Origin: a virus | Lineage: Duplodnaviria; Caudoviricetes | Length of the DNA stretch: 64,000 bases | Strand: one strand, 5' to 3' | Virus record (IMG/VR): IMGVR_UViG_3300028833_000068 | Coordinates: 96,001-160,000 of that record | In this document: positions 1-64,000 of the stretch, in pieces | Position numbering within the stretch: the stretch's first letter is position 1 | Layout of the letters: each line of letters opens with the position of its first letter | The notes under the pieces: model-generated | Told to the model about the DNA's origin: nothing | The model's input: only the letters and a program-made list of their open reading frames with translations | Database searches by the model: none | Position numbers and translations under genes: made by a program

Positions 1-302
1 TCATCAGCCCATCCATATTTCACATAATAACGAGATTGCTGATTCCCAGTTGTCTCATCATATGGCTCATCAATCCTCTCTTCCTTTGTTATTACTGAAA
101 GGTCATATAAACGCTTTCTAAGCTCTCCATTATGCAATCCCATAGATTTTAACCTATCATTGGGAACTGCGCCTATAGGGTCTTTAAAAATGTTCTTAAT
201 GAATTCTATGACATCTTCATAGAAATCTTGGAATGGAGGTTTTCTATTATCTTCCTCAAGCAATCTCCCATATGCTGACTCATTGATGTGTATTACCTTC
301 AT
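1..302 (-). CDS. Hypothetical protein with N-terminal INES-type tag (partial, runs off window start)
   Basis: Hand translation MKVIHINESAYGRLLEEDNRKPPFQDFY...; ATG overlaps the TAA of the upstream ORF; not in ORF track because it is truncated. Confidence 0.8.
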   Translation of the reverse strand, partial: MKVIHINESAYGRLLEEDNRKPPFQDFYEDVIEFIKNIFKDPIGAVPNDRLKSMGLHNGELRKRLYDLSVITKEERIDEPYDETTGNQQSRYYVKYGWAD

Positions 303-511
303 TACCTTGTAACTCCTCCCTTCCACGTGCTGCTACGATTCCATAAGGTTCTAAATAAATCCTCAATGACTTCTGCCGTAATCTCCTTGACAGCCTTCTT
401 AAAGTCTCTAGAATCATATGCAGAAGATATGCGGTTGGAAACAATTGCTTCAACCTCAGTCTTATTTATCTCCTCATTGATTATCTCTCTTATTCTTTCA
501 TCTGAAATCAT
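302..511 (-). CDS. Small hypothetical protein (IREIINEE tag-like N-terminus)
   Basis: 69 aa ORF, ATATTTATA motif about 16 nt upstream. Confidence 0.75.
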   Translation of the reverse strand: MISDERIREIINEEINKTEVEAIVSNRISSAYDSRDFKKAVKEITAEVIEDLFRTLWNRSSTWKGGVTR

Positions 512-526
512 AAAACATTATTTTTA

Positions 527-535
527 TATAAATAT
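527..535 (-). promoter_or_regulatory. ATATTTATA putative late promoter
   Basis: Motif recurs just upstream of about 15 transcription units. Confidence 0.6.
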
Positions 536-544
536 CATAATAAC

Positions 545-575
545 AAAAAAAAGGATGCTATTTCTAGCACCCTTT
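545..575 (-). terminator. Intrinsic terminator
   Basis: Minus strand AGGGTGCTA-gaaa-TAGCATCCT followed by a T-run. Confidence 0.7.
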
Positions 576-969
576 ATCTATTATCTAAGACCATCCATGT
601 ATACGACTTGCGCATATCCTTCTTTTCGTGAACCTCAAAACCAATTGACTTATAGAATTCAACCAATTGGTTATCTTTCATATAGTATTCATCTGAAGAA
701 TGAACAATAAGGTAGATGAACTTACCCTTTGTGTTCTCCTTAACGAGGTTTAGAAGTTGTCTTCCATATCCTTTTTTCCTTTCTCCAAACTTAGTAGTGA
801 AGTCTGAAAGATAGAATATGTCACAATCTGGAAATTCTAACCTCCTTTTCCTATCCAAACTAAATGTTTGAAAAGCGACCTCTAGACTTGATAGACATCT
901 GTTGGTCTGGTCATCAACTAACTTAAAATAAGTTGAGCCACAAGCATTTTTAACAACCAATTTTTCCAT
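574..969 (-). CDS. GNAT family N-acetyltransferase
   Basis: ERKKGYGRQLL acetyl-CoA motif A and LVEFYKSIGF motif B. Confidence 0.8.
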   Translation of the reverse strand: MEKLVVKNACGSTYFKLVDDQTNRCLSSLEVAFQTFSLDRKRRLEFPDCDIFYLSDFTTKFGERKKGYGRQLLNLVKENTKGKFIYLIVHSSDEYYMKDNQLVEFYKSIGFEVHEKKDMRKSYTWMVLDNR

Positions 970-1107
970 TTATCTTCTTTTACCTAATTTTTTGATTCCG
1001 TACTCCTTTGGTGTAAGATAATAGCGTTCAATCTCTTTAACCTCACTCACAAGTTTGTCTTTTGCGTATAGCACTCTAGCCGCATCTTCAATACTGACTG
1101 GTTCCAT
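970..1107 (-). CDS. Small hypothetical protein (45 aa)
   Basis: Hand translation MEPVSIEDAARVLYAKDKLV...; fills the gap and abuts both neighbours. Confidence 0.55.
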   Translation of the reverse strand: MEPVSIEDAARVLYAKDKLVSEVKEIERYYLTPKEYGIKKLGKRR

Positions 1108-1777
1108 TTTCTTTAAAATGTTTCTTAATTAACTCTACAATCAAATACTCACACACAACACCATTATAGGCTTTGCAATCATCGTAGCTGAATGTGACAT
1201 TGGGAATTTCCTCAACTGTAAAGGATTTTTCCTCAAGGCAGACTGTATAATCCTCGTTATCAACCTTTACCCTTATATCGCCTTCTCTTTCCTTTATCTG
1301 GAATCTTGTTATCTCACCCTTGCTGTATCTCGCAGTATCGAATATTTCGGAATTATAGCTCTTGGCTTGTGCGATTGCATCTTTCTTATCAAGGCACACA
1401 TACTTGTATGAGCCATGAGCATAACGCTCACCACTGCCATCACCCTTAAGGAATATTGTTGAATAATCGAACATGCAACCACAATTATAACAAACCTTAT
1501 TATAAAGCTCAAAATAATAAGAGTCACCATTATCCTCACCACGATAAAGTTTGATTCTAAAGGCATCCTTAATGGTTATTCCAAGAATCTTGTGTGGTGT
1601 TATGACACAATGATAGTCTCGGATTAAACCACCGATACCCTCGAACACTACGTATACAGTGAATGGCTTGCCTACCTCTTGCTTACGAAACACATTATCA
1701 TGCTTTCTATAAGGTGGTAGAGAAAGGTCTTCCCTCCTAGCTGTGAAATAATCCTCTATGTGTAAACCTATACTCAT
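1088..1777 (-). CDS. Hypothetical protein
   Basis: Start moved to MSIGLHIE because the longer start overlaps the promoter. Confidence 0.7.
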   Translation of the reverse strand: MSIGLHIEDYFTARREDLSLPPYRKHDNVFRKQEVGKPFTVYVVFEGIGGLIRDYHCVITPHKILGITIKDAFRIKLYRGEDNGDSYYFELYNKVCYNCGCMFDYSTIFLKGDGSGERYAHGSYKYVCLDKKDAIAQAKSYNSEIFDTARYSKGEITRFQIKEREGDIRVKVDNEDYTVCLEEKSFTVEEIPNVTFSYDDCKAYNGVVCEYLIVELIKKHFKENGTSQY

Positions 1778-1796
1778 ATAACTTATTTTTACGCTG

Positions 1797-1828
1797 CAAA
1801 TGTACGAAAAAAAATTGGACTGACCAAA
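1797..1828 (-). promoter_or_regulatory. Bacteroidota sigma-A-type early promoter inside a terminator hairpin
   Basis: TTTG ... TACATTTG on minus strand. Confidence 0.75.
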
Positions 1829-1852
1829 TATCAATCCAACTTTTAACTTTTA

Positions 1853-2623
1853 TTAATATTTATTCTGTGAGGCTTTCTTTATCAATTCTTCAATATCCGT
1901 ATAAACTGTATATGGAAAATCTACATTAACATTAGAATAATGAAGTAACGTTACTCCATGTTCTTCGCAAAGTTTGATTTTCAATTCATCATTATTCTTC
2001 TGTAACTCAAAATGTTCCTTTCCGCCAAAATATTCAATTGGTTTAAAATGTTGCAAACCTTGACATTCTATAGCAACATTGTACTTAGGTAAATAGAAAT
2101 CAAATCTTTTAATTTTTTTCCCATCAACTAACCAATCAAAAACCTTTTGTTGTTCATATTCAATACCATTATTAATTAAAGCTTGTTCAACATTTCTCTC
2201 TAACTTAGATATTTTACAGTATGGACATCCTTGTTTGTGAGTTAAATGGTTATGTGGTGTCATTTCAAACTCCCTACCACATTCATTACATTTAATTACT
2301 AACTTAGTTTCTTTGTTTTTGTATACACTTTTAGAATAATCAAATTGCTCTCCGTGTAATGCTTTTGCTCTACTAGTAAAAACCTCTGTCGTTATTTTTT
2401 CTCTATTTGAACATACTCGGCATCCTCTTCCTAATAAGTGTTTTTCTGGAGTTTGCCAAAACTCACCGTGAATTGGGCATATTATGCAAACTTTTGTTCT
2501 AGCATTAACGTACTCAACTTTTGAATAATCATACTTGTCACCATGAATTTTCCTAGCACGTTCGATAAATTCATCCTTTGTAAAAGCAAACTTTTCCCTT
2601 AATATCTCATATTGTTTTTTCAT
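1853..2623 (-). CDS. Free-standing homing endonuclease (HGxKYDYS/Zn-finger repeats plus Vsr-like PD-(D/E)xK domain)
   Basis: KIHGDKYDYSKVEY..ICPIHGEFWQ repeats; C-terminal RFDFYLP..IECQG.QH. Confidence 0.85.
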   Translation of the reverse strand: MKKQYEILREKFAFTKDEFIERARKIHGDKYDYSKVEYVNARTKVCIICPIHGEFWQTPEKHLLGRGCRVCSNREKITTEVFTSRAKALHGEQFDYSKSVYKNKETKLVIKCNECGREFEMTPHNHLTHKQGCPYCKISKLERNVEQALINNGIEYEQQKVFDWLVDGKKIKRFDFYLPKYNVAIECQGLQHFKPIEYFGGKEHFELQKNNDELKIKLCEEHGVTLLHYSNVNVDFPYTVYTDIEELIKKASQNKY

Positions 2624-3195
2624 TGGTTATCTCTTTCTGATGCTTGTTTAAGCTTTGCCATAAGGTCTCCATCTTGAGTTATGCTGTCACGCCAGTTCAT
2701 ATAAGCATCCCTAATTTTGCCAATAGTTCTTGCATTTGTTTCGCTTAACTGCATTGCATCACACCAAATATAGAGTCCATCTGCTCCTGAAGGGTCTGAA
2801 TATCTGAATTGGAAACTAAGGTTCAATGAAGGAATCTTACCATCCAATGTCATGTCCTCTGCCTTTGGATAGTACTTCAATGCCTTATCCCCAAACTTAA
2901 CATTGTCATTGATGGCTTTCCTTACTGCGCTCTCTTGAGAAGTTCTGACATCACCGAACTGTGGTGTATCTTTATCTATCTCAAAAACTTCTGAATGGTT
3001 ATCATCAGTCTCTTCCTCAGTTAAGATTTTTTTTTTATTTCCATCAATTGCTTCTTGCATCAGAATCTTATTTCTTGTCAAGAAGTTATCATTTTCTTTC
3101 TCTTCAGTTACAAACTGTTCTGCTGCCCATTTTGCTTGTTCTACTCTTCCTCTTCTGAGGGTATTAAGCATTTTCTTTGTAATATTATCTGTCAT
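2620..3195 (-). CDS. Hypothetical protein
   Basis: 191 aa ORF coupled to neighbours. Confidence 0.75.
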   Translation of the reverse strand: MTDNITKKMLNTLRRGRVEQAKWAAEQFVTEEKENDNFLTRNKILMQEAIDGNKKKILTEEETDDNHSEVFEIDKDTPQFGDVRTSQESAVRKAINDNVKFGDKALKYYPKAEDMTLDGKIPSLNLSFQFRYSDPSGADGLYIWCDAMQLSETNARTIGKIRDAYMNWRDSITQDGDLMAKLKQASERDNQ

Positions 3196-3719
3196 AGTAT
3201 GTAATCAATTTCCATTCCATTCCAAGAATAACCAAACATATTGTCAGCTTTTCTTGATACTTTATTTTCCTTAAAGGTCTCCTTCATGGCTTCCTCTTCA
3301 ATTTCCTCAGTTGGGGTTAATACAGAAGCATCACCATTCATTGCCTCCATTGGAGGGTCTTGATGAACTTTATCGTATGCTTCCATAAATATTTTCTTTT
3401 GAATCTCTAATGTTTCCTTTTTATCATCTTCATCCTTGAAGTCTTCCTTCGCCTCATATACCTTTGGGTCGTTCCAAGAATTATCTTCTGTTTTTTCAAA
3501 AGGAATATCATCACTATCAAGTTGTTCCTCTATTTCCTCAAGTGGTGCTAACACTGAAGGGTCTCCATTAACTACTGCTTGCTTTGCACCTTCCTCAATT
3601 GCATCCAATGCAGCCTCCATTTCATCATTTGGAGTTGTATCTATAATTGGTTTTTTAACTTTATTTGTTGTTGTCTTCTTAGCTGTAGTCTTCTTTGCTG
3701 ATTTTCTCTTTATAGCCAT
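3192..3719 (-). CDS. Hypothetical protein with basic N-terminus and acidic body
   Basis: 175 aa; internal repeat NGD(P/A)SVL.P.EEIEE twice; ATATTTATA at 3735-3743. Confidence 0.75.
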   Translation of the reverse strand: MAIKRKSAKKTTAKKTTTNKVKKPIIDTTPNDEMEAALDAIEEGAKQAVVNGDPSVLAPLEEIEEQLDSDDIPFEKTEDNSWNDPKVYEAKEDFKDEDDKKETLEIQKKIFMEAYDKVHQDPPMEAMNGDASVLTPTEEIEEEAMKETFKENKVSRKADNMFGYSWNGMEIDYIL

Positions 3720-3745
3720 AACTTTTTCTATTTATATAAATATTA

Positions 3746-4471
3746 TTAACTTAGCAAATCTCCCATATTTTTATACATTAACATAGAAGAACGTAATTTC
3801 CTTAAACTTTTTTTATTGATTTGTCTAGCTCGTTCAGAACTGATTCCGTATTTCTTTCCAATTTCAACCATTGTTAATTCCTTTTTATTATTCAAACCAT
3901 AATAGTTCTCAACTATTTCTCTTTCCCTTTTGGTTAGAACATTTAACAATTTGGTGATAACTTCTTTTTGTTCTTGATTCATTTCCCTCTTATGTTCATC
4001 AGCTTCATTGGAAAAGGATTTATCATTTTTTGCAACCATTTCATCTTCATTATCTGAAATTGAATTTTCCAATACATTCGTACTATTATCACTATTTTCA
4101 ATTTCTACAATGTTCAACAGTTTTTTCTTCTTGATTGCTTCCAACATATATACCCTTATCCACCATACGGCATAAGATATAAACTTAACATCTTGATTTT
4201 CATCGAACTTGTCAATTGCCCTTATTAATCCCATATTCCCCTCAGATATGAGGTCTGAAATTGGGATGCCACGACCAGTATAATGTTTTGCAATGTCAAA
4301 AACAAATTTTAGATTTGCCTCCAATAATTCATTTTGAGCTTTAATATTACCTTTCTTGCAAAGTCTTAACAAACGTTTTTCCTTTGCCTTTGTTAAAGGT
4401 TTATATTTCTTTAAGTCATCATAATATACTTGTACTGTTTTATTAAAATCATTTACATATTGATTGTTCAT
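3746..4471 (-). CDS. Phage-encoded RNA polymerase sigma-70 factor (RpoD/SigA-like)
   Basis: Region 2 LLEANLKFV..DLISEGNMGLIRAIDKFD..KFISYAVWWIR; region 4 HTH EIGKKYGISSERARQI. Confidence 0.92.
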   Translation of the reverse strand: MNNQYVNDFNKTVQVYYDDLKKYKPLTKAKEKRLLRLCKKGNIKAQNELLEANLKFVFDIAKHYTGRGIPISDLISEGNMGLIRAIDKFDENQDVKFISYAVWWIRVYMLEAIKKKKLLNIVEIENSDNSTNVLENSISDNEDEMVAKNDKSFSNEADEHKREMNQEQKEVITKLLNVLTKREREIVENYYGLNNKKELTMVEIGKKYGISSERARQINKKSLRKLRSSMLMYKNMGDLLS

Positions 4472-4488
4472 ATTGATTGATTTATCGA

Positions 4489-6858
4489 CTATTTCAAAAC
4501 TACCTTTGAAATATTATTCTCTTTCACAACTGAAATATGATGGTCACACATATCGTGAACCTCTTGATTATGACTAATCAAAATAAGAGTCTCATATTGT
4601 TTTGATATTTTTTCCAATAGATTTTTCATATTATCATAATTATCCTTTGAAACTCTACCCCACACCTCATCTAGAGTGCATATAGAACTTTTCGGGATTG
4701 TTGACATCTCAGACAATACTGACCTCAATGCTATTCCACTTGCTGTAAGTTCAAATCCGCTACCACTTGATAGATTAGAATAAACTCCATCCTTAATAAG
4801 GTTGAACATCACATCATTCTTTTGGTTTATTGCTACCTCTACATCAAAATCGCAAACATCACCCAATAACTTCGATAATTTTGCATTAATAATTGGAAGC
4901 GTCTTTCTAAGAACCATCTTTGAAATACCATTTTTACCAACAAGTTCAAGGTAAATCTTCCAGTTTCTTACTAACTTTTCCTCCTCATTAAGCTTCTTGA
5001 TGACTTCCTTTCTATCATCAATTTGCTTCTTGTGATTCTTTATATCTGCTTCATTCCTACTGATATAGGATGTATTCAATTCCTTAGTATTACGCTTATC
5101 TCGTATAAATACATCGTTATTACGAATTTGAATGTCAATTGAATTATTCTTGTCTATTGCCTCACTATTTTTATCATATTCTCTCTTAATATTTCTATTT
5201 TCTTGATATTCATTTCGAAGCTTTTCAACATTCACCTCCAATGCGGCTTTCTTAATCGTTAGATTATTTCTCTTGTTAAACAATTCTCTCTTATTCTTTA
5301 AGGAATTAACCTTGTTTGTTAACGCTTCTTTCTCTATTCCCATATTCTTGCCTTTCAGTAGAATTCCTTCAAGTTCCTTTGTTAATTCCTCAATTCTCTT
5401 CGAATTATCAACATTATCCAATTTTCTATGACAAGTTGGACAGATTTCACTTGATTTAAGATGTGTCACATTGTGCTCAATATTTTTATATTTCTCCCTT
5501 AATACTGCAATATCCGTATTAAGCTTGGATAATTCGCCTTGTAACTTATCATATTCTTCAATTGAAAAGTCAACATCACCAATTTCTGTAAGTTCCTTCG
5601 TAATCACTTCTATCTCTTCTTTTTTCTTAGTACCTTCAAATATATTCTCTTGCATCTTTCTCGTCAATGTAGTGATGTCAATCTTGAGAGTGTTATTATC
5701 AATAACTGTCTTTGAAGATAAAAGAGTCTCACGATTCTTCTCCAATGTTTCTATTTCCTTATCAAGAGTCTTGTTTTCTTTCTTGAACTTCTTATTTTCC
5801 TCTTCAAGGGTTTTAATTGTCAAGTTAAATGCCTCAATCTCTTGCATAAGAGTTTCCTCATTATATCTGTTTGACAATAGCATTGGTTTGACCTCAGAAT
5901 TGAATTTTTCCCTTGCTAGCTTGTCTTTTTCCTCAAGGGGTAATAAACCTATCCACCTTGATAATAAACGTCCTCTATCAGCCTCTTTCTTATTCACAAG
6001 GTCATCAAGGGTGGCATCTGTAACAGACATAATAAGGTCAAAATCACTCTCAATACCTATTGCATCCTTAATTGCTTTGTTGGTTTGTACTCCATTTTCC
6101 TCTTGCTGGTTTTCAACGTCATACTCTTCCAATTCTTCCTTGGAATCACCAACCAACTTATAGTATTCTACCTTCTGTGTTGTCTTACTCTTTTCACTTC
6201 TTCTCTCCAATGCTGGTCTTGATAACGTTCTCTTGATTATGTAATCAACACCATCAATGTTAATACAACCTTCTACAACAACATTGGTAGCCTTCGGTAA
6301 GTGTTTATTGAAGATTTTATCTTGAGTATCTACCTTGTTCGTTTTACCAAATAATAGGAAGTGAATGAGGTCAATGGATAATGTTGACTTACCAGCTTGA
6401 TTTTGACCACTTAAGGAAGTAAGTCCATGAATACTTGTAAAATCGAAATAGTTGCTGGTTCCATAACTGAGAAAATTATCCCATCGTATCCACTTGATAG
6501 AATATCTCCTATACTTGTCGTAAATTTGATAATCAATTTTTCCATTTATCTCTGCGTCTATTTTCTTTATTAAATCAAAATCGTAATTTGAAATGTTATT
6601 AGCTTTCAAGTAAGCTTCAAACAACTTTATTTGGAACTGTGGGTCTTGAATATTCTGAATAATGTCAGTATTCAAAGATATTTGTTCTCCATCTTCATCA
6701 ACCATCAAGAACTCTGGGATAACCTTAATTTTATCCTTTGGAAGATTATACTTCTTGCTGAACTTGGCGATAATTGATTTTTCCTTCTCCTTGGAATAAT
6801 CATATGGTGATACATTCCAATGTATGTTAACTCTAGATTTTTCCTTTAATTGAATCAT
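4489..6858 (-). CDS. sbcC: SbcC/Rad50 (gp46-like) recombination ATPase
   Basis: Walker A GQNQAGKST, coiled coil with CPTC zinc hook, SSGSGFE signature, Walker B TLDE, ISH loop. Confidence 0.9.
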   Translation of the reverse strand: MIQLKEKSRVNIHWNVSPYDYSKEKEKSIIAKFSKKYNLPKDKIKVIPEFLMVDEDGEQISLNTDIIQNIQDPQFQIKLFEAYLKANNISNYDFDLIKKIDAEINGKIDYQIYDKYRRYSIKWIRWDNFLSYGTSNYFDFTSIHGLTSLSGQNQAGKSTLSIDLIHFLLFGKTNKVDTQDKIFNKHLPKATNVVVEGCINIDGVDYIIKRTLSRPALERRSEKSKTTQKVEYYKLVGDSKEELEEYDVENQQEENGVQTNKAIKDAIGIESDFDLIMSVTDATLDDLVNKKEADRGRLLSRWIGLLPLEEKDKLAREKFNSEVKPMLLSNRYNEETLMQEIEAFNLTIKTLEEENKKFKKENKTLDKEIETLEKNRETLLSSKTVIDNNTLKIDITTLTRKMQENIFEGTKKKEEIEVITKELTEIGDVDFSIEEYDKLQGELSKLNTDIAVLREKYKNIEHNVTHLKSSEICPTCHRKLDNVDNSKRIEELTKELEGILLKGKNMGIEKEALTNKVNSLKNKRELFNKRNNLTIKKAALEVNVEKLRNEYQENRNIKREYDKNSEAIDKNNSIDIQIRNNDVFIRDKRNTKELNTSYISRNEADIKNHKKQIDDRKEVIKKLNEEEKLVRNWKIYLELVGKNGISKMVLRKTLPIINAKLSKLLGDVCDFDVEVAINQKNDVMFNLIKDGVYSNLSSGSGFELTASGIALRSVLSEMSTIPKSSICTLDEVWGRVSKDNYDNMKNLLEKISKQYETLILISHNQEVHDMCDHHISVVKENNISKVVLK

Positions 6859-6860
6859 TG

Positions 6861-7226
6861 TTAGTTTTTCTTAATTACTCGTATTTTTCTTACAACTACT
6901 GGTGTTTTTACTTCTTTTTCTTTAATGTCTTCTTCTTTGGTTGTGGATTCTCCTTTAACTGTTTCCTCAATAACTCGTTTTGCTTCATCTTCTCTTGAAG
7001 AGTGTGTTTCTTGTTTAGTTTGTTTCTTGTATTCATCTTTACTTAAATCTTTAATTCCTTTATTTTCCCTTTCTATATTATCCATTGGTGAAGTTCCAAA
7101 CTTGATAATACTAAATCCTTGAGATAAACAACGATTTGCAAAAGCATTGATGTCTTCAATCTCATTTAATTCACAATATTGACGTATCTGTCTCTCCAAC
7201 GTCTGGTTTACATACAATCTGCTCAT
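6861..7226 (-). CDS. Hypothetical protein (possible ribbon-helix-helix N-terminus)
   Basis: 121 aa, first gene after an early promoter. Confidence 0.7.
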   Translation of the reverse strand: MSRLYVNQTLERQIRQYCELNEIEDINAFANRCLSQGFSIIKFGTSPMDNIERENKGIKDLSKDEYKKQTKQETHSSREDEAKRVIEETVKGESTTKEEDIKEKEVKTPVVVRKIRVIKKN

Positions 7227-7230
7227 ATTG

Positions 7231-7262
7231 CAAATATATAGAAAATAATTGAAATAAACAAA
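7231..7262 (-). promoter_or_regulatory. Bacteroidota sigma-A-type promoter driving the sbcC/sigma operon
   Basis: TTTG ... TATATTTG on minus strand. Confidence 0.75.
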
Positions 7263-7367
7263 TTTCTTGATATAAATTTTTAAAAAATGTTAAAATATTA
7301 TTTAATATTAATATTTTATATATTATAGTTTAATATATTATTTTAATATTATATTAGTTATTGAGTT

Positions 7368-8141
7368 ATGAATAAAGAAGGAAAAGAAGTATATCTAGGT
7401 TTAGATATAAGTACTGCATGTATCGGGATAAGTATTATTATAGATGATGGGTCTGATTACGGTAAGATTGTTGAACTAACCCATATCAACCCCAAAGTAT
7501 CAAGCAAGATAAAAGGTATCGAACAACTGTTCTTGAAAAAGAAGATATTTGAGGAATTCATCACCAAATATAAAGACTTTGGCATTGACCATGTTGTAAT
7601 TGAAGAACCACTCTTGAGAAGTAACAATGTTTTAACTGTTTCAACATTATTGAGGTTTAATGGTATGATTTCAGATTGTATCTACAATGTATTGGGGATT
7701 GTACCAAACTACATATCGTCATATGAGGCAAGGGAGTATAGCTTCCCAGAGCTTATGGCTATAAGGAAATATGGCAAGGATGAAAAGCAATATGAATTCT
7801 CCAAGATTCATAAGGAGATTAAAGATTGCAAGTTAGTTCTATTTGGTAGTTATCCTTGGACAATTGACAAGAAGACAGTTCTTCAAGAGAAAGTTGCTGA
7901 GATATTCCCAGACATTGAATGGCTGTATAACAAGAAGGGTGAATTGAAGAAAGAAAACTTCGATGCCTCAGACAGTTATATTGCATTTTTAGGCTTTCTA
8001 AACAAGAAACGCTATGGGGAACTAGAATTCTCTAGTGAGATTGTTGGAGAGGCTAACGATGGCAAAGGAACAAGGGAAATCGACTATATCGTTAGATATT
8101 GGAATAAGGAAGAATTAAGAAGAACATATGTTAGTGTATAA
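7368..8141 (+). CDS. RuvC-like Holliday junction resolvase
   Basis: YLGLDISTACIG, VVIEE, ENFDASDS RNase H-fold acidic motifs. Confidence 0.8.
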   Translation: MNKEGKEVYLGLDISTACIGISIIIDDGSDYGKIVELTHINPKVSSKIKGIEQLFLKKKIFEEFITKYKDFGIDHVVIEEPLLRSNNVLTVSTLLRFNGMISDCIYNVLGIVPNYISSYEAREYSFPELMAIRKYGKDEKQYEFSKIHKEIKDCKLVLFGSYPWTIDKKTVLQEKVAEIFPDIEWLYNKKGELKKENFDASDSYIAFLGFLNKKRYGELEFSSEIVGEANDGKGTREIDYIVRYWNKEELRRTYVSV

Positions 8142-8145
8142 AAAG

Positions 8146-8175
8146 AAAGCGAGACTCAATTAAGAATCTCGCTTT
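8146..8175. terminator. Bidirectional intrinsic terminator
   Basis: AAAGCGAGA..TCTCGCTTT hairpin between convergent genes. Confidence 0.75.
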
Positions 8176-8182
8176 TTATTTT

Positions 8183-8572
8183 TTAATTTATTAATCTCAT
8201 TAAAGCCCATTCCCCACGAAGCTCAATGATTGTAAATTCTTCCGTTGAAAACAAGCCAAATGACTCGCAATCTATTCTAGCATGGAGGAATATTGCTCTA
8301 TTTTTAAATTTTGTTTTAACTGTTTGAATTAAACCACTTGCGACACCTTGGTTTCTGTACTTCTCTTCCACAAAAAGACAAGATAAGTAAATAGGTTTTT
8401 TATTTTCAACACCAAATTTGACAGCATAGTCTTCTTTACCAACTTTTGTATAAACACGTATTCTGCCTAATTTTTTTCTCTTATCTTTAGCGGTTATTAA
8501 AACATAGGGTGTTGTGTATGCACTCTCACCCTTTTCAAAATCATATTTTACATTATCCATAGATATATCCAA
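8183..8572 (-). CDS. GNAT family N-acetyltransferase
   Basis: LFVEEKYRNQGVASGLI motif A. Confidence 0.8.
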   Translation of the reverse strand: MDISMDNVKYDFEKGESAYTTPYVLITAKDKRKKLGRIRVYTKVGKEDYAVKFGVENKKPIYLSCLFVEEKYRNQGVASGLIQTVKTKFKNRAIFLHARIDCESFGLFSTEEFTIIELRGEWALMRLIN

Positions 8573-8951
8573 GTGTTATCACTCCAATAAACGCTATCAT
8601 AACACACACTCCAATACCAACCTCACCCATGTTGAAATTGAGTTTATAGTTATGGAAATTGGCACAAGTGGAAAGGGTGCTTTTAAGAGAGTCACACAGC
8701 TTAAAATAGCTTCCAATTGGATGCGTATCATACTGTGAGGGTTTGGATGCAAACTCATCCAATGCTTTTTTCTCATCATCGTCCATGAGATAACCCTCAT
8801 ACTTTGCAGAGGTCATCTTTGCCAAGACGTGATAGAACCAATTCTTCTCAGCCTTCTTGATAAGGTCTTCCTCCTTAATCAAGAGACGATTAATAATCAC
8901 CAATGCTGCAATACAAGCAACAATAATCAATGTAATAATCTGTGCATTCAT
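8553..8951 (-). CDS. Hypothetical membrane protein
   Basis: Hydrophobic segments at both termini. Confidence 0.7.
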   Translation of the reverse strand: MNAQIITLIIVACIAALVIINRLLIKEEDLIKKAEKNWFYHVLAKMTSAKYEGYLMDDDEKKALDEFASKPSQYDTHPIGSYFKLCDSLKSTLSTCANFHNYKLNFNMGEVGIGVCVMIAFIGVITLGYIYG

Positions 8952-8954
8952 AAT

Positions 8955-9695
8955 TTATTCAGTATAATCTTTACTAAAACCGCCTATACAAATACCTCTT
9001 AATCTTTCTTTGTTAAATGATAAAGCAAAATCAAATCCCCAATGTGAAACTCCACCACAAATAATTCTTTCAACATCATCTTCACACAGCGTAACTTTAG
9101 TATCTTTCCTAGGGTCATTTTCTCCAACCACTTTAAAAATGTATCTTCCATCCTTCTCCCACTTATTAGTAAATGCTATTTTATGCAATGCATTTTTTTC
9201 ATCAGCAAAATAACAATCATCAAAAATAGGAAGTTTATTTAAATCATCAGAGCAATAATCTTTCAAAAAGTCTTTATAACTGTTATGATAATTATATGGG
9301 TATTCAACTCCATTAAATGCAGAATAAAAAATTGCAACTTGTGTTAATAAAGGTAGACAATTAAATTTACTGAATATTCTGTGATAGACCATATAACGTT
9401 TATCTAAAATATCATATTCATCATTCCAAGTTATACCATTGTATCCTATAACATATAAAGATTCTTTACTTTTGTTTCGTGAATCAACACCATGCTCATT
9501 CTTAAAACCAACTTTCAAATATACTGTATCATGTGTTTTTCCATCACCAAATTCATCTGTTAATGGTCCAATAGAACAGCAATCTATTGATTTTAAACCA
9601 CGTTTTTTTAATTCTTCAGAAATTAGTTCTTCCAAATCATTATTATTAGTACAAAAGTCTTTTATTAATGACAATCTTTCTTCTAACGTTTTCAT
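8955..9695 (-). CDS. Hypothetical protein
   Basis: 246 aa ORF in tandem early module. Confidence 0.75.
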   Translation of the reverse strand: MKTLEERLSLIKDFCTNNNDLEELISEELKKRGLKSIDCCSIGPLTDEFGDGKTHDTVYLKVGFKNEHGVDSRNKSKESLYVIGYNGITWNDEYDILDKRYMVYHRIFSKFNCLPLLTQVAIFYSAFNGVEYPYNYHNSYKDFLKDYCSDDLNKLPIFDDCYFADEKNALHKIAFTNKWEKDGRYIFKVVGENDPRKDTKVTLCEDDVERIICGGVSHWGFDFALSFNKERLRGICIGGFSKDYTE

Positions 9696-9713
9696 ATTAT
9701 TTAAATTTTTAAA

Positions 9714-10397
9714 TTAAGCCCATACTCTTACTCTCTGTTTTGGTGTCATATGTTCCCCATACTTGAATGGGTCAACACCATTGTCAGCAATTTCCTTCAG
9801 TCTAGCGATAACACCCTCAAGCTCTCCAATGGTTTTAAGAGCCTTTACAACAACTGTCCTAAGTCCAAGCTGTCTTCCCTCACCATAGATTGCCTCATGG
9901 TCTTTGAAACGTTCGCAAACTCCACTATTCTCAACACCCTTAATGATATTGAGGATGTCTTGCTTCATATCATCAAGCTTCCAAGCCATCTTCTCAACGT
10001 ACTGGTAAGCTGCCTTTTCATTCTTCTTTGCCATTTCTTGAATATCCTCAATCAGTTTATTGAGTTCACCAAGACGCACACAATACTCTGCCATAGGTTT
10101 GCTTATTCCACGATGTGCAAGAATCTCATTGGCAATAGTTCCCCAAGAACGATATGCATGGTTCTTATACACTTTAATTGACTTCAAGGTAATCATTGGC
10201 TTCAGCATTTTCTCAATCTGTTCAGCAACAATTGAGATTTCCTTTTCCTTCTTCTTAGTCTTCTTTGGTTTGAGGTCAAGGAAACGTTTCTTACCCCTAC
10301 GAGTTTTCTGCTTTTCAGCAACGCTAATCTTCCATTCCTTAATGGTCATCTTAACACCATCAACGATGATATAGTTGTTTTCACTAACTTTTGCCAT
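9714..10397 (-). CDS. Hypothetical basic helical protein
   Basis: 227 aa ORF. Confidence 0.75.
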   Translation of the reverse strand: MAKVSENNYIIVDGVKMTIKEWKISVAEKQKTRRGKKRFLDLKPKKTKKKEKEISIVAEQIEKMLKPMITLKSIKVYKNHAYRSWGTIANEILAHRGISKPMAEYCVRLGELNKLIEDIQEMAKKNEKAAYQYVEKMAWKLDDMKQDILNIIKGVENSGVCERFKDHEAIYGEGRQLGLRTVVVKALKTIGELEGVIARLKEIADNGVDPFKYGEHMTPKQRVRVWA

Positions 10398-10408
10398 AAT
10401 ACTCCAAA

Positions 10409-10654
10409 TTACATTCTACATATGTTAATTGGTTCACTGTGTGGTAATGTCAAAATATCACCACATACATTATGAACAACATTAATTTCATTCCCAACAG
10501 CTAGCCTAACTTGCGCATCTAATACTTTAAAAAATTTATTAGTTTCACCATCCATTACGCAAACAGTTCCATTTGTATATTTGTAAAGAAACAAACCTAA
10601 AAACTCTCGTTTGACTAATGGGTCATAAAAAACAATGCAATCACCTCTTTCCAT
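10409..10654 (-). CDS. Hypothetical protein
   Basis: 81 aa ORF, tightly packed. Confidence 0.65.
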   Translation of the reverse strand: MERGDCIVFYDPLVKREFLGLFLYKYTNGTVCVMDGETNKFFKVLDAQVRLAVGNEINVVHNVCGDILTLPHSEPINICRM

Positions 10655-10658
10655 ACTA

Positions 10659-10976
10659 TTAATCCTCCAAACTTAATGAATTCTTCATATATTCTACTGC
10701 AATTTCTTTCTTCTCCTTATCTGTAAGAAGTTGCCATAGCATAACTCTAAGAGCCTTGATATCTAGTTCAGAAATGTTATGTACCTCATAGTTGGTATCA
10801 ACACAAAATGTTGAATTCCCGTTCTTGAACAGTTCCTTGAAGGTTCTCTTTTCAGTGTGTTTGAATAAACCAACCTTCAACTCAGTCTCAACACGTTTCT
10901 TTAGCTTAATCTTGCCATTTGCACGTGCGTCTACCTTTTCTTTGATTAGTTTCAAAGTTTCGCCTTTATTAATCAT
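10659..10976 (-). CDS. Hypothetical protein
   Basis: 105 aa, first gene after an early promoter. Confidence 0.7.
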   Translation of the reverse strand: MINKGETLKLIKEKVDARANGKIKLKKRVETELKVGLFKHTEKRTFKELFKNGNSTFCVDTNYEVHNISELDIKALRVMLWQLLTDKEKKEIAVEYMKNSLSLED

Positions 10977-11006
10977 AAAATTTCAATTTTTTGTTATTTT
11001 CTGCTG

Positions 11007-11054
11007 CAAATATACAAAAAAAAATTGAACTAGCAAAACACTAATTCAATTTTT
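11007..11054 (-). promoter_or_regulatory. Terminator hairpin overlapping a sigma-A-type early promoter
   Basis: Minus strand AAAATTGAATTAG-tgttttg-CTAGTTCAATTTT, T-run, then TATATTTG. Confidence 0.75.
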
Positions 11055-11062
11055 AACATTTT

Positions 11063-12583
11063 TTAGTATAAAGATAAATCATTTGTTGTAAGTTTAACTC
11101 TATTCTTAATTGTTTCTATTTTTTTCCTTGTTTCATCTATGTTTGAAGACTTTTTAATTATTGTTGGCCTAATAGTTTTAACAGTGAAGTTATTTTTCTT
11201 TTTATGTAAACATTTCCAATTAAACCAAGAAGAATTACATATTTTTTTATCCATATATGTAATCTTTACATCTTGATTTTTCCAAGAAACATAATTAAAT
11301 GATAATTGGTCTCTATGAGAACCATCCTTAAGTTCCTTAAACCAATCCTCCATTAACTTAACACAATCTGCATTATTATGTTTTCTAAGTATTATATTGG
11401 ATTGTAATAGTCCATATTTCTCTGGGAAACCTTCTTCCTTATATCTATCAATCTGTTTATTAACATTGTTGCTTGTATCTTTTCGCATACTTATAACAGC
11501 ACTAGCTTCATCATAGATACAATCTCTTTGTGGATGCTGTGGAACATATATTGAACAATCATCCTTCAATGTCTTATTTATAAAGTCATTTAAATCTCCC
11601 TTAAGTTCTACATTGCCATCAACCCATATTGAAATATCATAATCATTTAACAACTTATGAGCATTAATCTTAACATATCTTTGCTTCTTAACTTGTGATA
11701 AACTCTCTGTTTCCTTTGGTAATGGTTTAATATCCCAAACATCACTTTTTAAAGACGAATTATCAGTAAAACAAACATAATCAAAGTCTTCAGTAATATA
11801 TGTTGGTTCTATAAGGGCATCATAACCACCAGTTATGCAAGTATAAACAACTTTCTTGTTTTTTTCCATAGACCAATATCTCTTATACTTTTTAATCCAC
11901 TCTTCTTGGCTTAGTTTTTGAACTCTTTTAGAACCTAATGGCTTCCAAGAACCACTACCGTAATGAACAACATAATCTTCAAATTTTATGTCTATATGTT
12001 TAAACTTTTCTGCTTCTAAGAAAAAAGCTCCACCAGTATCATATCTATCAGCATATTTATTTATCTTATTGCAAACTAAGCCATGCATATAATTTTCATT
12101 AAAATAGTGTACGTCTTTCTCCTTACACATTTTAACATTGATGAAAGTTATAAATGGTAAAACTCTTTTAACTGTGCTCATCTGTTGTGTAATTACTTCC
12201 CCAGCATATATAACATTCTCATCAAATAAATTGGAACAATCTCTCTTTAATAATACATCAGAATCTAGCAATATGAAATTATCGTTTATCAATTCCATAC
12301 ATTTTTCAACACTATAACAATGTTTTGCACTACCCCATTGATTAATTCTACCTCCAGACCTATTCCTATTGGGATATTTCTCAAGCCATTTATCAAAGTT
12401 AATGATTTGACCTTTTGTGTTATCTAATACCAATACATTATCATAGAATGCAGTAAATGGGGCTTTATCACTATTATCAAAAATATAGATAATAGCATCG
12501 TCAACAAATAAATTAATACTCCTCACCAAACATTCGGTAAGGAGAGGAGTATTATAATGTATTATTACAAAACGTTTTTTCAT
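11063..12583 (-). CDS. Two-domain glycosyltransferase (GT-A N-domain plus DUF616/TOD1-MUCI70-like C-domain)
   Basis: FILLDSD (DxD); KVVYTCITGGYD, CFTD, SIWVDGN, HPQRDCIYDE, RDQLSFNY. Confidence 0.85.
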   Translation of the reverse strand: MKKRFVIIHYNTPLLTECLVRSINLFVDDAIIYIFDNSDKAPFTAFYDNVLVLDNTKGQIINFDKWLEKYPNRNRSGGRINQWGSAKHCYSVEKCMELINDNFILLDSDVLLKRDCSNLFDENVIYAGEVITQQMSTVKRVLPFITFINVKMCKEKDVHYFNENYMHGLVCNKINKYADRYDTGGAFFLEAEKFKHIDIKFEDYVVHYGSGSWKPLGSKRVQKLSQEEWIKKYKRYWSMEKNKKVVYTCITGGYDALIEPTYITEDFDYVCFTDNSSLKSDVWDIKPLPKETESLSQVKKQRYVKINAHKLLNDYDISIWVDGNVELKGDLNDFINKTLKDDCSIYVPQHPQRDCIYDEASAVISMRKDTSNNVNKQIDRYKEEGFPEKYGLLQSNIILRKHNNADCVKLMEDWFKELKDGSHRDQLSFNYVSWKNQDVKITYMDKKICNSSWFNWKCLHKKKNNFTVKTIRPTIIKKSSNIDETRKKIETIKNRVKLTTNDLSLY

Positions 12584-12591
12584 TAAAAATT

Positions 12592-13476
12592 TTAACTATT
12601 CGCCCAATTATTATTATCATTAGGGTCAATACCTTGACGAAGAAGGAACTTTCCAGTTACAATCTTATATTGTTTTGGGTCAAGGTCATAATCAATCAAG
12701 TCCCTTGTGAAATAGTCATACTTAAATTGTCTCAATTCATCAGAATCATATTCAGAATAATCCCAACCATTTACAATCTTATTGGTTGCCTTGTTAACAG
12801 CAAAGTGAGAATAACCTTGATTGTTTTGGAATGATTCTTCAGTTAAAGGCTTGTTATTATGCTTACTCTCAATATCTAACATTGCCTCATACCATTCACG
12901 AGTCTTTCCAGGATATTTCTTTCTGATTGCAATATTTCTACGCTCCCAATCAGCATTCGTCATTTTCTCTCTTTGTGTATAATAATCATCCATATATGCC
13001 TTGTCATCTAATTGGTCTGGAGAAAATGTCCATTCCTTCAAACACTTTTTAACTGACTTTCCAATCATTTGTTGGAGTTGACTTTCAGTTAATCTTATAA
13101 CTCTATTTTTCATCTTTATATTTCTTGATTCCTTTTTAACATATTTGCCATCTCTGTATTCAAGATTACCCTCATGCCAATCTTGAACATCGTTTGCTTG
13201 CCTATCAAGTCTTTTTAACTCTCCATTAGTATATGAGAAAGGCATCTTGGTTTTACCCAACATTCTATCCATTTCGTGACTATCCTTCCTCTGTTTAACC
13301 TTATCAACGCCAAACTGTTTATCACAAGTATCTATTGCATGGTCTCTGAAAGCTTCTGCTTGATTCTTTCTTCTTTCAGCTTCATATGTTGTTATATCTG
13401 GGCTGTTTGATAACTGCTTTGCTTTCGTTGCAGCAGCATCATAAGTCTTCCAATCCATTTCGTTCATATTAGCCAT
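12592..13476 (-). CDS. Tag-bearing modular hypothetical protein
   Basis: Internal RVIRLTESQLQQMIGKSVKKCLKE; start placed at MANMNE to avoid overlap. Confidence 0.75.
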   Translation of the reverse strand: MANMNEMDWKTYDAAATKAKQLSNSPDITTYEAERRKNQAEAFRDHAIDTCDKQFGVDKVKQRKDSHEMDRMLGKTKMPFSYTNGELKRLDRQANDVQDWHEGNLEYRDGKYVKKESRNIKMKNRVIRLTESQLQQMIGKSVKKCLKEWTFSPDQLDDKAYMDDYYTQREKMTNADWERRNIAIRKKYPGKTREWYEAMLDIESKHNNKPLTEESFQNNQGYSHFAVNKATNKIVNGWDYSEYDSDELRQFKYDYFTRDLIDYDLDPKQYKIVTGKFLLRQGIDPNDNNNWANS

Positions 13477-13480
13477 GTTC

Positions 13481-13750
13481 TTACCAATTTTTAATCCACT
13501 CAGCCTTCTGAAGTCCTTCATCTAGAGTGTCATTATCTGTACGATATAACTCTGCTGCTTTTGTTCCATCAGCATCATCAATATTGCTCTGAGCATTGTA
13601 ATCCTTGTCACCAAAGACACTACTTACCTTTGTAAGGTCATAGTAAGCACCAACAGCATAATGACCATTAGCACCATATACTACTGAATCTTCATCCAAT
13701 TTAGCTGCCATAGCCTTTAGGATGTCACTATCTTTAAATTTCTTTGTCAT
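13481..13750 (-). CDS. Hypothetical protein
   Basis: 89 aa; ATATTTATA at 13767-13775. Confidence 0.7.
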   Translation of the reverse strand: MTKKFKDSDILKAMAAKLDEDSVVYGANGHYAVGAYYDLTKVSSVFGDKDYNAQSNIDDADGTKAAELYRTDNDTLDEGLQKAEWIKNW

Positions 13751-13774
13751 AATTCGAATTATTTCCTATAAATA

Positions 13775-13806
13775 TTTGTTTTTTTCAAAAATTTAACATA
13801 TCTTTG
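13775..13806 (+). promoter_or_regulatory. Bacteroidota sigma-A-type promoter for primase
   Basis: TTTG ... TATCTTTG. Confidence 0.75.
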
Positions 13807-13811
13807 CAATT

Positions 13812-14846
13812 ATGAAACAAGAACTTGAAAAATTATACAATATTCTAACGATATTCCTTGGGGAATCAAAGGGAGGTTTTGATGAGAATAACTTCCAATA
13901 TCAATTCCCTTGTCCACACTGTGTTGAAAAATACGGATGGCAAGAAGCACGCAAACATAACCTAGAGGTTAATATCGGAAAAGGGGTTTACAGTTGTTGG
14001 AAATGCTCATCAGAAGGTGATGACATTATGCACGGTTCAATCAAGAAACTAATCAAGGCGTTTGGAAATGAAAAACTCCTTGATGAATATATGTCCATAA
14101 TGCGTTCCATTAGGGACAGCGAACTCTATAAATTGCATTTCAGTGATTTTAACATTGATACATCCATTGTTGAAAATGAAGAATTTAAGTTTCCATCAAC
14201 ATTCAAGTTCTTCAAGAAAGGAGAAAAATGTAATTATGGTGCATTGAAATATCTTAATGATAGAGGAATAGATTGGGATATAATTGAAAGGTATAAGATT
14301 GGATATACTGAGAAAGAGGAAGATTACAAGATGAAGAAATATTCATATCGTGTCATTATACCCTCTTATAATACCCTAGGAGACCTTAATTATTGGGTGG
14401 GTAGGGATTATCTACCCAAGAGTGATAAATTCCCTTCTAGGACAAAATATGCCAATCCAAAAGCAGAAAAAAAGGAGATAATATTTAATGAGGATAAAAT
14501 ACAATGGGATGCTGACATAACATTGGTTGAGGGTGCTTTTGACCACATAGTTGTACCTAACTCAATTCCATTGTTGGGTAAGGCATTGGATAAGGATTAC
14601 AAGTTATATTGGGATTTGATTACAAAGGCCAATGCCAACGTGAATATCTTCCTTGATTCTGATGCATATCAGACTGTTAAAGAGGTATATAAACTTCTCA
14701 ATCATGGTAGACTGTACGGTAAGGTCAGATATATACTTGTGGAGAATGATGAAGACCCGTCCTCACTGTTTCAAAAGGGGGGATATAAAGAAATTGCTAG
14801 GCATCTTGCAAATGCCCAACAAATTGATGAAGTGTATTTACAATGA
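13812..14846 (+). CDS. DNA primase (DnaG-type, Zn finger plus TOPRIM)
   Basis: CPHC..CWKC, YLNDRGI, RVIIP, GR..KYANP, LVEGAFD, FLDSD. Confidence 0.9.
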   Translation: MKQELEKLYNILTIFLGESKGGFDENNFQYQFPCPHCVEKYGWQEARKHNLEVNIGKGVYSCWKCSSEGDDIMHGSIKKLIKAFGNEKLLDEYMSIMRSIRDSELYKLHFSDFNIDTSIVENEEFKFPSTFKFFKKGEKCNYGALKYLNDRGIDWDIIERYKIGYTEKEEDYKMKKYSYRVIIPSYNTLGDLNYWVGRDYLPKSDKFPSRTKYANPKAEKKEIIFNEDKIQWDADITLVEGAFDHIVVPNSIPLLGKALDKDYKLYWDLITKANANVNIFLDSDAYQTVKEVYKLLNHGRLYGKVRYILVENDEDPSSLFQKGGYKEIARHLANAQQIDEVYLQ

Positions 14847-15164
14847 TAACCAACCAATTTCAACACTTATATCATCCCTACAGTAGCTGTAAGTGACAGT
14901 GGTGACATCGAAACCATTTGACTTATACTTTGTCTTAATCCTGTCTGCAAGAGTTTCTAACTGTCCCTTTGACAATTCAACCTTCATGTACCTTTTAGTA
15001 GTATATTTGACAGAAAAGTCTACTGACATTTTCCCATCCTTTGCTGCTGTTTCTATCATTGCGTCAATTGCGTTGTACAGACTGTCAAGTGCATCTTGAG
15101 TACAAGCCATACAAACACTCTTATAGGCATAGCTACGTGCCATTGCTGCATTAATCATATTCAA
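14838..15164 (-). CDS. Hypothetical protein
   Basis: 108 aa, coupled to upstream ORF. Confidence 0.65.
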   Translation of the reverse strand: MNMINAAMARSYAYKSVCMACTQDALDSLYNAIDAMIETAAKDGKMSVDFSVKYTTKRYMKVELSKGQLETLADRIKTKYKSNGFDVTTVTYSYCRDDISVEIGWLSL

Positions 15165-15523
15165 TCTATTCTTTCAAGTTTAACTTCAATTACACCTCCC
15201 TGCCATGATGACAGTAACATACAGCCCCAGTTTTCTGAGACAGCTAGAGCGGTCTTAACCTTTTCGTTTTTGTAGTCTACCTCTATTATTGGTAGACCAC
15301 CATTAAGGATTAAATTATTTATCTTCTCTTGAGACTCCCAATCAAGATACTCAAAATCATAAGGAGCAGCTTGCTCTTGAGGATTGTTAACATCCTTTCC
15401 GTATACCCTATATGGTTTGCCACTCCTCAGCAAACGAATCTCGTATACTCTAACAATGCTGTTAAGGATTCTTCCCTCATAAGCCACATTAAATGGCTCT
15501 TTTAATACTACTTTATTAGACAT
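15161..15523 (-). CDS. Hypothetical protein
   Basis: 120 aa after an early promoter. Confidence 0.7.
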   Translation of the reverse strand: MSNKVVLKEPFNVAYEGRILNSIVRVYEIRLLRSGKPYRVYGKDVNNPQEQAAPYDFEYLDWESQEKINNLILNGGLPIIEVDYKNEKVKTALAVSENWGCMLLSSWQGGVIEVKLERID

Positions 15524-15541
15524 TTTTTACTTCACTTTTTG

Positions 15542-15590
15542 CAAATATACGAAAAAAAATTGAGGTGACAAAACTATCACCCCAATTTTT
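15542..15590 (-). promoter_or_regulatory. Terminator hairpin overlapping a sigma-A-type early promoter
   Basis: Minus strand AAAATTGGGGTGATA-gttt-TGTCACCTCAATTTT then TATATTTG. Confidence 0.75.
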
Positions 15591-15598
15591 AACATATT

Positions 15599-18253
15599 TT
15601 ATGATTCATTTTGAACTGTCCATTTATTATCTTCATCTATTCCTGGAATACCATCATTTCCTATTGGCCAAGTAACACCATTTTTCTTTACAAATGTACC
15701 ATTCTCTGCTACATTAAATACCCAATCATTTGTGCATTGATATGCTGATATATCAGTTGAAAGGCACTTTATATAGTTAAGACTTATACAGTCGCAAAAC
15801 ATCTCTCCACAAGAATAATCTGCCATTTTAGTTACTTGAAGTTCTGGCGCTGTTTCTAATGCTGAACATCCTTTGAACATACCATTATAGCAATATTTCG
15901 TCAATGTCGTTGCTGACAATGTTGTTGCAGTTGTAGAAGTCAAACTAGTACAATCGTGGAACATATACGTATAACAACCCTCAGCTAATGTGGTAGCGGG
16001 AAGACTCGGAGTTTCTGTTAAATTCCTACAATTTTCAAACATTTGTTTATAACAAGAATTTCCTAACACAGTTGCTGGCAGATTTGGTGGCGTTGTTATA
16101 CTAGTTCCATTGAACATATATGCATAAGCTAACATAGGCACATATTGGGCGGCTAATAAATCACTAGGAACGCTAGTAATTCCACTACAACCAGCAAACA
16201 TACTAGAATAACACTGGTCTGCTAATACTGTTGCTGGTAACAATCCACTAGGAACACTAGTTAGTTTAGTGCCTCCAAACATACCAGCATAACATCCACT
16301 TGCAAGTTCAGTTGATGGTAAATAATTCCAACTAAGGCTTGTAATTCCACTACATCCGCCAAACATATTACTATAGCAATCTTTTTCCATCTTTGTTGCG
16401 CTTAAGATAGGAAGGCTTGTCAAATTAGTATCTGCAAACATATACCCATAACAACCCTCAGCTAATGTGGTAGCGGGAAGTTCTGGGCCTTCTACTAAGT
16501 TATTACAGTCATAGAACATACCATAATAACAATATTTAGTCAATGTAGCTGGAACTAATTTAATTCCACTTGCATCAGTTAAACCAGTACAATTCATAAA
16601 TAAATTAACAAATGGTCCATCTATTTCCCCAGTCCCACTTGCCTTACTAGGGAATTTTGTTTTATCTGCAAAGAAATCTCCGTATAGTAATGATAATGGA
16701 TTTCCACTTACTTTAAATTTTAAATTACTTGTAGTAAAAGTTCCTATACCAGGAGATGCTTGATAACCTGGAACTTCATTTGGCATAAGTTCTCCTTTAA
16801 AATAAATTACATCACCCACATTAAGAGAATCAACGTTAAGCCTTTGTTCACCGTGTTCTGTACTTGCATTTGGCACTTCTTGCCAAGTTGCCCCTTTATC
16901 AAGAGAAGCATATAACTTACCACTAGTAGTTCTATTAGTCCAATAAATTGCAGTTCCCCAATCTGCTGGGTCTACTGTTAATTTTTCAGTAATTTCAAAT
17001 GTTAAATATTCAGAACAAGCAACTGCTCCCATATATTGTTCTATATAAATTGTCTTTCCACTTTCACACTCTTCATCAGAACTAGTTAATTTTGGAGTAC
17101 AAGTACCACTTATAGTTTGTTGTGTATTATTCTCTTTAAACTTAATTAAGACTGACCTACCATCTGAGTCCAAAAATGGACTTCCGTCATTGTTAATTGT
17201 TCCTTCTGTCTCTACAAAAACGAAATTGTTAAAGTCTGATTCATTTTGTACAGTATATGCTGTAATTGTTCCGCCAGCTTGAGGTACATAGAACTTTTCT
17301 TGTGCTCGACTAATAGAAGAACAAGAGAAACTTGTTTTAGCCAATTGTGTAATAGTTATATCACTATTTTCACATTCAATTCCATTATTTTTCGCCTTAA
17401 TGGTAAATATTCTATCAGACCCTGTATTGTTTTCATAAATCTTTGTGATTTTAATTGGATTGGCAGAAGTATTTATATCTATTATTCCGTCAGTAGAGCT
17501 TTGGAAACCATTAATAAACACAGATGTTGTAAACGAACAACCGCTTCTTCCAATATTATACAAGTTTATATCTGTCGTTCTACCGCTATAAGGAATTATA
17601 GTATCACTTTGACTTAAAACCTTAGATAAGAATTGGCAACAATCAATCAACAATGGTGTTGCATGTAATTGCTTTATATTAACAACTTTATCATTACAAA
17701 GTTCATTATTAAAATAAGGCTTTATTGTTATATTATTATCAAGAAATATAGAGGTATTTTGTTTTGCAGATATATTAAAAGAATTACTATTTTTAATGGT
17801 TTCCTCAACGGTTCCATCAACCTCAAAAGTAAACAAGTCCTTGCAAGCACTGTCAAAATTATAAATGTTATAACTTTGCATTGCATTTGCTGGTATCGTA
17901 AGTCCATCAAGATAACTACTAGTTAAAGAACTGCAAGCACATGTAACACCAAAACCTTTTTGTACAATTGTCACTTGAGCAGCGTTAAATCCACTACATC
18001 TTTCACCATTAATGAATGGTTCAATTGTAACTATAGTTCCCCTATCAGCTTCGTTAGGGTTTGATTTTGCTTTAAGAGTTATTCTGTTGTCAGCAATGCT
18101 AGATAGTGATAACCAATCACTAGCAGTACTAGGTATATTTATGGAACTATCATAAATTTGCATTGACCCATCACTACATTCATCGCTTATACTATAGACA
18201 ATTGCAATATTGTGTTCATTTCTATCAATTTGTATCGAACGATTATCAGCCAT
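15599..18253 (-). CDS. Ig/BACON-like repeat plus Cys-rich leucine-rich-repeat protein, putative virion adhesin
   Basis: N-terminal N...R...IT..Q modules; about 12 repeats of LPATTLA..CY..MF..C..L. Confidence 0.8.
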   Translation of the reverse strand: MADNRSIQIDRNEHNIAIVYSISDECSDGSMQIYDSSINIPSTASDWLSLSSIADNRITLKAKSNPNEADRGTIVTIEPFINGERCSGFNAAQVTIVQKGFGVTCACSSLTSSYLDGLTIPANAMQSYNIYNFDSACKDLFTFEVDGTVEETIKNSNSFNISAKQNTSIFLDNNITIKPYFNNELCNDKVVNIKQLHATPLLIDCCQFLSKVLSQSDTIIPYSGRTTDINLYNIGRSGCSFTTSVFINGFQSSTDGIIDINTSANPIKITKIYENNTGSDRIFTIKAKNNGIECENSDITITQLAKTSFSCSSISRAQEKFYVPQAGGTITAYTVQNESDFNNFVFVETEGTINNDGSPFLDSDGRSVLIKFKENNTQQTISGTCTPKLTSSDEECESGKTIYIEQYMGAVACSEYLTFEITEKLTVDPADWGTAIYWTNRTTSGKLYASLDKGATWQEVPNASTEHGEQRLNVDSLNVGDVIYFKGELMPNEVPGYQASPGIGTFTTSNLKFKVSGNPLSLLYGDFFADKTKFPSKASGTGEIDGPFVNLFMNCTGLTDASGIKLVPATLTKYCYYGMFYDCNNLVEGPELPATTLAEGCYGYMFADTNLTSLPILSATKMEKDCYSNMFGGCSGITSLSWNYLPSTELASGCYAGMFGGTKLTSVPSGLLPATVLADQCYSSMFAGCSGITSVPSDLLAAQYVPMLAYAYMFNGTSITTPPNLPATVLGNSCYKQMFENCRNLTETPSLPATTLAEGCYTYMFHDCTSLTSTTATTLSATTLTKYCYNGMFKGCSALETAPELQVTKMADYSCGEMFCDCISLNYIKCLSTDISAYQCTNDWVFNVAENGTFVKKNGVTWPIGNDGIPGIDEDNKWTVQNES

Positions 18254-18295
18254 AAAAATTATTTTTTTATTTGAATTATTATTTGAAACATTTAT

Positions 18296-18481
18296 TTAAT
18301 TTTCCTCAAGGGAAATATATTTCTTAACATACTTATCAATATCTATTATCCTACCATCCTCATCAAAAAGTTTATATGTGGATATTCCATTTTTATTAAT
18401 CCCAAACACCACTTTATTATATGGTATATACTTTTCAATTGATGACCATGTTATATCATCTTCACCATATATTCTAGACAT
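18296..18481 (-). CDS. Small hypothetical protein
   Basis: 61 aa directly behind the amidase. Confidence 0.55.
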   Translation of the reverse strand: MSRIYGEDDITWSSIEKYIPYNKVVFGINKNGISTYKLFDEDGRIIDIDKYVKKYISLEEN

Positions 18482-18483
18482 GA

Positions 18484-19131
18484 TTATTTCCCTTTCTTAT
18501 AATTAATAAAATCAATTATTCCCTCAACGTGAAGTCTCACAACACCATGAACACCTTCGTCAGATGTAAGATATTTAAGGTCTTCCTTATTATCATAAAA
18601 GAAGTTTTCTGTTAATACAGCAGCACACTTTGCCTTTTTAATGATGTAGAAGTCTGCTTCCTTATCTCTATCACCATCAGTCCAATCTTCCCTTATCTTT
18701 CTACCTTTTAAATTGGAATCTGCCCTCTTATAAAGGAAATCAGCCAATGTATCTGAAATTGTCTTTCCTCTTGTAGTATATGCTTCCCAACCCTTTCCAT
18801 TCATCCATTGTGATGAATCTCCAACAGCATTCGCATGAACTGATACAAGAAGAACATTTGAAGCACCTTCCTTATTACAAATTGTGTTTATTCTTCTAAT
18901 CCTTTCAGCTAATGAAACATCTACTGTTTCTGGGGTAACCAATCTAGCATCATATTTCATATCTTTTAGTTTATCAACTATCATTTCAGATATTACTCTA
19001 GTATACTTCCATTCTTTGAATCTACCCTTTTCAACGAAGTCAGAAGGAACATTTAAGTCACTACCTTCAAGAATCGGGGATTGCTTTCCGAGCGTATTAT
19101 ACCCATGTCCGTTATCTATTAATATTATCAT
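18484..19131 (-). CDS. N-acetylmuramoyl-L-alanine amidase (Amidase_3), endolysin candidate
   Basis: ILIDNGHG, E, VSVHANA, AVLTENFF zinc and catalytic motifs; ATATTTATA at 19148-19156. Confidence 0.92.
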   Translation of the reverse strand: MIILIDNGHGYNTLGKQSPILEGSDLNVPSDFVEKGRFKEWKYTRVISEMIVDKLKDMKYDARLVTPETVDVSLAERIRRINTICNKEGASNVLLVSVHANAVGDSSQWMNGKGWEAYTTRGKTISDTLADFLYKRADSNLKGRKIREDWTDGDRDKEADFYIIKKAKCAAVLTENFFYDNKEDLKYLTSDEGVHGVVRLHVEGIIDFINYKKGK

Positions 19132-19174
19132 AATATTTGTTTTTTCATATAAATATCTTATTTTTTATAAAAAG

Positions 19175-19486
19175 ATGGGATACGTTTATTTAATTGGAGA
19201 AGAAAATGATGAAAGCAAATATAAAATTGGTTCAACCAAATGCAAAGACATTAACAATAGGTTGAAACAACTTCAAACTGGGAATTCCAATCCTTTATTT
19301 ATTCGTGAATACTATGAGACATCACGTCCATTCAAGTTGGAAACAATGCTCCATAATAGATTCAAGAATAATAATGTCATTGGAGAGTGGTTTGAACTAA
19401 GTGACGATGATATAAAAGCGTTCAAAGATGAATGCGAGCATTTTCAAACCATAATTGATAGTTTAAAAGAAAATCCGTACTTCTAA
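19175..19486 (+). CDS. GIY-YIG superfamily (T5orf172/MUG113-like) protein
   Basis: GYVYLI..YKIGST..RLKQLQTGN..LETMLH..GEWF; start moved to internal ATG. Confidence 0.85.
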   Translation: MGYVYLIGEENDESKYKIGSTKCKDINNRLKQLQTGNSNPLFIREYYETSRPFKLETMLHNRFKNNNVIGEWFELSDDDIKAFKDECEHFQTIIDSLKENPYF

Positions 19487-19516
19487 ATGAAATACGGATT
19501 TTCCTTATTTAAGAGT

Positions 19517-22500
19517 TTATTGCTTATTCTCTAGATTTTCCAATCTTGCTTTCAAGTCCATTATGGTGTTCTTCAAAGCTTCATTTTCATTCTCAAGATA
19601 GCCAATCTTAAGCATCATTAATGATGTATAATCAACTGCCTTATAGCCATCTTCCTTGGTGAAAACAATCTCATTAAGACCTTGTTCTTCAACCTCTTGT
19701 GCAATGATACCATAGACCTTATCCTTATTTGGATTATCCTTGAAGTTGAATTCCTTAATCTCAACCTTTCTTGCTGCAATCTTCTTGTTGATGTCAGCAT
19801 TGTTGATATTCTCTTTCAAGTTAACGTCTGATGAATAGATTGCACTAGTTGCAGTAATTTGTCCAGCAACGTTTAAAGAACCTGGAACATTAAGAGTTGT
19901 TGTAGCTGCATCCCAGTTTGTAAGATGTTGCAACTGATTTGCAATTCTCAATGTTGTTGCAGTTGACCCATTATAGGTTGTATCACTTGTGCTAGGAACG
20001 CCAGTTTGTACTGTAAGTGCTGCCAAATCATTTGTAAGTTCACTCGTACTAGTAGGCACTGTGATGTTAATCGTTGAAACACCAGTTGGATTATAAGTTC
20101 CAACATTTGTGCCATTCTTCTGAATTGTAAGTGTTTGAACTCCACTCAAATGGCTTAAATTACTTGGAATATTAAATGATTTTCCAGTCGAACCATTATA
20201 TCCAGCACCATCGGCAGATGGAGCGCCTAAAGCCCAAGTAAGCGAACTCAAGTCATTTGTGAATGCCTTTATTGTTGTTGGTAAACTAAATGTTGCATTT
20301 CCATCCTTTGGATTAAATGTAGTAGTTCCACCAGTTTGGTCTTTTAAGGTAAGAGTGCCAACACCATCCAAATGAGACAATGAGCTTGGAATTGTAATAC
20401 CCTTTGCGCTAGAACCATTATATCCAGTAGAATCAGCAATCGGTGTACCTAATGACCAAGTTAATTTCTCTAGGTCATTGTCCAAATCACTTATTTTAGT
20501 TACTCCAGTGATAGTAATTGCTGTACTAGTTCCTGGATGGAATGTAACAGTATTCAAACCTTGTGTTATGGTAAAAGTGCTATTCTTAATGGTGTTTTCA
20601 ACTCCAGTTGCACGACTAATTTCATTAGTAATTGCAGTTTGTAATTCAGTTTCAGCACTAGTTGCACGTGTTACCTCATTGCTGATTGCAGTTTGTAAGT
20701 TTCCACTAATAGCATTTACTTCTGATTTTGTATAATAATTGCTTGGGTCAAATATTTGATTAAGTTCAATTTTTATAGTTTCTTGACCAGCATCTGTATT
20801 AAATACTATAACAAGTTGTCTATTAGTGTTATCAAGATATACTGAATTAACCATTCCATCCTTAATGAAATTAGTTGCATCAATGCTATCTATAATTACA
20901 CCATTTTTATTTTTGAAATCAATGGTTTTACCACTTGGGTTATAGTCAGCGTAATGAACAGCATCAGCCTTTCTTTCACTGATTTCAGTGTTAAGCGCTG
21001 TTTGTAACGTTGTCTCAGCATTAGTTGCACGTGTAACTTCATTATCAATTGCAGTTCGCAATGCTGTATCAGCAGTTGTACGATTAGTAATCTCAGTTTC
21101 TAATGCGCCACTTAATGCATTATCAAAGTTTGTTGAACGAGTAACTTCTGCTGTCAAGTCAGCTTGCAATTGGTCATCTCTATTACTTGAACGAGTAATC
21201 TCAGCATTAAGATTTGAAGTTAATGTGCTCTCAGCATTAGTTGCACGTGTTCTCTCAGTATCAATTGCAGTATTCAATGCTGTTTCAGCACTTTGAGCAC
21301 GATTCTTCTCTGCTGTAATCTTATCATCTAAGTCATTCTCAGCATTGGTTGCACGAGTTACCTCATTACTGATTGCAGTTTCATTTGCAGAAATCTTAGT
21401 ATCATGTTCATTATCCTTTGCAACTGAATGACTAATCTCATTATCAAGCTTAGTGTTAAGAGTTGTTTCTGCGCTGATTGCACGATTTGTCTCAGTTACA
21501 ATTTCATTATGTAATGTTGTCTCAGCACTCGTTGCACGAGTAGTTTCTGCTATTAAATCTGTGCGCAATTGATTTTCAACTCCAGTCGCACGAGTTTCCT
21601 CTGCATTAACATCATTGATTCTATCTTGAATCTCAGTGTTCAATGCTCCGCTTAAAGCGTTAAACTTAGCAGTTACATTATTAGTGTCAGCAGTTGTAAA
21701 TCCAGTACCAATCTTATCGGTTAGAATTGTTTCAGCACTAATAGCACGATTTCTTTCCTCAGTGTCCGCACTAACTCTATAATCTATCTCCTCATTAATT
21801 AGATTTCTTAATGCATTATCTTCACTTGCTCTATCAATACCTTCTTGGATAAGTTTATCATTTAATACACCAAACTGATATGTAACTGTTTCAAATGCAT
21901 TACTAGAGAAACCGCTACCAATCGTTGATTTAATATCTGATATATCATTGTCGTGCTCATGGTCCTTTTGTTCAGAACGCTCAATTTCAGCATTTAATAC
22001 ATCTCTTATTTCATTTTCAACACTAGTTGCACGTTGTATCTCGTGATTAATATCATAAGCATTCTTAGTAATACCACTATTTGAAACATAGAGTGCATTG
22101 TTTTCATAATCAATTACGAGAATATTATCATCTTTTGGTGATGTTGTTGCACTAGCATAAAGAATGTCTGAACCAGTTGCAGCACTAACTCTTCTTAACT
22201 TAATTGCTTGGTTATCGTTGTCATCAGCTGGTTTCCATTCATTAATTAATCCTCTCAAAGGAATACGCTCCTCTTTACGAGTTGTTCCTGAATAGTAGAC
22301 AATAACCAATGTCTCGTCACTTGGGTCATAGGTTATGCTATCAATGAATGAAATATTGTCAACAACTGCCTCTCTAGTATTAACACCAGTAGACTGAGTT
22401 GAGTCTGAATAGTAAAGTATAATCTTTGTGCCCCCACTATAATTTTCAGTCTTCAAATCAATAAAATTAAATAAACCATCTTCTAATAGTCTGATTGTAT

Positions 22501-24274
22501 TACCACTTTGAGAACTTAAGTTAACCTTAATATCAGCCTTTTTACCTACTTGAGGATATGCAATATCGCCAATTTCTACGTTGATTGATGAATCAGCACT
22601 GATAGTCTTTAAGCTTGCTTGCGTGTTTGCACTAAGTTCAGCAATCTCATTATCATGTTTTGTATCAGCACTTTCAGAACGAGCAATCTCAGTATCAATC
22701 TTACCACTTAATGTATCAAGGACGTTCTTAACAGTTGTTGCTCCAGTTACATCATACTTGATGTTATCAGCTTCACCCCTTACATAAAGCTCATGGTTTC
22801 TATCTTCTAGAATATTATGTGCGGCTGTTGTTGCAATTTTAGCATCGGCAGAAAGCTTATCCTTTCCAGCAACATCTCTGTTTTTATAAAGATTAATATT
22901 ATGTCCTTCATTAAAGACATCCCACTCATCTATCATTTTCCCAATAGGGATTCTGACTATTTTTTCTTCTCCCTTATCATCAGTGTATGTTAAAACAAGT
23001 TCTTCTGTGACTGTATCATAGTAAATGTATTTAAACACTTCAACAGTATTAAGTTCAATTTCTGTTTTTTTGTCAACAATTTGTCCATTATCATTTAAAC
23101 TAGATACTTTGAAAATAAGTTTATTCTCATTGGAAATATATTCAAGTTTTGAACTTGCAAAAAAACCATCAACTTTATTAACAATAATATTATTACTATC
23201 ATTAGATAACTTTAGTTTAGTTAACTCGTCAAGAACAGATTTAACACTAGTTTTTTCTCCGTCTTTATAGTATATAATATTACTTGCTTTTCCATCAACA
23301 TATAAACATCTTCCATCACTTGTTCTATTGAGAATATTACTAGATGTGGCAAGTTTTTCATATTGCTTAGTTATAGGATTAATGGTTTCATCTTTAATTC
23401 TAATGTCAGCACTTAATATATCTTGGTTTGGTTTATGATGAACATAATCTGGGCTATCCATCTTTACCTCAGTTTTTGTGAGAATAACTGGAGTTTTAGT
23501 TCCTTCATCCACTGTCCATTCATCAATCAAATTAGTGCAATCAATCTTAACTGGTTCATCAATATCCTTAATATCTAACCATATTGATTGGTCTTCAATA
23601 TGATATGTACCACCAGTCACATAATGATTAAGAAGAGGAACAGTAGTTCCACTTTCATCATTAACCTTAAAAGTAAACTCTTCTTTTTCTTCATCATAAT
23701 TAAGGTCAATGTAGATGAATAAACCTTCATATTTTTTATCACCAGTAGGGTTGGTTACTATTCTTAGGTCATTTTTTCTAACAATTCCTTCTTCTGGAAA
23801 TATTGTAGATTCTGCGACCTTAACTTCACCGCTAATGAAAGTACTATCATCAGTCTTTTCTGCAAACATATTTAAGGTGGTACTGCTCAATGCAGTAACA
23901 GTAAGACTCTTGATTGCATCTTCAAGAGCTTGACCAAGGTCTTCGATTTCAGCTTCTGTTTTATCAATATCGATAATACAAAATTTATTATAGTCATTTG
24001 TCCACCCATCTTCATTTGTGTCTGCACCGATACAGAACATTATATGAGGTTCTTCACCATCAATAGCATATCTAAGAATAGTAGGTTCTGCCAAAAGAGA
24101 ACGTCCATAGTGAGGCTCGTCACCTTCTAGTACCTCGTTACGCCATATATCTTCATAAATATACTTTTTTGCTGCGCTTCTAGCTTTATCTAAAGTTGGA
24201 GCAGTAAACACATCACTGTGGTGTCTAAATTGTAATCTATTAATCGTATTCATTGTATATATTTTTTCTTTCAA
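19517..24274 (-). CDS. Long tail fibre protein with C-terminal peptidase S74 intramolecular chaperone
   Basis: Three I(D/N)EW..NIL..LYV modules, ExxRAxxAE coiled-coil repeats, three NDL..LT....GYNGS-type repeats, SDVNLKENI..YGIIAQEV..VDY chaperone. Confidence 0.88.
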   Translation of the reverse strand: MKEKIYTMNTINRLQFRHHSDVFTAPTLDKARSAAKKYIYEDIWRNEVLEGDEPHYGRSLLAEPTILRYAIDGEEPHIMFCIGADTNEDGWTNDYNKFCIIDIDKTEAEIEDLGQALEDAIKSLTVTALSSTTLNMFAEKTDDSTFISGEVKVAESTIFPEEGIVRKNDLRIVTNPTGDKKYEGLFIYIDLNYDEEKEEFTFKVNDESGTTVPLLNHYVTGGTYHIEDQSIWLDIKDIDEPVKIDCTNLIDEWTVDEGTKTPVILTKTEVKMDSPDYVHHKPNQDILSADIRIKDETINPITKQYEKLATSSNILNRTSDGRCLYVDGKASNIIYYKDGEKTSVKSVLDELTKLKLSNDSNNIIVNKVDGFFASSKLEYISNENKLIFKVSSLNDNGQIVDKKTEIELNTVEVFKYIYYDTVTEELVLTYTDDKGEEKIVRIPIGKMIDEWDVFNEGHNINLYKNRDVAGKDKLSADAKIATTAAHNILEDRNHELYVRGEADNIKYDVTGATTVKNVLDTLSGKIDTEIARSESADTKHDNEIAELSANTQASLKTISADSSINVEIGDIAYPQVGKKADIKVNLSSQSGNTIRLLEDGLFNFIDLKTENYSGGTKIILYYSDSTQSTGVNTREAVVDNISFIDSITYDPSDETLVIVYYSGTTRKEERIPLRGLINEWKPADDNDNQAIKLRRVSAATGSDILYASATTSPKDDNILVIDYENNALYVSNSGITKNAYDINHEIQRATSVENEIRDVLNAEIERSEQKDHEHDNDISDIKSTIGSGFSSNAFETVTYQFGVLNDKLIQEGIDRASEDNALRNLINEEIDYRVSADTEERNRAISAETILTDKIGTGFTTADTNNVTAKFNALSGALNTEIQDRINDVNAEETRATGVENQLRTDLIAETTRATSAETTLHNEIVTETNRAISAETTLNTKLDNEISHSVAKDNEHDTKISANETAISNEVTRATNAENDLDDKITAEKNRAQSAETALNTAIDTERTRATNAESTLTSNLNAEITRSSNRDDQLQADLTAEVTRSTNFDNALSGALETEITNRTTADTALRTAIDNEVTRATNAETTLQTALNTEISERKADAVHYADYNPSGKTIDFKNKNGVIIDSIDATNFIKDGMVNSVYLDNTNRQLVIVFNTDAGQETIKIELNQIFDPSNYYTKSEVNAISGNLQTAISNEVTRATSAETELQTAITNEISRATGVENTIKNSTFTITQGLNTVTFHPGTSTAITITGVTKISDLDNDLEKLTWSLGTPIADSTGYNGSSAKGITIPSSLSHLDGVGTLTLKDQTGGTTTFNPKDGNATFSLPTTIKAFTNDLSSLTWALGAPSADGAGYNGSTGKSFNIPSNLSHLSGVQTLTIQKNGTNVGTYNPTGVSTINITVPTSTSELTNDLAALTVQTGVPSTSDTTYNGSTATTLRIANQLQHLTNWDAATTTLNVPGSLNVAGQITATSAIYSSDVNLKENINNADINKKIAARKVEIKEFNFKDNPNKDKVYGIIAQEVEEQGLNEIVFTKEDGYKAVDYTSLMMLKIGYLENENEALKNTIMDLKARLENLENKQ

Positions 24275-24279
24275 TGTTA

Positions 24280-26460
24280 TTAAATCTCACCAAAGTTTCC
24301 ATCAAACTTAACTTTTATGAAATGGTCTGGATTCTTGTCCTTTGACTCAAGAACTAAATTGAAGTCATTTTTTTCAACACTAGCCGACATCGTATATGCA
24401 CTGCTAGTATCTATGGTTAAACCACTAATCTCATCCTCCCTTTCTTTTGCTCTTTCTGTCTCAGCATCTATCTTTTCATCTAATGCTGTATCAGCAGAAA
24501 TTCTTTCTTCACGTTCAGTGTCAATTGCGCCACTTAAAGCCTCATCAACAGCTTCACGCTCTGCTCTCTCATCTTCAATTGCGCCACTTAGAATCTCATC
24601 ACCCTCAATTCTAGCCTCAGTTTCAGCACTAAGCATGTCTAATAATTCAGTAGTGGTACTTGATATAGCATCAATTGCATCCCAAATCTCAGTATCAGCA
24701 GATTCTCTAATCTGTCTCTCTTCTTCAAGAGCATCCTCAAGGTCTGTGATTGCACTAATGGTATATGCTGAAAGTTCATCAATTTCATATTGAAGGATGG
24801 TGTCTCCAGAAATACGAGCATCTCTTTCTTCATCAATTAATGGAATTACAATGTCAAGTATTCTCTCTGTGATTAAGTCATCAGTATTCTTAAGATATTT
24901 ATCACAATTTTCGACATATACTCTATACTCTAGATTCTTTTGTTTAGCATCTGGGTCAAAACATGGATTCTGAATAACAATGGTATCACCTTCATTCATC
25001 ACTTTCTTTTCCCAATATCTACCGTTGTATTCATTAATGAACATTTCAACTCTAGATTCAAGAATGTGCCCACCATTCACTAGTAATACCTCTGCATCCT
25101 TGCCTTCAGTTTCAAAACCCTTCTTGTCAGCAAAGTTTGTTGCAAGCCAAACTTGTCCACTCTCTGGCATTAATATTGCCTTATACAGCACGCCATCAAT
25201 ATATTCTGAATCACGATAATTAGAACCATCATAATCCTTCACAAGCCTTACACTATAATAAGGAGTTGGGCATTCAGCAACTTGCCATACACCACCCTTG
25301 TCATAGTCAAATACCTTAACATATGTATCTTGACCTTCAGCAATTTCAGTAGTTGTCCAAAAGAATGCTTGCTCAGTAATACCTTGATATTTTTGACCAT
25401 TCTTATAATAACCACTTCCAGCTGGAAGTACCTTCATTCCATACTTATCAACTCCCTTTGCATCTTCATTAATTGGATTCTCATTTGGAGTAACATCAGT
25501 GTTATCGAATATATAATCATCAGAATCATCACTAGCATTAGATGCTGTTGATGAACAAGTTCCAATATATGGTTTAGTACCACTACAAGTGCATTGCTCT
25601 TGTCCTACCCAACCACACTCTGACTTAAGATACTTACCAGCCACCTTACCAAGCTCAACATGACATTGTGCCGAATTGTGGTTTCTATATTCACAAGGTT
25701 CAATAGAATTCAATAGTTTATCCCAATCAGCCTTAGATGGAACACGCCAGTAATACTTTCTATCACTAACTTCCTTGCAAATTTCATTCACATCATATTC
25801 AAGGTCAAGAAGTTCTTGAATCTTCTTAACACCATTACCATTGTAAAGATATCCATAGTCATTCACCTTCTCCTTGGTCACATATCTAGTACCATTCTCA
25901 GCATCAGTTGGCAAAGTTCCACCATCAGTCAAGTCAATGACCTTTATGGCTGGAGCTAACATACCAGTTTTCTCAACTCCAGCAATACCAAGAGGAGATT
26001 TCATAGTACCCAATCCCCTTAATGTGTTGTCACTGATAACCTTTGTCAACACATCATTACCGATGACATCTATGAGGTTGTCTGCTGTGATGATGTTCTC
26101 AATTGTTGTTGATTTTTCACCATCGTCATCCTTGTAAGTAATAGTTAATGTAACACCATTTTTGTCGCCACATTCAGTAACGGTATTGAAATCATATGTG
26201 AAGTTTTTATCGATTGTTGTATCAATATCTACTTTAATCTCTTGACCATTATTTCTTGTAATGATAAGAGTACCATCTGACTTCGTACAGTCTTCACCCC
26301 TTACAAAAGTTGCAGCACTGATGTCATAATCCTTGAGAGTAAGGAAGTTACTGTCTATCTCCCCGATAGATAGTTTACAATTTTTTGTAATATCGATCGG
26401 TTTTCCATGCTCATCATAGTAATTAGAATTAACCTTATAGAAAAAAAGACTTTCTGCCAT
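24280..26460 (-). CDS. FISUMP (Fib_succ_major) domain plus acidic coiled-coil virion/fibre protein
   Basis: YGYLY, WRVPSKADW, AGKYLKS..GW, DKYGMKVLPAG, FFWTTT, SVRLVKD; E..AR...D repeats. Confidence 0.82.
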   Translation of the reverse strand: MAESLFFYKVNSNYYDEHGKPIDITKNCKLSIGEIDSNFLTLKDYDISAATFVRGEDCTKSDGTLIITRNNGQEIKVDIDTTIDKNFTYDFNTVTECGDKNGVTLTITYKDDDGEKSTTIENIITADNLIDVIGNDVLTKVISDNTLRGLGTMKSPLGIAGVEKTGMLAPAIKVIDLTDGGTLPTDAENGTRYVTKEKVNDYGYLYNGNGVKKIQELLDLEYDVNEICKEVSDRKYYWRVPSKADWDKLLNSIEPCEYRNHNSAQCHVELGKVAGKYLKSECGWVGQEQCTCSGTKPYIGTCSSTASNASDDSDDYIFDNTDVTPNENPINEDAKGVDKYGMKVLPAGSGYYKNGQKYQGITEQAFFWTTTEIAEGQDTYVKVFDYDKGGVWQVAECPTPYYSVRLVKDYDGSNYRDSEYIDGVLYKAILMPESGQVWLATNFADKKGFETEGKDAEVLLVNGGHILESRVEMFINEYNGRYWEKKVMNEGDTIVIQNPCFDPDAKQKNLEYRVYVENCDKYLKNTDDLITERILDIVIPLIDEERDARISGDTILQYEIDELSAYTISAITDLEDALEEERQIRESADTEIWDAIDAISSTTTELLDMLSAETEARIEGDEILSGAIEDERAEREAVDEALSGAIDTEREERISADTALDEKIDAETERAKEREDEISGLTIDTSSAYTMSASVEKNDFNLVLESKDKNPDHFIKVKFDGNFGEI

Positions 26461-26578
26461 ATTTTTTTATTATTTTTTATTTTATTATTTTCTTTAAAAA
26501 TAAATATCAAAAACTTTCAGATATAATCTATTTATTGGTGATATATTATTATAAATCCTACAAATTTTTGAAAAAAAT

Positions 26579-26905
26579 ATGAGACACCCAAAAGGATATT
26601 GGAAAAATAGGGAAAATATGATGGCTGAAGCCAAGAAATATTTAACCAAAGATGAGTTTAAAAAAGGAAACCTTACGGCATTCTTAATGTCGTATAAATA
26701 TGGTTTCATAGACGAAATGCACTGGCTAGTCAAACAGAAACAACACAAGAACGGATATTGGACTTACAAACATATTGAGGAAGAGGCATTGAAGTATAAT
26801 ACCAAGACAGAATTCTTCAAGGGAAATCAAACAGCATATAGAGCAGCATTAAAACTAGGAATAATAGATGATTTCTTCATGCTTAATGACTACATACAAA
26901 ACTAA
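26579..26905 (+). CDS. Homing-endonuclease-type DNA-binding repeat protein lacking a nuclease domain
   Basis: Two GYW....EA.KY.TK.EF.KGN..A repeats. Confidence 0.65.
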   Translation: MRHPKGYWKNRENMMAEAKKYLTKDEFKKGNLTAFLMSYKYGFIDEMHWLVKQKQHKNGYWTYKHIEEEALKYNTKTEFFKGNQTAYRAALKLGIIDDFFMLNDYIQN

Positions 26906-26938
26906 AAAAGAGCAACCATTATTGATTACTCTTTTTTC
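26905..26938. terminator. Bidirectional terminator
   Basis: AAAAAGAG..CTCTTTTTT hairpin between convergent genes. Confidence 0.65.
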
Positions 26939-26943
26939 TATTG

Positions 26944-27600
26944 TTATTCCCATCCTTTTCCTTTGGTATACTTAGATTTTCCACTATAATAATCATGCAT
27001 ATCATTTGCCATTGAGATTTTTATTTTATCATGAAACAATTTATTGTTACTTATTTTATTTATTAAGAAATTTAATATTTTTTGGTTTATTTTTGAATCA
27101 TCTAAATTTGGAAATTTATTCACAAACTTATCATAAAGTTCATACTCTTCATCAAAATCACGGTCACTAGACCAAGAACGCTCATTGTTTGATAATTTAA
27201 TCTCAATCCTTTTTAAATACTTATGCAAAGGATATATATCCAAGTTATACAATCTTTCTTCTGCTTCACCTTTTCCATCAAAAGCAAAAGGCTGTAATCT
27301 TGCACCACGCAAATTCTGAATCATATCGCCATCAAACACGAAACAAACTGAACTTCCTTTACTTTGTATGTTATAATTTTTATCTCTTGTAAATGAAATA
27401 CATGGTTTGCTAGATATATCTTCTTCACTAGAAGGGACATTAGCTCTCAAACAATCATCATCAACAATCCAAGATGCTTGTATAAGGCTAGTATAATGAT
27501 ATAGTTCTCCATGATAGTTTTCATTTATATTTTGTCTTAAATAACTATCTATCGTTTCCCTAATAATCGATTTAACTCTATTTTGATTTATTCTTCTCAT
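26944..27600 (-). CDS. Putative ADP-ribosyltransferase-fold protein with N-terminal tag
   Basis: VKSIIRETIDSYL..INE leader; LYHYTS, ISFTR, EAEE motifs. Confidence 0.55.
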   Translation of the reverse strand: MRRINQNRVKSIIRETIDSYLRQNINENYHGELYHYTSLIQASWIVDDDCLRANVPSSEEDISSKPCISFTRDKNYNIQSKGSSVCFVFDGDMIQNLRGARLQPFAFDGKGEAEERLYNLDIYPLHKYLKRIEIKLSNNERSWSSDRDFDEEYELYDKFVNKFPNLDDSKINQKILNFLINKISNNKLFHDKIKISMANDMHDYYSGKSKYTKGKGWE

Positions 27601-29563
27601 ACTTATAATTATGTTCAATTATCATTTGTTCCATGAAGCAATTATATATCTTGAATGAAGAAAGGTATCCAATAAATGTTCCTGCAAAATATTTTTCAAG
27701 TGGGTATACCCTTGTTGGATTCAGCATATAATTTCTTTGTATTGTTTCAGCAAGACCTTGCGTACCGCCACCAATGGATATGTTATACGGTACTCCCTCT
27801 TGTTTCTCATAGAGTTCATTCAATGCCTTTAAATTAATCATTGGGAGGTCTTTTGTTATATATACTAGTTTACCATTAACATAAAAGAAAAGTTTCATTT
27901 TACCAAATACATTTGTCATCCTAACATTAACTGTACACCATTCACAACTTGGTATTACATTTTCGAATGAATATCCTTCAATGATATTTGTCTTATCCCT
28001 TCCTTCCTTCTCACAATCCATTACAAGCATCCTATAACCTATTTCACCCTTATCTGTTATTCTAAAGGCTAAGGCATTGTTATATAGGTCGTTATATGGG
28101 TTATAATCATTTGCTGATTGGTCTCTTAAGGCATCAATATTGGATATGGTATATCCAGTCTTGGTACGATTCATCAAGATGAAGAGATTGCCTTTGAATT
28201 GGCTCTTGCGTCCCATATACATAAACTGAGTTCCTTCAACCCAATTGGAAACTGTCTTACCTGTCTTGGTTCTATCGAAGAACAAGAACTTATTATCAGT
28301 ATAAAAATAATATTGGTTTGCTTCAGATAACTTAAAGCCATCATTGGTTTGATATTCGAAATCAGATATATCTAACTCAGGTTCAATATAATCCCTTGCT
28401 TCATCCAAACCCATTACTTCACCATTGTCGAATATATAATCGTCACCAAATTCATCGCATCCATTTAATTCATTTCCATTATAATTTGGATTTTTCTTTT
28501 TCTTATACGATATTGGACATCCACATCCGTGAAAGAATGGAATTAATATGAATTCATTATCTTCATCACCCCCATTTTCACCGCAACACCAAGTAAGCGT
28601 TTTATAAGGTAAATCTGAATCACAAGGTATTACCTTTGGCTTTCTATTTGATTCTATATCAAGATAATCTGACATGTCATCCCAATCACATTCATCTCTT
28701 TCAAATAAATCAATATCATAATATCTATAGTTGGTATAATCTCCCAATTCAAATGGGTCACATCCATCAAAATCAGGATTTGGATTATAAAAGTTTCCAA
28801 TAATATAATCTTTCTTATCTATTTCTCCACCTTCAACATAATCATCAACACCCAATTCATAACACTCCTCAAGTCCATCTACATCGTCTTTGTCATACAT
28901 ATAAATCCACTTGTTTTCTGCCCTCGTTCCAATGTAGAAGAATATACCTTTATTCTGAGGATATTTATCATTCAATGTCTTATTTGATTCCTTATCTAAG
29001 TCACATCTTTTTAATGTGAATTCAAGATTCAATGTGTCTCCATGTTCAAATGACGTTGGTAATACTTGATACTTATCGCACTCAGTCTTGAAAAAGCCTT
29101 GAAAAAAACCCCCATTAAGTTTCACAGAGCCGTTTTCTATATGAAGTGGGTAGTCATACTGCAAGGTATTTCCAGACACAGCATGGAGCTTTAAACGAGT
29201 GTCATTTTCAACAATTTCAAACTTGTTCTTTTGAAATAATTCGAAGAAGTCTTTATTTGAAATTCTATCCTTACGGAATGTAAATAAACCATTATCCACC
29301 CCAGTATATGTTATATTATATAATGTATAACCCAAAGATATGGATTTATCCCAAGTATAACCACTTTTACTATATATCCAATTATTACTGTCAAAACAAT
29401 CTTCATCTGACAAATCTATATATGATATTAAACAATCATCATATAACCCATCCTTTATTCTGAATGAGCCATAAGAGTCTTTATTCACATAAAAATCCCA
29501 ATATTCATCTCTATTAATCCTTAATTTAAGATTATGATAGTTGTTTACCTTTAAATTTGCCAT
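27578..29563 (-). CDS. Putative virion protein with concanavalin/LamG-like beta-sandwich segments
   Basis: KLFFYVNGKLV, ISIGGGTQGL, FIGYLSSFKIYN; late motif upstream. Confidence 0.65.
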   Translation of the reverse strand: MANLKVNNYHNLKLRINRDEYWDFYVNKDSYGSFRIKDGLYDDCLISYIDLSDEDCFDSNNWIYSKSGYTWDKSISLGYTLYNITYTGVDNGLFTFRKDRISNKDFFELFQKNKFEIVENDTRLKLHAVSGNTLQYDYPLHIENGSVKLNGGFFQGFFKTECDKYQVLPTSFEHGDTLNLEFTLKRCDLDKESNKTLNDKYPQNKGIFFYIGTRAENKWIYMYDKDDVDGLEECYELGVDDYVEGGEIDKKDYIIGNFYNPNPDFDGCDPFELGDYTNYRYYDIDLFERDECDWDDMSDYLDIESNRKPKVIPCDSDLPYKTLTWCCGENGGDEDNEFILIPFFHGCGCPISYKKKKNPNYNGNELNGCDEFGDDYIFDNGEVMGLDEARDYIEPELDISDFEYQTNDGFKLSEANQYYFYTDNKFLFFDRTKTGKTVSNWVEGTQFMYMGRKSQFKGNLFILMNRTKTGYTISNIDALRDQSANDYNPYNDLYNNALAFRITDKGEIGYRMLVMDCEKEGRDKTNIIEGYSFENVIPSCEWCTVNVRMTNVFGKMKLFFYVNGKLVYITKDLPMINLKALNELYEKQEGVPYNISIGGGTQGLAETIQRNYMLNPTRVYPLEKYFAGTFIGYLSSFKIYNCFMEQMIIEHNYKYEKNKSK

Positions 29564-29588
29564 TATATAATGTAATTAATTCTCTTTA

Positions 29589-29600
29589 ATAAATATTTAT
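29589..29600. promoter_or_regulatory. Palindromic bidirectional late motif ATAAATATTTAT
   Basis: Perfect palindrome between divergent genes, giving ATATTTAT on both strands. Confidence 0.65.
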
Positions 29601-29621
29601 ATGAAATAAAAGAAGATACTT

Positions 29622-29870
29622 ATGAAAGTAATTAATTTAAATGAATCTCAGTTTGGAAGATTGTTTGAAGGTGTAACTGACGCAGACTTTGGAACAAGTT
29701 CAGTTCCAGAATTTGATAGTAAAGACCAAGTTGAACTTCAACCAACAATTACAGATAAAGGTGGTAGTCCTAAAAAGGCTAATCCAATAGACAGCAATGA
29801 GTTTGCTGATGAAATGTGCCCACAAGGATGGGGATTCATTGGCGGTAAAAATGCTTCAAGACCAGTTTAA
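29622..29870 (+). CDS. Small tag-bearing protein
   Basis: MKVINLNESQFGRLFE N-terminus. Confidence 0.75.
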   Translation: MKVINLNESQFGRLFEGVTDADFGTSSVPEFDSKDQVELQPTITDKGGSPKKANPIDSNEFADEMCPQGWGFIGGKNASRPV

Positions 29871-29873
29871 ACT

Positions 29874-30392
29874 ATGTCATTAATAATAGAAGATTCACAG
29901 AAAGTGACACAAAGGAAAATTCCAGTTCCTAAGAATGCTCAACAAGTTTTTAGTGCATTATATAATGCGCTAGAACCAACTATGGGTAAAAATAACCTCA
30001 AGAACCTTAAAAACCTTGCAACTGATAAGACTTATAATAAAAAAGGTGAGGAAACAAAGAAAAATGGTAAAGAACAAGGTGTTAACTATGTGAATATTGA
30101 TGTTGCAAAAATGAGAAAAAGCAGATGGCCAAATGACCCATTACAACAAATGGCACAAGGTGGACAACTTGCTTATGATTTATATGACAAGGGCATTGAA
30201 AAGGCAAGAAGACAAGAAGAAATTCCTCCAGTAGAGCCACCAAAGCCTACAAGCGATGCTGACGTTAAACCAAGCGATGTGAAGGTAAAACAAATAGAAC
30301 TTCCTAGCGGAACTATCTCATATAATGAGAATAAAGAGATTGGTAAAAAAATATACATAACTGAAAAACAAGTTATTAAATTGAAAAAATGA
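29874..30392 (+). CDS. Hypothetical protein with C-terminal KKIYITEKQ tag
   Basis: 172 aa ORF. Confidence 0.75.
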   Translation: MSLIIEDSQKVTQRKIPVPKNAQQVFSALYNALEPTMGKNNLKNLKNLATDKTYNKKGEETKKNGKEQGVNYVNIDVAKMRKSRWPNDPLQQMAQGGQLAYDLYDKGIEKARRQEEIPPVEPPKPTSDADVKPSDVKVKQIELPSGTISYNENKEIGKKIYITEKQVIKLKK

Positions 30393-30643
30393 ATACAGTC
30401 GAAAATACATATAATAAAATAGGTAATACCATTGATTATATATTTGGTGGAGGAACTAAAGAACAAGGCGGAAACCTCGCAAGCGCAGATGGAAAACCAA
30501 CAACACTAGAAATGTATGGAATGAAAGCAAGACAATACCATTTAATGAGAAATGAATGGAAAAAAGACTTGCAATATACAAAACCATTAATAGAATCAGA
30601 ATATATGGTTCAAACTGAATTTAAAATAAACGGTGGAAAATAA
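30389..30643 (+). CDS. Hypothetical protein, shares a repeat with the next gene
   Basis: 84 aa, ATGA overlap. Confidence 0.65.
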   Translation: MNTVENTYNKIGNTIDYIFGGGTKEQGGNLASADGKPTTLEMYGMKARQYHLMRNEWKKDLQYTKPLIESEYMVQTEFKINGGK

Positions 30644-30695
30644 TAAAAGAACTATTTATAATAGAATAATAAAATATTAAATTTTATATAAGATT

Positions 30696-31115
30696 ATGGG
30701 AAAACAGACATGTTTAGAGAAAGCAGGAATCAATGAACGTCATAACGAAATTGTACGTTCAGATTATAATATCGAAGACCAGTATTCAAGTGCTCATAAA
30801 GATGCTATTTCTGACGATGAAGCTCAAGGCAAAGGACATCCTACTATAAAAGGTCACACACACTGGCTACCAAACTGTAATGGAACTGCAAGTAATATGA
30901 TTAAATATGACAACTTTGCAACAAGCCCAAGTGACCAGATAGGCGGTTTATATGACCGTAAGGGCAGAGCTGGAATTCCTGGACGTGAGGAACAAATGGC
31001 ACGTTCAATTTACAATTATGAAGAGTCTTATGGCCCTACTTCAGTTGATACCACAGCCAATGTGAATGACGGTCAGTACTTCGTGGGTCAGCAGATTGGC
31101 CAAGAAAACGCTTAA
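30696..31115 (+). CDS. Hypothetical (probably virion) protein
   Basis: 139 aa; TATTTATA upstream. Confidence 0.75.
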   Translation: MGKQTCLEKAGINERHNEIVRSDYNIEDQYSSAHKDAISDDEAQGKGHPTIKGHTHWLPNCNGTASNMIKYDNFATSPSDQIGGLYDRKGRAGIPGREEQMARSIYNYEESYGPTSVDTTANVNDGQYFVGQQIGQENA

Positions 31116-31119
31116 AAAA

Positions 31120-31150
31120 TTTGGAATTCTCCAGATTTTCTATATCTTTG
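31120..31150 (+). promoter_or_regulatory. Bacteroidota sigma-A-type promoter
   Basis: TTTG ... TATCTTTG. Confidence 0.7.
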
Positions 31151-31151
31151 C

Positions 31152-31250
31152 ATAAATCTTTTATATTATACAAACTACAAAAATATTGAAGAAGACAATA
31201 TAAAAACTTTTAAAGATAAAGAGAAATTAATAAAAAGTATAATTACATAA
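31152..31250 (+). pseudogene. Relic C-terminus of a homing endonuclease
   Basis: Start-less frame INLLYYTNYKNIEEDNIKTFKDKEKLIKSIIT* resembles the tails of the window's endonucleases. Confidence 0.55.
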
Positions 31251-31254
31251 TGTT

Positions 31255-31536
31255 ATGGGATTTTACGACAGCAATAGATTAGCAAATTTGGCAAGAAACA
31301 TACTATTTGGTATGGATGTTGTCAGTAAAAGATGTGACAAAATTTATGAGTCTGCAAAAGATAAGAAGCTTGAAGATGTTAATTTTGACATGAGTGAAGA
31401 GGCGAAGAGAAGGGCAATTAATGAAAATAAGAGGTTCTTCTCAGACCAAAATGTTCAAAGAAGATTAAAGCTACTTCAAGATATTATAGTTGATGATACA
31501 CACCTTAATAAATTAAGAGCATTATACGGACAATAA
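31255..31536 (+). CDS. Hypothetical protein
   Basis: 93 aa ORF. Confidence 0.7.
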   Translation: MGFYDSNRLANLARNILFGMDVVSKRCDKIYESAKDKKLEDVNFDMSEEAKRRAINENKRFFSDQNVQRRLKLLQDIIVDDTHLNKLRALYGQ

Positions 31537-31538
31537 TA

Positions 31539-32270
31539 ATGAAGAAAATACTTTTACGAGATAGAATAAAACCTTTCTTGAACGAAGAAATCGATAGTGA
31601 TAGCGTATTACAATCGATTCGCAATAAGAATAAAGTTAGGATACGCTATGATGATGGTATGGAGGACAATGGCGGTAACTCCAAGGGTAGCCGTGTCATC
31701 ATGCCTATGGCTATTGGTACAACTAAGAAAGGGTATCCAGTAGTAAGAGCATGGCAAGAAGGTGGTGGCTCTCGTAGAGGTATACCAAAGTGGAAATTCT
31801 TCAGATTAGATCGTATTACATCTTGGCAACCATTAAGGAATAAAAAGTTCTTCCAAGCCCCAGATGGCTATAACCCAAATGGGGATAAAACAATGGGAAC
31901 ATTTGTTGATAATGCAAAGTTTAATGATTTTATTAGCCCATTAGAGAGGGAGAAAATGCGTTATCAAAATGATGTTAAGTTTGGCCAGCAAAAGAACAAC
32001 CCCCAAGGACCTATTCAACAACCAAGAGTTACACAACAATGGAAGAAGAATGTTTATACTTCTCAGCCAAACAGTAAGAAGTATGCTGACATAAGGAAAA
32101 ATATTGATGCAACGCCAAAAAAAGACGATGATTTTTGGAAGTTGTTTGACCTTAATGATGCTGAACAAACAATGGCGCAGAATCCGCAAGGACCAATTAA
32201 TAATAATAGTTATGATTCAGATGAAGTAGACTTCAATGAAGACGAATTTTTAAACAATAACAGAAGATAG
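31539..32270 (+). CDS. Stand-alone WYL-domain protein with low-complexity Q/N/P tail
   Basis: IRNKNKVRIRY..R.I.P..G....VRAWQ..WKFFRLDRI. Confidence 0.8.
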   Translation: MKKILLRDRIKPFLNEEIDSDSVLQSIRNKNKVRIRYDDGMEDNGGNSKGSRVIMPMAIGTTKKGYPVVRAWQEGGGSRRGIPKWKFFRLDRITSWQPLRNKKFFQAPDGYNPNGDKTMGTFVDNAKFNDFISPLEREKMRYQNDVKFGQQKNNPQGPIQQPRVTQQWKKNVYTSQPNSKKYADIRKNIDATPKKDDDFWKLFDLNDAEQTMAQNPQGPINNNSYDSDEVDFNEDEFLNNNRR

Positions 32271-32271
32271 T

Positions 32272-32970
32272 ATGGCAAATAATAACGTAAATAGAGAGTC
32301 TGTCGTAAAAAACGCAATGTCTAGGGCTGCAAAACTAATGCAGTTGGAATCAAATGGAACACTTGATAAAATAGCTAAAGACCCAAACTTTAAGGCAAAT
32401 ATCAATAATTCACTTGAGAATGGTGAGATAATGACGAAAGACTTAATGACAACTGCAAGGAATAGAAAGACTGAAGCCCCAATGATTACAAGGGAAATGG
32501 GAGAAAATGCAAGCAATGTTCCAGCAGCAATCAGAGAAGCCTTTATGAATAACCCAATTGATGAGTCTAGCTTATACGGTGCATTTGGCGGAGGTGGAGA
32601 TGGTAGTTTAGATTTCTTAAATGAGGTAACAATGCCACAACAGCAGCCACAAATTACACAACCAACACAAGATGTTAGACAAATTGTGAATGAAGGAATG
32701 GGTGGACACACACAAATGCAGTATACTCCTTCAGCACAGATTGACTATCCAATGATTAGAACAATTGTTGAAGAGATTGTAAGAAAGTATGCTGTATCTC
32801 TTAAGAAGAACATACTTTCGGAGGGAAAACAAGAGCCAATGAGTCAAGTGAATACGATTGCATTGGGAGAAACTTTTAAATTTCTAACAAAAAACGGGGA
32901 TATATATGAGTGCACCATGAAGAAAGTATCAAATATTAATGGTATGAAAAAGAAAAAAGGCATCAACTAA
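32272..32970 (+). CDS. Hypothetical protein (possible head/scaffold-associated)
   Basis: 232 aa; VRQIVNE, IRTIVEE, ILSE tag-like motifs. Confidence 0.7.
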   Translation: MANNNVNRESVVKNAMSRAAKLMQLESNGTLDKIAKDPNFKANINNSLENGEIMTKDLMTTARNRKTEAPMITREMGENASNVPAAIREAFMNNPIDESSLYGAFGGGGDGSLDFLNEVTMPQQQPQITQPTQDVRQIVNEGMGGHTQMQYTPSAQIDYPMIRTIVEEIVRKYAVSLKKNILSEGKQEPMSQVNTIALGETFKFLTKNGDIYECTMKKVSNINGMKKKKGIN

Positions 32971-32982
32971 TGCCTTTTTTTT
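32954..32982 (+). terminator. Intrinsic terminator
   Basis: AAAAAGGCAT..ATGCCTTTTTTTT. Confidence 0.7.
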
Positions 32983-33001
32983 GTTAAAATAGTTTAAATA
33001 T

Positions 33002-33033
33002 TTTGGATAATCCATATATATTTAGTATATTTG
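33002..33033 (+). promoter_or_regulatory. Bacteroidota sigma-A-type promoter
   Basis: TTTG ... TATATTTG. Confidence 0.75.
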
Positions 33034-33037
33034 CAAT

Positions 33038-33271
33038 ATGAATAAGATAAATTGGTTTTGGAAATGTGAATTCCTTGACAAGGATGGAAAGTCAGTTTGG
33101 AAGATGCTTTCAGCGTCAACGCATCTTGGGGCAAAGAAACGTGCCTATGAGGTTGCATTCAACAGCAATGGGGAATTAGACCCCAAATATGAGACAATTA
33201 GGGAAGCAACAAAGAAAGAGGTTGCAGAGTTTAAGAAGATGCTTAAAGATAGGATAAAGAAAAAAAGTTAG
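33038..33271 (+). CDS. Hypothetical early protein
   Basis: 77 aa directly after the promoter. Confidence 0.7.
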   Translation: MNKINWFWKCEFLDKDGKSVWKMLSASTHLGAKKRAYEVAFNSNGELDPKYETIREATKKEVAEFKKMLKDRIKKKS

Positions 33272-33277
33272 AAAATA

Positions 33278-33309
33278 TTTGGTTTTATCAGGAATTTTTT
33301 ATATCTTTG
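33278..33309 (+). promoter_or_regulatory. Bacteroidota sigma-A-type promoter
   Basis: TTTG ... TATCTTTG. Confidence 0.75.
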
Positions 33310-33326
33310 CAAAAACATTTTAGACT

Positions 33327-33758
33327 ATGGTTAAAATATATGTTGCAGCTTATAAAAATTTCAATGATTACAAGACCTTAAAGAAAGTATATGACTATTT
33401 CTTAAGCAAGCAAGATAAAGAAAATATCTTATTCTATGCCACTACTGGGGAGCGTGGCGATAACCTCTGTATGAAATATATACGAGAAAATGGCTATAAC
33501 TATGTTGATTGGCTTCCAAATAAATGGAATAAGAATAGAGCAAAGGAAAAAGAACCATTTATTAGGGATTCTGACCATGTTATATTAATAACAGATGGAA
33601 ATAGCAAGGGAATTGGTGTTGCCTTTAATTATGCAGCGAAATATATCCAAGGAAAAATAGTTCAAGTCAGAATGCAATGTGGCGATTTGTTGGTGTTTAC
33701 AAAAGAAAGATTTGAAAATAATGAAGAGCCAATTAAAATATTATTAAACAAATTTTAA
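33327..33758 (+). CDS. SLOG superfamily (YspA/DUF2493-like) protein, divergent
   Basis: KIYVAAYKNFNDY, GERGD, DHVILITDGNSKG. Confidence 0.6.
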   Translation: MVKIYVAAYKNFNDYKTLKKVYDYFLSKQDKENILFYATTGERGDNLCMKYIRENGYNYVDWLPNKWNKNRAKEKEPFIRDSDHVILITDGNSKGIGVAFNYAAKYIQGKIVQVRMQCGDLLVFTKERFENNEEPIKILLNKF

Positions 33759-33770
33759 AATAATAAACGC

Positions 33771-33998
33771 ATGGAAGAAAATTTTGATAGAGAGTATTAT
33801 ATTGCTGCAATCTGTGATAAGTTTGGCTGTGATGATGATGTAGATGTTGAAGCTTATTTTAAAGCTGTAGATGAAGCGATTGACAAAACATTACAGTCAT
33901 ATACCAAAAATGGAAAACCCTTAGTCGAAGACTGGGATATGTTCGACCAAGAGTTATATACAAATGCTTCTAAAGAATTAGAAAAACTATATGATTAG
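33771..33998 (+). CDS. Small acidic hypothetical protein
   Basis: 75 aa ORF. Confidence 0.65.
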   Translation: MEENFDREYYIAAICDKFGCDDDVDVEAYFKAVDEAIDKTLQSYTKNGKPLVEDWDMFDQELYTNASKELEKLYD

Positions 33999-35917
33999 AA
34001 ACCAGAATTGGAGTATGCGTTAACAAGACATAATAAGTTGCTAGAATTCTGTTCTGGCAACTTTTCTTCTAATGCATCAATTACTATCTTCAAAGTTGCG
34101 CCACTATTGATGTCCTCATCAAAAATCAAAAACTTTGCATTCTTGAATCTATTCATCAATTCCCCATTTGACATATATTCGTCAGCAATGATGTAAAGAT
34201 TCGATAAGAAAGGGCGAAACATCTTTTTAAAGCTAGTTATCTTGAATTTCTTTATATTGAATCTAAGTTTATAACCATTATTCTTCAAAATATCAGAATA
34301 TTTCAATACTAAATTCATTGTTTCCATTAGTAATGAATTAAAAACCTTTATTCCTATTTTTGTCTTAATTCTAAATACCACCTCATTAAATATTCTTTTT
34401 GAATCATACTGTTTTGAGTATAACTTTTTCTTTTCTTTTAAGAAATTTTTTACTAAGTGTGAAGATACGTTGTCACCATCATTCATGTTTTCAAGAATAG
34501 TATTATAGGCATAAATCATGACACAATCAAAAACTTCATTTAAAGAAAACTTTTCTCTACTACTTCTCTCAATGGATATAGTACCAAAAACATTTTCATT
34601 ATTATAAATAAATTTACGAATAGGTTCAGACACCATATAGCCAATTTCATTGTATGCTATGTTTTTAGCTTGGCTTTCAAACTCAAGTACATCCTTTGGT
34701 GAAAATCCCTTTGACAATAAATCTTGACCATCTGCATATCTTACATTAATAACATTTCTCTTAAAGAAATCATTAATATACCTAATACCTAACTTATTTG
34801 ATAAGTTTCTACAGTAATATTCATTAAAGCTAGAAGATGATGGGGCAGAAACTATAAAATCTGGGCTAAAGTTCTCTTTCCTTAATGCGTATGCAGCATA
34901 ATTAACAGATTTATCCAAGAACTGAGCAACACTAGAATATGCTCCACCGCCATTTAATCCATATTGTTGTTTGAAGTGTCCATCTTTAACGCCATTTAAT
35001 GAAAAGTTTTGAGCAACATTTGGCTGTATTGTTTTATCATACATTATATCCAAAGTTTTAAGATTTCCATTCTGGTCAACTTCCCTATCCTTTTCACCAA
35101 TACCTAAAATGTCATCAGTATTTCCATTTTGTCTCACTGTTCCATGCTTAATTGCATCACTAAAATTGAAATCAGTCATAGAGAATAAAGATATATACTT
35201 TACATTGGTATTTGGAACAATACCAGTGATGTATCTTGCGACATCTTTGTTCATAGATTTATTGCATAAATCAATAATTTTATCGTTTGGAAGAGATGTA
35301 ACCCATTTATTAATTGTTACTCTTGTAGCTTGGTCTAAATTATCAGGCAAAACAAGTTCTCCAATACGACCGCCTTTAACCCAATCAATGACCATTTTAT
35401 ATACATTATCAGAATTTGAAATTCTATTACGAGTCATTGATAGTCTATTATAATCAGATTCTATTCTTGTTATAGATTTCTTGCATAAATCTATAACCCT
35501 ATTATCTGAAAATCTAGATGATAACCACCTATTTATTGCTGTTTCTGTAACCTTATCCAAACCTTCTGGTAACTTACACTCACCAACTCTGCCCCCATTA
35601 ATCCAATTAATTACTGTTTTATATGCATTAATTGCAGCACTTTTCGAATTATAATCTTGTTCCAATGATTTGGAAGTGCCAAGAGGTTTACCTGTTTTTG
35701 ATAACATCTTACCATGCAAAATATCATCCTTTGTGCCAAATACACGAGTATCGACACTATTTGTACCCTTATTGGAGTTATTATCCTTATTTTGATTTAT
35801 AGACATACTTATCTTACCATCATCAGTCTTAGACCAATCTACACCCTCTAATGATAGTATCTTTGACTCATTTATATAAACCCTTTTTGGATTATTTATC
35901 TTTGTATATAATATCAT
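33995..35917 (-). CDS. Large type-I phosphoribosyltransferase-like protein with tag and duplicated helical module
   Basis: DFIVSAPSSS..N, FLIFDEDINSGATL PRPP-binding loop; KRVYINESK N-terminus. Confidence 0.75.
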   Translation of the reverse strand: MILYTKINNPKRVYINESKILSLEGVDWSKTDDGKISMSINQNKDNNSNKGTNSVDTRVFGTKDDILHGKMLSKTGKPLGTSKSLEQDYNSKSAAINAYKTVINWINGGRVGECKLPEGLDKVTETAINRWLSSRFSDNRVIDLCKKSITRIESDYNRLSMTRNRISNSDNVYKMVIDWVKGGRIGELVLPDNLDQATRVTINKWVTSLPNDKIIDLCNKSMNKDVARYITGIVPNTNVKYISLFSMTDFNFSDAIKHGTVRQNGNTDDILGIGEKDREVDQNGNLKTLDIMYDKTIQPNVAQNFSLNGVKDGHFKQQYGLNGGGAYSSVAQFLDKSVNYAAYALRKENFSPDFIVSAPSSSSFNEYYCRNLSNKLGIRYINDFFKRNVINVRYADGQDLLSKGFSPKDVLEFESQAKNIAYNEIGYMVSEPIRKFIYNNENVFGTISIERSSREKFSLNEVFDCVMIYAYNTILENMNDGDNVSSHLVKNFLKEKKKLYSKQYDSKRIFNEVVFRIKTKIGIKVFNSLLMETMNLVLKYSDILKNNGYKLRFNIKKFKITSFKKMFRPFLSNLYIIADEYMSNGELMNRFKNAKFLIFDEDINSGATLKIVIDALEEKLPEQNSSNLLCLVNAYSNSGF

Positions 35918-35922
35918 ATAAC

Positions 35923-36987
35923 TTATTTATTTCCAAATTTATGGCGATATTGGGTTTGATTGTTATTAAGCCAACTTTTCATTTTTTGGTCGCCTTCATA
36001 TCTGCCATTGTTATTTATTACCTTTACATGGAAAAGAGATTCCATATCACCTTTCATCAAAGTTTTTCCATTTTTATCAACTACTTTAACACCTTCAAAA
36101 TATTCTAAATCCTCAATATTATTACTATTATATTGTAAATATTGTTCTTTTTCATTATCTGTCATTGGTAATAAAAGCAAAAAGTTATGAGCTGAATTAG
36201 CATTAAATATTACTTCATTCTTTTCACCAAAAGCAGACCAAGCGTTAAATCCATTTGCTTGGAATATTACACCACACCATTCTTCATCATAATCTTTTAT
36301 TTGCTGTACTATACCATACCAATTATCATCATCGTCTAATTGACATGAAAAACACAACCCACTACTAGATAATTCTTTGGCTACTTCTATATCTTGTGTT
36401 GCTCTAAAATTTAAGTCAGTAATACAACTTTTAAACCCTTCTTTCATTATTTTGTAACCAACATCTTGTGTTGTAATATGTATTAGCCAAGAATTTTTGT
36501 TCAAACCTATTTTCCCCTTTACTGGATTGAACAAATCTTTTTGCAAATATCTATGAGTTTGTTTAGCTAAATCAGAAGGACTATCTGTTGTCCCTAAACT
36601 TCTCATAGCGTTGCTTGTCATCGTATCTAAATACTCATTGATGGTTTCTGTTATTAGCTTACTTATGTTAATAAAACTCTCGTTTTTTTCCCATTCATAA
36701 TCTTTATTATCCCTCTCACCATTGTAGGTATAGTAATCACCCTCTCTCGCTTGTTTTAAAGCCCTCTGAGGCATTTTCATTCCTATCTTCTTGTCATACT
36801 CCACAGCTTTATTAAAATGTCTTGTAATGGCTGTAATTAGACTTGAGTCATAACCAACCTTGCCGCCAATACGCTTCAAGTTATAACCAAGTTTAACTGC
36901 CATGTAACTAATGGTTTTAGGGTTAAACTTATAACATTGTCCCTCAGTTCGGAATCTTTTTATTATTTCGTTTACTGTTAATAACAT
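35923..36987 (-). CDS. Modular protein: small N-domain, internal tag, putative ART-fold C-domain
   Basis: ISKLITETINEYL; WLIHIT..IMKEGF..GLCFS..EKNEVIF. Confidence 0.55.
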   Translation of the reverse strand: MLLTVNEIIKRFRTEGQCYKFNPKTISYMAVKLGYNLKRIGGKVGYDSSLITAITRHFNKAVEYDKKIGMKMPQRALKQAREGDYYTYNGERDNKDYEWEKNESFINISKLITETINEYLDTMTSNAMRSLGTTDSPSDLAKQTHRYLQKDLFNPVKGKIGLNKNSWLIHITTQDVGYKIMKEGFKSCITDLNFRATQDIEVAKELSSSGLCFSCQLDDDDNWYGIVQQIKDYDEEWCGVIFQANGFNAWSAFGEKNEVIFNANSAHNFLLLLPMTDNEKEQYLQYNSNNIEDLEYFEGVKVVDKNGKTLMKGDMESLFHVKVINNNGRYEGDQKMKSWLNNNQTQYRHKFGNK

Positions 36988-37018
36988 TTTGTTTTATTTT
37001 TTTTGTTTTATTTTTTTA

Positions 37019-37036
37019 ATAAATATCGATATTTAT
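37019..37036. promoter_or_regulatory. Palindromic bidirectional late motif ATAAATATCGATATTTAT
   Basis: Perfect 18-bp palindrome between divergent tag-bearing genes. Confidence 0.65.
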
Positions 37037-37055
37037 TATAAAATATATATATATT

Positions 37056-37346
37056 ATGGATAGAAAATTAATCAGATTAACAGAAGCAGACCTCCATAGA
37101 ATTGTAAAAGAATCAGTGAATAGGATATTAAAGGAAGGTTATGTTGACGATACAATAGAAACTTATGGAAATCCACCATATACAGCCTCTTTCAAATATG
37201 AAGGTGATTGGACTCCTTGTAATAACCCTAATGATTTGGAAGATTATATGATTGATGTCGAGAATCACTATAACTCTACTATGGGAGAATGCGGAAGAGC
37301 AACAATATATAATAGCGATGGGGAAGATATATGGAGTCTTGGATGA
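37056..37346 (+). CDS. Small tag-bearing protein
   Basis: MDRKLIRLTEADLHRIVKESVNRILKE leader plus acidic domain. Confidence 0.8.
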   Translation: MDRKLIRLTEADLHRIVKESVNRILKEGYVDDTIETYGNPPYTASFKYEGDWTPCNNPNDLEDYMIDVENHYNSTMGECGRATIYNSDGEDIWSLG

Positions 37347-37382
37347 AAATAATAAAAGTAAAGAAAAAAATTTAATTTTAAT

Positions 37383-38138
37383 ATGAGTATAATAAATGAA
37401 TGGTCTCCGTTTCCTAAAAATAAGGATTGGAGAAAGAAAGGACAAGAAAAACCAAAGACTACCCCTAATCCAAACCCACATGATGATAAAAAAGGTTGGG
37501 GAACAAAGACTAATAAGGAAAAAGAAGACGATTGGTATCAAAACGAATCTAGAAATATGAATGAAGATAAATGGAAAGATGCATATAGAACATCTGATGG
37601 TAAAATTATACAGTACAGTAGACCATATCAAGGCAGTAAAAATAAAAACTTTAGAACAATAAATGCACCACAACCAAAACCAAGTAATGCATATAATGAT
37701 TTTGACGAAGGATGGAGAGATGAATATGCTGACAAAAATGGTAAAACTATTGCTCAATCAAGGATAAACCCAACAACCAAGAAAAGAGAATTTAGAATCC
37801 CAAAGAATGAGTCTGTTGTACCTAAGAAACTTATAAGATTAACAGAATCAGACCTTCATAGAATCATTAAAGAGTCTGTAAATAGAATTCTTAACGAAGA
37901 TTGGGCTGATGACCTTTGTCAAAAAATGAAAGGCGCACTTGGAACAGTCGGAAATCCATACCCACAAGGAAAATCTGAATTTGCTGTCCCTAGTATGGAT
38001 GAATTAACGCCAGAGGAACTTGAATTTGTGAGCAAAGCTGTAAATGGTATGGGAAGATGGGGTCGTCTTTGCATAGTCAGAGACGCAAGACGTAGTGGCA
38101 TGCCATTGGGAGAATATTTAATTCATAGAAAAGGGTAA
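37383..38138 (+). CDS. Tag-bearing modular protein
   Basis: Internal KKLIRLTESDLHRIIKESVNRILNE; duplicated W.D.Y....GK.I..SR module. Confidence 0.8.
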   Translation: MSIINEWSPFPKNKDWRKKGQEKPKTTPNPNPHDDKKGWGTKTNKEKEDDWYQNESRNMNEDKWKDAYRTSDGKIIQYSRPYQGSKNKNFRTINAPQPKPSNAYNDFDEGWRDEYADKNGKTIAQSRINPTTKKREFRIPKNESVVPKKLIRLTESDLHRIIKESVNRILNEDWADDLCQKMKGALGTVGNPYPQGKSEFAVPSMDELTPEELEFVSKAVNGMGRWGRLCIVRDARRSGMPLGEYLIHRKG

Positions 38139-38163
38139 TCTTAAACGGTTACTCTTTTTTTTT
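38128..38163 (+). terminator. Intrinsic terminator
   Basis: AAAAGGGTAA..TTACTCTTTTTTT. Confidence 0.65.
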
Positions 38164-38170
38164 ATTTTTA

Positions 38171-38202
38171 TTTGCTTTTTTAACTTTTTTTATATATCTT
38201 TG
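38171..38202 (+). promoter_or_regulatory. Bacteroidota sigma-A-type promoter upstream of the polymerase unit
   Basis: TTTG ... TATCTTTG. Confidence 0.75.
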
Positions 38203-38218
38203 CAAAAATTAATTTTTT

Positions 38219-38500
38219 ATGCAGTACAAAATTTTAAGAGGACATAACTTAAAAGAAGGCAGAGGAATGGATTACATTCCAGAGGAAGGAGTCCTATGTT
38301 GGGGAATGGATACCAATGAATTGTTCATTGGAGATGGAAGAACAATGGTTAAAAACCTAAAAGGTATAGGCAACATCTGCAAAGCCCCAAATGGCAGATT
38401 ATACGCTGTAGATGTAGATAACTTTGGGCATGCAACAGTGAAACCATTGATGAGCAAATTAAACGGAATACAAAAAACAGTCGATTTTTACGCAGAATGA
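38219..38500 (+). CDS. Small protein resembling the Mtd/hyaluronidase N-terminal (fibre beta-prism) domain
   Basis: EGVLCWGMDTNELFIGDG motif. Confidence 0.55.
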   Translation: MQYKILRGHNLKEGRGMDYIPEEGVLCWGMDTNELFIGDGRTMVKNLKGIGNICKAPNGRLYAVDVDNFGHATVKPLMSKLNGIQKTVDFYAE

Positions 38501-38590
38501 TTTTTTATAGGAAATATATTAAGAACTGATGACATCTTGGTATGTCTTAAGGTTTAACAAAAATAACAATACCTAACAATTTAAACTTTT

Positions 38591-41020
38591 ATGTTGAAAC
38601 AAATTACAACTGACGTTGTTAACACCTTTCTATTAGGTCATGACCCAATGGAACACATCATTTCCATTGAATGTGGGTTCGATGAAGACAAGGTTAACAT
38701 CATTTACGTAAATGAAAAAGGTGAAAAACGTATTAAGCAAGACGATTTCAAACCATTCATTTGGGTAAAACATAGTGCTGCAATAAGACTATTCAATGGT
38801 AATAGAGCAGAACTTAGAAAACAATTGAGATGGTATGGAATCTCAATTAAAAAACTAATCACCTCCAATGATAACGGAGAAGAACACGAAAGACTAGAAA
38901 GTGGATATAAATACCTCTTTTATGCCACTAGAAAAATGAGCAATCAAGTGTTTCAAAGTTTCTTTTCAAAAGGTGGAGTACCCATCCATCCTAGACAGAA
39001 AAAAGGTGAAACACAAAATGGAAATAAAGAGTTCATGGGAGTTACACCAGTTGAACAATATATGATTGCAACTGGACGAAGACTCTTTAAAGGCTATGAC
39101 ACATACGATGAACTCAACAGATTCATCTTTGACTTGGAAACACAAGGACTCAACCCTAGAATACATAGGATTGAGCAAATTGGTATACACACAAATAAAG
39201 GATACAATAAGGTAATATCTGTCGAAGGCAATTCAAAAGAAGAACTAGATAAAAACGAAATTGCTGCAATCGAAGAGTTTTTGGAAATATTGGCTGACTT
39301 AAAACCAGATACAGTAGTTGGGCATAATTCAGAAAACTTCGACTGGAACTTCTTTATCGTTCGCTGTGAAATGCTTGGGGTAGATTTTTCAGAACTTTCA
39401 CTTAAATACTTTAGACACGCAATATATAAGAAGAAAAAAGAATCTGTACTTAAACTAGGAGGAGAAGTGGAATACTACTATCCAACAATTATGTGGGGAC
39501 ATAATGTTCTAGATTCACTACATGCAGCACGTAGGGCACAAGCCATCGACTCCAATATGAAATCTTCAAACTTGAAATATGTTACCAAATATCTTAATCT
39601 GAAGAAACAAAATCGTGTGTATGTACCAGGTGATAAAATCACCACAACTTGGAACATCCAAGAAAAAGTATTTGGACTATGTGAAGATGATGGAGATTGG
39701 TATAGAGTAACAGATAAAAGACCATTACTTAAAGGATATAATCTAGTAAGTGGCAGATATATAGTTGAAAGATATTTGTTAGATGACTTATGGGAGACTG
39801 ATAAGGTAGAAGATAAACTAAACGAGTCTAACTTCCTTGTGGGTAAGATGTTACCAACCAACTTCTCAAGAACTTGTACAATGGGTACGGCTGGCATTTG
39901 GAAGCTCATCATGCTTGCGTGGTGCTATGAAAATGACCTTGCAATACCATCAGCAGCACCAAATAAACGCTTTACTGGTGGACTTTCACGTCTCCTTAAG
40001 ACTGGATTCGTTGACCGTATTGTAAAACTTGACTATAACTCACTTTATCCTTCAGTAATCCTTACATGGCATGTTTCAACACCAATTGACGTTATGAATG
40101 TCATGCTTTCATTCCTTGAATATATCCTCACGCAACGAGAAAAATACAAGGAACTTAAGGCAGAAGCTGGAGATAACGTTGATAAGTTTAAGGAACTTCT
40201 TGAAAAGGCAGAAGGAGAAGAATTAAAGAAGATAGAAGAACAGATAAAGTATTGGAAAGCAGAGAAGAGTGGTAACGATAAGAAACAGTTGCCTCTTAAG
40301 ATTCTTGCTAATAGCTTCTTCGGAGGATACGGCTCTCCAAATGTATTCCCATTTGGAGACATCCTTGCAGCAGAAAAGACAACTTGCATCAGTCGTATGT
40401 CACTGAGACTTATGATTTCTCACTTCAAGTCAATTGGTTATGAACCAATCGTAGGTGATTCGTTTACGGCAGATACTCCTTTATTCATTAAGTATGATAT
40501 AGATGGAAAAATTGATATTAAACCAATATGTGAATTAATTGGCAAGACAGAAACAGATGCTTTAGGCAGAGAATATGATACTTCTGAAAAACCATATAAA
40601 GTTCTTTGTAGAAGCGGTTGGATGAGACCTAAGTACATATACCGTCACAAGACAAATAAGCCGTTATACGAGATTTCTGAGGGTAATATGAGTGTTACAG
40701 TAACAGAAGACCACAGCTTGTTTAATGATAAACAGCAGAAGATTAAACCAAGTGAAATAAACCAAAACACAAGATTAGAATATTATAAGGATAAGTTTTG
40801 GCATGGTGAAGGTTCTCATAAGGTTCATGGCAGTGTCATTACCTCTACAGCACGTATGCTTAAGAGAGGCGCACTAGACAGAGTACCAATGTTCTTATTC
40901 AATGATGTTAGCTTGGATTATATTAGGATGTTTCTTAATGAACTAGAAGGATGGGATTATTCTAATACAAGCAAGACTTGTCAAGCTGGAATAATGTTTT
41001 TAAAGAATAAAATAAAATGA
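38591..41020 (+). CDS. polB: DNA polymerase family B, N-terminal part, fused to split intein N-fragment
   Basis: ExoI FDLET, ExoII GHNSENFD, ExoIII YLLDD, motif A LDYNSLYPS, motif B KILANSFFG, then IVGD|SFTADTP. Confidence 0.95.
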   Translation: MLKQITTDVVNTFLLGHDPMEHIISIECGFDEDKVNIIYVNEKGEKRIKQDDFKPFIWVKHSAAIRLFNGNRAELRKQLRWYGISIKKLITSNDNGEEHERLESGYKYLFYATRKMSNQVFQSFFSKGGVPIHPRQKKGETQNGNKEFMGVTPVEQYMIATGRRLFKGYDTYDELNRFIFDLETQGLNPRIHRIEQIGIHTNKGYNKVISVEGNSKEELDKNEIAAIEEFLEILADLKPDTVVGHNSENFDWNFFIVRCEMLGVDFSELSLKYFRHAIYKKKKESVLKLGGEVEYYYPTIMWGHNVLDSLHAARRAQAIDSNMKSSNLKYVTKYLNLKKQNRVYVPGDKITTTWNIQEKVFGLCEDDGDWYRVTDKRPLLKGYNLVSGRYIVERYLLDDLWETDKVEDKLNESNFLVGKMLPTNFSRTCTMGTAGIWKLIMLAWCYENDLAIPSAAPNKRFTGGLSRLLKTGFVDRIVKLDYNSLYPSVILTWHVSTPIDVMNVMLSFLEYILTQREKYKELKAEAGDNVDKFKELLEKAEGEELKKIEEQIKYWKAEKSGNDKKQLPLKILANSFFGGYGSPNVFPFGDILAAEKTTCISRMSLRLMISHFKSIGYEPIVGDSFTADTPLFIKYDIDGKIDIKPICELIGKTETDALGREYDTSEKPYKVLCRSGWMRPKYIYRHKTNKPLYEISEGNMSVTVTEDHSLFNDKQQKIKPSEINQNTRLEYYKDKFWHGEGSHKVHGSVITSTARMLKRGALDRVPMFLFNDVSLDYIRMFLNELEGWDYSNTSKTCQAGIMFLKNKIK
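40460..41017 (+). mobile_element. Split intein N-fragment (186 aa, Ser1)
   Basis: Block A SFTADTPLFI, block B VTVTEDHSLF. Confidence 0.9.
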
Positions 41021-41904
41021 ATAATACAGAAACTTTTATAAAAAAAGCAATTAAAATACATGGAAACAAATATGACTATTCCAAAGTAAATTACATAAAT
41101 GCGCATACAAAAATATGTATAGTTTGTCCAATTCATAGTGATTTCTGGATAAGACCAAATAATCACTTGAATGGACAAGGGTGTTCATATTGTGGTGGAA
41201 CTAGAAAAGATGATACATAAACATTTATTGAAAAAGCAAGAAAAATTCATGGAGATAAATATGATTACTCAAAGGTAGAATATAAAAATAACAAAACCAA
41301 AATATGTATTACTTGTCCAACTCATGGGGATTTCTGGATGAAACCAAATGACCATCTAAATCATCATGGATGTCCAACTTGTGGAGGAACTAAAAAAATT
41401 AGGCAAAATGAAATAATTAATAAATTTAAAGAAGTTCATGGGAATAAATATGATTATTCAAAAGTAGAATATGTTAATGCGCATGCCAAAGTTTGTATTA
41501 TTTGTCCTAAACACGGAGAGTTTTGGCAACCTCCGCATGACCATTTAAAAGGTTGTGGATGCCCAACTTGTAATGAAAGCGCATTAGAAAAACATTTATT
41601 TGATTTTTTAACTGATAGGAATATTTCATTTAAGTCCCAGAAAAAATTTAATTGGTTGGGAAAACAACGTTTAGATTTTTATATTCCAAAGTATAATATC
41701 GCAATAGAATGCCAAGGAATACAACACTTTGAAAATAGAGATTTCTTTGAACCATTAGAAATTATACAAGAAAGAGACAAACTAAAGAAACAACTTTGTG
41801 AAGAACACGGTATTAAAGTGTTGTACTATAGCAACGTAGGTATAGAATACCCGTATCAAGTTTTTGAAAATAAAGAAGAACTTTTAAAAGAAATAATAAA
41901 ATGA
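41017..41904 (+). pseudogene. Homing endonuclease between the polymerase halves, interrupted by one in-frame TAA (41218-41220)
   Basis: KDDT*TFIEKARKIHGDKYDYS reads in frame into ORF 41338; three repeats plus RLDFYIP..IECQG. Confidence 0.85.
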
Positions 41905-42014
41905 ATAGTATTAACGTAAAAAAAATGGAGGACTGCCAAGGCATCGGTGTTGTGTACGACATATCTCTGGACGGAACTGTGGTTAACGCCCTAGGAATGA
42001 ACGTAATAAGCAAC
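41901..42014 (+). mobile_element. Split intein C-fragment (38 aa, ends Ser-Asn, +1 Thr)
   Basis: Block F VYDISLDG, block G VISN/T. Confidence 0.9.
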
Positions 42015-43478
42015 ACCGATGGCTTCAACTTCCAAATGCCAAAGGAAGAAGATTTCCGCTATACAAAAGAACACCCATACGTCAGCACTGGCGAAGGACG
42101 TAACTCAGTTAAAGGTAAAGAATATACACGAGTCGATGCCGACGTTGCTGAGTTCGAAGACTTGTTCTTGTCCAAACCTTATAACGGCGGCATCAACAAA
42201 ATGGGGTTAGGCATAGACGAGTACTGCGATGCTTGCATCCAATTCGCACGTAAGAACTATGCCGATTTGATGCCAGACGGTAAGACAAAGAAAGTTGGTA
42301 ACACAATTAAGTCTCGTAAGATGAGTGGTTATCTTGAGAAATTTATTGATGAAGGTGTTGACTTATTATTAAGGAACAATGGCTATAAGTTCTTATCGAA
42401 TTATTATGATTACATCGACAAGATTTATAACTATCAGATTCCAATTAAGGATATTGCTTCAAAGGGCAACATCAAGAAGACATTGAAGGAATACACTGCT
42501 GATTGTGGAACACTTACAAAGGCTGGTTCAAAGAAATCACGTCAAGCTTGGTATGAACTTGCAATCAATGAAAACCTTAATGTAAACGTTGGTGACACTG
42601 TATTCTATATCAACACTGGTACAAAGAAAGGTCATACTGATGTAAAGCGTGTTACGCATTACTATTATTATCTTAATGGTGAAAAGACAGAAATCACCAA
42701 GGAAGTTGAAAAACTATACAAGGATAATACAAAGGAAGTTAAACTTAATGGTGGTGAAAAGAAATCTCGCATTGAACTAGCAAAGGAAAAGTATGGCAGT
42801 AAGGCATTTGATGAGGATGAAATCATCCTTAACTGTAAGTTAGTACCAAATGAAATCCTTGATAAGGAAGAGGATGTGCTTTGCAGCGAATATGAAGGTC
42901 TTGAATACAATGTGGAGAAATACATTGAGCAATTCAATAAGAGAATCACCCCATTGTTGGTTTGTTTCCATCCAGATATAAGAAATCAAATTCTTATAAC
43001 CAATCCAAAGGATAAGAAATTCTTTACTGAGGAGCAATCTAAACTTGTAAGCGGTTATCCAAATAAGGAAGGAGACCAAGACACATATGAGGCATTGATG
43101 ACACCAGAGAGAAAAGAAATTGAATTTTGGCTTAAGATTAATGAAGTTCCGCCATTTGTTAAAGAATGCGGAATTGATTGGGATGGTCTTGTAGAGAAAT
43201 ACAAAAAAGAGGTTGAGGAAGAGAACAATGCATTATTCCAAGAGGAAAATCAGAAGTATCTCGAAATCCTTGAAGAGATTACCAATGATGAGGTTGAGGA
43301 ATTTGAATCAGAAGGAAAAATACCAACAGCATTGGCATCAATTGTAACACTGAATGCAGCAGACATGAGGTTCTACTTCAAGAAAATGCCAGATAGAACG
43401 CCATCTACTGGTGGATTTGTCTTTGATGACATCCAATATAACTATGCTGAAACAGTAGATGCATTAGGAGACTTCTAA
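41901..43478 (+). CDS. polB: DNA polymerase family B, C-terminal part, preceded by split intein C-fragment
   Basis: VYDISL..VISN|TDGFNF completes motif C; ARKNYA, KKVG. Confidence 0.92.
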   Translation: MNSINVKKMEDCQGIGVVYDISLDGTVVNALGMNVISNTDGFNFQMPKEEDFRYTKEHPYVSTGEGRNSVKGKEYTRVDADVAEFEDLFLSKPYNGGINKMGLGIDEYCDACIQFARKNYADLMPDGKTKKVGNTIKSRKMSGYLEKFIDEGVDLLLRNNGYKFLSNYYDYIDKIYNYQIPIKDIASKGNIKKTLKEYTADCGTLTKAGSKKSRQAWYELAINENLNVNVGDTVFYINTGTKKGHTDVKRVTHYYYYLNGEKTEITKEVEKLYKDNTKEVKLNGGEKKSRIELAKEKYGSKAFDEDEIILNCKLVPNEILDKEEDVLCSEYEGLEYNVEKYIEQFNKRITPLLVCFHPDIRNQILITNPKDKKFFTEEQSKLVSGYPNKEGDQDTYEALMTPERKEIEFWLKINEVPPFVKECGIDWDGLVEKYKKEVEEENNALFQEENQKYLEILEEITNDEVEEFESEGKIPTALASIVTLNAADMRFYFKKMPDRTPSTGGFVFDDIQYNYAETVDALGDF

Positions 43479-43484
43479 AAAAAG

Positions 43485-43518
43485 AAAAAGAACTAAGTTT
43501 ATTGCTTAGTTCTTTTTT
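43485..43518. terminator. Bidirectional terminator
   Basis: AAAAAGAACTAAG..CTTAGTTCTTTTTT. Confidence 0.75.
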
Positions 43519-43789
43519 GTTTTCTTTCAATATATTCTAACTGTCTTAGTTTATTATCAATTGTTGTTTCAAATTCAATCATTTGGTTTCTAATAAACAC
43601 TGTGATACCAAAGAATGCAAGTGCAACGCCAAGCATTGTCGTTCCAGCTGTTATAACTGGATACCCAATTGATAGCGTTACTATAAATGCTATGAAGTAT
43701 AGTATGACTGCCGCAAATACTAATACAGTACCATTGATGATTTGCATTTTATCCCTAATTCCTATGTCTCTCCAACCTTCTCTTCTCAT
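43499..43789 (-). CDS. Two-TM membrane protein, holin candidate
   Basis: Two hydrophobic helices and a charged C-tail; late unit. Confidence 0.55.
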   Translation of the reverse strand: MRREGWRDIGIRDKMQIINGTVLVFAAVILYFIAFIVTLSIGYPVITAGTTMLGVALAFFGITVFIRNQMIEFETTIDNKLRQLEYIERKQKRTKQ

Positions 43790-43806
43790 GCTTCTTGTTT
43801 TAGTAA

Positions 43807-45630
43807 TTATTTCTTATTCCAGCGTTTGGCGTTTTGAGCAAATACAGCCCTTTTACGAGTAAGTGGATTCTTTGAATGTGTTAGTTCTTCAGTAGATTTT
43901 CCAGTTGCCTTTTTGGTGGCATTAAACTTTCCTTTATTCTTTGGGTCAATCTCAATTGACTCTTCAACTTCATCCTTTATACCCAAACGTCTTCTAGCTT
44001 CTGCTCTTTCTTCTGGCGCAACTTGTTTCTTAAAACCCTTTCTGTGACCATGCGTTGACCTAATGAAACCCTTAGTGTTGGCTTGCTTTTGGGTATATTC
44101 CTTTATAATATTTATTGCAGCTTCCTTAACAACTTGTTTAAGCTCTTGTTCTGTGACTTTTATTGGCTTCTTGGATTCATCAATCCCATCACCTTCTTTC
44201 ATGCCTAGTTTTTTAAACATTTTCATTAAATATGGCTCTAACTTAGATGGCATTTTTGATGCTGGGCCGTATGTCTCTTCATATGGAAGCCAAGTACCGT
44301 CATTATAAAGTTCGACATCCCATTCACCATTATTCTGTACCTCTTTATAACTGTCTAGTAATGCCCAGTATGCACGACAATCAGCCATATCTAACACAGC
44401 AACCAATTGTCCATCACCATATTTCATTCTAGAAACTTTACGTCTAGTTTTTTCGGCTTCTCTACGTCTTTTAGCATCTTCCTTTCTCCTTAAAGCTGAA
44501 GATTCTTTTGCTTTAGTTTTTGCCTCTATTTTATCTTGCTCTGCTTTTTTTGATGCTAGGTCACTATATGTGTTTTGCCAGTTATCACTGTCTTTTACCC
44601 CATGATTAGGAAAATCAGTATCTGTTTGCTGTTTAAACCATTTATTCCTTTCATAAAAATCACCCATTGGGATTTGAGAATAATCAATCTCATTGATAAT
44701 CTGCATTGCAGCTTCCTTAATAACTTGTTTAAGTTCAGATTCGGTTAACTTAACTTGTTTATTTATTTCTTTATCTTCAATCACTCGATTATTCTTAGGC
44801 CATAACACAATGCAAGTATCATAACGAGAAAATGGGTCTTCAACAGTTCCACAAGCCATGCACTTGATATAACCACTAATCTTCATTCCATCATCGAACA
44901 TGATATTAATTGCATATTGCTTTGAACGTGGCATACCATCTTCAGCATAATCACAATAACCGCCATCTGATTCCATGCTGTCAGCATTTTCTATATGACC
45001 ACAAGGTTTCATTTCAACCTCACAACCCAATGAAGATATTGCTCTATAATAATCTGATATCGCTTGCCAATTCTCATCATGATAAACTCTAGAATCAATA
45101 CCATATTTCTTTACAATTCTATATATTTGATTGATTCTTGCTTGAATTGACTTTGGCTTTCTGCCCATAAACTTATCAACCTCATCGTGTCTTCCCAAGT
45201 TTTTTGGCATAGACTCTGTTAACTTCTCTCTAAGCCTATTTTTAAGCTCTTCCTTGAGCGTGAAGTTAACAAGGTATAACTTTCTCTGCATATCACCAAT
45301 AAAACTCTCACATTCGCTCTTAATGCCTATATAATTCTCACCCATCCCTTCAAGTTCCTTTAAGAAATCCTTGGAATCTGAGATGACATCTTCAACAAAT
45401 GCTTTCAAAGTGGTTTCATTAGCTTCTTCTGGAGTTAATGCATTCAACTTAATCTTTCCACTGATGGACTGTTCAACCTCAGACACCAAATCCTCAAAAT
45501 CAGAGATAGAACTTGCAATGTCATCACAAAGCTCATGTTGTGACATATTATCAGCACTCCAATGGAAATTCTTAATTTCTACCTTCCACTTCTCGCATTT
45601 ATTTATAAAACTTAATATTTTCTTATTCAT
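43807..45630 (-). CDS. Modular protein: ferritin/Dps-like (DUF5856-like) N-domain, two internal tags, basic C-terminal module
   Basis: IKNFHW..QHELCD..FEDLVSE..KLYL; VKLTESELKQVIKE and IKVTEQELKQVVKE; ATATTTATA at 45651-45659. Confidence 0.75.
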   Translation of the reverse strand: MNKKILSFINKCEKWKVEIKNFHWSADNMSQHELCDDIASSISDFEDLVSEVEQSISGKIKLNALTPEEANETTLKAFVEDVISDSKDFLKELEGMGENYIGIKSECESFIGDMQRKLYLVNFTLKEELKNRLREKLTESMPKNLGRHDEVDKFMGRKPKSIQARINQIYRIVKKYGIDSRVYHDENWQAISDYYRAISSLGCEVEMKPCGHIENADSMESDGGYCDYAEDGMPRSKQYAINIMFDDGMKISGYIKCMACGTVEDPFSRYDTCIVLWPKNNRVIEDKEINKQVKLTESELKQVIKEAAMQIINEIDYSQIPMGDFYERNKWFKQQTDTDFPNHGVKDSDNWQNTYSDLASKKAEQDKIEAKTKAKESSALRRKEDAKRRREAEKTRRKVSRMKYGDGQLVAVLDMADCRAYWALLDSYKEVQNNGEWDVELYNDGTWLPYEETYGPASKMPSKLEPYLMKMFKKLGMKEGDGIDESKKPIKVTEQELKQVVKEAAINIIKEYTQKQANTKGFIRSTHGHRKGFKKQVAPEERAEARRRLGIKDEVEESIEIDPKNKGKFNATKKATGKSTEELTHSKNPLTRKRAVFAQNAKRWNKK

Positions 45631-45712
45631 GACTTTTAATTTATTCTTCCTATAAATATCTTTTTATAACTAAATGTTTGCTTATTTTGATATAAATTTA
45701 TCTTTTATATAT

Positions 45713-46095
45713 ATGAATAATGGAAAACGATTAACAAATCAAGAAGCATTAGAAAGAATACAAGAAAATATGTTCATGATTGCAGAAGTAAAATATTACC
45801 TTGGTTAAAACATAAGATTTCAATGTCTTTAGATTTCTATCTACCAGAATACAAAATAGCAATTGAATGCCAAGGAAGACAGCACTTCGAACCAGTTCTT
45901 GACTTCGGAGGGAATAAAGCATTCGAAGAAAGCCTAGAAAGAGATAGAAGAAAACTGTTGTTATGTAAGGAACACGGAGTCAAATTATTATACTATGACA
46001 GCGAACGTGGGCATACAGAATTTTTAGGAGAAAAAGTTTACAATGAAGAAAATAAAATATTAAAAGAAATAACTAGTTATGGAGAAAAAAATTAA
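45713..46095 (+). pseudogene. Internally deleted, frameshifted homing endonuclease
   Basis: MNNGKRLTNQEALERIQE in one frame; KYVHDCRSKILPWLKHKISMSLDFYLPEYKIAIECQG in another. Confidence 0.7.
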
Positions 46096-47296
46096 AATGT
46101 TGGTCATTCCCAGTGACCATACAGGTGTGGGATTTTACAGGTCGGTAGGTCCACACAAGTACATTGCAGAGCACTACGGTGATGAGTTTGACGTTGACAT
46201 TGTTTACAGTATGCCGAATGGTGATTTGGAAAAGTTTTTGAGTCAATATGACTTGATTCACATTCACAAACAGCTTGATAAGGAATGTAAGATTATGGAT
46301 ATGATTAAGTTCTTAGGTATTCCAGTAATCATTGACATTGATGACCACTACCTTTTGGGAAACGACCATCCAATGTCTTTAACAGCCAAAAAGGAGAGAT
46401 GGCATGAGCCAATTATCAATCATCTAAAGAAGGCTGATTATGTTACAACTACAACACCAATTTTTGCAGAGGTGATAAAGAAACATAATAAGAACGTTGC
46501 AGTATTTCCAAATGCAATTGACCCAAAGGAAGAGCAGTTTGCAGTGCCCAAGACAGCAATGGGTGATAAGCTAAGAGTTGGTATTATTTGTGGTTCTTCG
46601 CACTTAAAGGACTTGCAGTTGCTTGATGGCATTGCAAAACAAGTTGATAAGGATAAGGTACAGTTTGTGCTTTGTGGCTTCGATACAAGGGGAAATAGAA
46701 CCATTTATAATCAACAGACTGGAGAGAAAACAACACGTCCAATTCTCCCAGAGGAATCAGTATGGTGTGATTATGAGAAGATTTTCACTGATAACTATAA
46801 CACAATTTCACCTGAGCATAAGGAGTTCTTGATGAAATATATGCCAAATGTTGATGACCCATTTACCAATGAACCATACCGTAGAATGTGGACAAGAGAC
46901 ATCAATAAGTATGCAACGCATTATGCGAATGTTGATGTATTAATTGCACCGCTTAAGGAAAATGAGTTCAATAAGGTTAAGTCTCAACTTAAGGAGACTG
47001 AATGTGGTTTTACTCATACGGCATTTATTGGTCAGAACTTTGGCGCATACACCATTGACCTTGTACCAATGATTGAGAAGGGTGGCAAGATTAACGAGAA
47101 CGGCACTGCTTTGCTTGTAGACTCGTCAAAGAACCACAAGCAATGGGCAAAGTACATTAACAAGCTTGCTGATGATAGAGAGATGCTTAAGAAGCTTCAA
47201 GACAACCTTGCAGAGTTTGTAGAGAAGACTTACTCGATGGAGAAGGTTTGCAATGACAGAGTTGAATTTTATAAGTCAATAGTTAATAAAGGATAA
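46079..47296 (+). CDS. Glycosyltransferase (GT-B, GT4-like)
   Basis: GVGFYR, IIDIDDH, ADYVTTTT, VFPNAID, DVLIAPL..NEFN.VKSQLK..E. Confidence 0.85.
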   Translation: MEKKIKMLVIPSDHTGVGFYRSVGPHKYIAEHYGDEFDVDIVYSMPNGDLEKFLSQYDLIHIHKQLDKECKIMDMIKFLGIPVIIDIDDHYLLGNDHPMSLTAKKERWHEPIINHLKKADYVTTTTPIFAEVIKKHNKNVAVFPNAIDPKEEQFAVPKTAMGDKLRVGIICGSSHLKDLQLLDGIAKQVDKDKVQFVLCGFDTRGNRTIYNQQTGEKTTRPILPEESVWCDYEKIFTDNYNTISPEHKEFLMKYMPNVDDPFTNEPYRRMWTRDINKYATHYANVDVLIAPLKENEFNKVKSQLKETECGFTHTAFIGQNFGAYTIDLVPMIEKGGKINENGTALLVDSSKNHKQWAKYINKLADDREMLKKLQDNLAEFVEKTYSMEKVCNDRVEFYKSIVNKG

Positions 47297-47299
47297 GAT

Positions 47300-47467
47300 A
47301 TGAGAGATTATAAACGAGGAGATATTGTTGCCACATTAGAGGGGACATTTTTAGTTTCTGAGGTAATAGAGGCGATTAATCCATTTACATTTATGGCAGA
47401 GCCTTGTGTAATGGTTTATTGGTATGGTACAGAACGCAAAATTCCTTACAATAGGATTATTGGTTAA
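47300..47467 (+). CDS. Small hypothetical protein (55 aa)
   Basis: Hand translation MRDYKRGDIVATLEG...; followed by a terminator. Confidence 0.55.
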   Translation: MRDYKRGDIVATLEGTFLVSEVIEAINPFTFMAEPCVMVYWYGTERKIPYNRIIG

Positions 47468-47472
47468 AAAGA

Positions 47473-47504
47473 AAAAAGAGTGTGGGTTTGTTCCTCACTC
47501 TTTT
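47473..47504. terminator. Bidirectional terminator
   Basis: AAAAAGAGTG..CACTCTTTT. Confidence 0.7.
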
Positions 47505-47505
47505 A

Positions 47506-48045
47506 TTATGCTGTAAATTCTGTAGAATCAACACTATAACCTTCCCACGTAATCCATAACCTAGTCGTACCCCATAAACTATGGGCATTGGCATAACCAT
47601 TATTAATTGCATTAAGAACAAAATATTCAGAATGCTCTGGAGTAACTTGCACCATAATATAATCCCCCTTTTTAGCATCAACATTAAGCTCTTTTAATGT
47701 CTCTGGGTAAACACCAATTGTTATCTTTCCTGGCTTCATATAAGTGCCAAGTTGTTTTGACTTGTCATATGACTTTAGTTCTGGTTCTTCTATCTTATAC
47801 GTACACGGTATTTCTATTGGGGTTTTAAACTGTATATTATTAGACTCTGTTTCTCCATAGACTGCATCGGTTTGGGTATTGGATGCATCAAATTGATATA
47901 GGACTACGGTTTGTCCCATATCTTGTTCTATATAATCCTTTCCAATTTCTCTTTCTAGGTCAAACATCTCTGCATCATAGAATAGAGAGTTTCTGTTGAT
48001 TGGAACACGTCTTACGCTATTTGTGTTAAATTTTAAATTTGCCAT
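47506..48045 (-). CDS. Putative head-closure/neck protein (gp14-like)
   Basis: GQTVVLY..DAVYGE..F..P.EI..KKGDYI pattern typical of head completion proteins. Confidence 0.55.
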   Translation of the reverse strand: MANLKFNTNSVRRVPINRNSLFYDAEMFDLEREIGKDYIEQDMGQTVVLYQFDASNTQTDAVYGETESNNIQFKTPIEIPCTYKIEEPELKSYDKSKQLGTYMKPGKITIGVYPETLKELNVDAKKGDYIMVQVTPEHSEYFVLNAINNGYANAHSLWGTTRLWITWEGYSVDSTEFTA

Positions 48046-48057
48046 ATTTTACCTTTA

Positions 48058-48849
48058 TTAGGATTTATAATGTTTTTCCCAAACATCTAGGTTAAGTCCA
48101 CTATCAAGAACCACAATCGTTGGGTTTCCATCTCTGTTAACTATTCCAAAGTTTGCCAATTGAACAAAATCGCTCATTTTGGTATCTATTACTAACTTAA
48201 TAAACTCTTGTAACCATTGTGACTTATTTATTGCATCTTGGCAATTTTTATCATAATATTCTTCTCCCAAGACATAATTTGCTTCAATATACATTAATAT
48301 ATCAGTCATTGATAGTTCTGACATTTCATTTGGTTTTTTTATGTTGTCAAAATACTTATTAAAGCCTATTTTTTTATCACCATTATTTCTAGAAAAATCA
48401 TCACTACTTTGAACTGAATTTTGGTGATAAAAATGATAAAATGGTATTCCCAATATCTTTTCAAAATCCTCTTCAGTACAAGGTAATACTGCCTCTGAAA
48501 CCAAGAACGTGAAATTCTTATCATAGTTAAACACTCTAGCTAATAATGGAGAATCAACTACTTGGAATAGTGTATATTCTTGTAGGTTTTGGTCAATTCC
48601 AGCTTCATATCTTCTTCCGTATGCAAGTTTTAACACCAAGTTATCATTTAACGTGAATACGCATCTAGAGCTACCCATAGAATCTGGGTATCCTAACCAC
48701 CTTCTACAGTATTCCATCTGAGGAACACTATTGTCCTCGTTTGCAAATGCGCTATCAGCAATCATTGATAGTTCTTTAAGTGAAAACCCTTCTTGATATG
48801 CTTCAAACAACCTTTTTCTCTGTGATTCATTTATTTTAACTAATTTCAT
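48058..48849 (-). CDS. Protein-kinase-like fold protein with N-terminal tag
   Basis: MKLVKINESQRKRLFE; GSSRCVF, VLKLA, N..E, D....NFG, VVLDSG; ATATTTATA at 48870-48878. Confidence 0.7.
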   Translation of the reverse strand: MKLVKINESQRKRLFEAYQEGFSLKELSMIADSAFANEDNSVPQMEYCRRWLGYPDSMGSSRCVFTLNDNLVLKLAYGRRYEAGIDQNLQEYTLFQVVDSPLLARVFNYDKNFTFLVSEAVLPCTEEDFEKILGIPFYHFYHQNSVQSSDDFSRNNGDKKIGFNKYFDNIKKPNEMSELSMTDILMYIEANYVLGEEYYDKNCQDAINKSQWLQEFIKLVIDTKMSDFVQLANFGIVNRDGNPTIVVLDSGLNLDVWEKHYKS

Positions 48850-48953
48850 TACAATAATACAATTTATTATATAAATATCTCATTTTTTTCGTTTAAACAC
48901 TTGTTTTTTACAGAAATTTTCTTATATTTTATACGTGTATAAAATATAAGAAA

Positions 48954-50909
48954 ATGGCATTATCATTAAAAAAAATTGAAGAGGCATATAATAAGTTAAA
49001 GGAATACAAGGGCGATAACTCTTATATCACGAAACTCAAGAACACCATCATTACTTATCAAACTAGGTCAATGAATGATTTTGAGTCAGAATATGTCTTG
49101 TCCAATTGGGATAGAGAACCGTTCGAAGTTAACAAGATGGTTATGGTTGCTGATTGGTATGGGGAGAAACTACAAGAGAAGTGGGAGATTGAGTTTATTC
49201 CAAAGAAACTGAAGATTACTTGGTTCTTGGGTGAGACTGATACTCACTATCATTTCTATTGTATATATAGAAGGTCACAAGACAAGGCTGTTGAACTATT
49301 TGCACCAAAGAAGGGCATACTGACTGACTTCTTGATGGAAGACTACCATGATGTTGAGTTTGATGCCTCAAAGTATATAACAGAAAAGAGGATTCCATTA
49401 CCCCATCAAGTTGATGCTGCAAAGTTTATGCTTTCTAGAAAGAGGTGCATTATAGCAGATGAGATGGGAAGTGGCAAAAGCTGTAGCGCAATCTTAGCAG
49501 CACTTGAGGGTAATTACGAACATGTGCTGATTGTATGCCCAGCGTCAGTTAAGAAGACGTGGGAGAAAGAACTGAAGTTCTACGTTAAGGATGAAGATAT
49601 AACCATAGTTCAAGGTTCTAAATGGGATGATGCAAAGTTTACTATAATTAACTTTGATATTTTAGATAATTTTTATGAAATACCAGAACAGATAGTTAAA
49701 ACAAGTGAATTGAATGTTGATGACGATGGTAATGTTATTAGGGAGTATAAGGAGAAAAAAATCGTCTCTAGGAGCAAGAAAATCATTGATGAGGCAATGA
49801 GTAAGAGTCAATTGTTTCAGAGTCACTACGACCTTGTAATCATTGATGAGGCTCATAGATTGTCTAATAATACATCTGGGCGTTTTAAAATCATCTCTGA
49901 CCTTTTAAAAAGGCTTAATCCAAAAGGAATATTTGAGTTAACTGGCACCATGATTACCAATTCGACACAGAACTTAAGAAATCTTCTTAAACTGATTGAT
50001 TTGCCTATTGCAAAAGATTGGCAATACTTTATGGAAAGGTATTGTGGTGCAAAGTTCTTTTATAAGAAGAATGAAAGGAATGCATATACTGCAATGTTCT
50101 TAAAGGATAAGAAAAAAGCAACTTGGTATGACTTATCTCAAGATGAGAAGAAGGAGTTGGATGAACTATTGGAAAAGAAATGTAAGAAGCTTTGTATTCC
50201 AGGAGAAGATACCAATATGGAAGAACTTCAAGAGATTATTAAACCTTATTATCTTAGAAGACTTAAGACTGATTTTGCTACAATGCCAAAGAAAACTGTT
50301 AAGTGCCTTCATTATGAAATGACAGATGAAGAACAAAAATCATATGATGAATTATGGGATAAATATCTTGAACTTCAAGAGGATAAGGAAAAAACTGAAA
50401 AGAACAAAAAGTTAATTGAGGTTTCGCTCATGAGACAATGGCTTGCTGATAAAATGATAACAAGGACAATTGATTTAACTAGAAAATGTATCGATGTTGG
50501 AAGAAAGGTAATCATATTCTGTGCATATGACAATGAGATAAACAAGTTTATCGAGGAATTTGGCGATATTTGTGTGTATCATAATGGCAAGCTAAATGAG
50601 AAAAAGAAAAATGAGGCTGTTGAGAAATTCCAAAATGATGATAATATAAAAGTTTTTATAGGTAATATAGTTAGTTCAGGCGTGGGTATAACTCTTACGA
50701 AAGCATCAGTTGTTATTTTTAACTCATTTTCTTTTACCCCTAGTGATTGTAAACAATGTGAAGACCGTGTGTATCGTATTGGGCAAAATAAAAACTGTAC
50801 AATTTATTATCAATCATTTAATGGAACTTACTTTGATAGAATGTTAGAGATTATACATAATAAAGAATACGTAATAAATAAAATAGTTTTAACTGAGAAA
50901 GAAAAATAA
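48954..50909 (+). CDS. SNF2-family (SF2) helicase/translocase
   Basis: PHQ, ADEMGSGKS, IIDEAH, LTGT, LRRLK, GVGITL, QCEDRVYRIGQ. Confidence 0.92.
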   Translation: MALSLKKIEEAYNKLKEYKGDNSYITKLKNTIITYQTRSMNDFESEYVLSNWDREPFEVNKMVMVADWYGEKLQEKWEIEFIPKKLKITWFLGETDTHYHFYCIYRRSQDKAVELFAPKKGILTDFLMEDYHDVEFDASKYITEKRIPLPHQVDAAKFMLSRKRCIIADEMGSGKSCSAILAALEGNYEHVLIVCPASVKKTWEKELKFYVKDEDITIVQGSKWDDAKFTIINFDILDNFYEIPEQIVKTSELNVDDDGNVIREYKEKKIVSRSKKIIDEAMSKSQLFQSHYDLVIIDEAHRLSNNTSGRFKIISDLLKRLNPKGIFELTGTMITNSTQNLRNLLKLIDLPIAKDWQYFMERYCGAKFFYKKNERNAYTAMFLKDKKKATWYDLSQDEKKELDELLEKKCKKLCIPGEDTNMEELQEIIKPYYLRRLKTDFATMPKKTVKCLHYEMTDEEQKSYDELWDKYLELQEDKEKTEKNKKLIEVSLMRQWLADKMITRTIDLTRKCIDVGRKVIIFCAYDNEINKFIEEFGDICVYHNGKLNEKKKNEAVEKFQNDDNIKVFIGNIVSSGVGITLTKASVVIFNSFSFTPSDCKQCEDRVYRIGQNKNCTIYYQSFNGTYFDRMLEIIHNKEYVINKIVLTEKEK

Positions 50910-50954
50910 TTCTTCGGATATTGCATATAATTTTTTATTTTTTATAAAAAGACT

Positions 50955-51116
50955 ATGGCAATTAATCAACAAATTTATCTAAATGGAATAAGGGGGCTAT
51001 TATCTCACTATGAAATAGAAACACTTCCTAGGAGCTATGAAGGATACAAATCTATGTTCCATCATGCAACAGAATTAAAAGAAGAAAGAGATAGAATAGG
51101 CAATAATAACAAGTAA
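50955..51116 (+). CDS. Small hypothetical protein (53 aa)
   Basis: Hand translation MAINQQIYLNGIRG... Confidence 0.5.
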   Translation: MAINQQIYLNGIRGLLSHYEIETLPRSYEGYKSMFHHATELKEERDRIGNNNK

Positions 51117-51129
51117 AATATTTTAAATT

Positions 51130-51741
51130 ATGAATTTCGAAATTGATTTAACAAATGCGGTTAAGATAGTAACCAAGAAGGATGATGCAACTTTCATCGA
51201 ATACACGATTGATGATGGTAAAATTGTAGATGTTTCAATTGTTGAGAGAGAGAAGACAACTGAAGAGAAAGTTGAAGAGCTGAAAAGTAACCCAGACGTG
51301 CAAAAAATAAATAAGCTTATCACACTTTCTGATAATGCTGGAGTTTTAACTAAGATGGTAGATGGGAAATATACCTCTATTGCTGATGTTATAAAGGATA
51401 GTGTTAAGAATGAGCCAATCGAAACTGTAATTAAAGATGATATTGTCGTTCCAATTAAGAAGCAAGACATTAAAATCGATAACAGTAAAAATATATTAGC
51501 TAATGCAATGGCTTCTAGTGAAATTATGAAGCTTGATGAAAAGATGGACGAGACAGCAAAAGTTTTCAGAGGTGTGATTGCTGAAAAGCTGTCAGAAGAT
51601 GAACCTAAAGACGTTAAACAAGGTGAAATCGATAATGACATTGATAAGGCATTGGCAATTAGTGATAGAGATAAGAGAATCAACTATCTCAAAGATGTAA
51701 TTTCAAAGATTAACACCAAGAAGGAAGAAGACAATGAGTGA
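51130..51741 (+). CDS. Hypothetical protein
   Basis: 203 aa ORF. Confidence 0.75.
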   Translation: MNFEIDLTNAVKIVTKKDDATFIEYTIDDGKIVDVSIVEREKTTEEKVEELKSNPDVQKINKLITLSDNAGVLTKMVDGKYTSIADVIKDSVKNEPIETVIKDDIVVPIKKQDIKIDNSKNILANAMASSEIMKLDEKMDETAKVFRGVIAEKLSEDEPKDVKQGEIDNDIDKALAISDRDKRINYLKDVISKINTKKEEDNE

Positions 51742-52180
51742 ACTGACAAATTTGGCTAATGACCCAAGAAACTTCGATGACATAAAAGATGAAGTATATT
51801 TATGTTTTATTCGATATATTGGGGAAGAAAATGATGGCTTCTACAGATATGAATTCATATTTACAGATAGCATCGATGAGGTATGGGGTGAAGGGTTTGA
51901 CCAAAAACCAGCATGTTTGGTTAATGATTTAATGGTTGATGGACAATATATAACTGAAGTGCATATAGTAAAAACCAAGATAAAGCTAGACCTCATTCAA
52001 GACAACTGTTGCTTCTCTATCAGTGATTGTTATGACGGTCTTGTTTGTCTTGCAGGAGAAAATCTTGATGGATATGAAGAATATCCAGATGAAAGGGGCA
52101 GACTTTTCTTTAGATTTGGAGAGACATTAGAAAAAACTGAAGAAAAATTAGCAAAATGCGGTATTTTAATGATTAATTAG
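51734..52180 (+). CDS. Hypothetical acidic protein
   Basis: 148 aa ORF. Confidence 0.75.
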   Translation: MSELTNLANDPRNFDDIKDEVYLCFIRYIGEENDGFYRYEFIFTDSIDEVWGEGFDQKPACLVNDLMVDGQYITEVHIVKTKIKLDLIQDNCCFSISDCYDGLVCLAGENLDGYEEYPDERGRLFFRFGETLEKTEEKLAKCGILMIN

Positions 52181-52226
52181 ATATTTATAATAAACTAAGA
52201 TTAATATCCAATTAATATTTTTATAT

Positions 52227-53147
52227 ATGGTAACAGAGCAATTTATTGAACGAGCCAAAAAAGTTCATGGCGATAAATACGATTATTCAAAGGTAGAATA
52301 TAAAAACAACCATACAAAAGTTTGTATAATCTGTCCTATTCATGGCGAATTCTGGATGACCCCAAATAATCATTTACAAGGACACGGATGTAAACCTTGT
52401 GGGTATAATAAAAATGCAGAAAATCAAACATTGTCATTAGAACAATTCATAGAAAAAGCTAAAAAGATTCATGGGGAAAAATATGATTATTCAAAAGTAA
52501 AATATTTTGGTATGCACACAAGGATTTGTATTATCTGTCCTAAACACGGTGAATTTTGGCAACTTCCGTATGACCATTTACAAGGAAAGGGGTGTAAAAA
52601 ATGTGGGTATGAAAGTAATTGTTTAACTAATGAACAATTCATAGAAAAAGCTAAAAAAATTCATGGAGAAAAATATGATTATTCGAAAATAATTTATAAA
52701 GATAATAATACGCCTGTTTGTATTATATGTAAAGAACACGGTGAATTCTGGCAAACACCTCATACGCATTTAAAAGGTTACGGTTGTAATAAATGTAGTG
52801 AAACTACATTAGAAAATAAATGTAGACTACTGTTAGAAAAAAACCACATTGAATATATTTCTCAAAAAAAATTTGATTGGCTGGGTAACCAAAGATTAGA
52901 TTTTTATTTGCCAAATCATAATATTGGAATAGAATGTCAAGGTGAACAACATTACAGGCCAATAGAATTTTTTGGTGGTTTAAAAACATTTAATAAAATA
53001 AAAAATAATGATATAAAAAAAAGCAATAAATGTAAAGAAAATAAAATTAAATTAATATATTTTTCTGAAGAAAGGCACAATAGTTTTAATGGTGTTAAAA
53101 GTTATTACGATAATAACATTCTAAAAGAATTAATTAGTTATGATTGA
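52227..53147 (+). CDS. Free-standing homing endonuclease (three repeats plus Vsr-like domain), intact
   Basis: Three FIE.AKK.HG.KYDYSK..C..HGEFW repeats; RLDFYLP..IECQGEQH; ATATTTATA at 52181. Confidence 0.85.
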   Translation: MVTEQFIERAKKVHGDKYDYSKVEYKNNHTKVCIICPIHGEFWMTPNNHLQGHGCKPCGYNKNAENQTLSLEQFIEKAKKIHGEKYDYSKVKYFGMHTRICIICPKHGEFWQLPYDHLQGKGCKKCGYESNCLTNEQFIEKAKKIHGEKYDYSKIIYKDNNTPVCIICKEHGEFWQTPHTHLKGYGCNKCSETTLENKCRLLLEKNHIEYISQKKFDWLGNQRLDFYLPNHNIGIECQGEQHYRPIEFFGGLKTFNKIKNNDIKKSNKCKENKIKLIYFSEERHNSFNGVKSYYDNNILKELISYD

Positions 53148-53394
53148 ACCAAAATTCGGTAAAGGAGATTATATAATTAACCGCACTGCTGGCGATATGG
53201 GCATAATCAAAGGAATAACCAAAAAAGGTTATTACCAATTCAAAGAATATTATGATGCAATGTTTAACGAATTGAAGGATTTAAAAAATCTAAATTATGA
53301 TTTGCAAGTGAATTACCAAAAATTCTTTGAGTTATGTACAGATGAAGAAAAGAAAAAATTTGACGAAATCATAAAAGAAAAAGGAGGGAATTAA
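53140..53394 (+). CDS. Hypothetical protein
   Basis: 84 aa, PKFGKGDYI SH3-like start. Confidence 0.65.
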   Translation: MIEPKFGKGDYIINRTAGDMGIIKGITKKGYYQFKEYYDAMFNELKDLKNLNYDLQVNYQKFFELCTDEEKKKFDEIIKEKGGN

Positions 53395-53765
53395 TTTCTC
53401 TCCTTTAATTTATCTTTTTCGCTATGAAATCCTCTAGCGTATATATCCGATTTTTTTAAATCGCCATTTCGTTTTTGTTTAGCGTAATCCATAACATCAG
53501 AATAGCCATTATAATCTCCATTAAAAGCTTTTTTACCAGCTAATCTTCCTAATAAATATTGACCATCTTCAGTTTCACCAACCTCTTTTAATACTTTTTT
53601 TACTGATTCTTTTATAACCCAATGAAGCTCACTTTCAGTAATTCGTATTGGCTTTTTTGATTCCATTTGTACATTGTTTTCTTCTTGTTGTTTTGATGCT
53701 TGATACATTTTTCCATATCCCATAGCTTGTGCTAATTCAAATCCATTTTTAAAAGGTAGTCCCAT
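53391..53765 (-). CDS. Tag-bearing small protein
   Basis: Internal KPIRITESELHWVIKESVKKVLKE. Confidence 0.8.
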   Translation of the reverse strand: MGLPFKNGFELAQAMGYGKMYQASKQQEENNVQMESKKPIRITESELHWVIKESVKKVLKEVGETEDGQYLLGRLAGKKAFNGDYNGYSDVMDYAKQKRNGDLKKSDIYARGFHSEKDKLKERN

Positions 53766-53768
53766 AGT

Positions 53769-55172
53769 TTACTGTTGTGTTTGTTTCATTATTCCTTCGT
53801 ACATAAAGTCTGCGACCTTCATAATTGAGTCGAAGACGCTTGCACAGTTATTTACGTTCATTCCCCAGTTTGCAAGATAATTAAAATGTTCTTGTTGATT
53901 TTCATATCCAAATCCGCTTAAAACAATCCATGCGCATAGTTCAGCTTCTTGTTCAATGATATCAGTTCCTCTAAGTGAGCTTCCACCACGATAGAATTTC
54001 TTAAGATTTGGGTTTGTAGTACTTACAACTTCCCAGTGCATGATTTGGTGTGCTGTCTCATGTATCACTGTGCTTAACAAACCATGATTCTTTTTATCGT
54101 CAATAATATCAACAATACCCTTATTACTAGCAGACCCTCTAGCTCCACCTAATTTATCACTGCCTACGAAGTTATATTCTTTAACTCCAATTGACTTACC
54201 AAATTTTACACAAGCATCTATAAGTATTCTTTCCTTTTCAGTTTCATCACTATCAGCATCATACCATTTGAAATTATTCTCTGGAAATTCCTCTGCACCT
54301 TCTCCTTTAATCAAGTCAGAAATATCGTATGCAAGATATTCCTTAAATCCTCCTCTAGGGTCTGGATATTTTGTTTCTCTATCCAATCTACGCTTCTGTG
54401 AAGGGGTTAACTCGCTAATTGACCTTACTCCCTCTTTTTCAAGAAAACGCCTTACAACTTCATCATATTGAGCGCCAAACAATTTTTTAAATGATGCTGG
54501 CATTGCAAGTATAATGGGAACTGCATTTGGTTTTGGTGTATAGCCCATATCCCTCCATTCTCCCTTTGAACGAACATCTCTAGCGTTACTCTTTTGCATA
54601 AAAATCAAAATTGTATTCAACCAAGAAAGTTGATGTCCCCTATGTTTTGACATTTCAGCTCTGAATCTAGACAATTCAGCCAATGCATTCATAGTTTCTC
54701 TACTTCCAACTCCTTGCGCCAATTTTTTCTTGAATTCTTCTGCATTAGCAATAATGCCATTACCATCAATTCTTCCGCCACTTGAGGCTTCTGCTTTCAT
54801 GATAACATCTTTCAATTGTTCAATTGAAGAAAGAACCTCATTGATATCTCTATTGTTTCCGCCATCTGGTGGCGTCTCTTGTTGTCCTATTTCTTCCGCA
54901 AACTTCTTAATTAATGGATATACCTCTTGTTCACTTCCATCCCATACAATCCATCCCCAAGCTTGTGGTACTCCTTGTATGTTTCTAATGTAGCGATTAT
55001 ATGGCAAATACTCCATGCCATATTTTTTCATTAAATCCTTATTATCAAAAGTGCTATCAGTTGATGCATTTGGGTCAACATACACCAATTTGAATCCCTT
55101 TCCATTTTTTGTTTTAAGAACGTTTTGGTTTGTTGCCAATTGATAATATTCTCGTACTAGCTTCTTATTCAT
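53769..55172 (-). CDS. ArdC-like protein (ssDNA-binding ArdC-N plus zincin HExxH metallopeptidase domain)
   Basis: SWLNTILIFMQ..W..MG..P..I.L; VIHETAH, EQEAE, YLANW. Confidence 0.8.
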   Translation of the reverse strand: MNKKLVREYYQLATNQNVLKTKNGKGFKLVYVDPNASTDSTFDNKDLMKKYGMEYLPYNRYIRNIQGVPQAWGWIVWDGSEQEVYPLIKKFAEEIGQQETPPDGGNNRDINEVLSSIEQLKDVIMKAEASSGGRIDGNGIIANAEEFKKKLAQGVGSRETMNALAELSRFRAEMSKHRGHQLSWLNTILIFMQKSNARDVRSKGEWRDMGYTPKPNAVPIILAMPASFKKLFGAQYDEVVRRFLEKEGVRSISELTPSQKRRLDRETKYPDPRGGFKEYLAYDISDLIKGEGAEEFPENNFKWYDADSDETEKERILIDACVKFGKSIGVKEYNFVGSDKLGGARGSASNKGIVDIIDDKKNHGLLSTVIHETAHQIMHWEVVSTTNPNLKKFYRGGSSLRGTDIIEQEAELCAWIVLSGFGYENQQEHFNYLANWGMNVNNCASVFDSIMKVADFMYEGIMKQTQQ

Positions 55173-55178
55173 TTCTTT

Positions 55179-55568
55179 TTAATTTAAAATCGTAATCATT
55201 AATTGTTCTCTAATTGGTGCAATCAAAAGCCCTTTTGGATATGTATATTCATCATTTTTTAACCCACCATTGAAATTGATTTCAAATGTCCCAATATATG
55301 TTCCAGCTTCTTTAGTGTCACGTGCTTTCCAATCATAGCATATGACATATTGTTCAGTGCAACTATCAATATCACGTAGTTTAATGTAAGCTTTATTCTT
55401 AGCTATTTTTGTAACATTTGTATCAGCGTTAACCATTGTGAATGTAATGTCTGCATTTTGTATACATTCATGAAACTTATGGTATGGATGTGTAGAACCA
55501 TCCTCTATTAGTTCCATACGTAATGTTGGTAAAACACTATTTTGTTTTATAAAGAAATGCTGCGCCAT
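55179..55568 (-). CDS. BppU-like N-terminal domain (baseplate) protein
   Basis: FFIKQNSVLP, YDW...DT..AGTY.G.FEI.F..P. Confidence 0.65.
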   Translation of the reverse strand: MAQHFFIKQNSVLPTLRMELIEDGSTHPYHKFHECIQNADITFTMVNADTNVTKIAKNKAYIKLRDIDSCTEQYVICYDWKARDTKEAGTYIGTFEINFNGGLKNDEYTYPKGLLIAPIREQLMITILN

Positions 55569-55632
55569 TTTAACTATTATTTCTCAATAAATATTACATT
55601 CTTAACAATATTTATATAAAAATATAACAAAA

Positions 55633-56970
55633 ATGCAACAATCACCAAAGGCATATAGAGATAAATTGAGGTTGAGAAGACACAGTTACGGTATTGAAAA
55701 GCGTAGGAATATGTCCAAGTTAATACTTGAGCATGGAACACCAATACCGCAGCCCATCGACTATCCAGATATTGATAGTACGATGCATAAATGGGTTGAG
55801 GATAATATACAGATAGTTTACGATGGAAAGAGATTACCAGTATATAAATTGTATAGCACTCAAAGATTGAGCGAATATATTCAAGAATGGGATAAACAAG
55901 ATGATACTGGTAACCCAATTATCAATTTCTTAACCATTACACGTGAACTTAATCCACAGAAAGGAGAAAATCAAGGAAATTACTTCAATATTCCTGGACA
56001 TAAGGATTTTGCAATGTTCTATGTTCCTGTATTACAAGAGAATGGGACTGAGGCATATGACAAGTATACCATGAAACAGCCAACTCAGATTAACTTTATT
56101 TATACTGTTTCAGTTGTTTCAAATAAAATGGAGATTATAAATAAAATGAATGAACTGATGCATTATGAGTTTAATGCAATTGATTGCTTTATATCTCCAA
56201 ATGACCACCCAATGTCAATGACGTTGGAAGATATTTCTGATGAATCAGAATATACGATTGATGACCGTAAGTATTATTCTCAATCTTATAAAATAAAGGT
56301 AAGAGGTTATATCATAAGACGAGAGGATTATAAGGTTGAAAGAATTCCTTCAAGATTAGTTTTATCTTCACATGATTCTGATGCTAGCGGAATTATAAAT
56401 AAGAGGGGAAAGAATAGACGAGAAGAAGATAAGGTTAAATTTATTGAGGAATATAAAGAAAGCTTACAATATCAAGAATTTAAAGATGAAACATTAAAGA
56501 AGGATGACCATTGTGAACCTATTCCAATTGATGAGAAGGATAGACCATCTGAGATTTATGAAGAGACTAGTGGGAATACTGATTGTTGTGACCCAGCTCC
56601 AAATAAGTATTACAATAAGATTGTAAAGATAATGATGAACTTTGATGATTGTACGTCAGAATTATCATTTGAAATAGATAAAGATGTGGTACTTGATTCA
56701 GTTGAAACAACCAATGTTTATGATTTCAGACTAATTGTCAATGGTGAAGCAATGGACTTGGAAACTGATATTAAGTTCTTGAAAGGTGATGAAATTATGG
56801 TAAGAATCACAAGAGATGACTTGCATAAGGATTCAGAGGTAATATTGGTTGGTTACGACCCAGAAGTTGCATTTGATAGAACTAAGCTTGCAGAATCATC
56901 ATTGGATGAACCAATCGATGAAGAAGACATAATGATAAACTATAAAGAGGAAGAAACAAATGGTATTTAA
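55633..56970 (+). CDS. Putative tail terminator/sheath-stabiliser (gp15-like) virion protein
   Basis: LPV..QR..W, P..INFIY.V..N, DISDES..RKYY..V.GY; ATATTTATA at 55608-55616. Confidence 0.5.
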   Translation: MQQSPKAYRDKLRLRRHSYGIEKRRNMSKLILEHGTPIPQPIDYPDIDSTMHKWVEDNIQIVYDGKRLPVYKLYSTQRLSEYIQEWDKQDDTGNPIINFLTITRELNPQKGENQGNYFNIPGHKDFAMFYVPVLQENGTEAYDKYTMKQPTQINFIYTVSVVSNKMEIINKMNELMHYEFNAIDCFISPNDHPMSMTLEDISDESEYTIDDRKYYSQSYKIKVRGYIIRREDYKVERIPSRLVLSSHDSDASGIINKRGKNRREEDKVKFIEEYKESLQYQEFKDETLKKDDHCEPIPIDEKDRPSEIYEETSGNTDCCDPAPNKYYNKIVKIMMNFDDCTSELSFEIDKDVVLDSVETTNVYDFRLIVNGEAMDLETDIKFLKGDEIMVRITRDDLHKDSEVILVGYDPEVAFDRTKLAESSLDEPIDEEDIMINYKEEETNGI

Positions 56971-58432
56971 AACTTACATTAATAAAACGTGTAGCATTAT
57001 CTCCAATAGCAAAATTAACACTGGTTTGAATCCCATACTAAAGTTAGTATACGGGAGAGATACCATTGTATCTAGAGGTTTAATATACTTTGACCATAAC
57101 AAAGTAAAAGAATTGATTGAAAATGGAACAATGAGTGATATGACGAAAATGAAACACATACTTCATATCACCAATGCTGGTTCTCTTGACTTTACAGAAC
57201 TCCATGACTGTACGACTAGCGACATTAATGATAACAAATCAATCAGAGCTACCTCATTTGACCTTATTTTCTTCTTAATACCAAAACCTTGGGATAGAGG
57301 TAAGGGATTCGATTATTCAATGAACTTTCTTAATGTTGGATATTATTCTCCAACTCCAATTGACCCACAAAGGCTTATTTCAACTGATGGCTGCAATTGG
57401 TTTCAACGCATGAATGGTCTTCCTTGGGATGAAGAAGGTGTATATACTAATGACCACTTATCCAAGGAATATGACAAATTCTCTTGTGGAGAAGAATCAA
57501 TTGTAATTGGTAGACAACATTTTGATGTTGGCAATGAAAATATTGAATTGGATATTACTGATGTGTTTAATAAGTTCTTAAATGGTGAACTAGAAAACTA
57601 CGGTATTGGAATTGCCTTTTCTCCATTATTGGAAATGTCTGAATCAGAATTTGAAAACTATTTTTCAATGTTAACTGATAAAACCAATACTTTCTTTGAA
57701 CCATATGTCGAAACTAGATATGATGACGTAATATTGGATGACAGAGCTAATTTCGTACTTAACAAAAAGAACAGACTCTATCTATATTGTAATATTGGTG
57801 ACATGATGGATGACTTGGACAAAAACCCAATAGTAACCATTACAAATTCTGATGATGAAGTGGTATTTGACAATATCGAGACTGTTAGACAAAGTAAAGG
57901 GGTATACTATATTGAATTAACACTCTCTAAAAACGATTTTGAGGCTGATACAATGCTTTATGACACATGGGATGGTATAGTCTACCAAGGAGTAGAATTG
58001 GATGCTGTAGAGCTTGATTTTACCCTTAAATCAACCCCTAACTTCTTCAACATAGGAAATTCACTTAGTGCTACCAATGTAAGGTTTACCCCATCCATAT
58101 CTGGTATTCAACAACGTGAACAGATTAAACGTTCAGATATTAGAAAGTTAATCATATCAGCAAAACCAAACTATACAGTTAATACAACCCAATTAGTTGA
58201 TAATATGGACATAAGATTATATGTTAAGGATGGTACTAGAGAAATTGATGTTATCGAATGGGATAAAATCAATAAGACATTCTCAGAAAATTTCTATATT
58301 ATTGATACTAATATACTCATACCACAAAGATATTTTGTAGATATTAGGATTAAATACGGAATGGATATGATTGTCCATCATGATGTTCTTTCATTCGATA
58401 TTGTTGATGATTTGAACAACAAATATGCTTAA
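56960..58432 (+). CDS. Conserved hypothetical virion protein
   Basis: 490 aa beta-rich, coupled to the previous gene. Confidence 0.65.
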   Translation: MVFKTYINKTCSIISNSKINTGLNPILKLVYGRDTIVSRGLIYFDHNKVKELIENGTMSDMTKMKHILHITNAGSLDFTELHDCTTSDINDNKSIRATSFDLIFFLIPKPWDRGKGFDYSMNFLNVGYYSPTPIDPQRLISTDGCNWFQRMNGLPWDEEGVYTNDHLSKEYDKFSCGEESIVIGRQHFDVGNENIELDITDVFNKFLNGELENYGIGIAFSPLLEMSESEFENYFSMLTDKTNTFFEPYVETRYDDVILDDRANFVLNKKNRLYLYCNIGDMMDDLDKNPIVTITNSDDEVVFDNIETVRQSKGVYYIELTLSKNDFEADTMLYDTWDGIVYQGVELDAVELDFTLKSTPNFFNIGNSLSATNVRFTPSISGIQQREQIKRSDIRKLIISAKPNYTVNTTQLVDNMDIRLYVKDGTREIDVIEWDKINKTFSENFYIIDTNILIPQRYFVDIRIKYGMDMIVHHDVLSFDIVDDLNNKYA

Positions 58433-58485
58433 AGAAGATATTTATATTAAAGAAAAAACATGAACAATTTATTTAAAACATAATC

Positions 58486-58525
58486 AAAAGCGCACTAGTT
58501 CTTTCATGGACTAATGCGCTTTTTT
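58486..58525 (+). terminator. Terminator-like hairpin directly upstream of phoH
   Basis: AAAAGCGCA.TAGT..ACTA.TGCGCTTTTTT. Confidence 0.65.
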
Positions 58526-58540
58526 CTTAAAATCAATTTT

Positions 58541-59347
58541 ATGGGTAAGAAAAAAAATTTACAAGGTTTAGATGAACTTGAAAAAGAATTCATTGAACAA
58601 AAGATGAAAGGAGACAGCGCTCTCAACTATCTTACATCAGAAGGGTTATGTACGAAACTTAAAACACTAGGTTATAAATTAGATATTAAATGTAAAACAG
58701 AAACTCAAAAACAGTTCTTAAAACAATTAAAAGATAAGAAAAAACAAATTTGTTTTGGTATTGGTTCTCCTGGAACAGGAAAGTCTTACATGTCTCTAGC
58801 ATATGCGTTAAAAGAGTTAAAAGAAGGTAACTACTCAAGCATCATAATGATGATACCTACAGCGCCAGCTGGTGGATTGGATTTGAACCTTGGTTATCTA
58901 AAGGGGGATTTAGATACCAAAATTAGGCCTTATCTCGAATGTGATGAACAAACCGTTGCAAAAATTTTGAAAAATAGTGGTAATATGGATTCATTTATGA
59001 TTGCACAATCATTGGTTAATAATGGATATATTAAATATGAATTTATTAATTTTGCATTGGGAAAAACATTTGATGACGCTTTAATACTTGTAAATGAAGC
59101 AGAACAATATACTGCCCCTAATATGCGATTAATTTTAACTAGATTGGGTGAAAATAGTAAGATGATAATTACTGGTGATATTTTACAAACGAATCGTAGA
59201 GATATTGTAATAAAAAAATCAGAAAGTGGACTCTCATATGCAATTGACCACATTGGAGATATGGAAGAGGTTAGTGTAACTGAATTTGGAAGAGAAGACA
59301 TTGTTAGAAACCCATTAATTACAAAAATACTTGATAATTGGGATTGA
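58541..59347 (+). CDS. phoH: PhoH-like ATPase
   Basis: GSPGTGKS, LGYLKGDL..K..PY, GKTF, NEAEQ, LTRLGENSK..ITGD..Q, DIVRNP. Confidence 0.92.
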   Translation: MGKKKNLQGLDELEKEFIEQKMKGDSALNYLTSEGLCTKLKTLGYKLDIKCKTETQKQFLKQLKDKKKQICFGIGSPGTGKSYMSLAYALKELKEGNYSSIIMMIPTAPAGGLDLNLGYLKGDLDTKIRPYLECDEQTVAKILKNSGNMDSFMIAQSLVNNGYIKYEFINFALGKTFDDALILVNEAEQYTAPNMRLILTRLGENSKMIITGDILQTNRRDIVIKKSESGLSYAIDHIGDMEEVSVTEFGREDIVRNPLITKILDNWD

Positions 59348-59366
59348 TGTAATATTTATATAAGTT

Positions 59367-60521
59367 ATGGATAAAACATTTAAGCCAACAGTAGAATGGA
59401 TGACAGCTAAATATGCTGAAATGAATGACCAATTATTTAGAGGTGAACTTGGGGAATGTAACTTCAAGGTCTTTACTACTGGCAAGGGCAGTGAAGGTGG
59501 TACATTGGGGTGGTTCAAGATAACTAGTCGTGGTATTCGTGTTGATAGATACAGTAGAAGAATGTTTAAAATTAGTAATTGGGGTACAAAAATATTTGTT
59601 AATAAAGATAATTTCACTACTATGTGTAGTCCAGCTATTGAATTAAATGGTAATTATACTGGTACTGAACATGGATTCTTAGCTACACTAGTACATGAAA
59701 TGTGCCACTATTACACATATATGAATGGTTATTGTCCAAGACAAGGACATGGTAGGGAATTCAAAGATATTGGATATGTTGTGTCAAGTAGGTCAAATGG
59801 AATGTTTACAATACAAAGATTGGCTTCAGCAGAACAAATGTCAGAACTTGAGCTTAGTGCTGAAATGAAAGCCAAGAGAGAAAAAAGACTTTCAAATAGA
59901 AAAGCATCAGTTACTGCAATATTTGTGTTCACTAAACAAGGACAAGTTAAACTTACAATAACTTCAAGCCCAAATCTAATTAATATGATTTCGACAAGCG
60001 AAGAAGGAAGAGGTAATAACGTTGTAACATCAAATGATGCAAATGTAATAGAATTCTTATTCTCAAAAGGATATGAGAAAAACATGAGGACTTGGAGATA
60101 TTGGAGTCTTGAAGGAAAACCTTGGATTGATGAACTGAAAGAAATGTTGCCAGAAACTAGTGGTGAAACTATTGGAGTTAAAAGAAATGCTGCGCAACAA
60201 GTTCAACCTAAGCAGCAGTCAAAACAGCCTAAGAGAATATTTAGCATACAAACAAGTAATGGAAGATTTGAACATGATGCTGATGTATATTATTCATTAC
60301 TTAATGCTTTAAAGGAAAGATTCCCTAAAACAAGCGAAGAGGCAATTATGAAATTAATAAATAACCCAGCAAACTATAGAATGGTTGAAAATAAAATGAA
60401 TACAAAGAATATTTTAAAAGAAGTCATTGAGGAATTCATGCAAAATGATATGGAAAATAATGATTCAGTTGAAATAAACCCAAACATGAATTTAGGGCTT
60501 GAATCACCTTTAGAGGCTTAA
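59367..60521 (+). CDS. SprT-like zinc metalloprotease with C-terminal tag
   Basis: N..LF.GEL, TLVHEMCH, GHGREF; ends MVENKMNTKNILKEVIEEF; ATATTTATA at 59352-59360. Confidence 0.85.
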   Translation: MDKTFKPTVEWMTAKYAEMNDQLFRGELGECNFKVFTTGKGSEGGTLGWFKITSRGIRVDRYSRRMFKISNWGTKIFVNKDNFTTMCSPAIELNGNYTGTEHGFLATLVHEMCHYYTYMNGYCPRQGHGREFKDIGYVVSSRSNGMFTIQRLASAEQMSELELSAEMKAKREKRLSNRKASVTAIFVFTKQGQVKLTITSSPNLINMISTSEEGRGNNVVTSNDANVIEFLFSKGYEKNMRTWRYWSLEGKPWIDELKEMLPETSGETIGVKRNAAQQVQPKQQSKQPKRIFSIQTSNGRFEHDADVYYSLLNALKERFPKTSEEAIMKLINNPANYRMVENKMNTKNILKEVIEEFMQNDMENNDSVEINPNMNLGLESPLEA

Positions 60522-60528
60522 AAATAAA

Positions 60529-60559
60529 AAAGCGAGATTCTTCAGTTGAGTCTCGCTTT
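60529..60559. terminator. Bidirectional terminator, inverted copy of 8146-8175
   Basis: AAAGCGAGATTCTT-cag-TTGAGTCTCGCTTT. Confidence 0.7.
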
Positions 60560-61018
60560 AAATTTATCTAAAAGTATCTTTTTCTTTTCTTCAAATGGTT
60601 TTGATACAATATACATAAAATCATCTTTATGTTTATTTCTATATGCCTCTAATGTACAAATTGGTTTACAAGGAGTTCCTACTGCAACAGTGTTTGAAGG
60701 TATATTTCTGTTAACAATACTTCCAGCTCCAATTATACAGTTATCTCCAATTGTAACCCCTGGAAGTATAACCGTTCTACATCCTATGAAACAATTCTTT
60801 CCAATGACTATTGGCGCATAAATTACTGTTTCTTTATCCCCATCTGGCAAGTTTCTTATTACCCTTGTCGATGCATCGTGCGTCACAAACGCACAATCAA
60901 ATGAAATGGTGGTATTATCTCCAATCTTAATTAAATAAGGTTCTGAACCCCAATTAACTTCCCCAATTAATTGTACATTCTTGCCTAGATTAGGATTTCC
61001 GTATTTTGGTGTATACAT
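60542..61018 (-). CDS. Hexapeptide-repeat (LbH) sugar O-acyltransferase
   Basis: IKIGDN, VIGKNCFIG..ILPGVTIGDNCIIGAGSIV..G.P. Confidence 0.9.
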   Translation of the reverse strand: MYTPKYGNPNLGKNVQLIGEVNWGSEPYLIKIGDNTTISFDCAFVTHDASTRVIRNLPDGDKETVIYAPIVIGKNCFIGCRTVILPGVTIGDNCIIGAGSIVNRNIPSNTVAVGTPCKPICTLEAYRNKHKDDFMYIVSKPFEEKKKILLDKFKARLN

Positions 61019-61021
61019 AAC

Positions 61022-61951
61022 TTAAGATATTTTTACATAATCTGAAAGGATTGAATCAATGTCATATCCTTCTAATTCTTTAATGTAGCCACTCCAATCA
61101 CCACATTGTTCCATACCAGCCCAAGGATGAACGTGATGCATAATTGCCCCCTTAATAAGTTTAAGTAAAGTAACTAATTTATCACCCTTTGGGACTGGAT
61201 GTAATTTATCCATAATCTCATCCATTTTAGATTCAGCAACCAAAGTATTTTTATCATTTAAGTTGTGGGCAATCTCATTGTCCTTGTTACTCATAATGTT
61301 AATTCTGTTTGCCACAATATTAACGATAGAATTTGCTTGGTTCTTTTCGTGCGTTGCTAAACCTTGTTTATATTTCAATTGTATATAAGCTGGGTCTTGG
61401 TCATTAAATATAATATTTCCAATCATATTTGGATTACTAGAATTTGTAGCTTCTCCACGAATACCAGCCCTGAGGTCAACTTCACTAGTCTTTGTTGTGT
61501 TGTCATATTTTAAGGTAATATCTTCTCTTCCCCTACCAATAACTGCAACATCTTCAGATTTTGGAAATGACCCCCTAGTATCATCTACATTTGAAATTTT
61601 TTCAATTGGCTTGTGCTGACGTATTTGGAATAATGACGTTGACTTTTCCTTTGAACAATCTGTAAAATATTGTGGTTGGGATATAATTGGGCCTAAAAAA
61701 TATCTTTGTGAAGAATGTTTATCTCCACCTTTATCTTCTTCCATGAAAATAAACACACCTTCTCCAACTTTAGGAATACTTTGGAATACTTTTGGTAGCA
61801 AAGGAAATGCCCAAGGTATATCATTTATATCTCTTGCTCTGTCTTTCCCTTCTAGTTCTGCACGTATTCTAAGTCCATCATATCCATCTTTAGAATAAGT
61901 ATTTTCAACTTCCCTAACAATTCCTATGTTAATAGAAAAATTACTCATCAC
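61022..61951 (-). CDS. Baseplate hub/spike (gp5/VgrG-like OB-fold) protein
   Basis: IPWAFPL..IPKVGEGV..RYFLG OB-fold; C-terminal HVHP metal-binding tip. Confidence 0.7.
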   Translation of the reverse strand: MMSNFSINIGIVREVENTYSKDGYDGLRIRAELEGKDRARDINDIPWAFPLLPKVFQSIPKVGEGVFIFMEEDKGGDKHSSQRYFLGPIISQPQYFTDCSKEKSTSLFQIRQHKPIEKISNVDDTRGSFPKSEDVAVIGRGREDITLKYDNTTKTSEVDLRAGIRGEATNSSNPNMIGNIIFNDQDPAYIQLKYKQGLATHEKNQANSIVNIVANRINIMSNKDNEIAHNLNDKNTLVAESKMDEIMDKLHPVPKGDKLVTLLKLIKGAIMHHVHPWAGMEQCGDWSGYIKELEGYDIDSILSDYVKIS

Positions 61952-62132
61952 TCAAAACCCCTCTCTTATTTAACTCGCTAGTTGCCTTATTATACAAATA
62001 ATCCAAGTCTTCCAATTCATGTACCAACTCAATTATTTTATCCTTCTTAACCTTATATTCATTGTCATAACCCATAATCTTAAGATTAATCTCTGAGTTT
62101 GACATTTTACTAAAATCTACATTTCTATTCAT
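61941..62132 (-). CDS. Small coiled-coil hypothetical protein
   Basis: 63 aa, packed in operon. Confidence 0.65.
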   Translation of the reverse strand: MNRNVDFSKMSNSEINLKIMGYDNEYKVKKDKIIELVHELEDLDYLYNKATSELNKRGVLSDE

Positions 62133-62134
62133 GA

Positions 62135-62527
62135 TTAGTCTGCTTTATTTAATACTGTTGGAGATTGTACTAGTGTCCCAAATGCTGTAAAAGGTCCTCC
62201 ACCATTTGCCCCAGTAACAGAAACAACACCAGTTCCTGGAACAGTTCCTCCTTGTATTATCATATCCATTTTAATTCCCCTATAAATTTCTTTAGTACTA
62301 GCAAATGCAAATGCTAAAGTAAGATTAGGACTTCCATCTGGCATTGCCCCAGTAGGTATTCCAAGTTTATTCAAATCCCTTGTTATATTTGCCACAGATT
62401 GAATAACTGAAAGTCCTGGTCTACGTATCATAGAACACACTAATAAGATTTTGTTCAATTGTGGAAATGGCGGTCTTATTCTACTGAAATAATTGTTTAT
62501 TGTTTGACAAATCTCTGCTATGCCCAT
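62135..62527 (-). CDS. Hypothetical (baseplate-region) protein
   Basis: 130 aa with Gly-rich C-terminal beta region. Confidence 0.7.
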   Translation of the reverse strand: MGIAEICQTINNYFSRIRPPFPQLNKILLVCSMIRRPGLSVIQSVANITRDLNKLGIPTGAMPDGSPNLTLAFAFASTKEIYRGIKMDMIIQGGTVPGTGVVSVTGANGGGPFTAFGTLVQSPTVLNKAD

Positions 62528-62530
62528 ATG

Positions 62531-64000
62531 TTAACAGTTTTTAGTTGGTGTATCCACACCGTTATTTTTACTAGATTCTATGTCAGCATAATCGACAGTA
62601 TCAAGTTTTGTTTCTAAATCATCACCTCCAAAACTCCACCATATGCTAGGACAATTTCGTATAATGTCATTAATTGCTTCAGTATAATTCTCAAGCTGCT
62701 CTCTTACAATTGCAGATTGAAGGGTTGCTACAATAGGGGCTAAGTGCTTAAGCAATAACTTGGTTAACTCTTGAAGTATTAAATCTCTTATTTCCCTAAT
62801 GATTGAAATGATGATACTTCTAACAGCTATAAGTAAATCTTCAAACGTTATCTTCTGGCGTTTACCACCCATAATGGTTTCATTAACCTCAAGAAGCATT
62901 AACACTTTAGGACTTAAAACTGATTTAACTATCGCTAATGTTAGCTGTTCGATTAAGTCAGTTACAAAACTAAATTGTACATTAACCTCATCACCACCTT
63001 CGACACCTTCTGTAACACTTACAGCAGCTTGAGTGATGGTTCGTTTCAAGACATCTATCTGGCCATTAACATCTACTGCATCATCATATTCATTTAAAAT
63101 ATCTATAACTGATTTAAAGTCTCGCCTTTTAGCCTTTTTTTCTGCTGTATTTCTTAATAATGCGTCATACTTTTCATTACTGAAAGTGAAGAAGCAATCT
63201 TCTACTGTAGAATCATCAGAATTAATGATGTTTTTCAATATTTCACGAATGGTATCAGTTGCTTCTTGATGTTCTACACTTAGTCCAACATTCAATCCTA
63301 ATCTCATATTCTTCAATGAATCAAATAGGTTTGTGACAATTGTTTTTGGGTCAAAAAGCTTCATTCCCATTACATAGTCATAATTGAACTCATAAACAGT
63401 AAGCCCCTTGTAGCATTCCATCAAGTTTTTTACAACCTCATTTTTATCTGACACTGTAACTTCACCACTTTTCTTATCAATAGTAACTTTTCCACCTAAA
63501 TATTCTAAATTTGGGCTATCACTAATATCTGCCAATGTATACTTACCATTGGGGTCATATTCACCCTTTGAATTGAATAATAATTTCTTAAATCTCCAAG
63601 GTGGTTCTCCTTCATTGATGTTTGGAATGTGCATCAATGGCTTTGGTAAAATCGTAAAGCGGAATTTGTTATTAACAAGACCAGTTATTGGTTCATCACT
63701 ACTAGTAGCTTGGTCTAAGAATTGTAAGTTACAAATACCTATTTCCTTGTTATAGTCTCTAGATGCTCCACTTGTCCAAAGTAAATTCTTTGTTAATTGA
63801 TTTGCTCTTCTTATATACCAATTAACTGAATTCCAATCATCTGATACTGGAACTAACGTATTTTTCATAATCTCATTACTTTTATCATACTGACTATCAA
63901 TACACATTGAAATAATGTGAGGTGAACCAGTATATGTAAAAGTATTTCCTTGAAGTATATTAGATTTAAGGTCTCCATTATAAAACATCTCAACTTTTTC
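62531..64000 (-). CDS. Large hypothetical virion protein (5-prime end outside window)
   Basis: Frame stays open to the window end (EKVE-MFYNG...). Confidence 0.75.
   Translation of the reverse strand, partial: EKVEMFYNGDLKSNILQGNTFTYTGSPHIISMCIDSQYDKSNEIMKNTLVPVSDDWNSVNWYIRRANQLTKNLLWTSGASRDYNKEIGICNLQFLDQATSSDEPITGLVNNKFRFTILPKPLMHIPNINEGEPPWRFKKLLFNSKGEYDPNGKYTLADISDSPNLEYLGGKVTIDKKSGEVTVSDKNEVVKNLMECYKGLTVYEFNYDYVMGMKLFDPKTIVTNLFDSLKNMRLGLNVGLSVEHQEATDTIREILKNIINSDDSTVEDCFFTFSNEKYDALLRNTAEKKAKRRDFKSVIDILNEYDDAVDVNGQIDVLKRTITQAAVSVTEGVEGGDEVNVQFSFVTDLIEQLTLAIVKSVLSPKVLMLLEVNETIMGGKRQKITFEDLLIAVRSIIISIIREIRDLILQELTKLLLKHLAPIVATLQSAIVREQLENYTEAINDIIRNCPSIWWSFGGDDLETKLDTVDYADIESSKNNGVDTPTKNC

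What the first reader, a model, noticed from the sequence alone, without database searches (positions are those of the whole stretch)
1..60521. Mobile peptide tag on about a dozen unrelated late proteins: candidate capsid-loading and effector-delivery system
Seen: one amphipathic peptide recurs in otherwise unrelated ORFs at N-terminal, internal or C-terminal positions. Long form: KLIRLTEADLHRIVKESVNRILKE (37056), KLIRLTESDLHRIIKESVNRILNE (37383), RVIRLTESQLQQMIGKSVKKCLKE (12592), PIRITESELHWVIKESVKKVLKE (53391), and VKLTESELKQVIKEAAMQIINE plus IKVTEQELKQVVKEAAINIIKE (43807). Short form: MKVIHINESAYGRLLE (302), MKVINLNESQFGRLFE (29622), MKLVKINESQRKRLFE (48058), KRVYINESK (35917), KKIYITEKQ (29874). 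Half forms: VKSIIRETI (26944), ISKLITETINE (35923), KNILKEVIEE (59367). The 37056 and 37383 copies differ mostly at synonymous positions, so the peptide is under protein-level selection. These genes sit in ATATTTAT-headed units, and I saw no copy in the replication enzymes. Known: T4 internal proteins use a short capsid-targeting leader, and T4 gp21 cleaves after (L/I)-X-E. Inference: the tag binds the prohead core, is cut at its hydrophobic-X-E sites, and releases the attached domains for injection. That would be a plug-in cargo address, and I know of no formal description of this motif.
Basis: partly seen in the sequence, partly recalled or inferred. Interest (0 to 1): 0.88.

Follow-up and report, generated by a model that had tools for sequence, protein, structure and literature searches.

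The report
Portable capsid-address-like peptide in jumbo phages
A 24-residue peptide is attached to many otherwise unrelated small proteins of a group of uncultured giant gut or rumen phages, and its sequence, gene positions and promoter suggest, without proving, that it is a cleavable address label that loads cargo proteins into the phage head, as phage T4's much shorter label does.

Summary
The core observation holds. A profile of the long form (K-x-I-R-L-T-E-S-D-L-H-x-I-V-K-E-S-V-x-R-I-L-x-E) finds 6 copies in 5 window ORFs and 10 in 9 ORFs on the 171-kb contig. With the tag masked, these proteins share nothing, and synonymous sites are saturated, so selection acts on the protein.

Three N-terminal short forms are probably truncated relatives (hhalign P 1.5e-5). 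The other short and half forms are not separable from chance.

The tag is widespread: 6,226 protein-cluster representatives, and 11-20 copies in each of five 317-413-kb phage genomes. No Pfam, PHROG, PDB or literature record was found.

Four indirect lines support the capsid reading:
- Most relatives encode a T4 gp21-type prohead protease.
- 17 of 67 independent tag loci lie within 3 kb of protease, portal, terminase, capsid or scaffold-candidate genes (about 5% expected).
- Tagged genes share the ATATTTAT upstream motif with the head and tail genes.
- The tag has three near-invariant Glu, almost never Asp, each with an aliphatic residue two positions before it. Conservation stops at the last Glu.

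Packaging, cleavage and injection are untested, and the window's own contig lacks the head module.

Verdict: a real, undescribed module, most likely a long, repeatable variant of the T4 capsid targeting sequence (confidence about 0.5).

The parts
37065..37136 (+). Long-form tag KLIRLTEADLHRIVKESVNRILKE at residues 4-27 of the 96-aa ORF 37056-37346
   Evidence: HMM 52.7 bits; translation checked
37827..37898 (+). Long-form tag, internal (residues 149-172) in the 251-aa ORF 37383-38138, after a K/N/E/P/W-rich N-terminal part
   Evidence: HMM 53.6 bits; translation checked
13033..13104 (-). Long-form tag, internal (residues 140-163) in the 309-aa ORF 12592-13521. A Met sits 3 residues before it, where N-terminal tags start
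   Evidence: HMM 49.4 bits; Met retention statistics
53583..53654 (-). Long-form tag (residues 38-61) in the 124-aa ORF 53391-53765, followed directly by a confidently predicted three-helix module
   Evidence: HMM 53.7 bits. AlphaFold2: N-terminus 1-39 disordered, tag helix 44-64 at pLDDT about 60, residues 66-123 at pLDDT about 90
44689..44760 (-). First tag (residues 291-314) of the conserved 607-aa double-tag protein (ORF 43807-45630)
   Evidence: HMM 45.5 bits. AlphaFold2: isolated helix in a low-confidence stretch
44098..44169 (-). Second tag (residues 488-511) of the same 607-aa protein, ahead of a basic C-terminal tail
   Evidence: HMM 43.0 bits
43807..45630 (-). Gene of the 607-aa double-tag protein: Dps-like four-helix bundle (1-135), alpha/beta domain (160-280), then two tags in a disordered tail. 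Relatives of 540-740 aa occur on many contigs of 200-425 kb
   Evidence: Foldseek best hits are Dps proteins at E 2e-3 to 3e-2 (weak); PHROG 858 at E 0.004
255..302 (-). Short form MKVIHINESAYGRLLE at the N-terminus of a 127-aa ORF that runs off the window start
   Evidence: hhalign short against long form P 1.5e-5
29622..29669 (+). Short form MKVINLNESQFGRLFE at the N-terminus of the 82-aa ORF 29622-29870
48802..48849 (-). Short form MKLVKINESQRKRLFE at the N-terminus of the 263-aa ORF 48058-48849. The G002 orthologue lies between portal and prohead protease
   Evidence: PHROG 4301
37029..37036 (+). ATATTTAT promoter-like motif 27 nt upstream of the 37056/37383 tagged unit
   Evidence: the same motif heads head and tail genes in relatives
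45652..45659 (-). ATATTTAT motif 29 nt upstream of the 607-aa double-tag gene
29593..29600 (+). ATATTTAT motif 29 nt upstream of the short-form gene 29622
48871..48878 (-). ATATTTAT motif 29 nt upstream of the short-form gene 48058-48849

Best explanation
The tag is a portable protein module of 24-27 residues: a basic start, a short hydrophobic strand (K-K-x-I-R-L), then an amphipathic helix (T-E-S-D-L-H-x-I-V-K-E-S-V-x-R-I-L-x-E). It marks a clade of 300-410-kb jumbo phages whose head genes are of the T4 type.

Most likely it works like the T4 capsid targeting sequence. The proposed steps are:
1. During late gene expression the tag docks its carrier protein onto the assembling prohead core.
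2. The gp21-type prohead protease then cuts after one or more of the tag's three Glu sites (L-T-E, V/I-K-E, L/I-x-E).
3. The attached variable domain is left inside the head.

Internal and double tags would make cleavable polyproteins.

SHOWN: the module exists, is selected at the protein level, is the only thing its carriers share, is very widespread, is enriched in head-morphogenesis modules, and shares the structural-gene promoter motif.

INFERRED: binding to the core, cleavage, packaging, and any ejection into the host.
For: - The module is real and portable and is conserved at the protein level.
- Spread: 6,226 cluster representatives at E <= 1e-3, and 11-20 copies in each of five genomes of 317-413 kb.
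- A Peptidase_S77 prohead protease was found in 5 of 6 near-complete relatives. No HK97-type S78 protease was found in the five genomes searched.
- In G001, G003 and G005 a tagged ORF lies immediately downstream of the protease. Others sit between portal and protease and upstream of the terminase.
- 24 of 80 tag loci (17 of 67 after dereplication) have a head gene within 3 kb, against about 5% expected; p = 2e-8.
- ATATTTAT heads the portal, TerL, MCP, scaffold-candidate, protease, sheath and fibre-like genes. It also heads 10 of 17 tagged genes against 40 of 454 others in G003 (p = 8e-7), and 4 of 9 against 23 of 216 in G000 (p = 0.014).
- The logo of 397 unique tags has Glu at 98%, 90% and 94% with Asp at about 0-1%, L/V/I two residues before each, mostly Ser or Ala after the first two Glu, and information content falling from 3.1 to 0.6 bits right after the last Glu.
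- A third of internal tags keep a Met in the column where N-terminal tags start, against a 3% background. This looks like fused tagged units.
- In the 607-aa protein both tags are isolated helices in disordered stretches.
- Precedent: T4 internal proteins share only a CTS; gp21 cuts after L/I-X-E; Asp at that site blocks processing (PMC3012670, PMC9026906, PMC5694885).
Against: - There is no direct evidence of packaging or cleavage. These phages are uncultured, and no cultured phage in the INPHARED collection has the tag.
- The window's own contig lacks the protease and head module, so the link rests on relatives.
- About 70% of tags lie far from head genes, in islands of small ORFs.
- G004 (95% complete by estimate) has tags but no detectable S77 protease.
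- The tag is 2-3 times longer than the T4 CTS and is often internal or C-terminal.
- Any amphipathic helix tends to place acidic residues two positions after hydrophobic ones, so the L/I/V-x-E pattern is not proof of a cleavage site.
- In the 124-aa protein the tag helix runs straight into the folded three-helix module and could be part of that fold.
- The resemblance of the scaffold candidate's N-terminus to the tag is not significant (P = 0.018).
Confidence: 0.5

Rival explanations
1. The tag is a shared assembly helix of small structural core or scaffold-accessory proteins. It lets them co-assemble with each other or with the scaffold, and it is neither removed nor used as an address for cargo. 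The carriers are building parts of the prohead, not packaged effectors.
For: - Tagged ORFs sit where T4 has the small core proteins gp67, gp68 and gp22.
- The G003 and G000 orthologue next to the protease has an Ala/Gly/Asn/Gln-rich helical tail that looks scaffold-like.
- The scaffold candidate upstream of the capsid gene has a conserved N-terminal [IV][KR]ES[L] hexamer like the tag centre. That hexamer occurs only 3 times outside tagged proteins in G003.
- Proteins with two tags could cross-link.
Against: - Most tagged proteins are unrelated orphan ORFs lying in islands of small ORFs outside the head module. That is unusual for structural parts.
- The strict Glu (almost never Asp) at three sites, and the sharp end of conservation at the last Glu, point to a processing site.
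- In T4 the core proteins are themselves cleaved, so this reading overlaps with the best explanation rather than excluding it.
Confidence: 0.2
2. The tag is a late-expressed protein-protein or protein-nucleic-acid interaction module unrelated to the capsid. It might dock on a host hub protein or a phage compartment, or drive oligomerisation of host-takeover or anti-defence proteins. Its nearness to head genes would then only reflect where accessory genes tend to insert.
For: - About 70% of tags are away from head genes, in islands of small orphan ORFs.
- In the window they sit beside PolB, primase and glycosyltransferase genes.
- The strand-plus-helix shape resembles the first half of many small binding folds.
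- Weak sub-threshold matches to AAA_lid_3 helices (12.9 bits against a 27.2-bit cut-off).
Against: - The enrichment near head genes is about five-fold after dereplication (six-fold before it), and the slots are conserved in several genomes: downstream of the protease, between portal and protease, and upstream of TerL.
- The promoter motif is shared with the structural genes.
- The Glu-specific pattern has no obvious reason under this reading.
Confidence: 0.2
3. The recurrence comes from chance, low-complexity sequence, or a repeated DNA element (a regulatory site or mobile-element end) that happens to be translated.
For: The genome is AT-rich (33% GC), and the peptide is rich in K, E, I and L, which are common in such genomes.
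Against: - HMM scores are 43-54 bits, against less than 7 for the next ORF, and the maximum in shuffled proteomes is 7.1 bits.
- Synonymous sites are nearly saturated, and Ser switches between AGY and TCN codons at the same position.
- Thousands of database proteins carry the tag.
Confidence: 0.01

Closest known systems
Capsid targeting sequence (CTS) of phage T4 internal proteins IPI, IPII, IPIII and Alt (Mullaney and Black 1996; reviewed in PMC3012670 and PMC9026906)
   Same: - A short conserved leader is the only thing shared by diverse, otherwise unrelated proteins.
- The phage has a gp21-type prohead protease.
- The leader ends in an aliphatic-x-Glu site.
- The carrier genes lie partly in and partly away from the head module.
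   Different: - No sequence similarity to the T4 leader.
- It is 24-27 residues long rather than about 10.
- It holds three candidate Glu sites instead of one.
- It is often internal, C-terminal or doubled in one protein.
- It is found in thousands of protein clusters from uncultured 300-410-kb phages.
- Its function is untested.
Long N-terminal propeptides of head and ejection proteins in the giant phages phiKZ, 201phi2-1 and SPN3US, cut by gp21-like proteases at S/A/G-X-E or A-X-E (PMC5694885, PMC10052503)
   Same: - Jumbo phages with a diverged T4-type protease that cuts after Glu.
- Propeptides thought to target proteins to the prohead.
- SPN3US paralogues gp53 and gp54 share an identical 15-residue N-terminus (MANFVKSKLARESVE) whose ...RESV... 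stretch resembles the tag's ...KESV... centre.
   Different: Those propeptides are long (about 80-130 residues), and PMC5694885 reports a shared leader only for the paralogues gp53 and gp54. Here a single highly conserved module is reused on 11-20 proteins per genome and across a whole clade.
Encapsulin cargo-loading peptides (from general knowledge, not tested here)
   Same: A short portable peptide addresses diverse cargo to the inside of an HK97-fold shell.
   Different: - Those peptides are usually C-terminal and are not cleaved.
- They bind the shell protein directly.
- They have no sequence relation to this tag.
- They are not part of a virus.

Membership tests
T4-type capsid targeting sequence / prohead-core propeptide | A short conserved leader is the only similarity among otherwise unrelated carrier proteins | tested here: met
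   Tag-masked all-against-all BLASTP of the 9 carriers gives no hit. The HMM finds 10 copies on the contig.
T4-type capsid targeting sequence / prohead-core propeptide | The leader ends in the protease site, aliphatic-X-Glu, with Glu required | tested here: met
   At the sequence level only. The last tag residue is Glu in 94% of 397 tags, with L or I two residues before it in 91% and Asp in about 1%. Conservation collapses after it.
T4-type capsid targeting sequence / prohead-core propeptide | The phage encodes a gp21-type (Peptidase_S77) prohead protease | tested here: inconclusive
   Found in G001, G002, G003, G005, G006 and G007. Not found in the window's own 53%-complete contig or in G004.
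T4-type capsid targeting sequence / prohead-core propeptide | N-terminal position on the carrier | tested here: inconclusive
   Of 274 copies in the 150 best database proteins, 131 are N-terminal, 129 internal and 14 C-terminal. A third of internal copies keep the start Met. In the window, 1 of 6 copies is N-terminal.
T4-type capsid targeting sequence / prohead-core propeptide | Sequence homology to the T4 or T-even leader | tested here: not met
   tblastn of a tagged protein against 50,697 phage records found only one weak hit, in an uncultured 484-kb phage, and none in T4-like phages. There is no PDB relative.
T4-type capsid targeting sequence / prohead-core propeptide | Carriers are found in proheads or virions and the leader is removed by the protease | not testable with these tools
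   The phages are uncultured and no proteomics data are available.
T4-type capsid targeting sequence / prohead-core propeptide | Genetic or regulatory association with head morphogenesis | tested here: met
   17 of 67 independent loci lie within 3 kb of head genes, p = 2e-8. The ATATTTAT motif is shared, p = 8e-7.
Any curated protein family (Pfam-A, PHROGs) | A match above the family threshold that covers the tag | tested here: not met
   No Pfam or PHROG family covers the tag in the 10 window proteins or in the 150 database carriers. AAA_lid_3 scores 12.9 bits against a 27.2-bit cut-off.

The most novel reading that the evidence does not exclude
The tag is a general, plug-in capsid-cargo address used across a large clade of gut and rumen jumbo phages, probably of Bacteroidales hosts. 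Any protein that carries it would be loaded into the prohead, released by Glu-specific cleavage, and in many cases ejected into the host. If so, the whole packaged and ejected protein set of uncultured giant phages could be read from sequence alone: 11-20 proteins per genome and thousands of cargo families.
Probability: 0.4. Interest if true: 0.82.

Novelty: new variant of a known kind. Interest (0 to 1): 0.66.

Why it matters
- If the tag is a capsid address, it gives a sequence-only way to list the proteins that uncultured jumbo phages carry in their heads. These are the likely first-strike anti-defence and takeover factors, which are otherwise orphan ORFs with no annotation.
- It would extend the T4 targeting principle to a large, abundant and distant clade, in a richer form: repeated, internal and polyprotein-like.
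- It would offer a ready-made tag for loading foreign proteins into large capsids.
- Even if the function differs, a peptide this conserved, carried by 6,226 protein-cluster representatives and covered by no curated family in Pfam or PHROGs, deserves a family definition.

Tried and rejected
- A DNA-level repeat or regulatory element was rejected, because synonymous sites are saturated.
- Chance or compositional bias was rejected by shuffles.
- Known families: the Pfam, PHROG, PDB sequence and ESM Atlas searches gave nothing useful.
- A literature search for the peptide strings found only unrelated words. A jumbo-phage literature search found no description of the motif, and the Jug-phage paper PMC12880540 has no 'N-terminal' term and no mention of the motif in the passages read.
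- Cultured phages: a tblastn search found none with the tag. LR756508.1 has only two weak copies.
- Tag in the scaffold candidate or capsid protein N-termini: hhalign is not significant (P = 0.018 and 0.18).
- Faster evolution of tagged genes between G001 and G005: only a trend, Mann-Whitney p = 0.18 with n = 6.
- Linking the short forms through the HMM alone failed (4 bits). Only the profile-profile comparison links them.
- The Foldseek match of the 607-aa protein's N-terminus to Dps is weak (E 2e-3, TM by target 0.45-0.66), so I treat it as a lead only.
Full report
WHAT THE WINDOW IS

The window is bases 96,001-160,000 of a 171,411-bp IMG/VR virus contig that CheckV rates 53% complete. GC content is about 33%. 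The window encodes these recognisable genes:
- a family-B DNA polymerase (38591-41020, continued in 41901-43478)
- a primase (13812-14846)
- an SNF2 helicase (48954-50909)
- an SbcC-like ATPase (4489-6858)
- PhoH and SprT-like proteins
- two glycosyltransferases
- an amidase
- large tail-fibre-like proteins (19517-24274, 24280-26460)

About 43% of the contig's genes have homologues at roughly 30-60% identity in G003, a complete 348,671-bp phage genome with terminal repeats.

THE OBSERVATION

An HMM built from the six long-form peptides recovers exactly those six copies in five window ORFs at 43-54 bits, and nothing else scores above 7 bits. On the whole contig it finds ten copies in nine ORFs. 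Iteration adds none. The coordinates and translations were checked.

With the tags masked, the nine carriers have no BLASTP similarity to each other. Conservation is at the protein level: 53% of identical residues use different codons, against 58% expected from independent codon draws. Serine switches between AGY and TCN codons at the same position.

The three N-terminal short forms (M-K-V/L-I/V-x-I/L-N-E-S-x-x-x-R-L-F/L-E) align to the first 17 residues of the long form by profile-profile comparison (79% probability, P 1.5e-5). The HMM alone cannot separate them from noise. One of them, 48058, belongs to a conserved full-length family. The remaining short and half forms are not significant individually. 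The core hexamer is enriched overall, at 20 against 2.3 in shuffles. The honest count for the window is therefore five solid and three probable carriers.

HOW WIDESPREAD IT IS

A 32-column profile of the window's six copies was searched against 1.84 billion cluster representatives. It gave 6,226 proteins at E <= 1e-3 and 572 at E <= 1e-10.

Among the best 150 proteins, 116 have two copies and 4 have three. Of their 274 copies, 131 are N-terminal, 129 internal and 14 C-terminal. These carriers have almost no Pfam domains.

Five IMG/VR genomes of 317-413 kb, rated 95-100% complete, carry 11-20 matches each. No Pfam or PHROG family, solved structure or paper describes the tag. No cultured phage in INPHARED has it.

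Tags turn up in 13 of 301 genomes of the family that contains a Prevotella MAG. In an order of Eubacteriales they turn up only in the seed genome, 1 of 301. This points to Bacteroidales hosts. Genome size and host resemble the recently described Jug phages, which have ruminant relatives (PMC12880540). I could not test that relationship.

WHAT LINKS IT TO THE HEAD

First, relatives encode a T4 gp21-type prohead protease (Peptidase_S77): G001, G002, G003, G005, G006 and G007. No HK97-type S78 protease was found in the five genomes searched.

Second, the G001 head module reads as follows: TerL, portal, a 537-aa ORF, a tagged 164-aa ORF, a 145-aa ORF, a tagged 110-aa ORF, then on the other strand the protease and a tagged 132-aa ORF, then an acidic 497-aa scaffold candidate, the major capsid protein and the tail sheath. 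A further tagged 86-aa ORF lies upstream of TerL. G005 and G003 have the same pattern. In G003 the tagged ORF directly after the protease is the orthologue of a tagged ORF lying just upstream of this window (35.9% identity over 170 residues). These slots correspond to T4 genes 67, 68 and 22.

Third, I took 80 tag-centred loci from IMG/VR. Of these, 24 have a protease, portal, TerL, capsid or scaffold-candidate gene within 3 kb. After dereplication the figure is 17 of 67, against about 5% expected (binomial p = 2e-8).

Fourth, ATATTTAT lying 15-60 nt upstream of the start codon is the commonest upstream 8-mer in G003. It heads the portal, TerL, capsid, scaffold-candidate, protease and fibre-like genes. 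It also heads 10 of 17 tagged genes against 40 of 454 others (Fisher p = 8e-7). In the window's own contig the figures are 4 of 9 against 23 of 216 (p = 0.014). The PolB, primase and SNF2 helicase genes lack the motif in both G000 and G003.

WHAT THE PEPTIDE ITSELF SAYS

In a logo of 397 unique tags, three Glu are present in 98%, 90% and 94% of copies, and Asp is virtually never used. Each Glu has L/V, V/I or L/I two residues before it. The first two are mostly followed by Ser or Ala. Information content falls from 3.1 to 0.6 bits immediately after the third Glu.

T4 gp21 cuts after L/I-X-E, and an Asp at that position of the T4 targeting sequence blocks processing while still allowing targeting (PMC9026906). 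Giant-phage homologues also cut after Glu (PMC5694885).

A third of internal tags keep a Met in the column where N-terminal tags begin, against a 3% background. This looks like fusion of tagged units. Such fusions would be harmless if each tag is a processing site.

AlphaFold2 predicts the following for the window's conserved 607-aa double-tag protein:
- a Dps-like four-helix bundle
- an alpha/beta domain
- a long low-confidence tail in which both tags are isolated helices

In the 124-aa protein a disordered N-terminus precedes the tag helix (pLDDT about 60). That helix runs into a confident three-helix module. This second model is compatible with a detachable tag but does not prove it.

MECHANISM AND RIVALS

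The best-supported reading, at about 0.5, is a long, repeatable analogue of the T4 capsid targeting sequence. It docks carriers on the prohead core and is then cut by the S77 protease, leaving the variable domains in the head. [quoted passage not shown] That is the same architecture.

A close rival, at 0.2, is that the tag is an uncleaved assembly helix of small structural core proteins. A more distant rival, at 0.2, is a late-expressed interaction module unrelated to capsids. Chance or a DNA-level element is excluded.

WEAK POINTS

- There is no proteomic or biochemical evidence.
- The head module is missing from the window's contig.
- About 70% of tags lie far from head genes.
- G004 has tags but no detectable S77 protease.
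- Amphipathic helices naturally give hydrophobic-x-acidic patterns.
- The tag-like stretch in the scaffold candidate is not significant.
- Faster divergence of tagged genes is only a trend.
- Injection and effector roles are pure inference.

VERDICT

As a kind, it is a new variant of a known mechanism.

The same idea was noted by first-stage readers in overlapping windows of this genome. Those notes are not independent evidence.

Noticed in passing
window 38591-43478: The family-B DNA polymerase is split. 38591-41020 (809 aa) holds the exonuclease and the start of the polymerase domain. 41901-43478 (525 aa) is 89% identical to residues 959-1466 of an unsplit 1466-aa polymerase on a related contig (L002). 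Two endonuclease-like ORFs lie between them (41017-41220; 41338-41904, DUF559).
   Followed up: partly
window 1853-2623 (-), 52227-53147 (+), fragment 41017-41220 (+): A multi-copy family of about 300 aa (N-terminus ...KVHGDKYDYSKV..., weak DUF723 and treble-clef zinc-finger hits) has at least eight copies on the contig. All of them hit one 560-aa G003 gene next to its polymerase. It looks like a homing-endonuclease family.
   Followed up: partly
L088:9810-11633 (G003 265809-267632): The prohead protease gene of the related complete phage G003 is 607 aa because it carries an intein with a LAGLIDADG domain, inserted after ...ALGE|C (Pfam Intein_splicing, LAGLIDADG_3, Peptidase_S77).
   Followed up: partly
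window 37029, 29593, 45652 (-), 48871 (-) and others; G003 and G001 head modules: ATATTTAT lying 15-60 nt upstream of start codons is the commonest upstream 8-mer. It heads essentially all head and tail structural genes in relatives, so it is a candidate late-promoter element of this clade. The overlapping TATTTATA, the second commonest upstream 8-mer in G003, is the reverse complement of the T4 late promoter TATAAATA (the T4 consensus is from memory).
   Followed up: partly
window 43807-45630 (-): The conserved 607-aa double-tag protein starts with a Dps-like four-helix bundle (weak Foldseek and PHROG support) and ends in a strongly basic tail. A DNA-binding internal head protein is an attractive but untested idea.
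   Followed up: partly
window 53391-53582 (-), C-terminal part of ORF 53391-53765; proteins P0066, P0120, P0073, P0033, P0219: A module of about 56 residues and three helices (G-x-T-x-x-G-x-x-L-G-R-L-A-A-R-K ... N-G-Y-x-D-V-x-D-Y-A-K) always follows a tag directly and recurs in different multi-tag proteins. Many top database tags continue with ...NEIGDT..., which suggests a larger tag-plus-module unit.
   Followed up: partly
L086:7677-9170 (G001 77676-79169) and orthologues in G002, G003 and G005: The gene just upstream of the major capsid gene encodes a protein of 475-521 aa with a helical N-terminus, a conserved [IV][KR]ES[L] hexamer near residue 10-17, and a long Asp/Glu/Gly-rich acidic stretch. 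It is a likely scaffolding protein with no Pfam or PHROG family.
   Followed up: partly
window 19517-26460 (-): The 1585-aa ORF ends in a Peptidase_S74 (endosialidase chaperone) domain and the 726-aa ORF has a Fib_succ_major domain. They are probably tail fibres, and the second fits a Bacteroidota or Fibrobacter-type host surface.
   Followed up: no

Follow-up and report, generated by a model that had tools for sequence, protein, structure and literature searches.

Family B DNA polymerases (PolB) have a classical intein insertion site, pol-c, at the GD|TDG position of motif C; the hydroxyl nucleophiles Ser1 and Thr+1 are the rule there, and the PolB of Nanoarchaeum equitans (NEQ068/NEQ528) is naturally split at this position (PMC549080). 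Cysteine-less natural split inteins of T4-like phage PolB, namely, Aes123 PolB1, CP21, LCGC14, and GOM-OPS-1, have also been characterized (PMC11923092, PMC12707363). The portion of Dassa et al. (2009) drawn on here describes fractured genes, in which split intein halves flank a free-standing homing endonuclease of the GIY-YIG or Vsr-like type; no PolB host was found in that portion, where a cited reference is the sole mention of "family B" and the polymerase passages deal with DnaE or give background on Neq and gp43 (PMC2677866). The locus described here, from a 64,000-nucleotide window (positions 96,001 to 160,000 of IMG/VR record IMGVR_UViG_3300028833_000068), is a further example of an already described arrangement, a fractured gene with a cysteine-less split PolB intein. 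Its source is a giant (jumbo), rumen-type phage, of which it encodes the only recognizable DNA polymerase; the record, a fragment, covers 171 kb at a rated completeness of 53%.

All features of the locus lie on the + strand. Gene 1 (38591..41020; 809 aa) encodes a 623-aa PolB N-extein (38591..40459), which contains the exonuclease domain, motifs A and B, and the first Asp of motif C and ends in IVGD, followed by a 186-aa IntN. The latter consists of a HINT core (residues 1 to 110; 40460..40789) carrying S1, E38, R62-H63 (NX), and T82-E-D-H85 (block B) and a tail (residues 111 to 186 plus the TGA; 40790..41020), a helical stump from the second LAGLIDADG module. Gene 2 (41901..43478; 525 aa) opens with a 38-aa IntC (41901..42014; block F VYDISLDG, block G ...VISN) ending in SN and continues as a 487-aa C-extein (42015..43478), which begins with T+1 (TDGFNF) and comprises the remainder of motif C and then the thumb. 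Between the two genes lies a homing-endonuclease frame of 296 codons (41017..41904), here interrupted by a TAA; adjacent extein and intein-half ORFs with such a frame between them are the anatomy of a fractured gene. Gene 1, the endonuclease, and gene 2 occupy different reading frames (2, 1, and 3) and are linked where stop and start codons overlap as ATGA (41017-41020 and 41901-41904). Stop-codon reassignment as the cause of the three frames was rejected, as the frames differ, table 11 leaves the long ORFs uninterrupted, and the standard code is in use in related gut jumbo phages (PMC12880540).

Alignment with four intein-free homologues (1102 to 1112 aa) confirmed this layout and fixed both extein boundaries to the residue, with the codon of D623 at 40457-40459, that of the intein S1 at 40460-40462, and that of T+1 at 42015-42017. 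The N-extein is collinear with the intein-free homologues up to D623 and the C-extein from TDGFNF onward, and because those proteins read through the junction uninterrupted (...GYEPIVGD-TDGFNFQMP...), the length of 623 + 487 = 1110 aa is correct. The N-extein matches Pfam DNA_pol_B_exo1 and DNA_pol_B as well as PHROG 262 and aligns to archaeal PolB through ...YADTDG; motif C of the C-extein can also be aligned to archaeal PolB, and gene 2 had no meaningful match in Pfam or PHROGs and no PDB match by sequence. In the intein-free homologue P0078, ..PIVGDTDGFNF.. aligns with archaeal ..YADTDG.., which places the insertion between the first Asp and the Thr of motif C, that is, at the pol-c site (YGD|TDS). 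The first-pass annotation had proposed that motif C of PolB holds a natively split intein, with Ser1, Thr+1, and a penultimate Ser, whose trans-splicing would rebuild GD-TDG in a 1110-aa enzyme. The boundaries and the IVGD-TDGFNF of the intein-free relatives uphold the site and the product, and the three residues are read in the ORF translations and conserved in homologues.

A predicted RNA hairpin (41938..42025, + strand) has 15-nt arms at 41938-41952 and 42011-42025; the inverted repeat is 93% complementary (fold of −39 kcal/mol, z of −3.2), and its 3′ arm spans the splice-junction codons AAC ACC GAT GGC. The same IntC type has a stop-containing gap in relatives. A terminator-like hairpin lies 3′ of the C-extein, at 43484-43518.

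About 90 gene 1 homologues, each of ~810 aa, share the same junction. Among 120 listed gene 2 homologues, 66 start with an IntC that ends SN|TDGFNF and keeps ...YDISLDG...SN, two start within the N-extein, and one represents the end of a cis intein. Some gene 2 homologues start after TDGFNFQ. The match to a split-intein junction is far beyond chance, and metagenomes contain the split-intein allele family in abundance. A megablast search of GenBank phages with the locus gave no match, and the only PolBs retrieved by tblastn, from Salinibacter and Nostoc phages, were ~25% identical, so no close relative is in culture; the DNA loci of relatives were taken from IMG/VR. The dN/dS ratio was 0.03 to 0.10 for the IntN core (four pairs where estimable) and 0.04 to 0.14 for IntC (two pairs where estimable), as low as for the polymerase exteins (0.09 to 0.17), and in pairs with saturated synonymous change, nonsynonymous change was still far below synonymous change. 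Purifying selection on the intein halves is strong. So incomplete a record and the nonsense codon in the endonuclease might suggest that the polymerase is a pseudogene in decay or the locus an assembly artifact, but this is extremely improbable, as both polymerase ORFs are intact and 85 to 89% identical to intein-free relatives, dN/dS is low, and numerous independent contigs show the same split architecture, among them complete 393- to 410-kb genomes with no other polymerase. Five complete relatives (393 to 413 kb) have a single PolB locus each, in the split form in two of them, and PolA and PolC (family A and C polymerases) are absent from all five, which indirectly bears out the earlier claim that replication should depend on this enzyme.

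Position 1 of the intein is Ser, invariant in 91 sequences; the NX motif R62-H63 is invariant and its partner Glu, E38, is present, and T82-E-D-H85 of block B (TxxH) is invariant as well. Among 100 representatives (50%-identity clusters), S1 is kept in 90 of the 90 that align there, R/K62 in 94, H63 in 98, T82 in 98, and H85 in 100, and 11 divergent split forms also keep all five. The NX (R/K)-His motif is a signature specific to Ser1 inteins (PMC10189870). The C half of the window intein has VYD (block F Asp, F:4), the terminal Asn (G:7), and Thr+1 (...SN|T), and SN|T is kept in 66 of the 66 IntC-bearing gene 2 homologues among the matches listed. These sequences support the reading that the halves would form a class 1 intein, with Ser1 and Thr+1, that uses oxyesters. 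The penultimate His that serves as a criterion of class 1 inteins is absent from the window intein: the penultimate residue (G:6) is Ser there and in nearly all split relatives and His in cis relatives, and position 13 of block F is not His. DnaE split inteins likewise have a penultimate Ser. A penultimate His is not universal among active inteins; its loss can slow Asn cyclization, yet such inteins splice, and a terminal Gln, found at the end of the intein of IMG/VR relative L032, is a known variant (PMC4031507).

The AF2 model of IntN alone, without IntC, has a pLDDT of 82.6 and predicts a HINT fold. Over residues 1 to 104 of the model, the VIA intein matches were 5bkh (Z of 8.8), 1dq3 (7.8), 8cpo (7.0), and Neq 5oxx (5.6), and 2cw8 and 7qsu align over residues 1 to 186 (Z of 6.2). 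In Foldseek, the top eight rows were all inteins, none at an E value of 0.001 or better, and Pfam gave no match for IntN alone.

Close relatives present four allele states at the same site, as follows: empty, occupied by a 355-aa cis LAGLIDADG intein, split with the endonuclease, and split without it (L022, L026, and L027). These states are scattered across the extein tree. A second interruption of the C-extein occurs in L026 and L032, and Rfam found nothing for it in either. IntN of the window aligns with the cis intein at an hhalign E value of 1.3e-23, and IntC is 71 to 76% identical to its C-terminal end. Tail residues 140 to 184 align with cis intein residues 227 to 281 (hhalign E of 1.8e-5), a region that matches Pfam LAGLIDADG_3; only the second LAGLIDADG module is recognizable in the tail, with its catalytic GDG loop deleted. 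The tail is a LAGLIDADG remnant and no enzyme, and its retention as a decayed stump is the reason why IntN, at 186 aa, is unusually long relative to the 88 to 123 aa of characterized natural split inteins. This length, like the penultimate Ser and the non-His residue at block F position 13, counts against splicing, as does the inefficient in vitro splicing of many natural split inteins (PMC11923092). All split relatives have an IntN of 183 to 196 aa with the tail, and the stump is kept in every split lineage down to ~45% identity, also in genomes that lack the endonuclease gene, and always terminates in the same SKTxxAGxxFLK helix. It is conceivable, if rather unlikely, that the ~75-aa stump is a working module and not junk, either a solubility or capture domain for IntC or a DNA-binding part cooperating in trans with the nuclease; in either role, it would set natural split inteins of this "long-IntN" kind apart as a class of their own.

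The endonuclease frame encodes three treble-clef zinc modules and a Vsr-like nuclease. Its TAA, at 41218-41220, was absent from the first-pass annotation and leaves two called ORFs, 41017-41220 (67 aa) and 41338-41904 (188 aa); the frame also contains 189-nt tandem repeats. It matches PHROG homing endonucleases and Pfam DUF559 (21.2 bits against a cutoff of 20.6) and has the invariant motif D...IECQG.QH. Searches of the PDB by sequence, with the single sequence and with a profile, gave nothing useful for the endonuclease, so a fold search was needed. Foldseek with its AF2 model retrieved Vsr 1cw0 (E of 4.3e-5) and I-Bth0305I 3r3p (E of 2.8e-3, probability of 1.00), in line with the Vsr-like enzyme first proposed, and the gene between the halves is predicted to be a Vsr/I-Bth0305I-like homing endonuclease. 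It resembles I-Bth0305I and the Vsr-like (EDxHD) endonucleases (PDB 3R3P; PMC3239194) in nuclease fold and mobile-element context. Unlike I-Bth0305I, it is free-standing between intein halves and not intron encoded, has the three N-terminal zinc modules, lacks a sequence-level PDB match, and is broken by the TAA in the window copy. The frame is intact, at 308 to 634 codons, in most relatives, and the window gene, given its nonsense codon, is probably decaying.

It is very likely that this family B DNA polymerase is made from two translationally coupled genes joined by trans-splicing intein halves, and the split arrangement probably works. How the halves associate and splice we infer as follows. 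Gene 1 would yield N-extein-IntN and gene 2, by coupled translation, IntC-C-extein, and IntN and IntC would assemble as a single HINT fold. Class 1 trans-splicing via oxyesters would proceed by an N-O shift at Ser1, helped by NX His63 and block B Thr82/His85, by transesterification passing the N-extein to Thr+1, and then by cyclization of the terminal Asn. The product would be the 1110-aa polymerase with motif C restored (..VGD-TDG..), in which the junction peptide SIGYEPIVGDTDGFNFQMPK is expected.

The halves could instead act as a nonsplicing, noncovalent clasp, with the polymerase active as two chains. The loss of the penultimate His would suit a clasp, and phage enzymes that are HEG-split, intein-free, and two-chained are known (Aeh1 NrdA and phage 25 gp43, cited in the portion of PMC2677866 drawn on here). 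A clasp, however, needs none of Ser1, the NX His, TxxH, the block F Asp, the terminal Asn, and Thr+1, all kept across lineages below 50% identity, and an unexcised intein of ~224 aa lodged between the two catalytic Asp residues of motif C (GD|TD) would be expected to block the active site; we consider a clasp improbable. Joining of the halves at the RNA level, with the intervening DNA as an intron that carries the endonuclease ORF, deserves mention because small group I introns are numerous in related gut jumbo phages, whose polymerase genes can also be split (PMC12880540). Its probability is nevertheless minute: Rfam returned no family match in 38000-44000 at an E value of ≤1 and so gives no support for an intron, the stretch to be removed encodes IntN and IntC, with intein homology, fold, and strong purifying selection at the protein level, and the ATGA overlaps suit coupled translation of three ORFs. 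The ancestor of the split intein would be a LAGLIDADG intein that occupied the pol-c site in contiguous form and whose resident nuclease domain decayed to the stump; a Vsr-like free-standing homing endonuclease gene would then have settled at the old endonuclease position, splitting the intein ("fractured gene" model).

Like the pol-c inteins of PolB (such as the archaeal PI-TkoII and Psp Pol-1, and that of Mimivirus PolB), the window intein lies in motif C (YGD|TDS there, VGD|TDG here) and has Ser1, a terminal Asn, Thr+1, and LAGLIDADG ancestry; it shares its site and its natural split with the Neq PolB intein and has structural matches to 2cw8 and 5oxx. It differs from these in its bacterial jumbo phage host, its penultimate Ser, and its 186-aa IntN with a LAGLIDADG stump, and its halves are neighbors separated by an endonuclease gene, whereas those of Neq are encoded by unlinked genes. 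The Neq PolB IntN is ~98 aa long. With the fractured genes in the portion of Dassa et al. (2009) drawn on here, the locus shares gene order, overlapping ORFs, the Vsr-like family, the phage setting, and endonuclease-less relatives; the N-parts described there have 88 to 105 aa and no endonuclease remnant, whereas here the former LAGLIDADG domain is clear, close relatives carry a mix of cis, empty, and split alleles, and the endonuclease has a stop codon (PMC2677866). Aes123 PolB1, CP21, LCGC14, and GOM-OPS-1 are likewise naturally split, cysteine independent (Ser1, Ser/Thr+1), located in phage PolB motif C, and equipped with the NX His. The closest solved structure by sequence is that of Aes123 PolB1 (PDB 9HTH), which the IntN profile matches at an E value of 4.6e-5, a remote similarity. 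Aes123 PolB1 inserts two residues downstream (DTD|SVY) (PMC11923092), whereas the window site is GD|TDG; the inteins of this group have an IntN of 115 to 120 aa and have been tested biochemically, and the window intein is a prediction from sequence and model. The latter appears to be a different allele from the Aes123 PolB1 type and is predicted to work like it.

The novelty and rarity that had been suggested for this allele were overstated, as the pol-c site is classical, Neq PolB is split there, Cys-less split inteins of phage PolB have been characterized, and the family is abundant in metagenomes. The locus contributes to a short list an intein that is mesophilic, cysteine independent, and naturally split at the pol-c site; such inteins are wanted by protein engineers because efficient splicing is uncommon among cysteine-less split inteins (PMC12707363). 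The empty, contiguous, split-with-endonuclease, and split-without-endonuclease states together illustrate the published gene-breaking model, with the extra step that a free-standing endonuclease would replace a decayed resident one. For annotation, what appears in such phages as "two polymerase fragments plus hypothetical proteins" would be one polymerase.

The polymerase locus comprises three plus-strand reading frames, as follows: gene 1 (positions 38591 to 41020; 809 aa), an endonuclease reading frame (41017 to 41904; 296 codons) and gene 2 (41901 to 43478; 525 aa). The three lie in differing frames and are connected by ATGA stop/start overlaps at 41017 to 41020 and 41901 to 41904. Gene 1 matches DNA_pol_B_exo1, DNA_pol_B, and PHROG 262 ("DNA polymerase"), and gene 2 alone has no meaningful family match in Pfam or PHROGs. 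A search of 5.8 billion proteins retrieved about 90 full-length homologues of gene 1 (~810 aa; 67 to 93% identity), together with 29 homologues of about 1100 to 1130 aa that match only its first 77%. Alignment of four of these long homologues with both genes showed an unbroken ...SIGYEPIVGD-TDGFNFQMP..., from which gene 1 departs directly after D623 and which gene 2 rejoins at residue 39. This sets the parts at 623 aa for the N-extein, 186 aa for the N-terminal intein half (IntN), 38 aa for the C-terminal half (IntC), and 487 aa for the C-extein, exactly the sizes proposed in the first-pass annotation. Joining of the PolB halves by trans-splicing would leave the junction peptide SIGYEPIVGDTDGFNFQMPK. 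A 29-nt direct repeat (83% identical; 40998 to 41026 and 41882 to 41910) lies across the two borders of the endonuclease gene, one copy covering the IntN end and nuclease start, the other the nuclease end and the beginning of IntC. This repeat may have been left by cassette insertion, may be a deletion substrate, or may have arisen by chance in AT-rich DNA.

In sequence searches, IntN alone matches TFIIB mini-inteins and the split intein of Aes123 PolB1, whose structure is known (9hth), and a 14-sequence IntN profile improved the 9hth match to an E value of 4.6e-5. The AlphaFold model of IntN (pLDDT 82.6) presents a beta-rich domain at residues 1 to 104, which aligns with the inteins Pho PolII (Z 8.8), PI-PfuI (Z 7.8), and PolB16 OarG (Z 7.0) and with the Aes and Neq split inteins (both Z 5.6). 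In Foldseek, inteins filled all top eight rows, none reaching an E value of 0.001. The catalytic set is present as S1, T82-x-x-H85 (block B), the Asp of VYD (block F), the terminal Asn, and Thr+1, and R62-H63 forms the "NX" motif, a signature of Ser1 inteins that is critical for splicing (Pasch et al., PMC10189870). These IntN residues, R62-H63 included, do not vary in 91 N-halves, and SN/T (the slash marks the splice junction) is constant across 66 C-halves among the gene 2 homologues listed. Against 1.84 billion cluster representatives, the IntN profile matched 1459 clusters at an E value of ≤1e-3. Among 100 distant representatives drawn from the best 150 of these, all 90 that align at position 1 have S1, R/K62 is conserved in 94, H63 and T82 in 98 each, and H85 in all 100. 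In 11 divergent split N-fragments every catalytic residue is retained, except for one Tyr replacing H63.

The only catalytic residue missing from the set is the penultimate His, which is Ser here. DnaE split inteins presumably terminate in ...ASN. Inteins without a penultimate His can splice (PMC4031507), and Ser in this position does not weigh heavily against splicing. Two rare junction variants occur inside the same intein family, both in IntC sequences at 5953 to 6063 of relatives' IMG/VR loci: in L032 the end reads ..VLKQ/TDG, with a C-terminal Gln replacing Asn, and in L021 it reads ..NFCN/TDG, with Cys at the penultimate position.

Comparison with relatives gave dN/dS ratios of 0.03 to 0.10 for the IntN core, 0.04 to 0.14 for IntC, and 0.09 to 0.17 for the flanking extein, computed only from pairs without saturated synonymous change; in the remaining pairs nonsynonymous change is still far below synonymous change. 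A pseudogene would not be expected from the open reading frames of genes 1 and 2, both of which are intact and conserved. Joining of the halves by RNA splicing is opposed by the lack of any Rfam match at an E value of ≤1 within 38000 to 44000 and by the nature of the stretch to be removed, which is protein coding and under selection. The intein halves might instead act as a nonsplicing, noncovalent clasp, a reading disfavored mainly because a clasp has no need of the conserved catalytic set. The natural split intein in the window is real and probably functional, and we infer that it splices.

The intein-free homologue (..PIVGDTDGFNF..) aligns with ..YADTDG.. in archaeal PolBs, and the D/T split of the window is therefore at the classical "pol-c" position (YGD/TDS). 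This site is occupied by archaeal PolB inteins, a Mimivirus intein (Ser1...Asn/Thr+1), and the natural Nanoarchaeum equitans PolB split (PMC549080), so that hydroxyl nucleophiles are the norm for this allele. Cysteine-less natural split inteins in phage PolB are already known and tested, with CP21, LCGC14, and GOM-OPS-1 as additional examples (PMC11923092, PMC12707363). Aes123 PolB1 differs in its flanks, DTD/SVY, being inserted two residues downstream of the site in the window (PMC11923092, PMC12707363). The split intein in the window is a new example of an already described type.

IntN is long, and its tail (residues 111 to 186) is modeled by AlphaFold as four helices. In eight IMG/VR relatives, the same site is occupied by an uninterrupted, in-frame intein of 355 aa (the cis intein), which spans S1 to CHN/T, contains two LAGLIDADG motifs, and matches Pfam Intein_splicing and LAGLIDADG_3. 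The split IntN core aligns with this cis intein at an E value of 1.3e-23. The second LAGLIDADG module of the cis intein is matched by tail residues 140 to 184 (E value of 1.8e-5), which lack the GDG loop. Structural alignment with PI-TkoII and Tli VMA, both LAGLIDADG inteins, extends over all of IntN (residues 1 to 186; Z 6.2). The tail is under weaker constraint (dN/dS of 0.15 to 0.64). It is found in every split form and always stops just past an SKTxxAGxxFLK helix, even in lineages below 50% identity, which suggests one old splitting event within a decayed endonuclease domain.

The endonuclease frame between the halves encodes three 63-codon treble-clef zinc modules (189-nt tandem repeats) followed by a nuclease domain. 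It matches Pfam DUF559 barely over the cutoff and homing endonuclease families in PHROGs. The model of its 188-aa ORF (pLDDT 85) matches Escherichia coli Vsr (1cw0; E value of 4.3e-5) and the homing endonuclease I-Bth0305I (3r3p; probability of 1.00), bearing out the earlier description of the enzyme as Vsr-like. An in-frame TAA at 41218 to 41220, after codon 67, separates the first and second zinc modules; in most relatives the frame is unbroken (308 to 634 codons). This stop suggests incipient loss of the endonuclease, the enzyme at this locus probably either decaying or being produced only from an internal ATG at 41338. The phage has several free-standing copies of the zinc-module/Vsr-like endonuclease, with intact paralogues at 1853 to 2623 (minus strand) and 52227 to 53147 (plus strand) and a truncated remnant of the same family at 45823 to 46095 (plus strand).

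Within the IntC coding region, a 15-nt inverted repeat (41938 to 41952 and 42011 to 42025; 93% complementary) gives a long predicted hairpin (−39 kcal/mol; z of −3.2), whose 3' arm lies over the splice-junction codons AAC ACC GAT GGC. Relatives that share this IntC type have a stop-containing gap that breaks the C-extein directly after SN/TDG (L033:6109-6140, L004:2245-2275, L008:6109-6140, L023:6103-6135, L026:6100-6130, L045, and L049), and the 3' arm falls exactly at this site; the gap is absent from the window at 42012 to 42035. The gap has 9-nt forms (GGC TAG CTA GGT; GGC TGA ATA GGC or GGT) and, in two independent contigs, 8-nt forms (GGC TGA AT GGT or GGC), after which the conserved downstream extein resumes in a shifted frame without a start codon. 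This order of Gly codon, stop, 2 to 3 nt, and Gly codon resembles a short ribosome hop. Among the matches listed, 47 of 120 gene 2 homologues start just past the gap position. In three database proteins (P0133, P0141, and P0147) the sequence is ..SN TDG Q L GFNF.., Gln occupying the position of TAG in the IMG/VR loci. This is either a real CAG allele, in which case a 3-aa insertion would be tolerated, or the product of gene calling with TAG read as Gln. The C-extein is broken again after about residue 75 in L026 (6344 to 6593) and L032 (6288 to 6617) by 250 to 330 nt with a frame change. These second inserts align poorly with each other and have no Rfam match; they may be a small intron or other element.

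Of 34 fetched IMG/VR loci, on contigs of up to 413 kb, 33 could be typed, as follows: 10 with an empty site, 8 with the cis intein, 12 split with the endonuclease, and 3 split without it. In L034 the endonuclease and IntC are visible, the N-extein and IntN not being found within the stretch fetched. On an extein tree from a quick search only, which leaves out two loci with short N-exteins and may be blurred by recombination near the intein site, the allele states are intermixed (14 changes versus a shuffled mean of 16.8), and the smallest well-supported clade with the window holds six rows (3 cis, 2 split, and 1 empty). The scatter fits ongoing gain, loss, and replacement via homing. Synonymous divergence between the window and L033 is a mosaic, at about 0.57 to 0.81 in the exteins and IntN core and 0.26 to 0.36 in the IntN tail and IntC, which suggests a more recent exchange for the tail/endonuclease/IntC cassette than for the sequence on either side. 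The scatter of allele states also fits the gene-breaking model of Dassa et al. (PMC2677866), to which an earlier stage, with a resident LAGLIDADG domain, is added here. For gut "Jug" phages of 360 to 402 kb, frequent splitting of the DNA polymerase genes by endonuclease sequences has been reported, with inteins not analyzed there (PMC12880540).

The record of the window, a 171-kb fragment rated 53% complete, holds one PolB locus. Five complete relatives (393 to 413 kb) have one PolB locus apiece, in the split form in two of them, and neither a family A nor a family C polymerase was found in any of the five. The split enzyme is therefore expected to work, and the expectation that replication relies on it gains indirect support from genome content. 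The locus adds one more candidate cysteine-less split intein, and the relatives preserve coexisting evolutionary stages, a rare set.
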